From Rhizaria sp. SCN 62-66 (lineage: Eukaryota): 64,000 nucleotides of DNA. Under the pieces are notes generated by a model. It was given only the letters and a program-made list of their open reading frames with translations, searched no databases and was not told the DNA's origin. Below, piece after piece: positions 1 through 64,000 of the stretch. The position numbers were made by a program, and so were the translations under genes. How positions within the stretch are numbered: position 1 is the stretch's first letter; every line of letters starts with the position of its first letter. The DNA is taken from NCBI GenBank assembly GCA_001724265.1, contig MEDY01000157.1, forward strand, positions 1 through 64,000. The letters run 5' to 3'.

Positions 1-313
1 TTGACGATTATTTCACAGAGATTTCTATTGTGGAAGTTACCTGCCGAAAACTGCGTTTTTGGCGTTTTTTAGTTGACGCTACATAGGGGTTACATGTATT
101 GATGCTCGGACATCGAGATTAGTTATAGTTCACAAATCTATTAAACAACGTCGAGCGTATCATTAAGACTCCAGCTATAATACCCGTATAATATACATCC
201 TGATTCAACTCTTGACAGTGATTCCGTTGCAATAGCACAGAAACGTGACAAGTGACAAGTTTTTTACGGGTACAAGTCACAGTCGTCACGGTAGTCGCTA
301 TGTGGTGCAGTCT

Positions 314-3300
314 TTACTTCTTGCGCGCGAGTGTGCGCTGCTTCTCGGGCGCTGCGACGACGACCTCATCGACCAGCAGTCCCTTGCGCTTGCGGATCTG
401 CAGCACTAAGTCGCGCGCAATGTTGCGTGACTTGTCACCGTCGACGCCGAACTCCTCGATCTCGTCCTCGGTGACGGGCGTGTAGTACGGGTCCGCGGCC
501 ACCGTCTCCCAGTGCGAAAACACCAGCAGCGGGTTGGTCACGCCGCCCGTCTGCTTGCGCACGTCGCTGGCAAAGCCGAAGCTGGCCTGCACCGGCAGCA
601 CGGCCTTGATCGTGTAGAACGACGTGCCTTCGATGATCTGCGTCTCCTCCACCGCGCGCCCGCGCCGCTTGGACAGGACCGAGAAAATCCCGCCCAGATT
701 CTGGTCTGTGCACTCCATCGTGGCTGAGAACATGGCCTCAACAAGCCTCCGCGGCTTAGCTTCGAACGCGACCGTGCATGCGTCGCGGACAGCGTTGAGG
801 ACCTGGCCCTGGAGCGGGCCGCTGGGGTCGGCGCCCCAGTTGGCCGTGTCCCAAGGCGTCACCTCGGCCTGCTCCAGCACGTAGCACGTGCCCGTCATCG
901 GCTCGTTGCAGATGGGGCCTGCGGCCGTGGCGAGCTGGAAGCCTTGCGCCACGGCGTGGTCCGCGAGGCGCAGGTAGCGCACCGAAGCCTCGAGTGCGCT
1001 CAGCTGCGCAGGCGTCACCGTGAGATCGGCCACGACGGCGCTCGTGGTGGCGGCGTCGGAGTGGCTGTGCCTGTTATGCGCGGGGACGGCGCAGGGCACG
1101 ATCAGAGGCGCGCGCGCGGGCTCGCCGGTCTCTGCGTCGTACACCTGCGTGGCGACGCCGTGCACGGAGGCCGCGTCCAGCCACGCCGCCGCGCGCACCC
1201 ACTGGCTCATCTCAGTGGCCGCAGCAGTTGCAGAGGCAGCCGCTCTAGGTTCACTCGCGCTCGCGCCCGCAGCCGTAGCTGCAGCTGCAGTGTGCGCAGC
1301 AGTGGCGGTCGTGCTGAGGCTGATGTGGTTGACGGCCGTAAGCGCCGCGCCATAGGCCAGCCCGGCAGCCTTGTTGACGAGAACGTTGGAGCCGTAGCCC
1401 TTGGGGCCGAACGCGCAGATGTAGTTAACGATCTCGCCGGAGTCGATCAGACGGCGCGCCGAGGGTATCGGGGCAGACAAGGCGCCCAGCAAATCATCAA
1501 TGCTCACGGTCACTATGGTTGCCTGGGCAGCAACGGCCTCGGCAGCAGCAGCAGCAGCAGCGGCGGCAGACGCTTGCTCAGTCGCAGTCGCCGCGGGCTC
1601 CGTCGCCGCAGCAGCGCTCCCGGCGCTGGCGCTGGCGCTCGAGTGCGTCGCGTTGGCAGTAGAGGCAGTCTTGAAGGTGCGCACCAGCTTGTTGAAGAAC
1701 GCGGTCTCTTCCTCGGTCAGCGCCGCCACGCCCTTGACAGCCGCACCCTCATCCTCGTCGTCCTCCTCTTCGTTGTCGTCGTTGCCGTCGTGGTGAGCGT
1801 TCGAGTGCGCGCCGACGCCCGCAGCCACCGCATCCGCCGCGGCCGCGGCCTCCGCCGCGCTGCCGCCGCCGCTGACGACGTCGTCCGCGGCGGCGGCCGC
1901 CCGCTGCGCGCGCGCGAGCAGCGCGATGAGCCTGCGGCGGTGGCTGGCCCTGTTGCGCTCGCTCTTGGCGCGAAGCCCGCGCAGCAGCACGGCGTTGGAC
2001 TCGAGCAGCGCCGTCACGGGGCCCGGCAGCGGCAGCAGGCGCAGACGGAAAGAGCAGCACGCGTTGGCCGTTGTGAAGCGCAGGACGCCGCCGCTGCCGC
2101 CCGCGCCCGTCTTGCTCTTCTTCTTCTTGCCGGTGCCCGCAGTCGCCTCGTCCTCCTCGCCACCAACAGCAGCAGCAGCGGCAGGAGCGGCGGCGGCGTC
2201 GCCCGCGTTGGTGTTCGACGTCGAGCTGTCCGCTTCGATGATCGTCTCCTTGAACGCGACGGAGGGCGGGTGCACCTTAAGCTCGACGCCGGGCAGCAGC
2301 GTGTCCTTAAGGTCACGCAGGCAGCGGTCCACGTGCAGCTCGCCCGACGCGGCGATGAAGCTCTCGCCCTGCTCGGTGAAGCCGACCTGGATGTTGGGGT
2401 CGATGACGTCCAGCAGCGCCAGAGCGCGCTCCAGCGCCTTGGCCTGCGAGATGTCCTCCGGCTCCACCACGACTTGCACAATCGGCGACGACTGGAACAC
2501 CAGCGGCCGCAGCGGCGGCAAAGAGGGCAGCGTGGCCAGGGTGGAGAACTTGAAGACGACGTCATCGATGCCCGTGATGCCGATGACGTTGCCCGCATAG
2601 GCCGTGGCGAGGTGCTGCGTGTCGCGCCCCATGAGCGTGAAGCAGTTGATCTTGGAAGAGTCCAGAGTCAAAATCTAAGGAAGCAAACATAACAAAAGCA
2701 GAACAAAAGATGTTAGAACAGATCTGAACACACAAAGAAAGTGAATACAAACATCTATGTAAATAAGTCCATCAGTATTGACAATATTTTGTGCGTACCT
2801 GACTCAAATTGGCGGGATCGGTGTCCTCAGGACCGGCGTACTTCGGCCCGTACACAGTGAGCATCTTCTTGCCACTCTGGTCATCCTCGTGCTCGTCCTT
2901 GTGCGCACCCGCCTCCGCGCCAGAGGAGAGGAAGGAGCCCGCAAAGACGCGCGCGAGGGCCATGAAGCGCGGCCCCGCGGCCTGGGGCTGCTTCTTGGGG
3001 ATGACGAAGCCGTCCTGGTCGTACTCCTCCTCCTCCTGGCCCTCAGCGTCGTCGTCGCCGCCCTCGGGCCCGGCGCCCGCGCCGTTGCTGACCGCCGTGT
3101 CCTGGTTGGGGAAGAGCACGGAGGACTTGCCCTGCGTCTGTCCTGGGTGAGCGGCGGCGCGGCTGCCGGACTGCTGCGTCACGCGGCCGCGCATGTACGC
3201 CCCGCGGGTGCCCACCGCGCCGGCGACCGCGCCCGCGGCCGCCGCGGCCGCGCTCACGGCGGGCTTGGGCGGCGGGACCTGGCCGCAGCGCGCGCCCATG

Positions 3301-5901
3301 GCCTGCAGGTCGATCACCTTGACGATGCTGATGATCCCGTGCGGACACCGGCGGTCGCACTGGAACATGCCCAGCGCCAGCCGCTCGCGCGCGCGCTCCG
3401 CAGCGGTCTTGGCCTTCGCATCAGCGCCAGCAGCAGCGTCGGCAAGTCCGTCGCTGTCCGCGTCGTCGAGAGCCTTGACCGCGGCCGCGGCGGCGGTGAC
3501 GGCCTCGGGCTCCGTCTTGGCGGCCTTGACGGCTGTTGGGAGCAGCTGGTAGAGCTGCCCCGCGAGGCGCTTCATGCGCTGGCGCTGCGCCGCGGCCGGG
3601 GAGGGCAGCGCGCGTACTGTCATGCCCAGCAGCGCCTCGCTGACGGGCAGCCAGCGCACGAAGATGTTCTGGATTTTGACGCGGAAGTCGCGCGTCGTAG
3701 CGCCGATGTCGCGCGCGGTGACCGGCAGCCGGTACTCTTCCACGAAGCGAGTGAGGAAGTCCTGGTCGGACGCCAGCGCGGCGCCGTAGAGGGACCACAC
3801 GGGGGAGAAAACGAGCGCCACAGCAAGCGGGGTGTAACCGGTGCTGTCGCCGTCGAGGTCGTCGTCGTCGTCCTCGTCGTCGCTGTCGTCGTCGCCGCGC
3901 TTTTTGTCCTTTTTATCCTTCTTCTCACTCTTCTTGTCCTTCTTGTCCTTTTTGTCGCCCTTCTTGTCCTTCTTGTCTTTCTTCTCACTTTTGGCACTGG
4001 CGGTAGCGCCGCCGTTGTGGCGCGCAGCCTTGGCCTCCTCAAGTCTAACCAGGTCGACAACGCGCTGGCGCTTCTCGTCCCAGGCGTACCGCTCCCACAG
4101 CAGGTGGCACACCGCGGCGTCAGCCTGGGGGCGCACAGGCAAACAGTCGGGATACAACAGCAGGAGTAGAAGCAAAAATAAAGGTTATGTGAGAGAATAT
4201 CGTAGAGACACAATACTTAATGATTCAAAATATCTGTTTTCGAAAATAACAGTGAGATTGAGATTCAACAAAGCAGATGCACTTCTAGGCTTTACAATCT
4301 TGTCGTACCTCTGCGTCAGTTAAGTTGTCCCAATCAACCACAGTCTCGCCCTCATCGTCACCCGCGCTCTTACCAGCGCCGGCGAGGACGCTCTTGCGGT
4401 GCGCGGCGACGACGAGCGGCAGCGCGGGCAGCGCCCGGACGCTGGGCAGCTGCAGCAGCGCCCGGTAGCGTGGCGCGAGCTGCGGCAGCGTCAGGGCCCA
4501 CGAGTCGACGCTCGAGACGAAGGCGACGTTGCCCGCCGCGGGGGCAAAGACCCACTGTTGCGACTGGTCGATGCTCACGGCGTACTTGTCGCTCACACCC
4601 GCAACGGCCTTCGTCCTGGTCTTGGAGGCCGCGGCCGAGCTAGAGCTCGAACTAGAGCCGCTAGATGTTCCTGCAGCAGAGCTTTTGTCGCTCTTTTTGT
4701 CTTTCTTGTCCTTTTTGTCCTTCTTATCCTTCTTGTCACTCTTACCCCCCGCAGCCGCATCAGCCTCAGCCTCGTGCTCATGCTCAGGCTCCGGCTCGGC
4801 CTCGGCAGCCTCGACGACACTCGCACTGGCAGCGGGCGCGGTCGCATTCGCGGCGGCAGTAGCGTCCTCAGTGGCGGCGCTGTCCATGGCGTCCGCGGTG
4901 AGGAACGTGGCGACGACGGCGTTGACCTGCTCGATGATGCGCCAGCAGTGCTCCCAAGCCTCGCGCGGCGACAGCTTGAGCTCGGCGACGAGCCGGTCGA
5001 GCTTGTTCAGCACGAGACACGGCCGCACGCCCTCGGCCCAGGCCTGCAGCAGCACGGCCTGCGTCTGCACGCTGAAACCCTCGACCACGTCCACGAGCAC
5101 GAAGGCGCCGTCGGAGAGCCGGACCGCGGCGGCGACTTCGCTCGAGAAGTCGACGTGTCCGGGGGAGTCGATCACGTTGACCAGGAAGTGCGGCCGGCGC
5201 GGCGCCGTGCTGGCCCCCGCCGCCGCAGTCGCAGCGGCGGCGGGGGCAGCGGCGGCGGGGGCAGCGGCGGCGGGGGCAGCGGCGGCGGGGGCAGGGGCGC
5301 CGGTGGCGGCGGCTGCGAGCGCAAGACGACGCGCGTTGGCCGCGGCGGTGGCGGCCGCGGCCGCGGCCGCGGCTGCGGTGGCTGCGGTGGCTGCGGCCTC
5401 CTCCGCGGCGGCCGAGGGCGCGATGGCCGCGGGGTCCGCAAAGGCGAGCGGCAGCGTGGCGGTGTCGAGCGCGTGCTGCCAGGGCGCAGCAAGCGCGGCG
5501 CGGTAGGCCAGCGCGATCGACGAGGACTTCATCGTGATTTCGCGCTCCTGCTCGTCGGGGCGCGTGTCCATCATGCGCACTGGAGGGGTGGCGACAGAGA
5601 GATAACAAGATCAAAGAACAAAGAAAGGGGGAGAGAAAAACAATGAAGATATAGTTGGAGCGAGCGTGCTGCATGTGCAAGTAAGAGGATTGTGACCAAT
5701 CATAATCAGGTTTGTTAAGAGCGAGCACGAGAAAGACGAACCTTTGCCAGCAAGCTTGTTTGAGAGAATGCCATTGGTGGTAAGAAGGTGGTCCGTAAGC
5801 GTGGTCTTGCCGTGGTCAACGTGGGCAAGAACACAAATGTTGCGGATGTTGTTGGTGTTTTGTTGCAAGAGGTCCAACACCTCTGGCGTCAACAGGCTCA
5901 T
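314..5901 (-). CDS. EFL1: Elongation factor-like GTPase 1 (60S maturation factor, EF2 paralogue), ~1705 aa, 4 exons
   Basis: Exons 5901-5742, 5579-4309, 4124-2799, 2674-314 join in frame across GT-AG introns. Motifs: [48 protein letters not shown], and the EFL1/RIA1-type C-terminus IRKRKGL...[10 protein letters not shown]. Stop TAA. Confidence 0.95.
3898..3993 (-). repeat. Coding KKD tandem repeat in EFL1; a second copy lies at ~4681-4743
   Basis: Translates [32 protein letters not shown]; exon 2 carries [20 protein letters not shown]. Confidence 0.85.
5231..5293 (-). repeat. 15-bp coding tandem repeat (APAAA) inserted in the EFL1 G domain
   Basis: Unit gcagcggcggcgggg repeated about four times on the + strand. 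Confidence 0.8.
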
Positions 5902-6806
5902 GATTTCGACGGTGAGCCTAGAGTTAGAATATGACACGGAAGAAAAGAAATAGGGTGGGCCAGAAGAAATAATACAGTTTGACCGTTAAAGCGTGTGAGT
6001 AACGTCTGAAAGCTAACGTTGTGGGGCTTGAGGAAGAAAAATTGGCGATGATCAGTTGGTGTTGTCACCACATGCATCACGGCGTTTTCGGCTGTCGACC
6101 AGAGAGGGTAGGACGCACAGTCTGCACACACAATTAAGGCATCTAATAAAAATCAAGTAAACACGTTTATACAGGACGCCAGCACTCTTATCTGGCGATT
6201 ACATCGTGAGGTTGAAGACTCTAGCGTGCGTGCACTCGGAAGCCTCTGACCGTTCGATGACTGGGGCGCAACAACATCGAAATCGTTTGTGGTGGCATCA
6301 CATGTGGCTTGATTTCTCAATACAATCAAGTGTTACAATTGCGATATCCATACCAACTATGAAACGCGCAAGATCTGTATATTATACCCACGTTTTCCAT
6401 GGAACTGTGATTCGTGTTCCTATATCCTATGTTTCTGTCAGAGTCACATGTTGCACAGACAGTATTTCGGCAGATACAACGTTGCCCACACATCATATAT
6501 CTAAGATCTGAGCACACGTTTGTAGGTTATGCCATCGACTTGTTGACAAATAAAGAATGTTAATTCGCCAAAAACGTTGCTTATCCCCAGGATATCGCGG
6601 TTGTTACATCTTGCGTCACGCAATAGCGTCATAAAAAGATTGCCTTAGATACCTCACTAGAGCGTCACAAATGCGAGCAAAATATTGCTGTAATGCTAAA
6701 AGCTATACATGTATTAGGAATGCACAAGAATAATGGATATGAACTTATGTACACCGAGATACTGCAATTTTTTTGTGACTGTGCCAAAGTTGTTGGACGG
6801 TCGAGG

Positions 6807-6831
6807 GCGCCAAATCGTGTGTGTTCGCGCC
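6807..6831. promoter_or_regulatory. Possible E2F-like sites upstream of the Pol epsilon gene
   Basis: GCGCCAAA at 6807-6814 (reverse complement TTTGGCGC fits TTTSSCGC) and TTCGCGCC at 6824-6831, about 430 bp before the ATG. Short motifs that could occur by chance. Confidence 0.25.
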
Positions 6832-7240
6832 ACCCCAACCAGCGCAGTTTCGATTGACTTATCCCACTATTCTCATCGTGAAATCACGTATTAATGAGTG
6901 CGATAGGAAATTATTCTAGATTTCTACCACGCCACAAATTGTCATATTTGGGATTGCTTGCTTTGTGCTTTAAATACTTGATGTCTTTTCCCTTACTTCG
7001 CCCCTACCGACGACCCTTTGCCTCTTTCCATTACTCCCCACAGCTCGACTTTAACAAAGCGTTTGTCACATTTGCACGCGGTTGCCATAACATCATATCT
7101 ACATTTTCTTATTAATCCCGCTGTTTCAGGCTCCAACCTGTTTATAACGGTTCTCTGCAGAGGGTTTTCAACCACCTTCGCACTTTTGCGCCTGCTAACC
7201 TAAGCGCCCCGCGCTCTACTTTCACACACACACACACATA

Positions 7241-10200
7241 ATGTCCGCCTCTAACGCCTCCTCCGGCGGAGGTGGCAGCGGCGCCGGCGGCGGCGACTCT
7301 GGCCCGGCGGCGAAGCGCGGCAAGACGGTCAACCAGCACAACGGCCTAATGCGTCTTGACAACAACAGCAGCAACGACGAGCAAAAGCGCCGCGCCGACG
7401 AGCGCCGCATGCGCCTCTCCAAGGAGGACAAGGTCGATGCTGCCTTTGGCTACACACGCATTACCTCGGGCCCCACACAGACCGGCTTTGTGTTCAACTT
7501 GCGTCAAGTGAACATCAAGGAGGAGGGCGCCGAGCACGAGATTAGCGCGGTCGAATTTTACTTGGTTCGCGACGACGGCAGCACCTTCAAGGCCCTCCGC
7601 GTGTTCATGCCGTACCTGCTGCTGCGTGTCAAGGCCTCGCAGTCGATTGCCGAGCTCGAGGAGTGGCTTGCGCGCCGCTTTGACGGTCTCGTCGCCGCCG
7701 TCGACGTCGTGAAGAAGGAAGATCTCGACTTGGCGAACCACCTCTCCGGCCTGCTGCAGCCGTACGTCAAGCTCTCGTTTAACAACACCAGCGACCTCAT
7801 GGCCGTGCGCCGCGTGCTCTTCCCGGCCGTTATGGCCAACCGCAAGCGCGCTGAGGACACCGCCGCGTACAACGTCGAGCTGACGGACATCCACGGCGGC
7901 GGCAGCAGCACGGACCTGGCCGTCGGCGGCGACAAGCGGCGCCGCATCGATCAGCTCACGGACTCGTTCCTGGACATCCGCGAGTACGACGTCAGCTACA
8001 CACAGCGCGTGGAGATCGACACGGGGCTGCGCGTGGGGCTGTGGTACGACGTGACGCCCGTGCAGGGCAGCGTCAACTGCGAGTTCAAAGACAGGCCAGA
8101 CATCCTGGGTCGTCCGCTGATGAAGGTGTTTGCGTTCGATATCGAGACGAGCAAGTCGCCGCTCAAGTTCCCCGTCGCCGAGGTTGACCCCATCATGATG
8201 ATATCGATCATGCTTGACGGCAAGGGGCTGCTGATCACAAACCGCGAGATCGTGAGCGAAGACATCGAAAACTTCGAGTATACGCCGAAACCAGAGTTCG
8301 ACGGACCGTTCCGCATTATCAACACGGCGAGCGAGAAGAGCATGCTGGAAGAGTTCCTTGCGTACATCAAGGAAGTCAAGCCGCTCGTGTTCGTGACGTA
8401 CAACGGTGACTTTTTCGACTGGCCGTACATCGAGAAGCGCTGCGCTCTCCACGGCATCAACCTCTACGACGAGATCGCGATGAGTTACGACGAGATCTCG
8501 GGCGAGTTTAAGGGCCGCTTTGCAGTGCACCTAGACGCCTTCTACTGGGTCAAGCGTGACTCGTACCTGCCCCAGGGCTCTCACGGCCTTAAGGCCGTGA
8601 CGAAGGCGAAGCTTAAGTACGACCCCGTCGAGCTCGACCCGGAGGACATGCTGCCGTTCGCTCGTGACCGACCACAGGTGCTCGCCTCGTACTCGGTCTC
8701 CGACGCCGTCGCGACGTACTATCTGTACATGAAGTACATCCACCTGTTCATCTTCTCGCTCTGCATCATCATCCCGATGCCGCCCGACGACGTCCTGCGC
8801 CGCGGCTCCGGCACGCTCTGTGAAATGCTGCTTATGGTTAAGGCCTTCGAGTGCAACGTCGTGGCGCCCAACAAGCAGATCGAGCAGCACCAGAAGTTCT
8901 ACGAGGGCCACCTTCTGGAGAGCGAGACGTACATCGGCGGCCACGTCGAATGCCTCGAGTCCGGCATCTTCCGCTCCGACCTCCCCGTTGAGTTCAACCT
9001 CAACGCCAAGAAGCTCCAAGATCTCATCGACAACGTCGACCACGTCATCCGCTTTGCCATCGAGGTCGAAACGGGCGTCGCGTATGAGACTGTGGCGCCC
9101 GAGGCCGTGGCCAAGGTGCGCGACGACATTCTCGACCGGCTCACCGGTCTCCGCGACAAGCCCAACCAAGTACGTCGTCATTCCGCTTAACGCTGCGCCA
9201 TTTCATCGAACTCAATTCAATCGACTTAACTGCTCTACTTTCTTTTCACTTCTTGTCGCGACTATATTATCTTGCTTGTGTATCATATTCGGACTCTCAT
9301 TGTTCCTATCGTTCTTTTTTGTTCTGTCTAGGTCGCTGCGCCGCTGATTTACCATTTAGACGTCGCTGCGATGTACCCCAACATCATTCTAACGAACCGT
9401 CTGCAGCCGTACGCGATGGTGCAGCCCGCGAACTGCGCCGCGTGTGACTTCAACACGCCCGACGCGCAGTGCAAGCGCACGCTGACGTGGGCGTGGCGCG
9501 GCAAGTACTACGTCACGTCCAAGGCCGAGTACAACAGCATTCGCGCCAGCCTCGAGTACGAGGCGCTGACGGCCGCGGAGCAGGAGCAGCACAAGGCGCG
9601 CGTCTTTGCTGACTTGAAGGACGAGGAGCAGGCGGCCAAGGTCAAGAATAGGGTTAAGGTGTATTGTCGCAAGGTCTACAAGAAGCTCACAGAGGAAAAG
9701 GTTGAGTTCCGTCAGGTACGTAATCGTCACTTAAATGCGCAAACAAAATGTCGTCATTTCTATCCTTGAGCTGCAAATTTGATCAGATTTCACTAACACA
9801 TTTTTCTTTTCTCGATTTGCATTGCTCTTGCTCTGTCCAGGCGACGATTTGCCAGCGCGAGCACCCGTTCTACATTGACACCGTCCGCGGCTTCCGTGAC
9901 CGTCGCTACGAGTACAAAGACCTGAACAAGAAGTGGGGCAAGAAGCTCTCCGAGGCCGTCTCCGCGATCGACATCGCGACATGCAAGGACATGATTCTGC
10001 TCTACGACTCGATGCAGCTTGCGCACAAGTGCATTCTCAACTCCTTCTACGGCTACGTGATGCGCAAGGGTGCGCGCTGGTGCTCGATGCCCATGGCCGG
10101 CGTGGTGACCAAGACCGGCGCGAGCATCATCCAATGCGCGACGGACCTCGTCATGGCCGTCGGGCGCCCGCTGGAGCTCGACACGGACGGCATTTGGTGT

Positions 10201-13200
10201 GTGATCCCGGAGCGCTTCCCTGACAACTACACTCTCGAGAGCAAGGACCCTGTCACGGGCGCGGTCAAGAAGGTCTTCCTGAACTACCCTTGCTCCGTGC
10301 TGAACCGCGTTGTCAACCTCGGCTTCAGCAACCACCAGTACCAGACGCTCGACGACGAGGCCAAGCGCACGTACACCATGTCCTCCGAGTGCTCGATTAT
10401 GTTCGAGGTTGACGGGCCGTACCGCGCCATGGTGCTCCCGGCCTCGCAGCACGAGGGCAAGAACATCAAGAAGCGCTACGCCGTGTTCAACAAGGACGGC
10501 TCGCTGGCCGAGCTTAAGGGTTTCGAGATCAAGCGTCGTGGTGAGCTGAAGCTGATCAAGATCTACCAGGGTGAGGTTTTCAAGACTTTCCTCAACGGCG
10601 ACTCGCTTGAAGACTGCTACAAGCACGTCGGTGCCGTCGGCGACCGCTGGTTGGACGTGCTCTACACCAAGGGCGCGGACATCAGCGACCACGACCTGTT
10701 CGACCTCATTTCCGAGAACAAGAGCATGAGCGATACGCTCGAGAGCTACGGCGATGCCCGCTCCACCTCGATCACGTGCGCGCGCCGGCTCGGCGAGTTC
10801 CTGGGCGCGGAAATGGTCAAGGACAAGGGCCTCAACTGCAAGTTCATCGTCTCGCGCATGCCCGCCGGCGCGCCCGTCTCTGAGCGCGCGGTGCCCGTCG
10901 TAATCTTCAGCGCGGAGCCGGCGATCCAGCGCCAATACTTGCGCAAGTGGCTCAAGGACAACTCGCTGACGGATTTCGACCTGCGCAACCTGCTCGACTG
11001 GGAGTACTACATCACGCGTCTTGGCTCGGCGATCCAGAAGATCGTGACGATCCCGGCCGCGTTCCAAGGCGTGGCGAACCCGTGCCCGCGCGTCGCGCAT
11101 CCTGAGTGGCTCGACAAGGCGCTGCGGCGTAAGCGTGACAAGAGCAAGCAGACGAGCCTCAAGGGCTACTTCACTGCTCTAACGGACTCGGCCAGCGCGA
11201 GCAAGAGCAACGGCGGCGACAACAGCGACGGCGACGGCGATGATGACGGCGGCAGCGTCGTCGACATCGAGGATGACGACGAGGCGCACGGCGGCAGCGG
11301 CGAGGGCAAGAGCAAGAGCAAGAGCTCCGGTCTGACCCGCGTCACGCGCCGCCACCGCAACACCGCCGGCGGCTCCAACGGCGGGCTCATCATGGCCGAC
11401 GGCGACGGCGGCGACGACGGCGAGGACGACGAGGAGCGCAAGGAGGCTGTCGCCGACCGCCGCCGCCGCCAGGCTTTCGCGTCCCTCATCGAGGATGACC
11501 CCTTCGACACCAACGCCACCGGCAGCAGCGGTGGCAGCAGCGCCAAGGCGGGCTCGACTGCGGCCACGAGCAAGAAGCAGCAGGAGCGAGCCGACCTGGC
11601 CGCCGCGGCGCTCACGCTCGCGGGCCCCAAGCCCGACATCCAGAAGGACTACAAGGCCTGGCTGCAGTGGCAGAAGGCGCTCTGGCGCGAGCAACGGCGC
11701 GACCGCGCGGCCCGCGAAACGGCGCTCCTGGGCGCGCCGCTGCAGCTGCAGGCGGGCGCGGGCGCGGCAGCCGCGGTGCGCCTGGGCGGCCGCGGCATGA
11801 AGGGGTACGTGGAGGAGGCGGAGCAGGCGGCCGCGAGCCCCTACTGGCAGATCCTCGAGGCGATGCCGTCACCGACCGTGCCCGGCCGCTTCGACGTCTG
11901 GGTGCTGGCCAACAGCAAGCTGGAGCTAATCTCGGTCACCGTGCCGCGCACCTTCTACCTCAACACACACATCGAGAACGCGATGGGCGAGGCCACGGGC
12001 AAGCGCGTCGACCGTGTGCTGCCGCGCGGCCGGCCCTGTCGCTACTTGTACGAGATCACCGTCGAGGAAGGGGAGTTTCTTCGCGACTACAAGGAGGTCC
12101 AGGACTTCACCCATGAGCCATCGGTTGAGGGCCTGTACGAGACGCGCGTGCCGCTCGACTTCACGTTCGTGCTCACCGCGGGCGCCGTATGCCTGCCCAA
12201 GCGCATCCCGGGCCGCGAAGCCTTCGAGCGCCGCAAGGAGTTCACGCTGGAGCAGCTTGTGCCGTACAACGTCTCGCCCATGGCGCCCGTCGCCGCGGCC
12301 GGGCTCAACGCCTTCACGCCGTACTTGACTGACATCGAGCTCAACAAGGTCTTCCTCTACCACATCTCCGCCACCGCGCCCGTCTCCGGCGCCGCCGCGG
12401 CCCAGCAGCCGCAGCAGCAGCAGCAGCAGCGGCACGTGTGGGCGGTGCTGCCCGCGAACGGCACCAAGGGCCTCGTGGTGACCGTGGGCCCCGGCGCCGA
12501 GCGCGTGAACCACAAGCAGCTCTACCTGGCCGCGTGCGAGGCCGTGGGCGCGCCGTTCGACCCTACGGCCGAGTTCGCCGTCGCGCAGCAGGCGGCGCCC
12601 ACGGTTGCGGCCGCGCTGGACCTGGTCAAGGCCGCGCTGCTGCGCTGCAAGAGCGAGGCCGGCGCCGTGCCCAGCGTCGTGCTGGCGCAGACCGCCGAGA
12701 CGCGCGCGCAGCTGGCCGCGGACCTGCCCATGCTGCGGACCGAGTTCCCCGTCGTCATGATTCACAGCAGCGGCCTCGCCGTGGGCGCGAGCGGCGACGG
12801 CGCCGACGGCGGCAACGGCGAGCTGCCGCTGCTGCAGTGGGCTACCGCGGCCTGCAAGCGCATGTACTCGTCGCTGCTCGCGGCCACGGCGTGGTGGCGC
12901 GAGCGGCTTGCGACTGCGCAGCGCGCTAACGTCCCCGTCGGCAACTGCCCCGCCGACCACTCTATGTTCGCGCTCGACGTGTGCTACGCACGTGCGCTCC
13001 GTCAAGTACGTCAACTGTCAATATCAAGTCTATTTTTATCATGCTATATTTCGAATCAATGTTTCTTCTTTTTGCATCTGCTGCAATCTTAATGTTGGCT
13101 CACTCGTTTCTTTTCAATCATTTTTCATTTTTTCCTCCGCAGGCCGGCCACCTGTTGTGGACGAGCGCGGGCGATACGCCCGACGTTGCTGGCACTGAGC

Positions 13201-14957
13201 AGGACACGAACTTCTACGACGACGTGATGACGAACCCCGAGCTCGTGAACCCGGGCTGCTACCGCGGCGTGTGCGCCGAGCTGGACATCAAGCACTTGGC
13301 ACTCAACGCCGTGCTCATGCACTCGCAGGTCGAGGAGGCCGAGGGCGGCGCCGGGCTGAGCTCCGCCGCGGTGCTCGCCAGCCAGTTCGGGCCCTCGCTC
13401 GCCGGCTCCAACGCGGCGCTGCACTCGTTCAAGGTGCTGCGCGCGCTCATGGGCTCGCTGATGCAGAGCTTCACCACGGTGCACGACGAAGACACGGAGC
13501 GGCTAATCCTGCACATGTACCGTTGGCTGCACTCGACCTCGGCGCTGATGCACGACCCGCTGCTGCACCTGTTCGTGCACAAGGTGATGAAGAAGACCTT
13601 CACGCAGCTCGTCACCACGTTCAAGTCGCTGCACTGCTCGATCGTGTACGCGTCCTTCTCGCGCCTCATCGTCGCCACCAACAAGCCCTCGCTGGCGCGC
13701 GGCACGGCCTTCCTGGCCTACGTCATGGACAACGTGTCCAAGAGGTCAACCTTCAGCATGCTCACCGTCACCCCGGCGGGGCTCTGGGAGTCGCTGCTGT
13801 TCGCTGACGCGTGCAACTACAGCGGGCTCCGCGCCGTCGACCCCGACGCCAGCGCGCCCGCCAACGGCGACGGCAACGGCGAGGGGGACGGCAGCGCGGC
13901 GCTCACGGTCCCGGAGCCGGAGTTCGTGTCCAACTGGAACATCGGCGAGTACCTGCCGACCACCGCGCGCCACGCTCTGCTCAACATCGTTTACGACTTC
14001 CTCGTGCTGCCGTACCGCTACATGCGCGAGGCCGAGGCCACCAACACCTTCACCACGGGCCAGGAGCGCGATGACCACCAGTCTGACTTCGTGCGCAACC
14101 TCGTCAGCAAGGAAATCCAGCGCTCGCTGCTCGCGCTGACCACGGAGGTGCGCGCGCGCCACAACAGCACGCAGCTGCAGTCGCTCGCTGCCGCGCTCGT
14201 CGCCGCCGCGGGCCGCCGCGCGGAGGCCCGGCGCACGCGCGGCGAGGCCGGCGCGGCTGACAGCGGCGACCCGGCGGCCCTGACCGCGCTCGCCACGGCC
14301 GAGTCGGGGGTCGGGGTCCGGTTCAACGCGCGTCGGTTCGACAAGGACATCGCCGAGTCGCTCTGCTCGACCGACTTCCCCATCTTGCCGGGCTCGCACC
14401 TGTCGCTGACGAATCCTGCGCTCGAGTTTGTCAAGACCGTGTGCTACATCCTTGATCTGGACCCCGCGGTGACGGACGCCGTGGCCGTCGTCAAGAGCAA
14501 CCTGCTGCTCAAGATCGACGTCAAGCCCTTCAGCGACGAGGCGCGCTTCCAAAACCCGTGCCTCACGCTGGTGCTGCCCGAGGTCACCTGCGAGCACTGC
14601 AACCTGAGCCAGGACTTGGACCTGTGCCGCGACCCCAGTCTGTTCATCTCGGCCGATGATCCGGCGTGGCGGTGTCACCAATGCGCGCAGCCGTATCACA
14701 AGCCCTCGGTGGAGCTGCGCCTCGTCGCGCTCGCGCAGCGCCGGCTGGTGCAGTACCAGGTGCAGGATCTCGTGTGCGTGCGGTGCCACGAGATGAAGGT
14801 GAGCAACATCAGCGGCTCATGCCAGTGTTCAGGCGTCTATCAGAACACCAAGTCGCCCGCGACGCAGAGGCAGCAGCTCTTTACGCTGCTGAATATTGCT
14901 AGGTTCCACCAATTCGACCATCTGCGGGAGCTTGTTGAATGGGCGCTCATGATGTAA
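7241..14957 (+). CDS. POLE: DNA polymerase epsilon catalytic subunit, ~2430 aa, 4 exons
   Basis: Exons 7241-9169, 9332-9715, 9841-13005, 13143-14957. Exonuclease AFDIET and YNGDFFD; polymerase YHLDVAAMYPN, KCILNSFYGY, ELDTDG; Fe-S cysteines CAAC..C..C; C-terminal CysA/CysB motifs. Stop TAA. Confidence 0.98.
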
Positions 14958-15089
14958 GACGGTTTAATTATCACGTTTTTGTTTATTAGAGGTATTTTGT
15001 AGTTTTAATTGTGATACAAGTAGTTATGTGATAAATAAAGCTATTGTATTGTTCTCTTCTAAATAATGTAGACTCGTAAACGTATGTTT

Positions 15090-18000
15090 TCACACCATCG
15101 CTTCAAAATTGAATGCTTCGACAAGTTGGCGTCGAGATGACACATACACCCGCTGAAGCCGTTGCTGCTGTTGACTCTGCTGGGAGTGACAACGTGGTTG
15201 CGCTAAATGAGAACTGAGCACACCGGGGGCAAAGTACTCTTGTTCACGGTCATTGTGATGCGATATAGTTGGACTAGTTGGTTTTGGGAGCAGGACGATA
15301 AGCTCACCATCATTTTCACTAATCTCACACTGGCCATCGCTCGCACAATCCCTGCGCTCACGGCTGGCGGCACTCAAACCGCCGCTATTGATAATGCTGT
15401 GCGTCTCACCATCGCTCACGGTCATGAGCTTCATTTCCCATCGAGTGGAGCCATCAGCAGCGGTGACAGGTACGAGTACACGCTTACGCTGTTGTGACAC
15501 CAAATGCAGTTGCTGTTGATGTAGTTGTTGAGATTCAACTGGATTGTCTTGCTCTTGATCTTGGAGACACATTGTTGGTTCGCTATGACTTGGCTGCAAT
15601 CGCTTGGACTGTTTTGTAGGTTGATGATGCTGAACACCTGCGTCGGAACCATCGTCAAGAGGCTTCTGAGTCACAGCCACAGCGACCACACCACGGCAGC
15701 GCTCACAGCCATCAAAATCTCTCATATATGCCAGATCGCGTCGGTTCTCTTCACACACATGGGTAAGTGCAAGTGTAACAACATGTGTGAAGCCATAGGC
15801 ATCAATCGCATACAGCACGGCACGGCTTTCGTGATCACAATCTTGCGCGTTTAGGCACGTTCCAATGGTTGCTTGTGGAAACAGTCCGCCGGCAAAGGCG
15901 CGCTCGGCGTTGTGCTCGTTACATGCAAGCTTGATGCAAGAAATACCACCATCAATGTCTCGCGTTTTGTGTTCGTGAATCCGAACGAGGCTACGCCCAC
16001 AACATGCGGAGAGGCAGTGACACTCGCCTTCCCAAGATGTCAAGACAACAACGGAGACTTTCGCGGATGCATACTTGATACCCGTGGCCGCGGCGGTGGT
16101 AAAACTAACAACGCAGGGCTGCGACAAAGCAGTACTTTGTGGCAATGGTAGCTCGCAGTGCCAGTGCACCTCACCACTCGCAGCGCCCACAGCAGTCGCA
16201 GTATTGTCACCAACAAGAACAATGACACCGCGATCAATGTCAAAGTCCGGGCCATTGTCGTTGTTTCCGTCACTGTTCGGCAGGGCAACAAACAGTGGCG
16301 CATGCGTTGCCGGAAATGAAATCGGAAGCAGAGTCGCAAATCGTGTTTTCACAGTCACCACATTGTCAAAACGGTTCGAGATAATGTTGTCCTTCGTGTC
16401 AAAGTTGGTAGTATTTGCGTTGGTCTTGTTGTAATCCAAACACAAACAGTACCCTTCGCACGCAATCACAAGACGACGCGCGTCACCGCTACGCACATTA
16501 TCGCTGGTGCTCCCGCAATCGATATCGTGATTGCTGCGTGTGACAGAGACGGGCAAGACCAGAGGCGGGGCGCGGCATCGCACCAAGTCCACATCACTAA
16601 AGCTGTTCACAGTTGACTCACTGCCAAAGTGCTCAGACATGTACGAAGGCGTGTGCACACTCCACAGTCTCCGCACGTTCCATTGTGCACGACTACTTGC
16701 GCAATCGCTCACACGCCCATATTCAGAAGCCGCAGTCGCTTCAATTCGGGAAATTGCAATTGTGCCGTTGCTGCTCGCACAACAAACATCCCAAGCCCCA
16801 CTTAAGGTCCCGCGGATGAAGGTGTTCGAGCATGAGTCAACGCTTGTTGTTGGGACACTGGCGGAAGTGATTGTGACTGGGCCGATAATGTAGGTGTCAT
16901 CGTCTGAGTGCGGACTTAGACCAGCAAATGGTTCCCAAGAAAGAAGAGTGTGGCCGCAGCAAATGCAGAGAAGCTCAGTGGTTGTGTTGCCGCAGACGTA
17001 CACAATACCAACACCAACTGAGGCGATCCCGCTCGCGCTGCCGTTGCAGTGGAGCACCGAGCCCGGTGTATCGAGTCGAGGGGCTCCGGCAAACACGCGG
17101 CGCCACAGCACGCGGCCAGCCTCATTGTGACGATCAGTCGTATCACGCATATCGTCAGCAATCGCAACAACGTCGCCCGCGTGAGAACCTGCGAGCACAA
17201 CCACGGTCGGCGCAAAGGGCCCGTTGTTGTGTGACAGCGCTGGCAGCAGCGCAGTTGTGACAGTGGGGGCAGCGTCGCCGCATCCAGCAATCGGAACTGC
17301 CCACAGGCGCTTGAGGGATACCTGTGCACTCAAGCGGTGCACGTGCTGCTCAGGCTTGTTAAGGCTCCACGTGGGCGCATTATGAGTGACACGCATACCA
17401 GCATTGTCGGTAGTCGTATCAGGCAGCGTGTTTGTCTCAAGCTGCATCATTGATGCTATCAACTTCACAAGCGCACCCATTGTCTCAGCTTGCAACACAT
17501 CGCAAGCCCGCACTCGGTTAGCCGAAAGTCCATGCTCACCATGAGTCACCATTGCGTTGATCACGTGAAGTACGTCAGTAAGTCGGAGTGCAATGAGAGT
17601 CGCTTCCATCGACCCGCCGCCGAGGGCGGCTAGACTTGAGGACAACCAGTCCGACGGCAACTCACTTGAGTGTGCAGTAGACTGAGATGCTTGTCGCTGT
17701 GGAACTGGTAACGAAAGCGTTTGAATGAGCACCGACTCTATTTGCCACATAATTTTGGCAATGGGACTCTCAGAATCCGGAGGTGCAACCACGTTCTGAG
17801 CGTTGTGGACTAGCTGTGTGAGCGCACGCGCATCGCCACCAACACGCTCTGCCGTCGATTGTGGTCGCGTTAAGGACTGAAGCTCGCTCGATGCAGACGT
17901 GAGTATGTTTGCCGAAATACGCGTAAGCACTCCGCGGTCAGTCTTACCACTCGCGAGCATTGGTGTTGAGAGCACAAATGACTGCGAAGCAGCGCGAACA

Positions 18001-21000
18001 GCCGTCGGCTCCGTCGTCGCAACAACAGAGGTAGGAAGTACCAACCACACAACACCAGCAGTCGGAATGACACAAATCTCAGCGCCACCTTGGCTACAGT
18101 GGTTTTCGCTGTTGTTGTCTATGGCACCGTCAAGTAGCAACGTTGATGACGCCAGTAGAGAGCATGAAGACACGCGCCGCACTTCCGCAAGCGTTGCTGC
18201 AACTACTGAGCAAGCATCAGAAACAGTGACTGTGTGATAACCGCATCCGGTCACAGCAACCACAATAACCTTAGCGTTGTTATCGCCCCGACTTAAAACA
18301 GTAACCACCGTAGCTTGAAGCGACCGGTTGCAATTGCCATCTTCGGAGAGCTGATAAGCCGCAGCGTCTAAAAAACCCTGGGCATGCGCTTGCAGCGCAT
18401 CCAGGTCGATCCATTCCCCGCTGCGCTTGATCCTGCGGTCAGCGCGTCCGATGTGAGTCAGCGTGACGATCGGCGCCGCGTCGACGCTTCCGCCAGTTTC
18501 GTTGTTTGCAAGGGAGAGTCGTAGTCTGACGACATCTCGCGTGTAAACGCAACGCACTGTGCCCACGCTGATTGGGGATGTGTTGTTTGTTGCTGCCAGT
18601 GGTTGTGCAGTAGAGAGTTTAGTGACTACAAGCATTTTTGCATACGCAAACACCGTTCCGCGCTTATGTTCATTGATATTGCTCGCGACTGTGCGCAGGT
18701 ACCCCGCGTTAACACCAGGACCAGCAACTGCCAGTTCGCCAGTGACAACGAGTTCATCCAGCATGGTGATATTCTTGCTATCTTTTGCCGCATTTGTTAA
18801 GCACGTGGTCACGAGTGCTAGAGGCAGCAATAAAACCAAGCTGTCGCGATCACCACCGCTATTGTCGACGTCTTTGTCTGCTTCCAAGAAGCCCGACCTG
18901 AGCCGTGAAAGCACCGTGTCCACGCTGCCAATACCTGTGTTCATGTGATCACTAGATAGCGCGTATTGCGTCAGCCCTCGCAACAGGCACTCACCACACG
19001 TGCACTTGTACCCGGACGATACGATACCGTCTTCGATCAACTTCTAGCAGTTGCGAGGATGACTGTCCCACACAACGCACCTCGTCGGCGGAATCGGCAG
19101 CATGAAGAACAACTCAGCGTGGGGCAAGCCCAGTCCGATCGGCGCCCACAGTTCTCCACTCGACCGGGCAAGCTCAGCGCGCCCAGTGCAAGCGCTTGTG
19201 ACTGTGAGCGGGGTAACTGTAAGCAATTCTGTCGGTAACGTATGATCGTCAGCAAATGCCGTAAAGTTTTGTTCATCGCTGTGCGACGCTGAACAGGAAG
19301 CGTTATTGTTTCGAGTCCATGTGGCATCTGCCCCCGTTTCACACGAGCCGTAGACATTGACGATACGTACATCGCCAGAAACGCATTTGCAGCCATTTGA
19401 GAGCTGCGCAACCGAGCTCTTGGACCCATGTGCTAAGTGGCGCGAGTCAGCGCCATTCAACGTGTTAGAAAAGGCAGTGATTCGCTGTGCTGAGATGATA
19501 GTGAGGGGCTCTCCAGACACCACGATCTCTCGAAGTACAATGCATTTGTGTTGACAGCAACTCCTGCTAGCGTTCTTAGTATCGCTGCTGTTGCCGATAT
19601 GGTTGCCACCGTAATATAGCGCTTTTGCGACGCCAAGTGCAAGCGAGGTCGGCACACACAGTCGAGTCACCCCCCACTGCTTCACCGCTGCTGCAGCGAC
19701 AGTTGGCACTGCGAAGGGCCAGGGAGGCATACACACGACTATAGGTAGAGGGCTATCAATGCTGAGGTTTGTGTTATCAGTGGGTGTAACTGTAGCAGCT
19801 TTTCTAATACAACACTCGCAAACGCCGCCGCTGTATGGCTGCAACGCTTGCGCCAGCGAGTCCACGAACGACAATGCTGCAGTCCACGTGCTTACCACAG
19901 GGGCCAATGTAGCGCTTGAACTGATGTCTTTGACCACGATATGATCACATGCCGTACACGGATATTCGAGAGCGGCAGTGCTGCGAGAAAGGCGCGCATA
20001 TAGAGACTGAGATGTGACCTTGACCAGCCTTGGCACTAGCGGCGCAGCCGCGTACGTGTGGGAATCTGCATTTTGCTGCGATAGAGAGCCTGATGTGGGC
20101 ATCAGGGCAGCAACATCAACACCACGAGTCTTAATTTTCATATCTTCCGTCTTTGCCCTAACAGAGCCCTCATTCGCACTCACCAGCAGTGTGTTTTCGC
20201 CGTTGCGCACCTGTTGCAAGCACCTGCCTAGTGTCCTTGAGCGACTTGCAAGCGTCTGCAGTTGGTTTGAGAGTGATTTGTGGTTCGCGGATGTAAACGG
20301 AGAATATAAACTAGGAGAAATGCAATTAACGTACGGAGCAAGTGACACTACACGCAGGCGCAGAGTCACCAGCTGTAGCTGCCGTTCATCGTCAGAAGCA
20401 ACAATGTCTGATGTTGTCGTCGTTGTCGTCGCTGCCTCCTCGGAATGGCAGATTGGAGCTGGCACACACACCGTAAACGTAACAAACGAGCTGCTACTCA
20501 GCGCCAAGGCCTCGGCACGCGCCACTGTGTCCTCCTCCTCTTGATCATTCTCTTCAGATCCGGAACTGGAGATGTTGCCTGAGCTGGAGGGGGAGCTGGA
20601 TGGGGCCGCTGCGACTGACAAGTGCCGCGGCAAGAGCGCAGCAAACGCGGCTGGGCTCGGCAACATCGTGAACACGATTGCGCTGAGAGGGCAAAGGGGC
20701 AACGCAGAGTCAGCGGTTGAGTTTGTTGCGGACGTTTCTGTTAATGACGCAGGTTTTGCTGTCACCGGGACCGTGGCCAGTGCAACGCCTGTGAGAGCAG
20801 ATAGCAGCTTGTCGCTTGCTAACTCCGCCGCAGCAGCATCTGCAGTCGTAGCTGTCGCGCAGGCCAAGCCATTGTCCGCGCCAGCGCCACTGTTGGCGCG
20901 AGCGCTCGCGTTGTAGCTAGTGTTCGTTGTGCTTGTGGTGTCGCACGCAGCCGCGCAGGCTTCGTGTTGCCACGGCAGTGGCGTATACACGCACAGCGGG

Positions 21001-21482
21001 CTCTAAGCACCCCCATCTGCGCCACCGTGCGCTGCATCTGCGACGCTGGGTGTCGTTGTTGCGACCGTGGTGACCGTGAGCAGCGCGATCAGCGCAGCGG
21101 CGGCGGGGCCCGACGGGTAGGCGTGGAGAGCGGCCACCGTGCGCGGCGTACCCACTGCCTCAGTAAACCCCGCTTTACCATCAGTCACGGTCGTGTCTTT
21201 AATATAGGTGTAAGCAGCTTCGTTTGTCGCGGTGCTAATTGGGGGTGACAGGAGCGAACACGGGGCGGGGTGCTGTTCTGCGGGTTGCGAGACTGCATGT
21301 AGAGCTAGACGACTGATAGATGAAGCCATGGCAGCTGTGTGCGCAAACGAGTAAACGCGCGCAGTAGAACAGTCAACACTGCCAGCGCTTATGGCAGTGA
21401 AATTTAGTGATGGATCGATATATGCTGGTAGATGATTCGTTAGGAGTGCGCGTCGTCGCACTCGCTAACGCAGCCACTCCAT
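15090..21482 (-). CDS. AASDH: AASDH/ACSF4-like NRPS-type protein (adenylation + carrier + PQQ beta-propeller), ~2130 aa, with 3 in-frame TAG codons
   Basis: One frame from ATG 21482 to TGA 15090, broken only by TAG at 21465-21467, 21003-21005 and 19044-19046. A-domain motifs PTSGS, VVSGEPL, NVYGSCETG, PIG, GELAVAGPGVNAGYL, GRADRRIKRSG, SGKTDR; carrier motif LGGGSM; propeller start LWAVPIAGCGDAAP...LAGSHAG. No intron detected. Confidence 0.78.
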
Positions 21483-21804
21483 GACAAACTAAAGACCGCG
21501 CCTTGTACTACAAAAGCAAAGTTGAGGCGTATAATTAAGGGAAATAAATCAACAGCTCTAAGAAAATCTGGAGACACAAATGCGCATCTAGAGACGGATG
21601 TTTGATGAAGATATTGTTGTGAGATGATGCGATCGCAGCGAGCAAGAAGAGGAGCGACCACGACGCAGACGAAGGCAGGTTGTAACAAAAAATGACTATG
21701 TATCGGCGTGGTTTCAACCACAAAGGATCTAAAAACAGAATAATCCCAAAGAAAGACTAGTTATACATCAAATTACTGCGTTATGATTATTGAGAGTTCC
21801 GACT

Positions 21805-23649
21805 TCAAGCCACAGTCCCATCAGGAACAGTCCTGCTGCTCGAAATCGTTGGCATTGACCCAGAGCCAGAGCCAGAGCCAGAGCTCATGCCAGAGCCAGA
21901 GTTGGAGTTTGAGCTCGCGTTTGCGAGAGCAGCCGCGGTAGTGCCGACGCTGTCGCGCGACACGTCGCTCAAGTCCGCACTCGGGTTGCTGCCGCCACTA
22001 TTGCTGTTGCTGTTGCTGCTGAGCAAGTTGTGGCTGCTGTTGCTGCTGTTGCTGTTAGAGCTGCTAGTGCTGCTAAGAGCAGCCGATCTCGCCTTGCCGG
22101 TCCCCGTCGCAGTCCTGGTCACCGCTGCGGCCGCCGCAGCCGCCGCCGCGGCCACCGATGTGCTCTGGGCCTTGGCGATGGCCTCGGCGGCCGCCAGCAG
22201 CGCCGTGGCCGCGGCAGCAGCGGCCTCGGCAGCCTCGGCCGCGGCCGCAGTGCTCGCGGAAGCCGAGTCGGCGTCGGTACTGTCGCCACTGATGTAGTCG
22301 TCGCCGTTGGCAGCTGTGCCGACAGCGTCGTCATTGTTGTTCCCGGTCGCATTAAGGCTGGCGCTGTTTGCGGCGATAGCGGCGTCAGAGCCGCTCGCTG
22401 CGGTGGACACCGGGGCCGGGGCCGGGGTGGGGGCGGCGGACATGGCCAGGGGCGTCGCCAGCCCCGCCACAACCTCGCCGCCAAGGTCCGCATTCGCGTC
22501 AAAGTGATTATTCGCGTCAAAGTGACTGTGAGCACCGGCGCTACTGGACAGCGGGCTGCCAGGTTTCTAACTACTCGGGCTGCTGATCGGCGCGTGCAGA
22601 GAGTTAATCACGCTCTAGCTAGATGCAAGCGTCACAGCAACGGCGGTCATAGAACGGCCCGGTAATGTCCTGTTGCCATGAACCGCACTCGAGGTAGCGC
22701 CGTCGACAGCATTGACAGTGTTCGAGCCCGCGAGACCGTTGACAGTGTGTTGCGCGTTGTGTGCCGGCGGCGACAGGGGGGCGAGCAGCGGCGACGGCGT
22801 CGCAGCCGTCCCCGCCCCGGTCGCGGTCGCGGCCGCAGCGGCGGCGATGGAGGCGAGCCATTGTGGCGTCAACGACGGCGTCGCGTTCGCGGGCGTGGCA
22901 CCGGTCACTGGCGAGGGTCCAGTCACAGGCGTCGCCCCAGTAGCTCCCGTTGCGGGCGTCGCGGAGGCAAAGAGCTGTGGCGACGCCGCCGGCGTGCCAC
23001 CCCCGGCGCGTTTCACGAGCGTCTGCGCGTTTTGCAGAGACAGAGGCGACATGGCAGCCGAGGCAGCCGTTGATGCAGGAGCTGAGGAGGTCAAAGACAA
23101 GACGGAGGTTTGTAGCAGATGCGGACGAAGCGAGGCCGAGATGCGGCGACAAGAGGCGCCCTGGAGCTCGGCGACCTTGCCGAAGAGCGCGTACCGCACG
23201 CGCGCGAAGAGCTTGTAGCCCAAGTCGCGCGCAAATGGCGGGATCAGCACCAGGAGCGCGGCGGCGACGTAGGCGATCGGGGAGTCGAGCGACATGAGCG
23301 TTTGCAGCGCCGCCGTCGAGTGCAGCACAACGGCGCCGGCGTGGATGGCGATGATTGAGTCGGTGCCGTCGGGAATGGCGAAGCGCGACTGCAGGGCGAG
23401 CCCCTCCGGCGACGTGATGGCGGCGAAGACGAGGCGGCACTGGGGGTCGCGGTCCACACAAAAACCCAGAATGGAGTCGCAAACGACGCAGGACGCGTCA
23501 AAGAGAACAATCACCGGGTTCGCGGCAACGGTGGCGTTGAGTTTCTCGTTGTAGGCAACTTGAAACAAGGGACGGTAGCGCCGCACGACGTACAGGTAGC
23601 CCCAGGCGAGGCAACACGCAAGAACGGCCAATAGCAGTGACGCGAACAT
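21805..23649 (-). CDS. DCC-family (DUF393) thiol-disulfide oxidoreductase with N-terminal hydrophobic anchor and low-complexity tail, ~614 aa if 2 TAGs are read through
   Basis: VLFDASCVVCD (DxxCxxC) and RDLGYKLFARVRYALFGK. ORFs 22615-23649 and 21805-22470 are in the same frame, separated only by TAG 22615-22617 and 22567-22569. Ends TGA. The domain call is firm; the extension is less certain. Confidence 0.8.
22492..22527 (-). repeat. 18-bp tandem duplication (two HFDAN units) downstream of the two TAGs
   Basis: attcgcgtcaaagtgatt followed by attcgcgtcaaagtgact; the unit is six codons long. Confidence 0.8.
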
Positions 23650-24070
23650 CGATCACAAAACACAGTTACCGTGCGTCCTGCCTGCTGTAAAAGAGTTCAC
23701 TAGTTATTTACTACACAAAAAGAAGATAACACGTCTTTAAGTGCCGGTAGAACGAGTGTGAGGCAGGATAAGCGACGTTGACGACGATCCCCGACGATTC
23801 TCCGACCCGTCTGTGATCGAATGCAGTTCGTGTTTTCTAGCCTTCGTCATCGGTCGGTCGAGGGGTAGTCGGTTCAGAAAATCGCATCAAGTCCTTTTAC
23901 AACAACTTTAGCTAGTTTATTATTGCTACCAGCGTTTAATTTGCACATCATAGCAAAATCTCATTTTATTGAACTTTCTTCGTTCCCTTTCATTCAGCGA
24001 GTAACCTCGACTCCGTTTTCCGAGCCACCCCTTTCGTCACGGAGCGTTCTCATCGCCGGCCACAGCCGCC

Positions 24071-27000
24071 ATGGACACTTTTCCGCAGCATTTCCCGCCC
24101 CTGGGCGCTGATTGGGGCACAGACCCTTCTGGCCCGCGCGCTAATTTAACATACGGCGCTGCGAGCGCTGCTCTTGCCGCGGACGGCTCGCCCATACTCA
24201 CCGCGACGCCCCAGCAGGCTCCTACCGATGGCCTCGCTCCCGGCGGTCTAGACTTTGGGTTTTCTACTCACGGCAACGGCCTCGGCTGGTCTAACTTTGG
24301 TCCCGAGTTGCCTCCTACGATGCCATACAGTGCAACTCAACAACATTGCGGAGCAGGGACGGGCTATGGCGTTAGTTCCGCTTCCATTTCTGGCCCCACT
24401 GGTGTAAGTTCTTACGCCAACTCCAAACCCGGCCAGTCCGCTCACTCGGTCATGCCTTTCCCCGTCGCGGCCGCAACTGCCGCGCCTTCAGCGACCTCTG
24501 CTGCGCAGGACGCCGTGTCTCCACCGCAGTATTCCCGCGCCGGCTCCAACCTCTCACAAAACAGCAGCAACACTAACACGGCCGGCAGCCACGCCAATGT
24601 GACTGCTGCCGCTGCCGGCGCGGGCGCGAGCGCCTCGTTTGTCCCGCCGTCTCCTGACGCGGCTGTCGACCGCGTGCCGCTCGCTCACAACAGCAATACC
24701 CCCAGAAACACTGCCGCGGCCCACGCCGTGACTGCCGAGAGCCCTGTCGAGACTGTCCATGCTCCTGCGGCAGCGGCAGCGGCAGCGACTGCACCTGCGA
24801 CTGCCAACGCCGCCGTTGCTCATCACAACGACAGCGCCGCCGCTGCTGCCGCCGCGGCTCCGGTCTCGAAGCGCCCGCGCCGCGCGGCCGCGACGGGCGC
24901 CGCGGCCGCCGCCGCCTCCGCCGCGGTGGGCATCCGCGCCACCGCGAGCAGCAAGGCTAAGGAGAAGGCGCTGCAGGCCGAGCTGCACGCGATGCTGGCG
25001 CAGCAGACGGTGCAGTGCCACCAGGGCTTCTTCCAGCGCATGACGCACGACGTCGGCCAGTACGTCAACAACGGCAACAACGCCAGCGGCAACGGCAACG
25101 GCAGCAACACCAGCGGCAATAGTGCGACTGGTGGCAGCACCGCTGAGTACAACACGGCGACGACTGCAGACGGGAGCGTCAACGACGGCGGCCACGCTCA
25201 CGGCAACGCGGCTGCGTCTGCGGGCGCCGCTGCGACGCCCGTCATTGGCAGCAGCAGCCTGGCGAAGGGCCGTGGTCGCGGCGTCGCGGCCACCACCGCG
25301 GCTGCCACCGCCGCTGCCGCCAATGCCAACGCTGGCTCTGCTGCTGCTGCTGCGCCTGGGGCTGCGGCGGTCACTCCTGCTGGCCCGAACGCGAGCGCGA
25401 GCGGCAAGGGGGGCAAGGGCAGCTCCAGCGGCAGCGGCGTGAAGCGCACTCTCGCGCAGGCCAACAACGGCCACAACGCGGCCAATGGGACTGCGGGCAG
25501 CTGCAGCGGTGCGAATCACAGTCACCCCGCCGCGACGCATAGCCACGCCCACGCCGCGCTGGCGGCCGCCGCTGTTGCCGCCGCGGCGAACGCTACTGCC
25601 CACGGTCACGGTCACGGTCACATGAACGGCGGCAGTGGCGTGAACGCGACCAATGCTTACGGCTACTCAAGCGGCCACGCTGTCGCCAGCGGCAGCCAAA
25701 ACCCTGCGCTCGACTACGATGCGAACCCCGCGGAGGATGACCTGGTCATCTCGTGCTCGAGCAGCCCGCTGCCGTCGCTCTCGCACACGACCAGCGGCAC
25801 CGGAACCACTGGTGCCCACTGTCACTCGGCTGCCCACGGCCACTCGGCTCCCCACGGTCACCACGCTCACGGTCGCTTCATTGACTTCCACAGCCACAAC
25901 GGCAACAACGGACATGGATTCTTGCACCCACAGCAGCAACAGCAGCAGCAGCAGCAGCAGCAGTACCCGTCGTTTGTGACTGAAACCAACGACGCTCATT
26001 TCAAGCCCTTGGATATGTTCTACCGTCACGACAACGCCAACGTGTCCAACAACAGCAACAGCATTTTCCGCCACGACAGCAACAACTACAACAGCTATCA
26101 CATTAAGCAGCAGCAGCAGCAACAACCTCACCATGCTGCGGCTGCGTCTTCGTTCATCCTGCCGAAGATCGAGACAGACGCAGCCCCTTACACCGCCCCG
26201 GGCACTTACATGGACGACGGCAACGGCCCGGCGACGTACATGCGCCACAGCTCCGGCGCCGCTGCGGCCGACGTGAAGCCGGAGTCTGCCTCCAGCCCCA
26301 GCGTCGCCTCGAGCCTCAGCATTCCGGCCCTCCCTAATGCCACGCTCAGCGGCCTCAACGGCGGCGGCTCCGGCGCGATGCTGCTGCCCACCCCCGCTAC
26401 CGTCTCCCCGGCCCCCGCCCCCGCCCCTGTCCCTGTCCCTGTGTCTGTGCCTGCTGTTGCCGCTGTCCACGGTCACGCTGCGGCTCACGGTCACATCCCG
26501 TCGACGGCGGACTCCCTCTCCGCCTCAGCCTCAGTCTCTGGCGCCTCCATCTCCGGCGCTTCGTCGCCAAACACGCTCGCGAGCAGCCGCTCATCGGTCT
26601 CGAGCACGCTCCCGAGCACCAATACAACCGTCAGCGTTGGCCCGACGCATGGCGCAGCACACCACGCAATGAGTCTAAACAACAACAACGCCGCTGCTGC
26701 CGCAGCTGCTGCTGCGTCGGCGGCGTCGATGCCTTACTACCCGTCGTACATCTTCCCGAACATCAGCGTGAGCAACGGCAATCCCCCCCTGCCTGCCAGC
26801 GCCAGCGCTATTTCCAGCCACGGCCACAGCCAGAGCTACAACCACCCTGCAATGAGCCCGAACGGTGCCGCGGCCGCCTCTTCGGCGTCCTCCGCCTCCG
26901 CCTCGGCCGCCGCCGCCGCCGCGACCGCGGCCGTGTCGGTGGCGACGGTGACTGCAACTGGCACCACGCGCTGCCCGCGCCTCTCGGCGCTCGTCGCGTC

Positions 27001-30000
27001 CTCGCTCGCCGTCCGCGCCGCGGTCGCGCGCGCCACCGAGCTCACCCCAATCCCCGGCTCGCCCGGCGACGGCAACAGCAGCGGCACGGGCGGCGGCGGC
27101 GGCCGCAGTCCCGGCTGCGGCGGCGACGGCGGCGACGGCGACGACGACGGCCTCGGCGGCGGCAGCGGCGGCGGTGGCGGCGGCGGCAACGCGGGCGAGG
27201 CGGCGGTGCGACGCGAGAAGAACAAGTTCTCGGCGTCGCAGTACCGCAAGCGGCGCAAGGTGTTCGTGGAGCTGCTCGAGGTCAAGGTGGCGGAGCTGGA
27301 GGCCAAGGTGGGCGAGCAGGAGGAGGAGCTGGACGCGGCGCGGCGCCAGCTGCGGGGCGTGACCGCCGAGGCGCGCGCCATGGTCGCGGCCGCTGCGGCC
27401 GTGGGGGTGGACCTCCGGGAGATCACGCGGCAATACTACGTCAAGAACCCGCAGTTGCAGCCGCAGCTTCCTCCGGCGCCGCACAGCAACGCGCAGGCGA
27501 CCCACGGCCACTCTGCTGCTGCTGCTCATGGTCACCCTGGCGCTCACGGCCACGTGTACGCCATGGCGTCTGCCGACAACCCCCGCAGCCAGTCGCTGCT
27601 CAACCCGTTCGCTGACGTGCACGGCCACGGCCACGGCTTCACCCACAGCCACGCTCATGGCCACGCTCACGGTCACGCTCACGGTCACTCTGCTCACGGT
27701 CACTCTGCGCACGGTCCCGGCTATGACGCCTTTCACGCACAGGCGCACTCGAGCGCGCAATCACAATCGCAATCGCCCCAGTCGCATCTGCACTCCCAGT
27801 CGCAGACCTCTGAGTCCGAGTCCGAGTCCGAGGCCCCGTACAGCCGCGTGTCGCACAACAGCGAGCTCTACATGAACGCCGCGCACGCCAAGCCTGCTGC
27901 GCACCACGGACACCATGGCCACGGCCACGGCCACTCTGGCGCCGCACCCGCCCACGGCCACTCGATCCTGCTGTCGGAGCCTTTCCTGCTCTCCCCGATG
28001 CCCGACGCCCTGACTGCGCCGCTCCCGGCCTCCGTCTCGGCGCCCCTGCCGCTGCCCGTGGCAGTGGCCGCGCCCGCCTCGGCCGCGGCGGCGTCGTCGC
28101 TGCCCATCGCTGTCGGCGCCGCCGTCAGCGAGACGACAGGCTGGTCGACGCGTCTGGGTGTGCTTTTCGCGCTCTTTGCGTGCCTCCTCGTCGTCGGGCT
28201 GCCGCTGCCGCTCGACGGCTCCGGCCTGCACAGCTTCAGCAGCAACAGCAACGGCGGCGGCGGTGGCGTCGGCGTCGGCTCGCTGGCGCCGCTCCTCAAG
28301 GGCAAGGGCGGCAAGAGCAAAACCTCAGCGGCTGCCGCGGGCGGCCGCAAGCTGCTGACCACAAGCAGCCCCGTCGGGTTCCTCGGGGGCTTCATGGCCA
28401 CGCCGGTGGTCGCGGTGCCCGGCCTCGACGCCGCTGCGCACGGCCACCCGCACGCGGCGCTCGCGGACAGCGCGGCAGGCGGTCTGATCAAGCAGCCGCT
28501 GCTCACGGTCCCGGACACGCACACGGGCCTTGCTACGGCCAACGCGAACGCGAACGGTGTTATTGACGGCAGTAATGCGATTGTCGACAAGAGCGACGCT
28601 GCCAACGAGCGCGACGACGACGAGGACGACGACGAGGGCGACGACACCGACTTTTTGGGAGCCGCTGCGTCGGACTTCTCTCGCGTCACCGACGAGTTCC
28701 TGAGTGAGTTGGTGCGCGACCTGCGGGCCACGGACATCCTGCCCACCACGGTTTCTTTCTGGTCGAACGACGACGACGTGAACAGCAGCGACAATAGCGA
28801 CGACAAGGCGACTACGAGCTCTTTGAGCACCGACGTCACCGCAACTGCGAATGCCGTTCGCAACGACAAGGAGTCTCTGCCGCTGCCGAAGCTGCTGGCG
28901 CGCCGTTGGGCCCGCTGGCGCCGTCTGCGCGCCTCGCTGCTGACTCGCGTGTCGCACACCGGCGCCCGCGCCACGTCCTTCATCTCCGCCTTTGCGGCCT
29001 CGGCGCTCGCGGGCGGCGTCGCAGACTACCAGTGGTGGGTTACGCGCCTGGGCGCGCCGCTCGCGCTGCCCAGCCTCCTCGTCGCCGTCATCCTCTGCCT
29101 CGTCCTTCTGTCCATCGGGGCCTACTTCCTCTTCCGCATCGCCTACGGCAAGGCCTCCGCGCGCCGGGCCAAGCGCGCAGCGGCGGCGATGGCGGCCGCC
29201 GCGGCCACTGCGGCGGCGGCGGCGGCGGCGGCGGGCGCGGCAGGCGCGGCGGGCGCGGTCAAGGGGGCCGCGGGCGCCGTTGGTGCTGTCGGCGCGGCGG
29301 GCGCAGTGAGTGCGGGCGCGCTCGTGCGCTCGCTGTCGCAGATGAACCTGCAGCAGCAACTGCAGCAGCTGCAGCTTGCCGATGCTGAGACGCAGACCGA
29401 GCCCGAGACTGGGGCGGACTCGCAGTCGGACGCTGACTCTGCGCTGTCACAGTCGCAGTCGGAGTCGCAGCTTCTGTGCACGAACAAGCTTCCTCTTTCT
29501 AAGGAGACTGTGATCGTCAAGAGCGAGAGTGGGGCCACAACCACAACTGCACCTGTTACTGTCGAAGCGACTGCTGACAACGCCTGCCGCATTGAGCGGA
29601 GCGACAGTGACCTCAGCAGCACTCGCAGTCTGAGCCAGAGCCAGAGCCACAGCCATAGCGGCAGCGCAAGCGTGAGCGGCGACTACGACAGCGACGGCGA
29701 CTTTTACGACGACTACGATGACGACGACGACGAGGACGCGTATGATGATGATGACAGCAGCAGCGGCCACGAGGATGAGACGAACGGCTACGGGACGCTT
29801 AACATCAGTAGTAACCGACGCGTCAGCCGCGTTGTCGATTTCAACAACACCAGCGGCAGTGACGATGATGCGCGCCCCAACGCGCGCGCTGGGACGGCTG
29901 GAGCATACTCGGTGTGGGGAGTCCCGACAACTACGCAGGCCCAAAGGCTGCGCGCAGGGTCACCGGTGCCAGTTCTGAGCCTTGATAGCGCACCTACCGA

Positions 30001-30079
30001 CACCGCTGACAACAACACGTTCCAACATCCGTTTGATTTCAGCACGACTGCGACTGAGACCGACGGCGATTCTGAGTAA
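24071..30079 (+). CDS. Membrane-anchored bZIP transcription factor, 2002 aa, intronless
   Basis: Basic region and zipper RREKNKFSASQYRKRRKVFVELLEVKVAELEAKV at ~27209-27360; hydrophobic segments at ~28154-28213 and ~29066-29134; RKLL at 28346-28357; polyQ and His-rich tracts. Stop TAA. Confidence 0.85.
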   Translation: MDTFPQHFPPLGADWGTDPSGPRANLTYGAASAALAADGSPILTATPQQAPTDGLAPGGLDFGFSTHGNGLGWSNFGPELPPTMPYSATQQHCGAGTGYGVSSASISGPTGVSSYANSKPGQSAHSVMPFPVAAATAAPSATSAAQDAVSPPQYSRAGSNLSQNSSNTNTAGSHANVTAAAAGAGASASFVPPSPDAAVDRVPLAHNSNTPRNTAAAHAVTAESPVETVHAPAAAAAAATAPATANAAVAHHNDSAAAAAAAAPVSKRPRRAAATGAAAAAASAAVGIRATASSKAKEKALQAELHAMLAQQTVQCHQGFFQRMTHDVGQYVNNGNNASGNGNGSNTSGNSATGGSTAEYNTATTADGSVNDGGHAHGNAAASAGAAATPVIGSSSLAKGRGRGVAATTAAATAAAANANAGSAAAAAPGAAAVTPAGPNASASGKGGKGSSSGSGVKRTLAQANNGHNAANGTAGSCSGANHSHPAATHSHAHAALAAAAVAAAANATAHGHGHGHMNGGSGVNATNAYGYSSGHAVASGSQNPALDYDANPAEDDLVISCSSSPLPSLSHTTSGTGTTGAHCHSAAHGHSAPHGHHAHGRFIDFHSHNGNNGHGFLHPQQQQQQQQQQQYPSFVTETNDAHFKPLDMFYRHDNANVSNNSNSIFRHDSNNYNSYHIKQQQQQQPHHAAAASSFILPKIETDAAPYTAPGTYMDDGNGPATYMRHSSGAAAADVKPESASSPSVASSLSIPALPNATLSGLNGGGSGAMLLPTPATVSPAPAPAPVPVPVSVPAVAAVHGHAAAHGHIPSTADSLSASASVSGASISGASSPNTLASSRSSVSSTLPSTNTTVSVGPTHGAAHHAMSLNNNNAAAAAAAAASAASMPYYPSYIFPNISVSNGNPPLPASASAISSHGHSQSYNHPAMSPNGAAAASSASSASASAAAAAATAAVSVATVTATGTTRCPRLSALVASSLAVRAAVARATELTPIPGSPGDGNSSGTGGGGGRSPGCGGDGGDGDDDGLGGGSGGGGGGGNAGEAAVRREKNKFSASQYRKRRKVFVELLEVKVAELEAKVGEQEEELDAARRQLRGVTAEARAMVAAAAAVGVDLREITRQYYVKNPQLQPQLPPAPHSNAQATHGHSAAAAHGHPGAHGHVYAMASADNPRSQSLLNPFADVHGHGHGFTHSHAHGHAHGHAHGHSAHGHSAHGPGYDAFHAQAHSSAQSQSQSPQSHLHSQSQTSESESESEAPYSRVSHNSELYMNAAHAKPAAHHGHHGHGHGHSGAAPAHGHSILLSEPFLLSPMPDALTAPLPASVSAPLPLPVAVAAPASAAAASSLPIAVGAAVSETTGWSTRLGVLFALFACLLVVGLPLPLDGSGLHSFSSNSNGGGGGVGVGSLAPLLKGKGGKSKTSAAAAGGRKLLTTSSPVGFLGGFMATPVVAVPGLDAAAHGHPHAALADSAAGGLIKQPLLTVPDTHTGLATANANANGVIDGSNAIVDKSDAANERDDDEDDDEGDDTDFLGAAASDFSRVTDEFLSELVRDLRATDILPTTVSFWSNDDDVNSSDNSDDKATTSSLSTDVTATANAVRNDKESLPLPKLLARRWARWRRLRASLLTRVSHTGARATSFISAFAASALAGGVADYQWWVTRLGAPLALPSLLVAVILCLVLLSIGAYFLFRIAYGKASARRAKRAAAAMAAAAATAAAAAAAAGAAGAAGAVKGAAGAVGAVGAAGAVSAGALVRSLSQMNLQQQLQQLQLADAETQTEPETGADSQSDADSALSQSQSESQLLCTNKLPLSKETVIVKSESGATTTTAPVTVEATADNACRIERSDSDLSSTRSLSQSQSHSHSGSASVSGDYDSDGDFYDDYDDDDDEDAYDDDDSSSGHEDETNGYGTLNISSNRRVSRVVDFNNTSGSDDDARPNARAGTAGAYSVWGVPTTTQAQRLRAGSPVPVLSLDSAPTDTADNNTFQHPFDFSTTATETDGDSE

Positions 30080-30633
30080 TGACCTCAATACTTCCGGAGG
30101 GAGAACAAATACTTTCGCAGGGAGTACAAATATTTCAACTCGTATCGTCTTTTAGTTTTATTTAGTTTCAATTTCTTTTATTCCGTTATGCGACTCATAT
30201 ATTGCGCAGCCGAAGGAATATCATTTGAGGTTTTTATTTTGAGGTTCTTATTTCAACTATTATAGGTTTGCGATTGCGCATTTGCAATCGCGTCTCGCAC
30301 AATATTTTACAAATACAATCTCATTATTTTACAACTGATCAACAGCTTCCTGTGCGATTATTTTCTTTGTTTCTCCGGTGTGACAAGTCCGTTTTGCGAG
30401 CCTGGGTGCAAATTGCTCGAATAAAATACAATCTTTCATCAGCACTTTTATCGTTACATGTACTTCACAAGAATTGCACAAGAAATTCTGTATTGGGGTC
30501 TATATATTCGAGAATTGATGGCGACAGCAGAACAATCAAGTTGATGTTCAAAAGCAATGGCGTGCTCGAACGAACACAAACACGTGCGTAATTTTGTTCA
30601 CCAGGGTTCACCTATTATAGCATAACATGAGCA

Positions 30634-33600
30634 TTAGTAGTCGTCTCCGTCAAACTCCAGTTGGTCACCTAATCGCGCCTGCTCTAACGCGTCGATATCA
30701 GGCCTATTGACATAAAACGCCGCCGTCGCCGCCGCAGCAGCTTGTTGCCTTTGGTGCTCCGACAGCTTCTGCACCCCTGTCTGTGACTGAAGCTGCGTCT
30801 GCGTCTGCGTCGTCTGTGGCTGCAACTGCGGCTGCTGGTTCGGCCGCTGCTGAGCATCGGTGTTCGCGCGACTGTTGTCCGTCACAGCGTTGCTCGGCTT
30901 AATGCCCATCGCGCCAGTCTGCGCCGGATTATCCACATCCACTGCACTTACGTTCAGCGGCTCCGTACTTACGTAGCCTGCCAGCTCGCCCCAGAACCCC
31001 TTAGACTCGACCAGCCGGTCACGGACTGCGCGGCCCACGAACGGAGCCGTGTAAGTGGTGTAAGTGCCCGTGCCAACAGGGACAGGGGCTTGCTGCGCTG
31101 CAGAGTGTTGAAGAGGCTGCTGCTGTTGTTGTTGTTGATGCTGCGGATACTGTTGTGAAAGAGCGCAGGGAAGTTGGCAGGAGCGGCTGTACGCGCCTGC
31201 TTGCGGTGGATTCCAAGCGCGGTTAAACAAACAAGTCAACTCGCTGCCGCGAGCAGAAGTTAAGCCGCTTCCGGGGCCTCCTCGCATGTTGTTATTGTTG
31301 TGAAAGCTTGACACAGAGCTGTAGCTCGCATTGCTGCCGCCGATAGCGCTGCCGGCGCCAAACACAAAGGCCTGCATGGCTACCGATAAGGCCGGAAGGG
31401 CGGGACACAGAGACTTGGGCAACAACGCCGGTGACAACGTGTGCGAACTTGACTGAGGTGGCGACTGCAGAGGTCTATTGGCAGTAAAGCTGGCTGCGTT
31501 GGAATTGTTCATTGCGGGCATTGCGAGACATTTCTTCAGGTCCCATTGGTACTGGTACTGGCCGTGAGCTGGAGAGCTCGGGTGACCGTGGGTAGGAGAG
31601 GCGCCGTTGCTCGGAGCCATAGCGTTACTAGGAGGTGGAGGAGCGAGGCATGCGGACACTGGAGGCGGCGCCGGCGGCCAGTGTGACAGCAGCAGCCACT
31701 GGGCCGGACTGAGTAGGGACCAGAAGCTCAGGCCGCCGCCGCCGCCGCCGCCGCCACCGCCGCCGCCGTTGCTTATTGCCCCCACGGGCCCCGCCGCCGC
31801 CGGAGAGCTGGGGCCAGAATTAGAGATATAGCCAAAGCTGGAGCTAGAGCTAGAGCTCGCTGTCGCAGCCGCGCTCACGGTGCTTGCCTCTTGCTGCTGC
31901 TGCTTGAGATGCAGCAGCGCACGGCCGCGCGCAATAGCAGACAGCATCGGCACAACAACGATAGTCCGCTCTTTGCTGCTGCCCAGCACGACAAGCCCGG
32001 CCGCACCCGCCCCTGCCCCCGCTGCAGCAGTCGCCGCGGCCGCAGTGGCTTCTGCGGCCTCCGCAGCGCGCGCCGCGGCCGCAGCGGCAGCCGCGCGCGT
32101 CTCGGCCGTCTTGGTCAGCGCCGCGATGTTTGCACTCTCACTCGCGCTCGCACTCGTAATCGCAGTACCCGTGTTAACATTGTTGTCGCTGTTGGCGGTG
32201 GCGGCAGCAGCAGCAGAGGCGGCTTCCAGCGCGGTGGCCGCTTTCGCCGCGGTTTTGCCCAGCGCGTTGGCCCTGCTGCGGGCAGTCACCGCGGCGTCCG
32301 CGGCCGCCCGCGCCGCCGCCGTAGCCGTCTGCTGGCAGCGGCCGTGGTAGGCCGCGTTGGCGACGAAGCACGCCGTGAGAGCGGTGGCGCGCGCGGCGGC
32401 GGAGGCGGCTGCGTGGTGGCACAGCGGGCCCGTGATCAGCGATGTGCCGCCCGAGCTAGAGCCAGAGCTTGCGCCGGAGCTGAAGCCGGAGCCAGAGAGA
32501 GAGCCAGTGCTACTGATGCGGCTGTTGACAGATGTACTCGTACTAGGACGCAGATTAGCACTTGTGTTTATCATGCGACTAGGGGTGTCGCTTGTTGTAA
32601 GTGCTATTGTGCCCAAGTTATCGCGATTGACAGATGTTTTATCGGTTGTCGTGAGATGTGGCTTAGCTTTGCTTGAAGAGTCGTAACGAATGTGGGCAGA
32701 GTCAGTCAGACTGTGTCCATACTCAGCGCCAGCATCCTCATCCTTATCGCCATCGTCGTCGTCGTCGCCGTCGTCATCGCTACTCCATTCGTTCCTGTCC
32801 GCGCCACTTAGTCCCCCCGTGTACGTACCCCTGCAGTCTAAGGGTTCCCAGTCGTTGAGCGCGCGCGCGAGCACCACGGCGCGTGCCGCGACGGCGCCGC
32901 AGTAACTGCCCACGCCCACGGCGACGCCGCCAAGCCCCGCGCCTCCCGCGCCCGCGCCTGCGCCTGCAACGGTGTTTCCTTCCAAGCCAGATCCAGAGCT
33001 GGTAGCGTTGCTGAGCGTCTGTTCTTCGGTAAACGAGGCGTCGCCCGCACCACCGCCGCCGCCGCCGCCGCTGCCTGTGGCGGCGCGGTCGAGGCGTGCG
33101 CCGTCCGCGAGGACCTGGGCTAGCGAGAGAGACTCGGCTGCGGCGGCGAGCGCGTCAAGAACGGAGAGCTGCGACACCTCCAGTTCCTGCGCCCTCTCCA
33201 GGTCAATCATATCACGGTGCAATCGCCCTTCGAGTTGGTACAGCAGAGACGGGTCCGAGTTCGAGTCTAAGTGGATCTGCGAGCCGCCATCTAAGCGGCG
33301 GCGTGAGTCTAAGTAGCGAGCTCCTGTTAGAGCACCCAGAGGCTTCTTCGGCGCACCCGCGGCGCTAAAGCAGTTCAGACTGGTGTCGTTGTCCACGCAC
33401 AGCGGTACTTGCGTCTTTAAGTTAGGCCGCGCGTAGCCCCGCCACTTGTTGTACCTCAGCCCGCCGCCGCCGCCACTGACACTTAGGTTCGATGTAAGGG
33501 GCAGGTAGTTGCCGTGGAGCCAGGCCACCGCGACGGCCGCGTCCAGGTCGGCGGCGGTGAGCGCGGCCTCAATCGCGGTGCCGCCTAGTCGCACGCCGGC

Positions 33601-35226
33601 CGCGGCCGAGGCGGCGGCGAGCTCTGTGTGCCGACAAGAAAAGGGAGGACAAGAGATAGGATAAGATAAGCATAAAATGCATTGAAACAATGTAGATAAA
33701 TACAAAAAAGAATATAGTTCTAGTTCGAAATACTGCACTTTTGATGATTGATACTGTTGTTATCGTTGTTGATGTGATTATTTAGTGTGGTGATCGTGAT
33801 CGTACCTGTAGCTGACACGGTCGGTGTCTTCGAATCACGCACTGCCGCAGCTGCAGCGGCGGCAGCAGCTTTCGCTTTGCTTGCTTTTGCTGTCGCAGCC
33901 TTTGTAGTGACAGTGGTTATTGGCTTTGCCGCTGGAATTATGCAGCCTAAGGGTGGCAGCGAGTAGCGACTAAGTAGCTTCACTCCGGACGCTGACGCAG
34001 CGACCGCAGCCGCGGCATTAACATCATCGTCCGCGCTCTCACTCGCGTTCTGCGGCGTCGATGTAAGTAGGCGGCTTGATCGTGTAAGGGCCTTGGCGCA
34101 GCTCAGCGCCCGCTGCCACTGCCGCAGCCGGTCGACTTGCGTGACGGCAACGGGCTCAACTGCAATCGCCGCGGCAGCGGCGGCAGCAACCTTGGCTTTG
34201 GCATACGCACGACTACTCGCAGTGCCATGGCTCGAGCGATTCGTAACACGTCGGCGACACATGCTGGTGCTTTGACCGCGCGTCGTCTCGGTGCAAATAG
34301 CGCTGTTGTCGTCCCCAGCGGCGCCGCTCGCAGCGTCGATCGGCGGCGGCTTTGGGAACAACAGTTTGCCGAGCCCGTGGAAGCTGGACAGCTTGTCGTC
34401 AGCCGTCGTTGCGCCGCGTGGCAGCTCCAGCGTCGGCGTGTCTCGCTGCCGCAGCAGTAGCACAGCGCGCTGTGCGGACGCGGCCGACGCCGGCAGCGAG
34501 GGGGGCTGTGGGCCTGCTGACTGCGAGCGGGGCGACTGCGACTGCAAGCGGGGCAACTGTGACAGCAAAGAATTCGTCGTGGCCCCGGTCCCAGCTGCTG
34601 CGGCAGCGGCGCCGTCTTTAGCCACGATTGCCTTCGCGCAGTCGCTTTGGTGCGCTATCAGGGGAATCAGAGCGTATTCGAGCTGCGTGATGCCGGCCCT
34701 GAGGTCGCCGCCGCAGGCCTCAGCGGCGGCAGTCAGCAGCGCTAGCCACGAGTCCTCACTCAGCCACAGACGCACGCACGCGCCGCTCGGAGTGTGGCTC
34801 GAAGCAGAGTCCCCACTTGCATCGGTGGAGTCGGTGGCGTCACAGCTGCTTGAGGTGGTGGTGGTCGCGTTGCTGGTCTTCGCCTTTGCGCCTTTAGCTT
34901 TGCTTTTACTGTTCGTCGCAGGGTTATTGTTCATGCTTAAGTCGTAGTCGTGGTTCAGTGCAAGTAGGTACTTAGTCACGATTTCGAGCGCGGCACTTAC
35001 ACCTGGAGGCTTGCGGCCTTGAATCCCCGCGCCCAAAGTTACGCCGCTCCCGTAAGAGCCTGTGCCCACAGTCAGTAGCCGTTTCATTGATTCGCTGAGA
35101 TGGCTTGAAGAGTGCGAAGACCCACCCTTAGACGTGTGAGCGCCCTTTAGACCCCCAAGACTAACCGTGCTCTTGCTCTTGCTGCCGCTCTTGATGCGAT
35201 ACTCTACCTCTGACTCGATATCAGCT

Positions 35227-35258
<32 letters not shown>

Positions 35259-37853
35259 CGCTGCTACAGTTTGCGCCTCCGCTGCAGCCGCAGCCACAGC
35301 AACAGCCTCCGCCGCCGCGACCGCCGCCGACGCTTTGATAAAGTCCTCATTGGACATCGGCATAACCCCTTTGCTGACCAACACCTTCGCCAACGCGGGC
35401 AAAGCGTAGCTCGCAGCGACGGCGTTGAGGTGCAGCAGCTTGATGTCGGGGCAGGCCTTAAGCGCTGCCAACGCGCCCGCTCCGGTGCTGTAAGGGGCGG
35501 CTAAGGGGTTCGAGCATTGTAAGTACCTCGGCGCGCCGTAAGTGGCCTCGTCCTCGGCCCCGGCCTCGCTCACCGTCGTGAGTGTAAGTACCACAGGTGT
35601 AAGGGTCCGGGCAGCGACTGCGAGCAGCGCGCGCCAGAACAGCCCCATTTGTAAGGGGTCTAGCGTCGACACAGGTGGGTCGTGGATGACGACTAAGGGG
35701 GCGCTTACACTATGTAAGGGCGACGGTGTTGTTACACCGCTCAATGAGGGCGTGTTTGGACTACCCATATTGCTACCCATACTGCTGCCCATAATGGCCA
35801 GCCTCTTAGCGCTGTTGCTGCTGATTCCAGTAGTCGCGGCAGTCGCGGAAGCCGCAGTAGACATGGCCATCATAGTGGTTGCGGTGCTGAGCTGCTGCGC
35901 AGCTGCGGCTTTGACACACGTTTGCGTCATAAAGCTGGTGAATTTCGCGAGCGGAAACGAAGCAGCTGCAGCGCCGGCCGGCGGCAGCAGTGCGTGCGCA
36001 CCTTTGTTGTACATGTTCATCGACGCACTCAGTGCGCCGGCGCTAAGGCTCGCGCTCATGCTGCTGTCGCCGCCGCCGCCGCCGCCGCTGCCGGTATCGA
36101 GCGAGCCCGAGACTTGGCCTGGGGCCTCGAGCAGGTTAAGCCGCATGCGCTGCGCAATTTCGGCCACCGCGGCCGTTTTGCCGCAGCCGGCGGGGCCAGT
36201 GAGCACCAAAACGACGGGAACGCGCGGGCCCGCGCGCGCGGACGCGTGGCTGTGGGCTGACAGGGCCACGTGACTGTGAGCAGCAGGAGTACCGCCGAGA
36301 CTGTTGCTGCTGCTGGAAACACCGGGAGCAGCACCTAAGCAAAGCCGCGACAATGCCGAGCGTAGCCAGTGCTCGATCTCATCGAGCTTCTTCTGGTGCA
36401 AAGTTAGGCCGCCCGGGGGAAGTTGATCGTCAGCCCACATACTGTGCGACAGCAAAGGCGGGGGTGGCTTAACAAAGTGCAAGTACCCCTCCCGAGACTG
36501 CTGCTCTTGCGTCCACTGAGCGCTTGTGTGGCCCTTAAATGCTGTTGACCGTGGGCAGCCCTGTTGGTGTAAGTATGGTTGCGAGTGTAAGGGCAGCAGC
36601 GCAGAAGGAAGCCTGCCGTCTAAGGGGGGCTGTTGAGACATCGACGTAAGTACGTCGGCAAACTTTGCTGCTGATGTAAGTGCCTCTTGCGTCGCTGTGG
36701 CTTCATCAGTCGACTGAGACTCTGACTGCGTCTGGGGCTGAGGCTGAGGCTGAGACTGAGACTGAGGAAGCTGGGGCGGGGGCCGCCTCTGAGCAGTGTG
36801 CACTTGACGTTGTTGGTGCTGGTGCTGCAGCTGCCATTCAAGCTTGACAGGAGCAGCAGCAGCCCGTGCATTTGAATGCTTATCGCTGTCCTCGTCATGG
36901 TCGCTGTCATTACCGACATCATCGCTGTCACCGTCGCTGTCGCTACCGAGATTGACAAAGCCCTCGCTATCACTCTCGTACTGGCTGCCGACCTTCGCGC
37001 TGATGCCACGCCGACTGCGAGCGCGCCCTGCGTTGCTGCTGGTGTTGAGATTGACTGCATTTTCACTTATCGTGCCATCGGCACCATCGCTGTCACTGTC
37101 GTCAGCAAGCACACGTGCGTTGCGACTCCGCCGCTGCGAATGCTGCTTCTGCTGGTGCCGCTGCTGCTGCTGTTGCTGCTGCTACGCGGCCGGCGACTGT
37201 GCATGAAATGAGTTGGTTGCTGAGGAGTAAGCGCTGCCACTGCCTGCTGCAGTGTCGCCGCTTCTGTTTGCAGACCCCGTTGCTGACGGGACTTCAGCTG
37301 CAGCCGCGGACGGCGGCGACAGAGGCCGCTTGCGTGGGTTGACGCAGCTTGCACTCGCGGGACTGCATGAAACCAATGTAGAGCCAGGGCCAACGACAGA
37401 GGCAGAGGCAGTCGGATGCATTGCCCGTGATTGCGCCAGCGCTTGCTGTGACGGCATCGGTGGCTCCACTGGTCCGTACAGCTGCCGCTGCTGCTGCTGC
37501 TGCTGCTGTGCTTGTCCAAGCACTGCTGCTGAGGCTGTACTTGGTGACGTCTCGCGCTCGTCGTTGAGATGCGGCCGAGGTGGGAACATTTCGAACGAGA
37601 AATGCGCTGACTATGCGGATTCGGACCCAAATAACAAAGCCGGCGCAGCAGTCGTGTCTTCAGCCCCCATGGCGCCGCCGAAGTCCTCGCTCGAGTTGGC
37701 GGCCTCGCTGTCGCTGTTGGTGGTGGTGGCCACGACTCCTGCGTTCGAGGCGGAGGGCGAGCGGCAGTCAGACTCGGAGTCGGAAATGATGATAACGTCC
37801 GAGTCAGAGTCTGCAACGTGAGCGGGCTACACCCTGTGGGCGTGTGTCGCCAT
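30634..37853 (-). CDS. RAD17: Checkpoint clamp loader RAD17/Rad24, ~2345 aa, 2 exons, 3 in-frame TAG codons
   Basis: Exons 37853-33806 and 33623-30634 (intron GTACGA...CAG). LTLHQKKLDEIEHWL, Walker A LTGPAGCGKT, GDLRAGITQLEY, FHGLGKLLFPK. The 5-prime frame continues through TAG 37182-37184, 37611-37613 and 37827-37829. Exact start uncertain. Stop TAA. Confidence 0.85.
37182..37184 (-). other. Recoded TAG (probably Gln) heading a polyglutamine run
   Basis: GCG TAG CAG CAG CAA CAG CAG CAG CAG CGG on the minus strand. Confidence 0.85.
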
Positions 37854-38471
37854 CGAAGGCGCGGTGACGCAAGGGCGTTTTGTCTATGGGCGCAGCGGCG
37901 AGGCGCGGAGGAGATGAAGGTGGCTGGAAATGGACTGCTAACGGATAGAACAAGGTAGGGCTACAGAATAGACAGAGATGGAGATCTTGATATTAGTGAA
38001 ATGGAATTGAAGACAAAATACACTTTAATGTCCCGGGTGAACTATTATAGAGCGTGCTGACGATCAAGGTGTGATGATTCAAAGGGTTTTTGAAGGTCCC
38101 TATTCGCCATCATCACGCGGGCAACGCAACTGCTTGAGCCCACAAACTCATGTTTTGGTTATCAGCGCAGTTAACTTAAACGCAATTTTGTTTTAGTTCA
38201 AGTATGATATATGAAAAATAAAGATTCGTAAAGTTTCAAGTGTATTACGCCAAATATGCTGATTTCTATGGTGATATTCATAGTGAAAAAAAACGCTTTG
38301 GCCACTCGAACCTGGCCACGACAGGATTTTAACGAACGTATCCAATACGTGTCTCAAGTCAACCTTCATTTGCAAGCTACCACGCACACACACCACATTT
38401 AGGGAGCCCTGTTGTGGTGTGCAATGCGCATCTTACGATTGTTCATGGCGTAGAGAGATAACGTTATGAAC

Positions 38472-39618
38472 TCAACGCGAGCTGACGCTGAGGTAAAGCA
38501 CGATGATGACCATAGCGACAACCATGCAACAGAAAATACAGCACATGCGCTGGCGCTTCTGCATCAAATACCGGTTGCTCTGCTCAATATCCTGACTCGC
38601 CTCGACCGCGCCCAGCTTCACGTTGCCGATGTTCGCTTCGAGGTCGTCGAAGACGCTGCTCGCGCTAGAGATCAGGTCCCCGATTTGCGAAATCATCGAG
38701 TGCATCGAGACGGCGTCGCGCGCAACAACCTGGATACGCTACGCGCGGTGCTTCGTCATGCCCAGCACGAACTCGGTCTCGATCTGCGTCTTCTCGTCCA
38801 CCAACAGGCCTTGCGCCTCGCTGAGCAAAGATCCCAAAATATAGCAAAAAAGGAAAATATATACACAATTATGCAGGCGTGAGTGCCGGATATGTTTACC
38901 ACAAATAGACAACACAATTATATATATGACTCTATAGTTTGGGCGGAGGATATAACGATACCATGAAGATATGTGCTCTTATGTGACTGGAGACGTACGT
39001 TTGCTGTTGCAGCTGCGAGTGGTTGCCATGGCTGTAGTAGTCGTCGTCGCTGCCGCGGCCGCCGTCGCGCACTGTGGCCCGCTCCTGCGCCAGCGCAGCC
39101 GCGTTGGCCTTGCCCTGTGACGGCGCCTGCTGCGCCTGCTGCTGCTGCTGCTGCTGCTGTTGGCGCTGCTGGTGCTCCACTGCGACGGAAGTAAGGTCGT
39201 CGAACGAGTCGTCGGGGTCAGCGTATACCTACAAAAACGTCGTAAACAGGACAAGGCAATAATAAATCAGCACAAAGAGGTACACAGCAACGATGTACAA
39301 AACAAAGCTATTGTACTTGAGTTTTAGCTCCATACGGGTTGATTCGTGTTGCGAAGTGTGATGTTTCGCTCGTACCTGAATCGCGCCCGCAGGCATTGCC
39401 TTCTTGTTGCGGCCGGCCGCTGTCGCCGCACTCGTCGTGCCGGCCGCCACGGCCGCAGTGTACTGGTTATGAGCGGCTGATGAGGATGACGCGTTGGCGT
39501 TCGCGGGCACGGGGTCAGAGACGAGCGAGCTGCGGAGGCGTGCGAGGAGCTCGCTGTCGTTGACGCTCTCGCTGTCGTCGCCGTTGTCGTAGATGTCAGG
39601 GCCTGCGTGGTGGCTCAT
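38472..39618 (-). CDS. Syntaxin-like (Qa-type) SNARE, ~273 aa, 3 exons, 1 in-frame TAG
   Basis: Exons 39618-39376, 39228-38999, 38820-38472 join in frame. SNARE helix RA*RIQVVARD...FDDLEANI...ASQDIEQS, basic juxtamembrane KRQR, Cys-rich C-terminal TM segment. TAG at 38739-38741. Stop TGA. Confidence 0.82.
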
Positions 39619-40412
39619 GGCTCGGAAACAAGGCACAACCCGTGCGAGGTGAAAGCCAGTTGGGTGTGCTTCGTGAGGAGTTGTTGGTCGGGTAGGAGAG
39701 GGTGCCTGGAGCGGGATGAAGGGCAGGGGGGGTCCATATGACGCAGACAAGGAGACTTGTGAACACATTTGAAGGCGAAGGCATGTCTATCTACATGTAT
39801 AAATACGTTGTCGTATGAAAAGCAAAAGCGAAACCCACATACTATCGCGCGAGAGTAAAATAACGAAGTGTCGCGGCACAACAGAAGAGTTTCGAGCTGC
39901 TGACCGACTGGTGGTTGTTGTGGCCTACGACCGTGGCAGGGTCGACGCAGAGATCACCACACACGAGTTGAGAGCTCGAGCGAGTTCAAATCTTTGAGCA
40001 ATCTATCGGAAATGGTACGTCAAATGCGGAGTGGCTATATGTTTTTACAGACCAAAACGTCGATCTTAACATTTATATTGATTCAATTTGCTCTTGGCGA
40101 ATGATTTTGAGTGCGAATTCAAGAGTGATCCGAGTCAGACCCCTGCTGCCTTGTTCCCGAAGATCCGCTGCTTTTCTCTTTATTTCTCCGTGTCAGTTGC
40201 TCTGTTGCAGCACAAAGAGGCTAGTTTATGCCATGGAGTAACTACCTTACGCCATGTGGATCACTTACTTTTGCGTCACTTTGCGGCGGTTTAAGACGTC
40301 AACAATACGCCGTATCTCAACTGACCCTCGACCTGCTTAGTTTCACTCTCATCGCCGCTGACTTTTCTCCGTTTCATTCATTCCGTAGATCGTCGTTAAC
40401 GCCTTCAAGCAC

Positions 40413-41232
40413 ATGTGGAAGCACGGTACGTTATAAGTTCACTCTTAACAAAACCGCATACCCTTGTTTCATCTCACGAAAACGTGCATTTCGTAGGTTT
40501 TTCATCTCGGCCTGCCCGTATCTGCGACGTCTCACTTATGCTCACTTCCCTACGTTTCTTGCTATTATATCATCATTTTTCAACTCCATCTCAGGCAAGG
40601 CCGCGTCCAGCAACTCGCTGTGGAAGCCCGAGTTCGGCACTCTGTACGACATCCCCACCAAGGACGTCCGCGGCCGCGACTTCGACATGTCGTCCCTCAA
40701 GAACAAGGTCGTCCTCATCGTCAACTCTGCCGCAAAGTGCGGCTACACTAAGGACGGCTACACCAACATGACCGCGCTGCACAACAAGTACGCCGAGTCC
40801 GGACTCCAGGTCCTTGCCTTCCCCTGCAACCAGTTCGGCCAGCAGGAGCCCGGCACGCCCGAGGAGATCACCGACTTCGTGTGCGAGCGCTTCAAGGGCA
40901 AGTTCCCGCTCATGGAGAAGGGCGACGTCAACGGCGAGCACGAGCAGCCCGTCTACACCTGGCTCAAGAAGTCCTTCCCGGGCGACATCACGTGGAACTT
41001 CGCCGCCAAGTTCCTCATCAACCACGAGGGCGTGCCCATCGCGCGCTTCGAGAAGGAGGGCTGGGAGGCGATCGAGGACAAGATCAAGCTCGCCATCGCA
41101 GACAAGGACGAGGCCTCCAAGCACGCCGCCGCCGACGCTGCTGCCGCCCCCGCTGCTGCTGCCGCCCCCGCTGCTGCTGCTGAGGTCCCCAAGGCCGAGG
41201 ACGCTGCTCCTGCCCCCGCCAAGGCGGAGTAA
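40413..41232 (+). CDS. Cys-type glutathione/thioredoxin peroxidase (GPx family), ~216 aa
   Basis: VVLIVNSAAKCGYT, LAFPCNQFGQQEPG, ITWNFAAKFLI. Micro-exon 40413-40425 (MWKHG) spliced via GTACGT...CAG to 40595. An additional upstream exon is possible (acceptor-like site at 40388). Stop TAA. Confidence 0.93.
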
Positions 41233-41635
41233 GTTCGCCACTCAAATGTGCCCCCTGTCTTCTGTCAAAAGTCCTTTGCTCGCTTGCCAAGAGCGTGCTT
41301 ATGACGAGTTTTGCTACGACATCCCTCCAGTTCCGTGTCAGGCACTCTGTTGCTATCATCTGATTGTTGAAAAGTCTGACTGGGTTAGGCCTGATGCACG
41401 TCGCGCAACCTTCAAGAAACGAATACATTCATTATGCACTCACAATTGTTTTGAAGTGTCTATTGACAATGATAGATGAGAGTTTGTATCAATTATTGAT
41501 AATAATAAACTTTGTAAATAAATAGAGAAACAACGACTTGAATATGACCGATTTTGTCGCAACAACGTCGCTGCGGTCGCGCTGAGTCGTTTGAACCGTT
41601 GCGCTCACCGACAAAGAGCGCGAAGTCGACCTCGC

Positions 41636-41910
41636 TCAGTTCTTGCCCTTCTTCTGCACCGGGCCCAACACTGCGGCCATGATCTCGGCCACAACCTTGG
41701 GGTTCGCCTCTCCGCCGCCCGCGCCGGCCTCGGCCTGGACCTTAGAGAGCCGGATGGCCTGACCGCACAGGAAGCCGAGCATGTTTGTGCGGCCGGCGCG
41801 GTACTTGGCAACCTCGTCCTCGTACACAGTCACAATCTGCTCGCACAGCGCGCGGAGGCGGGTCTCGTCCGAGTCCAGTACCATGCCGCGCTCCTGGTAA
41901 GAGAGAGAGA

Positions 41911-41950
<40 letters not shown>

Positions 41951-44236
41951 TGAGTTCAGCAAAACAAAAGAGTGTGCGTTGAGGATAGGTTGCAAGAGAA
42001 TTTTACGATGAAAAAAAACAACAACAAAAAAACAGGCACTGGCGAGATAAAATACACATATAGTTCGTTTTCTTTTTCTTTTTCTCTCGTAAATCAAGAC
42101 GTACCTGCGCAATCTCCGCGGGACTGCGTGTGTCGTTCTGAAACACCATGGCGTCCAGCAACTCCTTGGCCTGCTTGCCGGAGACCGCTCCGCTCGACAC
42201 CAGGTCAATGAGCGCGCCGAGCCGGGCGGGGCAGACGGGCGAGGTCAAGAGCACGTCGCGGACACCGCCCTCGGCGCCCTCATCAGCCTCGCCAGCATTC
42301 GTCGTATTGTTGTTGTTGTTGCTGCTGCTGCTGTTGCTAGACTCGAGTGCTTGCGCTTGTAGCGCCATCGCACCGCCCCTGGTCTCGGCGACGCCGGGCC
42401 CGCGCAGCTTCTTCAGCTTGCCCAGCAGCTCGCTGCAGAGCCAGCCCCAACACACGCGCGCCGGCCGCGCCAGCGTCGCCGCCACGCCGGCGGCCCCGTC
42501 CCCGTGCGGCTTAACTTCCCTCCGCAGCACGTCGTCGTCGCCGTCGCCGACAAGCGCGCGCAGGAACGCCGCCGCACCGGGCTCCTGCAGCAGCAGCGCG
42601 GCCTCCGCGCGCGCAAGCCCGTAGCCGGGGCCCGTAAAGCGCGCGAAGAGCGCGTCGGGCAGCGGCGGCAGCGAGGCGGCCTGGCCCTCCACCCAGTCGC
42701 GTGCGAGCCGCAGCGGCGGCAGGTCCGGCTCGGGCAGGAAGCGGTAGTCGAGCAGGTCTTCCTTGGCGCGCAGGCGGGCCGTTTCGCCCGACTTGGAGTC
42801 GAAGGAGCGGGTCTCACGGTCGACCGCCTCGCCGGCCTCGGTCAGAGTCGCCTGTCGAAAAGAAATTGAGAATGTGAACATGAGCGCTTATAAGAAGGCG
42901 TTGCAATAGATATAATTTATATAAATAATCACAATTTGATATCTTCACACCAAGACTTAATCTTGCTTTCTAAAGCTAAGTTCTCCATAACGTGTCGTTA
43001 GACGGTTGTTAAAACCGACTGCGTTGTTTATAATTTACTTACCTGACGGTGGTATTCGTAGTTGATGGCGCGCGCAATGGCGCGCAGCGAGTTCATGTTC
43101 TTGAGCTCCACGCGGCCGGTCATGGGGCCCACGGTCACCCCGCCCGTGCGGTCGGACGGGAACATCTCAGACGCACCACTGTTCTCATTCTCAGTCGATT
43201 TCACAGCAGCAGCGTTGCCGTTGCTCGCGGCCGTCTCCTCGGGGGTGTAGCGGCGGCGGACGGTGACGTTGATGTCGCAGCGCAGCGTGCCGTCCTCCAT
43301 GCTCGCGCCTGAGGCTCCCACGCAGCGCAGCAGCTGTTGGAGCGACCGGAGATACGCTACGGCCTCGTCCGCGCTGCGCATGTCGGGCTCGGTGACGATC
43401 TCGAGCAGCGCGGAGCCGGCGCGGTTGAGGTCCACGTGGCTCAGCCCGGGCGCCACGTCGTGCAGCGACTTGCCAGAGTCCTGCTCCAGCTGGATCCGCG
43501 CAATGCGCACACTCTTCCCCGTAGCAGCAACTGTCGCGGCCGTCGTGGAGTTTGCCTTCGCTTTGCCGTTGGCGTTGCCAGTGATCTGGGTCGGGGGGCA
43601 GATGCCCGTGGCGACCGCGAGCGCGGTGGCCGCGGGCGAGGGCGGGGGCAGGAAGGCGTCGACGGAGAGCGCGCCGCCGGTGACAATGGGCGCCAGCTGC
43701 TGCGTGATTTGGTATCCGAGCGGCATGTCGCAGTAGAAGTAGTGCTTGCGGTCAAAGAGTGTCGTCTCGGCCACGGTCCCGCCCAGCGCGAGCCCCGTCC
43801 TGGCGGCAGCCGCGACGCAGTGCGCGTTCAGCCTCGGGAGCGCGCCGGGAACAGCGGCGTCGAGCAGCGCAACGCACGAGTTGGGCGCGGCGTGAAACGA
43901 GGTGCTCGCGCTCGAGAAGAGCTTCGTGTTGGCCAGCACCTGTGCGTGCGTTTCGATGCCGATCCAGAGCTCGTACTTGGACCGGATATCGCTTGTGTCA
44001 GCTGTCGGGGGCTGCTTCGCGAGGTGCGCGGTCGAAGCGGAGGCGGTAGGTGCATTATAACCCGTTTTGCGAGACGCAGGGGCCGGGGCGGCTGCGTCTG
44101 CTGTGGAGCTAGCCGCTGCTGCAGCAGCGGTGGCGTTTGTGCGACGCCCCGTGTTGCTGTGTGCCAGGACGGAAGTGCGGAAAAGTGTGGCGCAACGGGT
44201 GCGCGTGGCCGCGGCGAGGGACGGGCGCGAGAGCAT
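41636..44236 (-). CDS. GATB: Mitochondrial Glu-tRNA(Gln) amidotransferase subunit B, ~732 aa, 3 exons
   Basis: Exons 44236-43043, 42851-42105, 41893-41636. IGIETHAQV, FDRKHYFYCDMPLGYQITQ, QLEQDSGKS, DLNRAG, RVELKNMNS, DYRFLPEPDLPP; Arg/Thr/Ala-rich presequence. Stop TGA. Confidence 0.96.
41900..41947. repeat. (GA)n microsatellite forming the polypyrimidine tract of GATB intron 2
   Basis: About 24 GA units with one GT interruption, next to the acceptor at 41894. Confidence 0.95.
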
Positions 44237-44608
44237 TGCGGATGCTTGCGAGTGCGTTTGTACGCCGCTGTATAGTGACTTACCAAGCGATTGTTGCGTG
44301 GAGTGCCGGCTTGAACACAGAACTTTAACAAAGAGGTTCGAGACCTATACAAAGGCACGCCAATGTTTAAAGAAGAAAACAGTAAGTATATGCAAGGAAA
44401 TATCGCGAAAACGCAACAGTGTTGCTATCAACGGAAGCTGTGGGTCATGAGAGATGTGCTTCGAAATGTTAGATGAGGGAGACTGGTCGGACCGAAAAAC
44501 TCAAACGCGGGTCGCCCATCGTCGATCGATGAACATGTGGTGGGCCTCAAAACGTGTCTTTTTTGACACTTAACGCGACATTGACGTCATCTCATTTGCA
44601 GATCAAAC

Positions 44609-46188
44609 ATGTCTGCCGATTCACCAAATCGTACGTATTCAATTTTGCTATCTAACGTTGCATCACCCTTATGTACCCGCTTTTCATGGCTGACCTCGCT
44701 TGGTTTCACCTTACGCCCTTCTCATGCCCCACTTTCCCCTGCTTTGTCGTCTCTATAGCGTCTCGCCAACGGCCCTGGGAGCGTTCCCAAACAATATTGA
44801 CTAACTCTACGGCTAAGACTCGAGTCTTAGTTCCCTCCGGTGTCGCCGCTGCCACCTACGGCCCCCTCCCGCCCTCCGCCGCCACCGCCGCCGCAATCGC
44901 ATCCAGCTCGACCCAGTCCGCCTCTAGCTCCAGCTCCAGCTCGAGTTTGGGTTCCGGCTCCGGTCTCGGCGCTGTCTCCTCGGCCAAGGGTGCATTTGTG
45001 GCGGCGATGCCGACGCATCTCTACAGCGACACCTTGCAGACCTCTGTCGACATCGCCCCCGTCAAGCCGGCACCTTTGACCAACAACAACAACGGCAGCA
45101 ACGGCGGCGGCAACAGCTACATGTACGACTCGGCCTCTGCGTCCTGCCCGTCATCGGCGCTGACGGACGCCTCCAGCTCTGCTCCGAGCAGTTTTCCGCT
45201 GATCGCCAACCCCGCCACGGGTGCCGGCCTAGTGTCTCCGCTAGCGCCCTTCAGCCCCAACTCTACCGCGAGCTCCGCCTCCGCGACCGCGGCTATCGGC
45301 GGCGCCGCGGGCGCGGGCTCGGTGCCGCTATCCTCGCTGCTCCCGGCACCGCCGCTGCCGCTGGCGCGCGCGCAGGCTACGGCGCACGCGCTGCAGCTCG
45401 TGCTGGGCTCGGCCTCGACGGCGCTGGCCAACGCGCTCACGGTCATCCACCAGGCCCTCACGCTGCAGACAGAGGTGACGGCGCTGCTGCGCTCGCTGTT
45501 CGTCGTCAGGGCCGCCGTTGCCGTCATTACCACGGCGGCGCGGCTTCTGCGGCGGCTGCTGCGCGGCATCGGCGCCGCCACGGGTGCTCTCTTGGGCATC
45601 GATAGTCGCACTGCGCAGTACTTGACATCATCTTCATCGTCAGCGTCGTCTAAAGGTGCATTTGAGAGCGCGTGGTCGGCCGCGAACAAGCTAAGCCGCC
45701 ACTCGAGCCCTTACAGCACTGCGCAACTGCCGTACGGCCCCGCCGGCACTTACATGGGCGCTGCGGCTTCCACTTACACCGGCGGTGCGCACGGTCACTT
45801 GGCGCGGCGCTCCGGGCTGCGGGGGCTGGTGACCGTGGGCGGCGCCGTGAAGGCGGTGGCGGCTGCGGCGGTGGTCTGGGGCTGCGTCTACGGCTGGTCG
45901 TGGCCCTCGAACCCCGGCAGCAACAACAACAACAACAGCAACAGCACTGCCGGGAGCTGTCACTTGTCTAACAGCAACGGTAGCGCACACGCTCTGACTC
46001 AGGCGAGCACTGACGCATCGACTACTGCGACTGCGAGTCTTCATATCAATGCTAGTAATGCGAGTCAGTCGAGTGCGACTGCGAGCGTTACCAATTTTAT
46101 CAGCAAGAGTAACAGTGGAGTCTTAGAGAGTGCTTGGCAAACGTCCGTTGTGAACAACAATGGCAATAAGCAGCAACATCCGAAGTAA
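44609..46188 (+). CDS. PEX13-like peroxisomal membrane protein (no SH3 seen), ~483 aa, 2 exons
   Basis: Exons 44609-44630 and 44759-46188 give MSADSPNPSRQRPWER, resembling the PEX13 N-terminal KPWE motif. A low-complexity region, a long amphipathic helix and a hydrophobic segment follow. Stop TAA. The gene model is solid; the product is tentative. Confidence 0.5.
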
Positions 46189-46756
46189 GCGCAGCCATGT
46201 CTGTCGCCACACTTTGTTATGACGCTCAACTGGCTACCTGCCTGTTTTATCTGTCGTTCATGATTGTGATCCAGAGACAAGATTTTACTTAATTTAAATG
46301 TTGCATTTCATTGCGAAAGTGTCGCAGAGATGGATGAAAAACATGTTTACATAGAAGATTCATTAATATTTAATACATATTTATCAACTCATCTTGAATA
46401 CGTGTTATATAGTACTCCTTGTGCGTGCTAGTGTGAATGCTGCGTCAATTCATGTGGTATGCACTGTATGTGGCTTGAGCTAGCTCTACACAGCAACAAA
46501 AATAGACAACCGACTGCTATGGCGCTTTATCAATATCTCCTTCAAAGAACCGTTATGTAACCCACGCACACCACATGATATTTTCGACGGCAGAGAAAAT
46601 GTATTATTTCAATAATGTTGTGATTGTTTCTCATCTTGTCCCTCTATTTCGTAATATGAACATGCCAGTTCGTTACTCCTCCAAACTTGACCTTTCCTCC
46701 TTCCCACAGCCACCTAGCCAGCCGCGGAGTCTGTTTCTTCCTGCGTGCTTTATTAT

Positions 46757-49700
46757 ATGAGTGCCCCCGGTTACATTCTTCCAGGCATGACTTCTTTGGT
46801 CTCATCCGACGTAGTTCTGACCCCCGGTTTGAACCCGAAGCCAGGCTACTTTCAACACCCTCGCTCCGTGTCATTCCCCACTCCCATCCCACCACCCGCG
46901 GCCCCCGTTGGCGGTCCTGGCGCTGACTCGTCCCGCGACCCCTCAGCCACGCTTTCCGCGGACGTGTACGTTGCGCCCAATTCCGCGCTCGTGCTCGGCT
47001 CACGGCCAATGACGTCTCACGGCGCCGGCAGCGGCCGCAGCGCCGCTGCGTCAACCAACGCTGCTCCTAGCGGCGCCAGCGCGTTTGTCCCGGGCCCCGC
47101 GCACAGGATTCAGGCGTGCGGGTTCACCCGGCCCCTGACCGCGCGCACGGCGACTGCTACAAAGGGCGAGCAGGCGCTCAAGGCGTCCTACAACTCTCTC
47201 GCCCCTCCGCAGACCAATAACAACCACTTCCATCCCCACGTAAGCGCTATCCCTGCTGCAAGCACTGGATCCCACGGTGTTGCGAGTGGCACGGGTACCG
47301 CCGGCTTTAGTGGCTTGGCCCACGCGTCACCGCTAGTTGCAGCGGGCGCCTTTGGCCCGCCCAAGCCCGCCACGCAGCGCCATAGTACCGAGCCGGGCGG
47401 CAGCATCAGCGCTGCCGCTCACAATAGCAATAGTGCGTCCCACAGCAGCTCACAGTCTCTGTCTGCGATGTACCCGTACTCTTCCAGCAGTACGAACGCA
47501 GCAGCGACCAGCTCGTTTGCGCAGACGGCGCGGGCCGTCTCGGAGGCGCATCACACGGTGTTGGCCGCGGCAGGCGTGAACCTGCGCGGCAACGCGGGCG
47601 CTCCCGTGAGTAGCGCTCCTGTGCCTAGCAACAGCTCAAGCGATGTTGGCACCGTGTTTGTGAGCTCGCAGTCACTAACGCACTACCCTTCTGGAGGCGC
47701 GTACAATGCCCCAGCTTCCCCCAACAAAGTCAGCGTCCATGCGGCGAGTGCGAAACTCGCCAGCTACACCCCGGGCGCTCTGGCCCGCCCCCACACCGCG
47801 AACGCGAGCGGACCGGAGACGGCAGCGCTGCTGTCAGAACTAGCACTGGCTTCGCCGTTTGCAGCGCTGCCAGCACACCCACTCTCTGCCACATTCGCCT
47901 CAGCAACAAACAATAGTAACTGCAACATTGCGGGCTTTGGAGACACTGCTCCTCAGCAGCAGCAACGCAATCTGTCTCAGTCTCAGTCGCTGTCGCGGCC
48001 GCGGACAACAACTTCTGCCGCCGGCACTCGTTACTTCAACCATAACAACAGCAAGATGCCCACTGCGAACGCTGATAAAACCAGCAGCACTGCACTGTCT
48101 CGGCCTCAGACGACTGGCCTCGGCAGCAGTCGCCTCGCCGGGACTACGACTGCAGCATCCGAGGCCAAGACTGCGAATAAGCCGGGCGGTGCGACTGTGG
48201 GCGAGTCCGCCCTTCGCCTGGGCCTCGGCGTCCCCTCGTTCTCCTGCAGCGGCCCCGCGGGCCTGCTCATCGACGCGGCCGAGTCCGCCGGGTTGAGCAC
48301 CGGGATGCTGCTGTCGTCGTACCTCAGGGGGGCGGACGGAAGTCAAGCCGCTAACGATCCGGAACGCGAGGGACACCACTTAGACCCGGTCGATGTAAGT
48401 ACCCCCTTAGAGGGCGCGAGCACCATCCGCGAGCCCGACGTCGCTGCGACCACGCCGAGCAACGGCGCCAACGGCTCTGCAGCCGCCGCTGCCGCTGCGC
48501 ACAGTCACCTGTTCCCGCTCTCCGCTGCTGCTGTGGCCGCTTCCGTCACTGCGCCCTATCGCCCGCTGTCGCATGCGAACCACCACAAACGCTTTTTCAC
48601 GCACACGTACAACAACACGAACAACACAAACGTCTTCAATCCCAGCGATAGTGGTATCAACGACGCGACTGCGCCCAGCCAGTCTGCGGCCGCTGGCCTC
48701 GTGCTTTCCGCCCACGGCCACGCCGTCCGCGCGCCCCGCTACCCCTCGGCCGCCGCGGCCAACGCCGCCGCCGCCGCGGCCTCCTCCGCCGCCGCCACTG
48801 CGAGCCTGCTACTGACGCCCGCGCCCGCGGCCGTGGCGAGAGCGCCGGCAGGGCTCTCGGTCTCCGGCGCCGGACGCAGCGGCGGCGCTGGCCTGGGCGG
48901 GCAGCAGTCGCTTGCAAGCGAACTATCGCTGTCGATCGCGATGCTCCACGCTCTCCTGGGCAAGTCTGACCCCAGTTTGACTGCAGCGGCGTCTACACCC
49001 GCGTTGACGGCGCCGCTAGCGAGCTCGCTCTCGGGATTTGTGTCTCCGTTGCTTGCGTTGGAGGCCCAGTTGAGCGAGATCCTTGACTCGGACGTGCGTT
49101 CGCGCGAGATTTCGGCGCGCGTGCAGTCGTTTGCGCACGCCACAGGCCAGGGCAGCGAGACTGTGCTGGCTAATCTGGTCACAAAGTTCAGTCAATACTA
49201 CAACAAACACTTCTCGACTCACAACAGCACGAACACAAGCAAGCCCGGACCTATCACCCATGGAGCTACTGCTGAGCAGAAGCAGCAGTCTGACCAAGAG
49301 GGCAAGAGCAGCAGCGACCGCGACAACAGCACTGTCCTGACTGTTCACAGTGACCCGGCTAATGCGACCAAACCGGTTCCGCCCCCGATACCCCCGCCGG
49401 CGCCGTCGACGTTCCACACCATGGCGCTGGCCTGCCTTGCCGCGCCCGCCGTCGCCGCCCTGCGCGCCCACCTGCCGCCCGCCCACAGCCGCCGGCTCCT
49501 CGGCCTCTGGCGGCGCGTGCTGCGCGGTGTGTTTTGCGTCGGCAGCGACCGGGCGCTGCGGTGGGCGCTGGCCGAGTCCGCCGCCACGGCCGCCGCGGTC
49601 GCTGCGGCGGGCAGGGCGACTGTGGGCAGCGGTAAGGGAGGCTACGGCGGCGGCGGCGGCGGCGGCGCGGCGACGAATGCGGCGGCGGCGGTGGCGACTG

Positions 49701-52700
49701 AGGCGGTCGCAACCGCCGTTGCCGAGGCTGGCCACGTGCTGCTCGAGAGCGTTGGCCGCCTCAGTGACCATAGCAGCAGCAAGGGCCGCGTTGATGCTCA
49801 TAATGAAGACGGAGACAACGCCGATGGTGACGGTGATGGCAAGGATAACAACGATGACGATCAAAGTGATGTGGAGGACTTCAAGGCCGAAGTTTGCGTT
49901 GTTCCGCGTGCAACCATTGTGCATTCGCTGCTCGCAAAACTCTTTCCCCAGTCACTCTCCAACAACCACAGCGCTGACAGTGACGACGAGAGCTTTGGCG
50001 GTAGCAGCTGCGACAACACCAGCGCGTTGTCGCTGCACACCGCGCGCTCGCTCTCTGTGCCGGCCCGCGCCCGCCTCGCTGCAGCACTCCCGGCCGCCGC
50101 GCTCACGCAGGCCGCGATTTTCCGCTCCTGGCTGGCGCTTACCCGCCTCGCTCGCCGCCGCCGCCGCGCAGTGGCGACGCTGCACCCGCGGCCTGCGCTG
50201 CGGCGCTCCGTGCAGTCTGCCTTCGCGCTGTGGCGCCGCGAGACGCAGCGCGCGCGCACGCTGCGCGGCCTGACTTCAGAGCTCGCGGGGCTCGCCAGAG
50301 GGGTCGCGGCCGAGGCGGCAGAGCTGGCGGCCAAGGAGCACGAGAACGACATGCTGTCACAGCAGCTGCTCGGGCTGCAGCGGGAGGTCGCGGCCACGCA
50401 GCGGCGTCTGCTTGAGGCCGCCGACCAGAAGGACGTCTTCACCGACGAGGCCGTCGCGGCGGTGCTCGCCACCACGACGGCGACGGTGCTCTTGGCGCTC
50501 GAGGTGCCCGTCGCTGTGGACGTGCACGCTCTGGCGCCCGCCTTCGCGACGCACGTTGACCCGGCGGCCGTCACTGACCGCATTCTGGCAGAGCTTCCAC
50601 TGCTCAGTGCATCGGCGCACGCAAACATTGGCAACAACACTGCAGGTCCCGCGTCAAGCACCAACGGGGCTGCGGGTAGCCAGAGCGTCAGTATGAGTGT
50701 GCGTGATCGTTTGTTGGTCAAACTTGCGCAGCGCCACAGCGACGAAGAGCAAACTGAGCTCTCTTGCGCTGCCACTGTTCTGCGTATGCCGTTGCCGCGG
50801 CTGCTGGGCTCTTGGTTAGCGACGATCGCCGACGCTGTCGCTCGCAGCTCCACGTCATCATCCACAGCCACTTTCTCGATGGCATCGCAACAGCAGCAGC
50901 AGCAGGCTAAGATGTCCAAATCAAACGCTGGCCCTAGCTCGGGCCCCAGCCCCGCGATCACCGGCGGCGTGTGCTTTGACGCCCCCGTCGGCCATGTATC
51001 GGCCTGGGCCAGCGCGCGCGCGCCCCCAAGCCACAGCGCAACGCGCGCGGGTGCCGCGGCAACGACCACGGGCGCGTCCGCGGCGCACGCTGCCGCCGTC
51101 GCGGCCGCAGCGGCCCGCGGCGCTGTCGCAGTCACTCAGGTCTCGCTCACTGGCTCCAGCAACAGCAGTGCAAGCGCCGCCTCTGCAACGAGCGCGAGTG
51201 TGGGTGGCACTGGCGAAGCTGCGGCGGCTGCGGCGTGGGCAGGACTCAGTCCGCTGGAGCTCGCTGGCGCTGTCAGCGACGGCTGGCTGTACCTCTGCAT
51301 TCTCCGCCTTCTGTGCCCCCCGTCACTGACTACGAACAGCGGCAGCACTGGTGCAGGCAACATGGCCGGTCTCAGTAGCAGTTATGGTGGTGCCGCTGCG
51401 AGCGCGAGTGGCAACGCTGTGGACAGGGATCGCGCACGTATCGCGGCCGTGCTGTCTGCGATGAACAGCCTCGGCGTGCCGTTGCCCTGGGCTTCGGTCG
51501 ACGCCTTCATTGCGGACGCGGTGGCTATCGACCGCGTTTCGCCCGTGGGCCGCGGCCGGGGCAGCGGCGGGCTCAGCGGCAGCGGGCTAAGCGGCCGCGG
51601 TGGCAAGGGGACGCGCGGCGGCGGTGTGAGCGGCAGCTTGTTTTACCCGTCGACGATTAGCCCGTACACCAGCAGCACCGGCGCGGGCGGCAGCAGCCAG
51701 TACAGCAGCACCAGCGCCGGGATCGGCGGCGGCGCGCACAGCTACGGCGGCTACCACACGTTCGACAAGACCGCAGCGTACCTTTCCGGCGGTAAGCCGA
51801 AGCGCAACCACAACGGCGGCGGCGGCGACAACTACGATGATGAGACCGACAACGACGAGGGCGCGATGAACAGCGAGGACGAGGACGAATACCAGGACAA
51901 CGACGACGACGACGCCAACGACCAGGACGCGTTTTTGCGCTCTGTCACCGATCCCAAGGGTGCGCTGACGCCGAGCAGCGGCGGCGCCGCCTCTGCTCAC
52001 GGGTTTAAAGGGGGCATGAAGACGCACTCGCTCGCGCTGAGCCTCGAGGTAAGCGCTAACGCTCGCGGTGGCTCTAAGGGTTCCGCTTCAGCTAAGTCGG
52101 CTAAGGGCAAGTCTAAGGGCGCTGCGAATGCTAGCGCAAACGCCTCAACTAGCTTTGGGGGCGACAACAGTGCAACCGCCATTGCAAGCACTTATCTCAA
52201 CAATCTCCACAACAACGGCAGTATGAACTCGCCCACTGCCGGCAACAGCAGCGCCAGCTGGCTGTCCCCATCCGAGGGCAAGGCTGCCGCGGCGCACTCG
52301 GCGATGCTGCGGCATTTTTCGGTCCTATGCTCGCTGTTCTCGCTCTTCCCTTCTATGCCCAACCATCTCTCACAGTCGCAACTGCAGTCGGGCAGCGGCA
52401 GTGCCAGCGGCAGTCGCCGCGGTAGCATCGCCGGCGCTGCTGCTGGCTCGAGCTTCACTGGCAGTGCCGGCGGCAGTCTCGGTGTGGGCGTGCCGACGGT
52501 GTCGTATTGCCTCAGCACCGCTGCCCACGGTCACCCCGCACACGGTCACTCCCGCACTAACAGCGACGTTGACACTGGCGCCGGGCCGAGCCCGAGCCCG
52601 ACTGGCGCCAGCGCTGGCGGCAACGCCCCTGCGTGCCCGCTCACGGTCACCGTGTGTGCGCCCCACTCGACGTCGATCATGGTCACCACGAGCTCGCAAA

Positions 52701-55700
52701 ACACAGTGAGCCCCGGTAGAAACAACAGTGTGCAGACTGCGTGCCTGAACGCGCTGGTGACGTTGTGGCAACTTGAAAAGGAATTTGCGTCTTGGGTCAC
52801 CCACGACGGACGTCTGAACGGCGCTCTGCCCACCGCACTGTACAACGACAACACTGAGCAGGCGCAGTCACCGTTGGCGACGGCCACGACTGCGTTGGAG
52901 AGTTACACCAGCGCTCTTGCTGGCCCATTGGGGCCGCTGACGAGTTCTTTCTTGCCTTCATTACTTGCTGACCTTGACGACAACAAGCACTCCGACGGAT
53001 CCAAGGGCTTTGTCGCCGAGAAGGCTTTGAGCATCAACAACATGAATGCGACCAGTGGTGCTGCAAACAGTGCGAATAACCCCGCTACCCCCGTCACCGC
53101 GGTTGCCTCGTTCCCCGTCTGGCTGCGCGGCCGCAAGGCCGCTCTGGCGCGCGCGCTTCCTGCCCTTGCTCTCAACAACACGAGCGCGAACACGACTGCT
53201 AACAACGCAGCTGCGACTGCCGCGAGCGCTGCTGTTGTTGCTTCCGCTGTCGCTGCTGCTAGCTGCACTGTTGCCCCGCCGACCGGCCTTATCTTAGCAT
53301 TCCCGGACAACAGCAACGCCAACAATAGCAACACCTCGAGCTCAAGTGGTGCTAAGTCGGCTTCTTCGGGATCACAGTCTCCTTCCGCTGCTCACGGTCA
53401 GTCCTCGCTTCCCTCCGGCGCAGTCCCCTTACCCGTCCCAAATACCCCTTACAATCTCAGTGCCCCCTCGCAGTCCCCCGCTGCGCACACGGTGCCGCCG
53501 CAGTGGCTCTCCCGGCTCTGGGCTTGCCTGGTCGCCATCGACGTCACGGTGCACCGCGCGCGGCGCCGCTACAGCGCCCAGTGCGCGCTGCTCGACCGCG
53601 TACAGGCCGCGCACCGCACCATCCTCACGCAGCTCGCGCTTTCCGCGTCGCTCAACAGCGGCAACGCCAGCGGGCTCGGCGGCGGCAACGGTGCGAACGC
53701 CGCGGCGGGCGCGGCGCTGGGCATGCCTCTGTCGACCGCGGCCGAGAAGTTCGCCTTCGAGCTGCCCCCGATGACAAGCACCGCGCACGGCCACTTCAGC
53801 TCCACAGGCACCGGCGCCTCCGCCGCCGCCGCCAGCGTCAGCGGCGCCCTGGCCGGCGGCGTGTCGCGCGCGCGCTGTCTGTCGCAGGTGCCGGCGCGCT
53901 CGCTAGCGGCGTGGCCGCCGCTGCGCACGCTGCCGCTGTCGCGCGTGCTCGACCTCGTGCAGTCGTCCCCCAAGCCCGCGGTCGACCTCGCGAGGTACGA
54001 TCTGACTTCATTATTCCGATGTGATTTGAGATCGATTATGTGTTTACTGTGTATAATTTCTTTCGAAACGTATTCTCTACTATTCTCACTTTTGTCGTTT
54101 GGTTGTTTTCACTTTGCTTGCGTACTGTAGGTTATCATCCGTTGCTGGTAGGTTTGCGAGTGTGCTTTCTGAAGTCTACTGGGGCTACGTAGCCAAGGGC
54201 TGGGAGCGTGTCATCCTTGCTGCCAACAACCCTAATGGGGGCAACAATGGCATGAACGCTCTCAACAACAGCAACAGCGGTAGCCCATATCAATTGACGC
54301 ATAGCAACAGCGTTGGCGTTGGCGTCAGCGCATTCCACATCCCGCCGAGTACCATTGTCCAGGCAGCTACGATCGCTCCCAACAGCAACAACTCGACCGC
54401 CAGCGCTCACGGCAGTAGCAGCCTGAACAAGGTTAGGTTTGGCCTGCCCTACGAAGGGCTGCTAGCGCTTGCTGTTGACGCGCGTATCATCAAGCAGCAA
54501 CATGCGTTCGGGGGCTTGACTTCGAGCAGCACCAACAGTAACACCTTCGCTCAGTCCACGCTGTTCGCGTCCACTTTTGGCAGCAATCGCAACGCCCTCA
54601 ACGCCGCTGCTGTCGGTGGTGGCAACATAATGAGCACTGTTACTGGCGGCGTTGTCGGCAGTGTTTGCGGCGTCGGCGGCGCCTTGCCCACTCCGACCAA
54701 CGACGGATCGCTCTCGCCCTTCGTCATCACTCAAGCTGCCGCGAACAACACCAGCAACAACAACGCAAACGGCAGCGCGCCTCTGAGTCCGACTGCAGGC
54801 CACGCCACCAGCGGCGGCGGTCTCTCCGCGCGGGGCGGCAGCGCCAACGGGGCCGCGAGCCCCCGTTCGGTCCGCTTCAACCTCGGCAACAATAGCAGTG
54901 CGGCGAACACTCCCAGCAAGAAACCGCAGCAGCATCACCTCCAGCAGCAACTGCATCAACAGGCTGGCGCGTTCCGGCCGTCGTCCCCAGCAGCGGCAGC
55001 GTCTCCGTTCTCGTTCGCGAGCTTCGCGGACCCCACGCCGGCGGCCGCGGCCCCCGCAATTGACGTGACACTCTTGCCGCACGTGTTCTCGGCCGTCGAC
55101 CCCACCCTCGCTCCGTCGTCGTCCTCCAAATACGCGCAGCAGAATCTCAGCGCCCCTTACAGCATCCCCTTGGATGGCACCCCGTTCTCGTACGACTCGC
55201 TCCCGCAACTCTCCTTCATCGCCTTTGTCGAGGGCCTGATTCGCCTCGCCTGCGCACTGCGGCCGTGGGTCGCCTTCGGCACCCGCGGCCCCTCTGCGGC
55301 TGCGGCTGCCCAGGCCAACGGCAGCGGCAACGGCCAGTACCCGGAACCGCTGGCCTCGGTCCGCCCCGGCTCTGGCCTCGGCGACGTCTCTTACAGCAGC
55401 GGCAACGGCAGCGGATACAGCGTTTCGGGCGAGAACAGCGGCGGCGCGGTGCTGGCGACTGGCGTCGCGGAGGCCTTCTTCGCGTTCCTGTCGACTGACC
55501 TGCTGCCCCGGGCGACGCGGCTCAGCTCGCGGGCCCTCACCGCGGCCACCGCGGCGCCCGCCGTGGCCGCAGTGCTGGGCGGCAGCCAGCAGGCGACAGT
55601 GGGCAGCGTGTTCGAGACCGCGGCCGAGTCGGCGCGGATCCAGATCTCGCCCACCAGCTACAATGACATCAGCAACAACAGCAACTGGGTGCAGTTCAAG

Positions 55701-56147
55701 TATATCTCACTTCCTGGCTTCCTGAAGCTGCTCCAAGCTGCTGGCTTGCTTTCCAACGGCACTGGGGGCGCTAACGCATCCAGTAACGCAGGGTTTGGCT
55801 TTGGCAATGGGACGAACCGTATGGGGCCGTCGGTGACCGGAGGCGGCTTGTTTTCCCTCGCGGCCACGACCCCAGTCTCGCTGTCCCCGTCCGCGCCGCT
55901 CAAGGTGTGCCCGCTGACCGAGGCCGCGGCCGTGGGGCTGTACCTGCGCGCGCTGCAGCTCCCGCTCGACGGCTCGCGGCCGCCGATGCTGGTGCGCGCC
56001 ACGTTCCCGCCGCTGCTCTGCGCCATCGCCGAGGCCGTGATGCCGGACCCGTTCCAGGCGCTCGCGAACAAGCTCGAGACGCTGCTCGTCGCGCACCTTA
56101 TGCCCGTTGTTGTCGGTGCACAACAGCAACAGGGGCAGCAGCGGTAA
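46757..56147 (+). CDS. Large hypothetical protein (~3084 aa, 2 exons) with coiled coil, split calponin-homology-like domain and degenerate EF-hand-like C-terminus
   Basis: Exons 46757-53994 and 54131-56147 join in frame (GTACGA...TAG intron) with no internal stops. Stop TAA. Domain calls are by eye only. Confidence 0.75.
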
Positions 56148-56377
56148 GAACACTTGCGCAGACCCTGTGACTCGGCTCACCAGTGTGTGGTGACCATGGT
56201 GACGCGAGAGAAGCGACGAACTAGATACCAGAGCGCAGATCGTAAATGTGTGACGGTGGATGACCGTCAGAGTTATAATAGTTCATATATTCGATTACAT
56301 ACATACCTAATCTTTATTTTCACTTAATTATACGCTCTAACATGCTGTTTTAGAACTGAAACACGATATTCTAAAGG

Positions 56378-59300
56378 ATGTCCGTTCCTGCCTCAACGCT
56401 GGCGCGGACGTTCACGCTTAGCGAGGTTGCGTAGCACAACACAGCGAGCGATTGCTGGATGGTCATTGATGGCCGCGTCTACGATGCGTCTACCTTTATC
56501 AATGAGCATCCTGGTGGCTCCGAGGTACGTTGTCACACTCTAACAGCAGTTCTTCGGTGCTGATCCTGACGTCGAAGTTTGATTGTCCTTGCATACGCAC
56601 AGTCCTTGTGATATCTCATCACGACAACCATCCATCGCGCAATATGTTCGACCACATATACTGTACGTTTTAATTTGATAGATCATCAAGTATCATGCAG
56701 GTAAAGACGCATCTGCAGCGTTTAACGATGTCACAAATCATGACCCGCCCCACGTCCAACGCCTCTTGGCTTCGCTCTGCATCGGTGCTCTCTCGCAACC
56801 ACAAGCCAGCAACAGCAACACAACGGCAACAAAAGAGTCCGGCATGACCGCGGCGACCTCTTCTAGTAGCGCTTTTCCAGCTAGCGGGACCGCTTGCACG
56901 TAGGCTACTGACTCGACTTCGAGCAAACAGAGTGCTGTGAACGCAACTGCTCCTGCTGATCAGGTCACAGCTGTTGAGGCTGATAACGAGGACGAGGACG
57001 AAGACGAGGACGAACCTGTGCCAAGCAGTACATCTAGCAAGTACAGCAACTACACGCGCTTTAGCAATCGCGCCAACGCGAGCAACAGCGGCAACCTCGG
57101 CAACACCGTCGGTAAGTTCTCATTTGCCGCGCCAGCGCCAATACCGCTCTCGTCTCTCTCGACCGCCAACACAAACAGCAGCAACATGACCAGCACAGGC
57201 AGTAACACCAGCGCGACGCGCGGTGGCGCCGCCGCCGTTGCTGGCGCGCGCGCGGCTCCTGTCGGCACTGCTCCCGCTCCTGCTACTGGTTCTGTTGCCG
57301 CTGTCGCTGCGCCACGTGCATTCGGCAACTCGCTCCTGCTGCCGGGTCAGCACCTCTACGTCAACCCCAGCACCAACAGCAGTAAACCCACCACAATCGG
57401 CTCGAACACTGGCGTTGCGCCCCAGGCGAGGCACGGCCAGGCCGCCGCGGACCCCCGGCAGCAGCAGTCGCAATCTCTCGAAGTCAAGCCGGGGCCGCTA
57501 GACCGCGTGATCACGTACGCCGAGCTCGAGTCCCGACCGGCGTCGCAGCCGCCGTGGATGCTGATCGACACGACGGTGTACGACCTGGACGGTTTCCTGG
57601 ATCAGCACCCCGGCGGCCGCCGCGCACTGCTGCAGTACATCAACACTGACGCCACGGTGCCGTTCCACAAGATCACCGGCCACCGCTTCCTGCCCACGCA
57701 GCGCCTGCTCCGCGAGAGGGCGATCGGCCGCATCTGCCCCGTCGAGCACGCGGCGCGCGAGGCGGCCAAGCTCAAGAATAACGCCAACGCGGCGGGCAAC
57801 GGCAGTAACAGCAGCAACAGCAATGCTGATGGCGCCGATGACGCGGAGGGTGGGCTCGTGAGGCGAGGGCTGTTGACGCTTATCGCACGCGAGGAGCGCA
57901 TGAACTGCAACAGCAATAGTCATAACAATGACAATTACGCTAGCACTGACGGTGACACTTGTAACGCGAGTCCTCGTGGTGCGAGTGATTGCGATACGCT
58001 GACGCTGCTGTTCAGGGTCGAGGGCATGGTGACCGTGGGCAGCGATGTGCCAGCCAACGCGGTGATGGACGGGTACTCAGACGACGCGTCTATGGGACTC
58101 TTAGAGGGTGACCAATGCCACGGTGGGCCATCTGTTGTTTCGACGGGTGGCTTGACCGTCCAGTCACTGCCACGACTGCCTGTTCCTGTGTTCAACGCCG
58201 CAAATGCCAATGCCACCAACGCTTGCTCAAAGCAAGAACCTATGAATGACAATAACGTTGTTACTGCTGCAGCCACCAATGCGAGCGCAGCAAGCGGCGT
58301 TGACACGACGCTTGCGTGGTTTAAGGGCGAAGAGATGCCTGAGTTCATCACGAAGACACTCCAGGAGGCCCTATTGATGTGCAAAGCTAGATCAACGCCT
58401 GTCGCTGCGTCCGCGAGTCCGGATGATGCTTCGGCGGCCACTGCTGCGACGTCAGTGCCGACGGTCAGCGAGCTTTACGGGCCGGTGACCCCGGTCAAGC
58501 TCAAGATCCCCACTGGCAAACACGTCCGGCTCTTCACCTCGGTGCTGACATCGCGACGCACGCGCGCTGCGACACTTACATCTCCTGACGGCAATGTAAG
58601 TGACTCTAACGCCAATGGAGATAGAAATGCGCTGAATGAGGGTGCCATCTCCTGTGCGTGTGACATCTATGAGGATACTGTGGAAATGACGAGCCGTGCG
58701 TACACGCCGGTGTGCGACTTCGACGGCAAGTACCTCCTCTTTGTCATCAAACGCTACTTGCCTTCCCGCAAATCAGCAACAAAGGCTCTTTCGAGCAACA
58801 CGAATCCGAACTGTGATATTACATCGGTCATGACTGCAAACTTCTCCAACTTGCAGTCGCAGTCGCATTTGCAGTCACAATCGTTTCAATCGCAGCAGCC
58901 GCAGTCGCAGGTGCCCCCCGCCGCGCGCACGGTGTCGTCCTCCCTCCACGCGCTGCCGCTGGGCGCAACTGTGTTCTGCTCGCTGGCCCCACTCGGCAGC
59001 TACACGCCGACGGCGGTGATCACGGGCCGCTACGCACGCATCGTGTGTCTGGCCGCGGGCACGGGCGTTGCGCCCCTGTACGCACTCGCGGCCCGCGTCG
59101 TCAACAACAGGTTCCGGAAGCCCGGTGCGCTCGTCTTTGTCAGCGGGCAGCGGCACTGGGGCCGCGTCGCGGCGCCCGCGAGCGGCAGCGCGGGCGGCAG
59201 CGCGAACAGCAGCAGGGGCGACGGCAACTGTGGCAATAGTGGAAAGGGGACTGTCAGCAGTAGCAGCGGAGCGAGTGGGGAGGCGACTGTGCTAGGGACA

Positions 59301-60365
59301 GATTTGGCCTTGCTTTCGCTGTGTCAGTGCGACGATTGCCGTGCACGCAACACTGCCAAGATACAGCTTCAGCAGCAACAACAGCAGGATCAAGAATATG
59401 AGCAGGGACAAACGGCCGTGCTGAGCAGTGGCGTCCGTGTACGTGCGGTTACTTCTGACGGTATAAGTGACTCTAATAATAACGATGGCCTCTGTGCGAG
59501 CACTGTTTGCTCTCGCGATGGTCCCCCCTATCGGTTTCTGCCGAGCACTTACATCACCAGCACAGCTGCTGCCGATGTACCTGCTCCTGCGCTGCCCCCT
59601 GGCCTGCAGAGCACCATGCGTCTCAAAACCTCCAACACGAGCAGTGTTTGTGCATCAGTCTTGAACGCGAACCCTTGCGCGATGGTTGATATTAACGCTG
59701 ACACCTCGACTGTAATGCGTGATCGCGCAAGCTCTAGAGGCAACGCTAGTGCAAGCTGTATTGCGAGCGATTGGGCTGCTGAGCTCAAATGCAAGGCGAG
59801 TTTTGCCAAGCTCTGGCTCCTCCACATGATCTCGCGGCCAGCGCAGCCGCTGTCTCAGAGTGGATCCAATGCGGGCGCAGGCTACATTGACCTCTCAAAG
59901 GGCGCCCCGTTCCCCTTTGACTCCCCGCGCGCGAGTGCGCTGCACGGCCGTGTGACCCCGGCGCTCGTGCGGGCGCTCTTCGCGGCTCTGAACATCGCCC
60001 CAGCCCCCACTGCTAACAGCACAACTACCTCTGGCACTGGCACGGATGTACGTTGTAGCGATACGGCAAGTTTCTCTCAGACTGTGGAGGGTGAGACTGA
60101 CCGGCTCTACAACCACACCAACTGCTGGCTGCACAGGCTCCGCGCCTCGCTCAATCTCAGTCCAAATCGCGGTGACGCCAACGCCCCCGCCTCTGCATCT
60201 GCCGCAATCTCTGCGTCTACGTCTGCGTCTGCGGTGGTCAAACCCGGTGAGGGCACGCTGGTGCTCATCTGCGGTCCGGACGCGTTTGCGCAAGAGATGG
60301 AGGCAACGGTTCGCGCGATGGGCTTCGCGCCGGAGAACCCTAACCGGACACTGTTTAAGTTCTAA
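56378..60365 (+). CDS. Tandem cytochrome b5 domains fused to a b5-reductase (FAD/NAD) module, ~1276 aa, 2 exons, 2 in-frame TAG codons
   Basis: Exon 1 56378-56524 ([32 protein letters not shown]), intron 56525-56681, exon 2 from [14 protein letters not shown] through TAG 56901-56903 into ORF 56937-60365. That ORF has a second b5 domain ([14 protein letters not shown]), [15 protein letters not shown] and LICGP. Stop TAA. Confidence 0.9.
56432..56434 (+). other. Recoded TAG (probably Gln) inside a conserved cytochrome b5 motif
   Basis: GAG GTT GCG TAG CAC AAC = EVA*HN, codon 19 of the gene. Confidence 0.85.
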
Positions 60366-60780
60366 GCTGACGCCCCGTATCACAGCATCAGAGAATGCAG
60401 ACCAACTTGGTGAACGAACATATTCTTGCGTATGCAACAGCAGTGACAATTTCTCATCAATTGACATTTTGACAATCATCGTCGAATTAATAATGTTTTT
60501 TAGTTTCCTTTCTTATTTGTGATCAAACTTGTAATTTCCGTAAATAAAATGTCAAGTTAATTTCCCCCAGTCCTACTCAGAGTTGCAAATGTTTAAGGAA
60601 AAGTGTATGCTTAATGATTTCACGTAATTATCATTATCACCACGAGGTTCAATTAAATAAAAATGTAGAATTACAAAATAAAACAACATTTTCAGAGACG
60701 TAGGTAGAACGCGCGAAACAAAAACAAACCAATTGGACTTCGGTGACTCAAGCTCCGCTAACAAGAAACGCGCTAGGCCC

Positions 60781-63187
60781 TCAGAACTCCCTGTCGAGCG
60801 GCTTGCCCTCGACGACCATGGTGATCTCCTCTAGCGTGATGGTCTCGTACTTGATCAGCCCCTCGGCGAGGCGCTCGAGCTTGTCTTTGTTGCGCGTGAT
60901 GAGCGCCTTGCTGCGGTTGTAGGAGTCGGTCAGGATCGCGCGAACCTCCTCGTCGACCTTGGCGCGCGTCTCGGTGCTCAGCCCGTCCAGGTCGCGGATC
61001 GAGCGCACGCCCACGGCCTTGCCCAGCCCGTAACTCATGACCATGCGTTGTGCCAGCGCCGTCGCCTGCTCGAAGTCACCGGACGCACCGGATGACACGT
61101 TGTCCATACCGTACATGACCTCCTCGGCGACGCGGCCGCCCATGCAGACGTCAAGGCGCGCGAGCATCTCCTTCTTGGTCATGGACACGACGTCGTCCTC
61201 GGGCAGCTGCATCACCATACCCAGCGCGTTGCCGCGCGGCATGATGGTCGCCTTGTAGATGGGCATCGCGCCCTCGGTGAAGAGTGCACAGATGGCGTGC
61301 CCGCCCTCGTGGTAGGCCGTCTTGCGCCGCACGGGCTCCGGGATGATGGCCGTCACGCGCGCCGCGCCCATGAGCATCTTGTCCTTGGCGTGCTCCAGCT
61401 CGCTCATGCTCACCGTCTCGCGGCCCAGCTGTGTCGCCAGAATCGCCGCCGAGTTCACCAGCGACTTGAGCATCGCGCCCGACGCGCCGGGGGTCGCGCG
61501 GGCAAGGATGCCCGTGTCGACGTCACCCGCAGGCTTAGTCTTGGCGATGTAGTGGTCGATGATTTGCTTGCGGCCGCGCACGTCGGGCAAGTCGAGCACG
61601 AGCTGCCGGTCAAAGCGACCGGGCCGCAGCAGCGCCTTGTCGAGCGCGTCCGAGAGGTTCGTGCTGCTTCTTGCTGCGCGCCCCGCCCACCGCGTCGATC
61701 TCGTCGATGAAGATGATACACGGCGCTTTGGCCTTGGCGACCGCAAAGAGCTCGCGGACCTTCTTGGCGCCGCTGCCGACGTACATTTCATCGAAACTGG
61801 AGCCAGAGATGAAAAAGAACGGCACGCCCGCCTCGCCCGCGACGGCCTTGGCGAGCAAGGTCTTGCCGGTGCCGGGGGGGCCGGTGAGCAGCAGGCCGCG
61901 GGGGATCTCGGCGCCCATCGAGTTGAACTTCTTGGGGTTCTTGAGAAACTCGACCAGCTCCTGCGCCTCTGCGCGCGCCTCGTCACAGCCCTTGACGTCC
62001 TCGAAGCGGACCTTGCAGTTCTCGGGCAGCACCTCGCTGGCGCCGTTCTTGCCGATGCCCGAGATGCCGCCGGGGCCGCCGGGGCCGGCGCGGACGGTGT
62101 TGTAGGCCACGGCCAGGAAGGCGACAGAGAGCAGCGAGATGATCAGGTTCAGCAGCGAACGGAAGGAGATCGGCGGCGGAGACGCGATGGTCGAGCTGTC
62201 TAAGGGGCGCACTGGGGAGCTGAGCGAGAAACCGCCGCCGTTGCTGCCGGCGCCAGCGCTCGAGCCGAACGACGCAGACGCGTTGCCGGCGCCGCCGGTG
62301 TAAGCGCCGGTGTGCGAGCCGGTGTAGGTGTTGGTGGTGGAGTGGGGGACGCCGCGGATGGAGGCGAAGTGAAGGCTCTTGGCGGTGTCGTAGAGCTCCG
62401 CCACGACGGGCGTGCGGGGGAAGGCGCCTGACTCGTAGCGGGCCAGGAACGCAGAGGTCGAGTACAAGCACAGCTCGCGGGCCAGCTCCTCCTGCAGGGC
62501 GACGTTGGTGGGGTCGGCGGCCGCGCGGCGCTCCAGGGACAGCAGCAGCGAGACGTAGGGGTCGGTGACGTTGGTGCCAATGTCAGAGTAGAAACCGCTC
62601 GCACCATGGGCACTGTTTGTGGCGTTTGTGTTGGAGATCATGGAGAAGAGACGTGTGATGGACGCAACAGTGGGCAGCGGTGGCTGGTGCTGTTGCGCGT
62701 GGTTCGAGGCTAACCCACCGCGGCGTCCACGGACCACAGACGACGAGGACGACGAAGAGGATGACACAGTGACTGTGGGGGGAGCGAGCGCTCGGGCGAG
62801 AGCGTTATTGTTAGTGGCGCTGGAGCTGGCGCGGATGCTGTTGGTCGAGTTGCCATGAGCACGGGTGCCAGCGTTAGCGCGAGCGCAGCTGCCGCTAGCA
62901 GTCGCCACAGTAGCAGTCGTCGCCGCAGAGAGAGAGAGGGCGGCGGCGGCGGGCAGCGTGATAGGGCCGATCAGGCTCGCGACGGTGGGGCTCTGGTAGG
63001 CGGCTGATGCTGACGACGCAGCGAGCAGCGACGCGCTCGCGGTCAGCATGACACTCGCAGTCGCGGTGGCGCTGGCGGGGACGTTGACGCTGGAATAGTG
63101 GAATGACGCAGCTGTCGGAGCAGAGAGAGAAAGAGACGAGGAGAGCCCGGAGGTCGCTCGAAGCAGAGCGCGACTGCGACAGAGCAT
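60781..63187 (-). CDS. YME1: Mitochondrial i-AAA protease YME1/FtsH4-like, with an internal deletion and frameshift at ~61663 in this sequence
   Basis: Presequence from ATG 63187; [10 protein letters not shown], Walker A GPPGTGKT, Walker B IFIDEID in one frame; ALLRPGRFD and HEGGH protease motif in another frame. Stop TGA. Confidence 0.9.
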
Positions 63188-63839
63188 TGCGGTGGGGTGG
63201 TCTGAGGTATGAGAGAACGTGAGCAGAGCGAACCGGTGATGAGAGGGCAGTCGGCGTGAGGGGCAGAAAGCATGTGGGCAAGAGGTGTCACAAAAAAGGT
63301 GATATCTCACCAGAACAAGAAGATATGAAAACAATAAAAAGATATAGTATCATAATACTACGATTGCCAACTATAATACTATACGAGAGCAACTGTGCGA
63401 TGGTGCGGGGTTGTATGCGAAGCTTCTGGTCTGGCCTCGCTTGTGGTGGTGGAGTTCCAGTCATCGGTCAGACAGACGTGACTGTGGGCAGGCGGTCGGC
63501 TGGGCACGCCCACGGTCAGTCGGCTTGGTGTTGGACGGCCAATACGCACTTTACTTTTGACAACTGTTTTGCACCTGGCACCCGCTCAGAATAGCGATGT
63601 AGATAATCAATCTGGATGCAATGCGCACTAGAAAATTTACCATATTCATAAAATGCTAAACCATTCATGCCTCGTCGTGATTTGTTTCGTCGAATCCGTC
63701 TCACCTGCTTGTTGTCCCAACGTTCCCCCGTCTCGCCTTCCCGCGCCCTACACGCTTCCCCAGGACTGGGTTTTCCTCCCTTTCCTCGCCAAACTCGCTT
63801 CTCCCTTCCCGCAGAAGCGTTTTATACCACTTCTTTGCA

Positions 63840-64000
63840 ATGTTCCGCTCCGCCCTCGCGAAGCAGTCGTGCCTTCTCGCCGGCAAGGCCTCAGCGTCTT
63901 CCAGCTCGTCGGTCGCGCTGCTCTCCGCCTTTGCCCCTGTCGCGCGCTTCTCCGCCGCCGCCGCCGCTGCCGACAGCACCGTCTCCGACGCCGCCGCCGC
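63840..64000 (+). CDS. 5-prime end of a probable mitochondrion-targeted protein, truncated by the window edge
   Basis: ATG 63840 opens MFRSALAKQSCLLAGKASASSSSSVALLSAFAPVARFSAAAAAADS, a presequence-like peptide with GC-rich codon usage, open to the window end. Divergent from YME1. Confidence 0.65.
   Translation, partial: MFRSALAKQSCLLAGKASASSSSSVALLSAFAPVARFSAAAAAADSTVSDAAA

Follow-up and report, generated by a model that had tools for sequence, protein, structure and literature searches.

Reassignment of UAG on its own, separately from UAA, has been described in few nuclear genetic codes: the portions of two published accounts considered here name a rhizarian, Iotanema, Protocruzia, some phyllopharyngeans, Scotinosphaera and one oligohymenophorean (PMC5304391, PMC11687900). 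In the fornicate Iotanema spirale, UAG is reported, in the excerpted part of the source, to specify glutamine while UAA and UGA act as stops (PMC5304391), an arrangement that corresponds to the NCBI code 15 table. According to the same excerpt, the rhizarian exLh (Sainouroidea) reads UAG as leucine, with 384 UAGs in 71 genes falling at conserved Leu columns and with UAA counted 56 times and UGA 15 times (PMC5304391). As far as the sections at hand report, UAG stands for leucine or, in two instances, for glutamine in phyllopharyngean ciliates, for glutamine in Protocruzia tuzeti and for serine in Scotinosphaera (PMC11687900). Finally, both UAG and UAA are given as glutamine codons for Amoeboaphelidium protococcarum in the passages of the two reports concerned (PMC6299283, PMC11687900).

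The stretch of DNA analysed here (64 kb, GC 61%, hereafter the window) comes from an organism in which UAG is very probably translated as an amino acid, UAA and UGA being the sole terminators. This reading had been put forward in an earlier note on the sequence, and from DNA alone it appears well supported, because the cytochrome b5 and SNARE domains are continuous with the TAG-containing frames, coding potential persists in the same frame, none of the 13 gene ends is a TAG, identical TAGs are found in assemblies from other studies and no intron removes them, all of these lines being in agreement. In mechanistic terms, the ribosome would take UAG as an amino acid and not as a stop. By analogy with the known UAG-only codes, this would involve a tRNA with the anticodon CUA, able to pair with UAG and not with UAA, and an eRF1 which would have ceased to compete effectively at UAG. 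The 64-kb window itself holds no tRNA gene detectable with ARAGORN or Rfam, and the eRF1 gene is absent from it.

Like Iotanema, the organism would have reassigned UAG alone, it keeps UAA as its dominant stop, and glutamine is the candidate meaning; unlike this anaerobic metamonad, it has mitochondrial-type GatB and FtsH in the window, a GC content of 61% and a far lower UAG usage, and glutamine is here only a candidate. With exLh it shares UAG as the sole in-frame stop triplet and a similar UAA:UGA ratio (8:5 here), and the available part of the exLh account describes UAG as rarer in highly expressed genes. In contrast to exLh, UAG makes up only ten of 17,128 codons, all of them in polar contexts, and the one conserved column concerned is a lysine in the homologues. 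The phyllopharyngeans, Protocruzia and Scotinosphaera resemble the present case, so far as the excerpts describe them, in that the change of meaning affects UAG and spares UAA, which serves as the favoured stop, but they are ciliates or a green alga, and suppressor tRNAs were found there. Amoeboaphelidium, as portrayed in the passages considered, is likewise a bioreactor or pond protist that reads a stop codon as glutamine (the candidate here), whereas UAA terminates 8 of 13 genes in the window and the GC content differs as well, at 61% against about 40% (PMC10608142, in the part considered).

The earlier note had listed 11 TAGs as interrupting otherwise intact genes. All 11 were located and are in frame, a scripted position check of these and of an unlisted TAG at 21489-21491 having passed at 12/12 positions, and ten of the 11 lie within coding sequence, while the one at 21465 is devoid of coding signal. 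Over 17,128 codons in 21 exon segments, TAG occurs ten times in frame (0.06% of codons, in five genes) and TAA and TGA not once, as had been claimed; the segments were chosen to be TAA/TGA-free, and four of them are single unbroken stretches of 2,079, 1,336, 1,227 and 614 codons. In these exons TAG has a share of 0.18 among off-frame stop triplets; had nonsense codons followed that share, the probability of ten out of ten being TAG would be about 4e-8. A count of stop triplets with flanks of at least 100 codons (TGA 20, TAG 9, TAA 6) was dropped, since the open shadow frames of GC-rich DNA confound it. The case as a whole is built on ten codons within 64 kb.

Among the 13 gene ends of the window, eight are TAA, five are TGA and none is TAG. 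The ends of the Pol epsilon, FtsH and b5-reductase genes coincide with the ends of their domains, and the sole apparent TAG ends (33720 and 54130-54172) sit within introns with fitting splice phases. Taken alone, the absence of TAG from 13 terminators is a weak argument, its probability ranging from 0.02 to 0.12 for assumed TAG shares of 0.25 to 0.15.

These gene ends bear on the possibility that UAG is ambiguous, being still recognised by eRF1 while a suppressor or near-cognate tRNA reads through it usefully, in which case the yield would be lower and TAG might end genes elsewhere. Ambiguous codes do occur in other protists, according to the parts of the two sources considered (10.1101/2022.04.12.488043, PMC4967479), and the distribution of the TAGs would suit such a situation. 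Besides being rare, nine of the ten lie in exons with a GC3 below 0.77 (p=0.013) and none is found among 11,708 codons from exons that are better conserved and strongly biased, including those of Pol epsilon, EFL1, FtsH, GatB and GPx, so that no TAG occupies a hyperconserved column. Ambiguity is nevertheless unlikely: with two or three TAGs per gene, several of them near the N-terminus, the losses would compound, TAG closes no gene in the window, and the base after TAG is not shared (A four times, C four times, T and G once each among the ten), in accordance with the claim that no common 3' base exists. Programmed readthrough of single genes was considered as well and set aside, as the genes carry up to three TAGs each, several of which come early (codons 20-230 at the latest) and ahead of the functional domains, and any of the four bases may follow TAG.

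It could also be argued that the code is standard and that the TAGs are true stops, the five genes being truncated, pseudogenes, or two units that happen to share a frame, with an ORF or gene upstream and another gene behind it. In this respect, the b5-b5-reductase-like fusion gene (56378-60365, forward strand; exon 1 56378-56524, exon 2 56682-60362, stop TAA) is informative. Codon 19 is a TAG (56432-56434, forward strand) located inside the first cytochrome b5 domain, and PDB b5 chains align across it with identical flanks, EVA-TAG-HNT facing EVAKHNT in all five alignments shown. The Pfam Cyt-b5 score reaches 52.3 bits when the upstream peptide and an X for the TAG are included, against 45.6 bits without them, a gain of 6.7 bits. 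Judged by these alignments, the TAG at 56432 cannot be an ordinary stop, which would cut the b5 domain. A search with exon 1 of this gene in a library of 5.8 billion proteins gave 14 candidates, none of them significant. The second TAG of the gene (56901-56903, forward strand) lies in the linker that joins the b5 domains, with 73 open codons before it and 1,153 after it.

In the same line, the syntaxin-like (Qa) SNARE gene (38472-39618, reverse strand; ATG at 39618, stop TGA at 38472-38474) contains two introns on that strand (39375-39229, GTACGA..TAG, and 38998-38820, GTACGT..CAG) and a TAG (38739-38741, reverse strand) in its last exon, 26 codons past the acceptor. Downstream of it, with no change of exon or frame, come the SNARE domain (Pfam E=2.2e-5, 24.8 bits for a cut-off of 26.8) and the C-terminal membrane anchor. 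Given that termination there would remove both the SNARE motif and the anchor, the TAG at 38739 cannot, from this arrangement, be an ordinary stop.

The remaining TAGs were assessed with a codon log-odds model trained on 10,126 TAG-free codons, the six frames being scored on each side of the TAG. It had been claimed that the frame continues unchanged on both sides of every TAG. In keeping with this, frame 0 scores highest on both sides at 21003, 19044, 22615, 22567, 38739 and 56901, downstream at 37827 and upstream at 37611; at 37182 the log-odds are near zero, the frame being open for 142 codons before the TAG and 1,153 after it, and at 21465 no frame carries a coding signal (log-odds -0.4 to -0.8). 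The RAD17-like gene (30634-37853, reverse strand), which shows a weak Rad17 P-loop match below cut-off (E=0.0012), consists of exon 1 (37853-33806) and exon 2 (33623-30637) separated by an intron on the same strand (33805-33624, GTACGA..CAG) with fitting phases, and ends on TAA; since the in-frame TAG at 33720 is intronic, this gene has no TAG end. Its three coding TAGs, all on the reverse strand, are codon 9 (37827-37829, MATHAHRV-TAG-PAHVADSDSD), downstream of which frame 0 scores 0.45 against -0.54 and -1.14 for the other two frames, a TAG in the N-terminal region (37611-37613), and one (37182-37184) with CAG CAG CAA... directly 3' of it (AA-TAG-QQQQQQQ). The gene for a DCC1-like thiol-disulfide oxidoreductase (21805-23649, reverse strand; domain at residues 49-159, PF04134, E=6.4e-15) would end on TGA if its TAGs are read through. 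These are found on the reverse strand in a low-complexity tail, with frame 0 log-odds of 0.24 upstream and 0.38 downstream at 22615-22617 (other frames -0.5 to -1.0), and of 0.28 upstream and 0.35 downstream at 22567-22569.

An orphan gene of about 2,079 codons (15090-21329, reverse strand; GC3 0.54, stop TGA) carries two more on that strand. The TAG at 21003-21005 has 153 open codons before it and 652 after it (frame 0 log-odds 0.18 and 0.34), and the one at 19044-19046 joins open stretches of 652 and 1,317 codons, longer flanks than those of every other stop triplet in the window. The only relative across the TAG at 19044 is the window's own fragment (one of 7,999 scored candidates, and the sole match in a library of 1.84 billion representatives), hence continuity at this site is argued only from the length of the frame and from codon bias. 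The description of this gene as AASDH-like (placed at 15090-21548) found no support: it matches no Pfam family at E<=0.01 and no PDB entry, and only itself in two protein libraries, which contain only its 1,284-residue downstream fragment. At E<=10, the only Pfam match is PQQ_2 with 17.9 bits (cut-off 27.6), short of the AMP-binding, carrier and PQQ-repeat criteria of AASDH / ACSF4. Further upstream, the TAG at 21465-21467 (reverse strand), near the other in-frame TAG at 21489-21491, comes after the five codons ATG-GAG-TGG-CTG-CGT and precedes a better start, GCCATGG at 21329; it may belong to the 5' UTR or end a five-codon upstream ORF.

True stops would be in keeping with this last site, which may well close such an ORF, and with the surroundings of seven of the ten TAGs, which are low-complexity or orphan and in which the length of the open frame and codon bias are the only guides. 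Besides, shadow frames are long in this GC-rich DNA, and even in non-coding frames a lone TGA or TAA has, in several cases, open flanks exceeding 150 codons. Against this, a same-frame continuation would be needed ten times, with coding log-odds persisting downstream in frame, and decay would have had to produce TAG only, never TGA, TAA or a frameshift, at the very low probability given above. In view of the b5 and SNARE domains, a standard code with truncated genes is thus very unlikely, and translation through UAG is what we infer.

Under a standard code, the mRNA could still be repaired, either by U-to-C editing of UAG to CAG or by unusual splicing. Editing to CAG would suit the polyglutamine context at 37182, and none of the RNA contigs listed (runs X6 and X10) extends over a TAG, the bins 37100-38427 and 56356-57000 having zero or near-zero RNA depth, which leaves the RNA data neutral. 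U-to-C editing is, however, very rare in nuclear mRNA. As to splicing, introns in the window have a clear and readily recognised signature, with a GTACGT or GTACGA donor, a length of 127-230 nt and an AT-rich composition, and splicing of one of them (40425-40593) is confirmed in RNA runs. None of the candidate introns from the scan spans a TAG, as the earlier note had maintained for GTACG-type introns, and splicing out the TAG of the b5 or SNARE gene would break the domain alignments. The other in-frame TAGs of the longer frames (56679, 33720, 39229-39231 and 2675-2803) are intronic or intron acceptors; in the b5-fusion gene, for instance, the TAG at 56679 is the acceptor of the intron 56525-56681 (forward strand, GTACGT..GATAG) and not a codon. 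Repair at the RNA level is very unlikely as well.

Errors of sequencing or assembly, in whose favour no supporting point was found, have a practically negligible probability, as the TAGs recur identically in metagenome assemblies of two further studies, at the four sites reached by the listed pieces of one and at the two reached by those of the other. The contig occurs in the DNA runs X1 to X4. Over 37191-38509 and 53656-57000, run X3 shows no difference from the window, the TAGs at 37611, 37827, 56432 and 56901 being identical, while the TAG at 37182 is outside the listed X3 piece, which begins at 37191. In run X4, from a third study and a slightly diverged strain, those at 37827 and 56432 are identical. 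Altogether, among the 40 differences listed (of 51) none falls at a TAG. The DNA is correct.

Regarding the amino acid, glutamine is the most likely meaning of UAG, held with about even confidence. It had been described as probable in the earlier note, and the evidence is divided: the TAG at 37182 heads a run of seven glutamines (chance about 0.014), but the b5 column is a lysine in the five PDB alignments shown, so that the assignment is only weakly supported by the codon contexts. The position aligned with the SNARE TAG at 38739 is serine or threonine in syntaxin 7 and 13 and, by our own reading of the alignment, this TAG in the SNARE heptads does not seem to be at a layer position. All ten TAG contexts are polar or disordered and none is hydrophobic (0/10), in a sample of ten so small that leucine keeps some probability; lysine, glutamate, serine and leucine are the less likely candidates.

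The organism is an uncultured, GC-rich wastewater protist outside opisthokonts and plants. In a Pol epsilon tree built without rhizarian sequence, the window protein is placed outside the clade of fungi and animals and groups with no named taxon. Amoeboaphelidium was rejected as the source on this position and on its GC content, and Nuclearia, at 44% GC, likewise differs from the 61% of the window. For Pol epsilon, the Protein Atlas gave the family and no useful taxonomy, and the search of metagenome contigs with the C-terminal exon of this gene gave 234 pattern matches, of which none was confirmed. The lineage looks like a new one. The low TAG count and its restriction to weakly biased genes fit a young or poorly decoded reassignment, and it is tentatively suggested, with some doubt, that this is an independent UAG reassignment at an early stage, in a lineage of protists for which metagenomes are the only record. 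If true, TAG would have been lost as a terminator and would be back in coding sequence at about 0.06% of codons, nearly only in weakly biased genes, which would offer a natural snapshot of stop-codon capture in an organism that is recurrent in wastewater bioreactors and for which polyA RNA data exist. The polyA RNA comes from X10 and from the study of X6 and X18. As a further independent case, a protist that is GC-rich, intron-poor and possesses mitochondria would add to the diversity of lineages and of genomes concerned, and the low TAG usage would suit tests of stop-codon loss followed by recapture. In practical terms, gene prediction under the standard code will split or truncate this organism's genes when metagenome bins are annotated.

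Finally, the RNA contig of run X10 in the SNARE gene region (39373-39707) has 99 and 6 extra letters at its ends, which would match the expectation for a spliced mRNA.

Read from the DNA, the window supports the proposal of the earlier note that UAG would be translated in this organism, with UAA and UGA terminating. All 11 TAGs on which that proposal rested were recovered at their coordinates and in their frames. Across approximate gene models comprising 21 exon segments and 17,128 codons, the in-frame stop triplets amount to 10 TAG, 0 TAA and 0 TGA, in segments whose limits were set so as to exclude TAA and TGA; since the TAG-bearing exons are single unbroken stretches of 2,079, 1,336, 1,227 and 614 codons, it is informative despite that choice that they contain no TAA, TGA or frameshift. 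Off-frame, the same exons hold 63 and 109 TAG, 48 and 141 TAA, and 286 and 300 TGA, and nonsense codons arising in these proportions would all ten be TAG with a probability of about 4e-8.

The coding signal was assessed with a log-odds model of codon usage, for which 10,126 codons from exons lacking TAG served as the training set. Of the six frames, frame 0 ranked top to either side of TAGs 21003, 19044, 22615, 22567, 38739 and 56901, and on the informative side of TAGs 37827 and 37611. Around TAG 21465 and a further one at 21489, absent from the earlier list, no frame looks coding-like, and both precede a start codon at 21329 whose context is good; the status of 21465 as a coding-sequence TAG is uncertain. 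An Ala codon directly precedes five of the ten TAGs (GCT, GCA and three GCG; uncorrected p 0.009, Ala making up 14.8% of residues in the TAG-bearing exons), and CG directly precedes four (three GCG, one ACG).

Two sites are decisive. The first, TAG 56432, forms the 19th codon of the b5-fusion gene, whose exon 1 was read as 49 residues with X in place of the TAG. A PDB search with this exon returned 62 chains at E≤1, and in 5/5 printed alignments (one spanning 39 letters) cytochromes b5 align through the X. The Pfam Cyt-b5 match begins at profile position 1, six residues upstream of the TAG, and scores 52.3 bits, versus 45.6 bits for the portion after the TAG alone. The domain resumes, with a stretch of 14 residues, past the intron 56525-56681, whose acceptor accounts for a "TAG" at 56679 that was rejected as a codon. 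The second site, TAG 38739, is in the last exon of the SNARE gene, 26 codons past the acceptor, and is followed in the same frame by the SNARE motif and then by a C-terminal membrane anchor; termination there would strip off all features that make the protein a SNARE. This gene appears to be expressed, as a contig from the RNA run X10 (39373-39707) corresponds exactly to its first coding exon and carries 99 and 6 extra letters at its ends, as expected if the two introns beside that exon had been spliced from the mRNA.

At the sites covered by contigs listed from other studies, the triplets themselves recur in independent DNA. Contigs from X3, a metagenome run of another study, show 0 differences from the window over 37191-38509 and 53656-57000, so that TAGs 37611, 37827, 56432 and 56901 are present in them. 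In contigs from X4, a run of a third study, TAGs 37827 and 56432 are present. Among the differences recorded between the window and such contigs, none of the 40 listed (of 51) falls on a TAG site. The RNA contigs listed overlap none of the TAGs. Downstream of the peroxidase gene, the X4 strain shows a one-base deletion at 41275 and, behind 41435, 19 inserted bases, and it bears scattered substitutions elsewhere, which indicates at least two strains of the organism in different plants or studies.

Gene ends in the window (n=13) comprise 8 TAA and 5 TGA, none being TAG; for Pol epsilon, FtsH and the b5 reductase part, they coincide with domain ends. Two candidate TAG ends were rejected: TAG 33720, on which a RAD17-like frame seemed to end, lies inside the intron 33805-33624 (GTACGA..CAG), whose phases connect exon 1 to the following 1,041-codon frame, and the TAGs near 54130-54172 lie inside an intron linking two parts of a giant ORF.

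The amino acid and the mechanism of decoding are matters that we infer. The earlier assignment, probably Gln, finds weak support in TAG 37182, directly followed by CAG CAG CAA... (AA-TAG-QQQQQQQ); codon positions beside Q runs of at least four residues number 24/17,128, giving a p of about 0.014 for at least one match in ten. In addition, all ten TAG contexts are polar or disordered, a better fit to Gln, Glu, Lys or Ser than to Leu or Trp, and Gln is the commonest outcome of reassignment in other lineages, according to PMC5304391 and PMC11687900. Against Gln, however, the sole conserved column, that of b5 at TAG 56432, holds Lys in 5/5 alignments shown, and the residues opposite the SNARE TAG are Ser and Thr in syntaxin 7 and 13. 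A search of a large protein library, meant to tabulate the b5 column, came back empty.

Of all codons, 0.058% are TAG. Exons with GC3 <0.77 (8,743 codons) hold nine of the ten and the remaining 8,385 codons hold one (p=0.013), and the exons free of TAG (11,708 codons) include all strongly conserved genes. This pattern is consistent with a codon that is decoded poorly or was captured recently, and leaves room for partial readthrough. In PMC5304391, the rhizarian exLh likewise shows a UAG skew away from highly expressed genes, although its UAG usage is far higher than that of TAG here.

Provided that the residue is Gln, the proposed code equals NCBI table 15. UAG-only reassignment is described for Iotanema spirale (Gln) and exLh (Leu) (PMC5304391), and, in PMC11687900, for Protocruzia tuzeti and two phyllopharyngean lineages (Gln), a third phyllopharyngean lineage (Leu) and Scotinosphaera (Ser). 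Within the open-access library searched, no paper describes a code of this type from a wastewater protist with GC-rich DNA, and the interest of the present case lies in an apparent new lineage and very low TAG usage.

Regarding this lineage, in a maximum-likelihood tree built quickly from Pol epsilon sequences (37 rows: the window and 36 selected of 120 listed matches), the window protein pairs with one metagenome protein (53% identity), and the two fall in a group of six environmental sequences that has full support and lies apart from plants and from the animal-fungal clade. This group adjoins, with weak support (83), one containing a stramenopile; the placement is coarse because the tree holds no rhizarian, amoebozoan, alveolate or excavate sequences. 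Amoeboaphelidium, known from algal ponds and for its variant code, is ruled out as the source by GC content and this tree. The DNA of the window is also present in bioreactor and wastewater metagenome runs of several studies.

The window has a GC of 61%, GC-rich exons (GC3 0.54-0.93) and a gene set of typical eukaryotic nuclear type: DNA polymerase epsilon (7199-14957), an EFL1-type GTPase (314-5610), mitochondrial-type GatB and FtsH, a glutathione peroxidase, the syntaxin-like SNARE, a DCC1-like oxidoreductase, a RAD17-like ATPase (weak match), the b5-b5-reductase fusion and several long low-complexity ORFs. No tRNA genes or Rfam matches were found in the 64 kb.

Introns are readily told apart from these exons by a GTACGT or GTACGA donor, a length of 127-230 nt, AT- and pyrimidine-rich sequence and a 3' YAG. 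They lie at 9170-9331, 9716-9840, 13006-13142, about 40425-40594, 44631-44758 and, as for the b5 intron, 56525-56681 on the forward strand, and at 42104-41894, 38998-38820, 39375-39229 and 33805-33624 on the reverse; the peroxidase-gene intron (about 40425-40594) is skipped in contigs from two RNA runs. They form AT-rich islands whose donor is unusually uniform (GTACGT, sometimes GTACGA), and in many of them a motif resembling CTAAC or TTAAC lies 15-30 nt past the donor, not near the acceptor. A long (CT)n microsatellite directly precedes the acceptor of the GatB intron (about 41900-41960, reverse strand).

The gene at 15090-21329 (reverse strand), which the earlier note had called AASDH-like, draws no support for that name from Pfam, PDB or protein-library searches. 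No Pfam family matched at E≤0.01 (at E≤10 just a sub-threshold PQQ_2), the PDB gave no relative, and libraries of 5.8 billion and 1.84 billion proteins returned just the window's own 1,284-residue fragment, with no homologue among the 1.84 billion representative proteins. In this orphan gene, TAG 19044 connects open stretches of 652 and 1,317 codons; no other stop triplet in the window has flanks as large. With about 2,079 codons and GC1/2/3 of 0.58/0.52/0.54, it has almost no codon bias, beside neighbours with GC3 of 0.8-0.93.

Finally, short His-Gly-His motifs (AHGH, HGHGH, HGHS), interspersed with Ala, Ser, Asn and Gln runs, recur in several long low-complexity proteins, encoded at 24005-30079 and 46718-54130 (forward) and 30634-33759 (reverse). 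One low-complexity ORF of 2,024 residues gives a sub-threshold bZIP match (E=3.5e-4) and no other; a tandem TAA TGA closes this bZIP-like ORF at 30077-30082 (forward).
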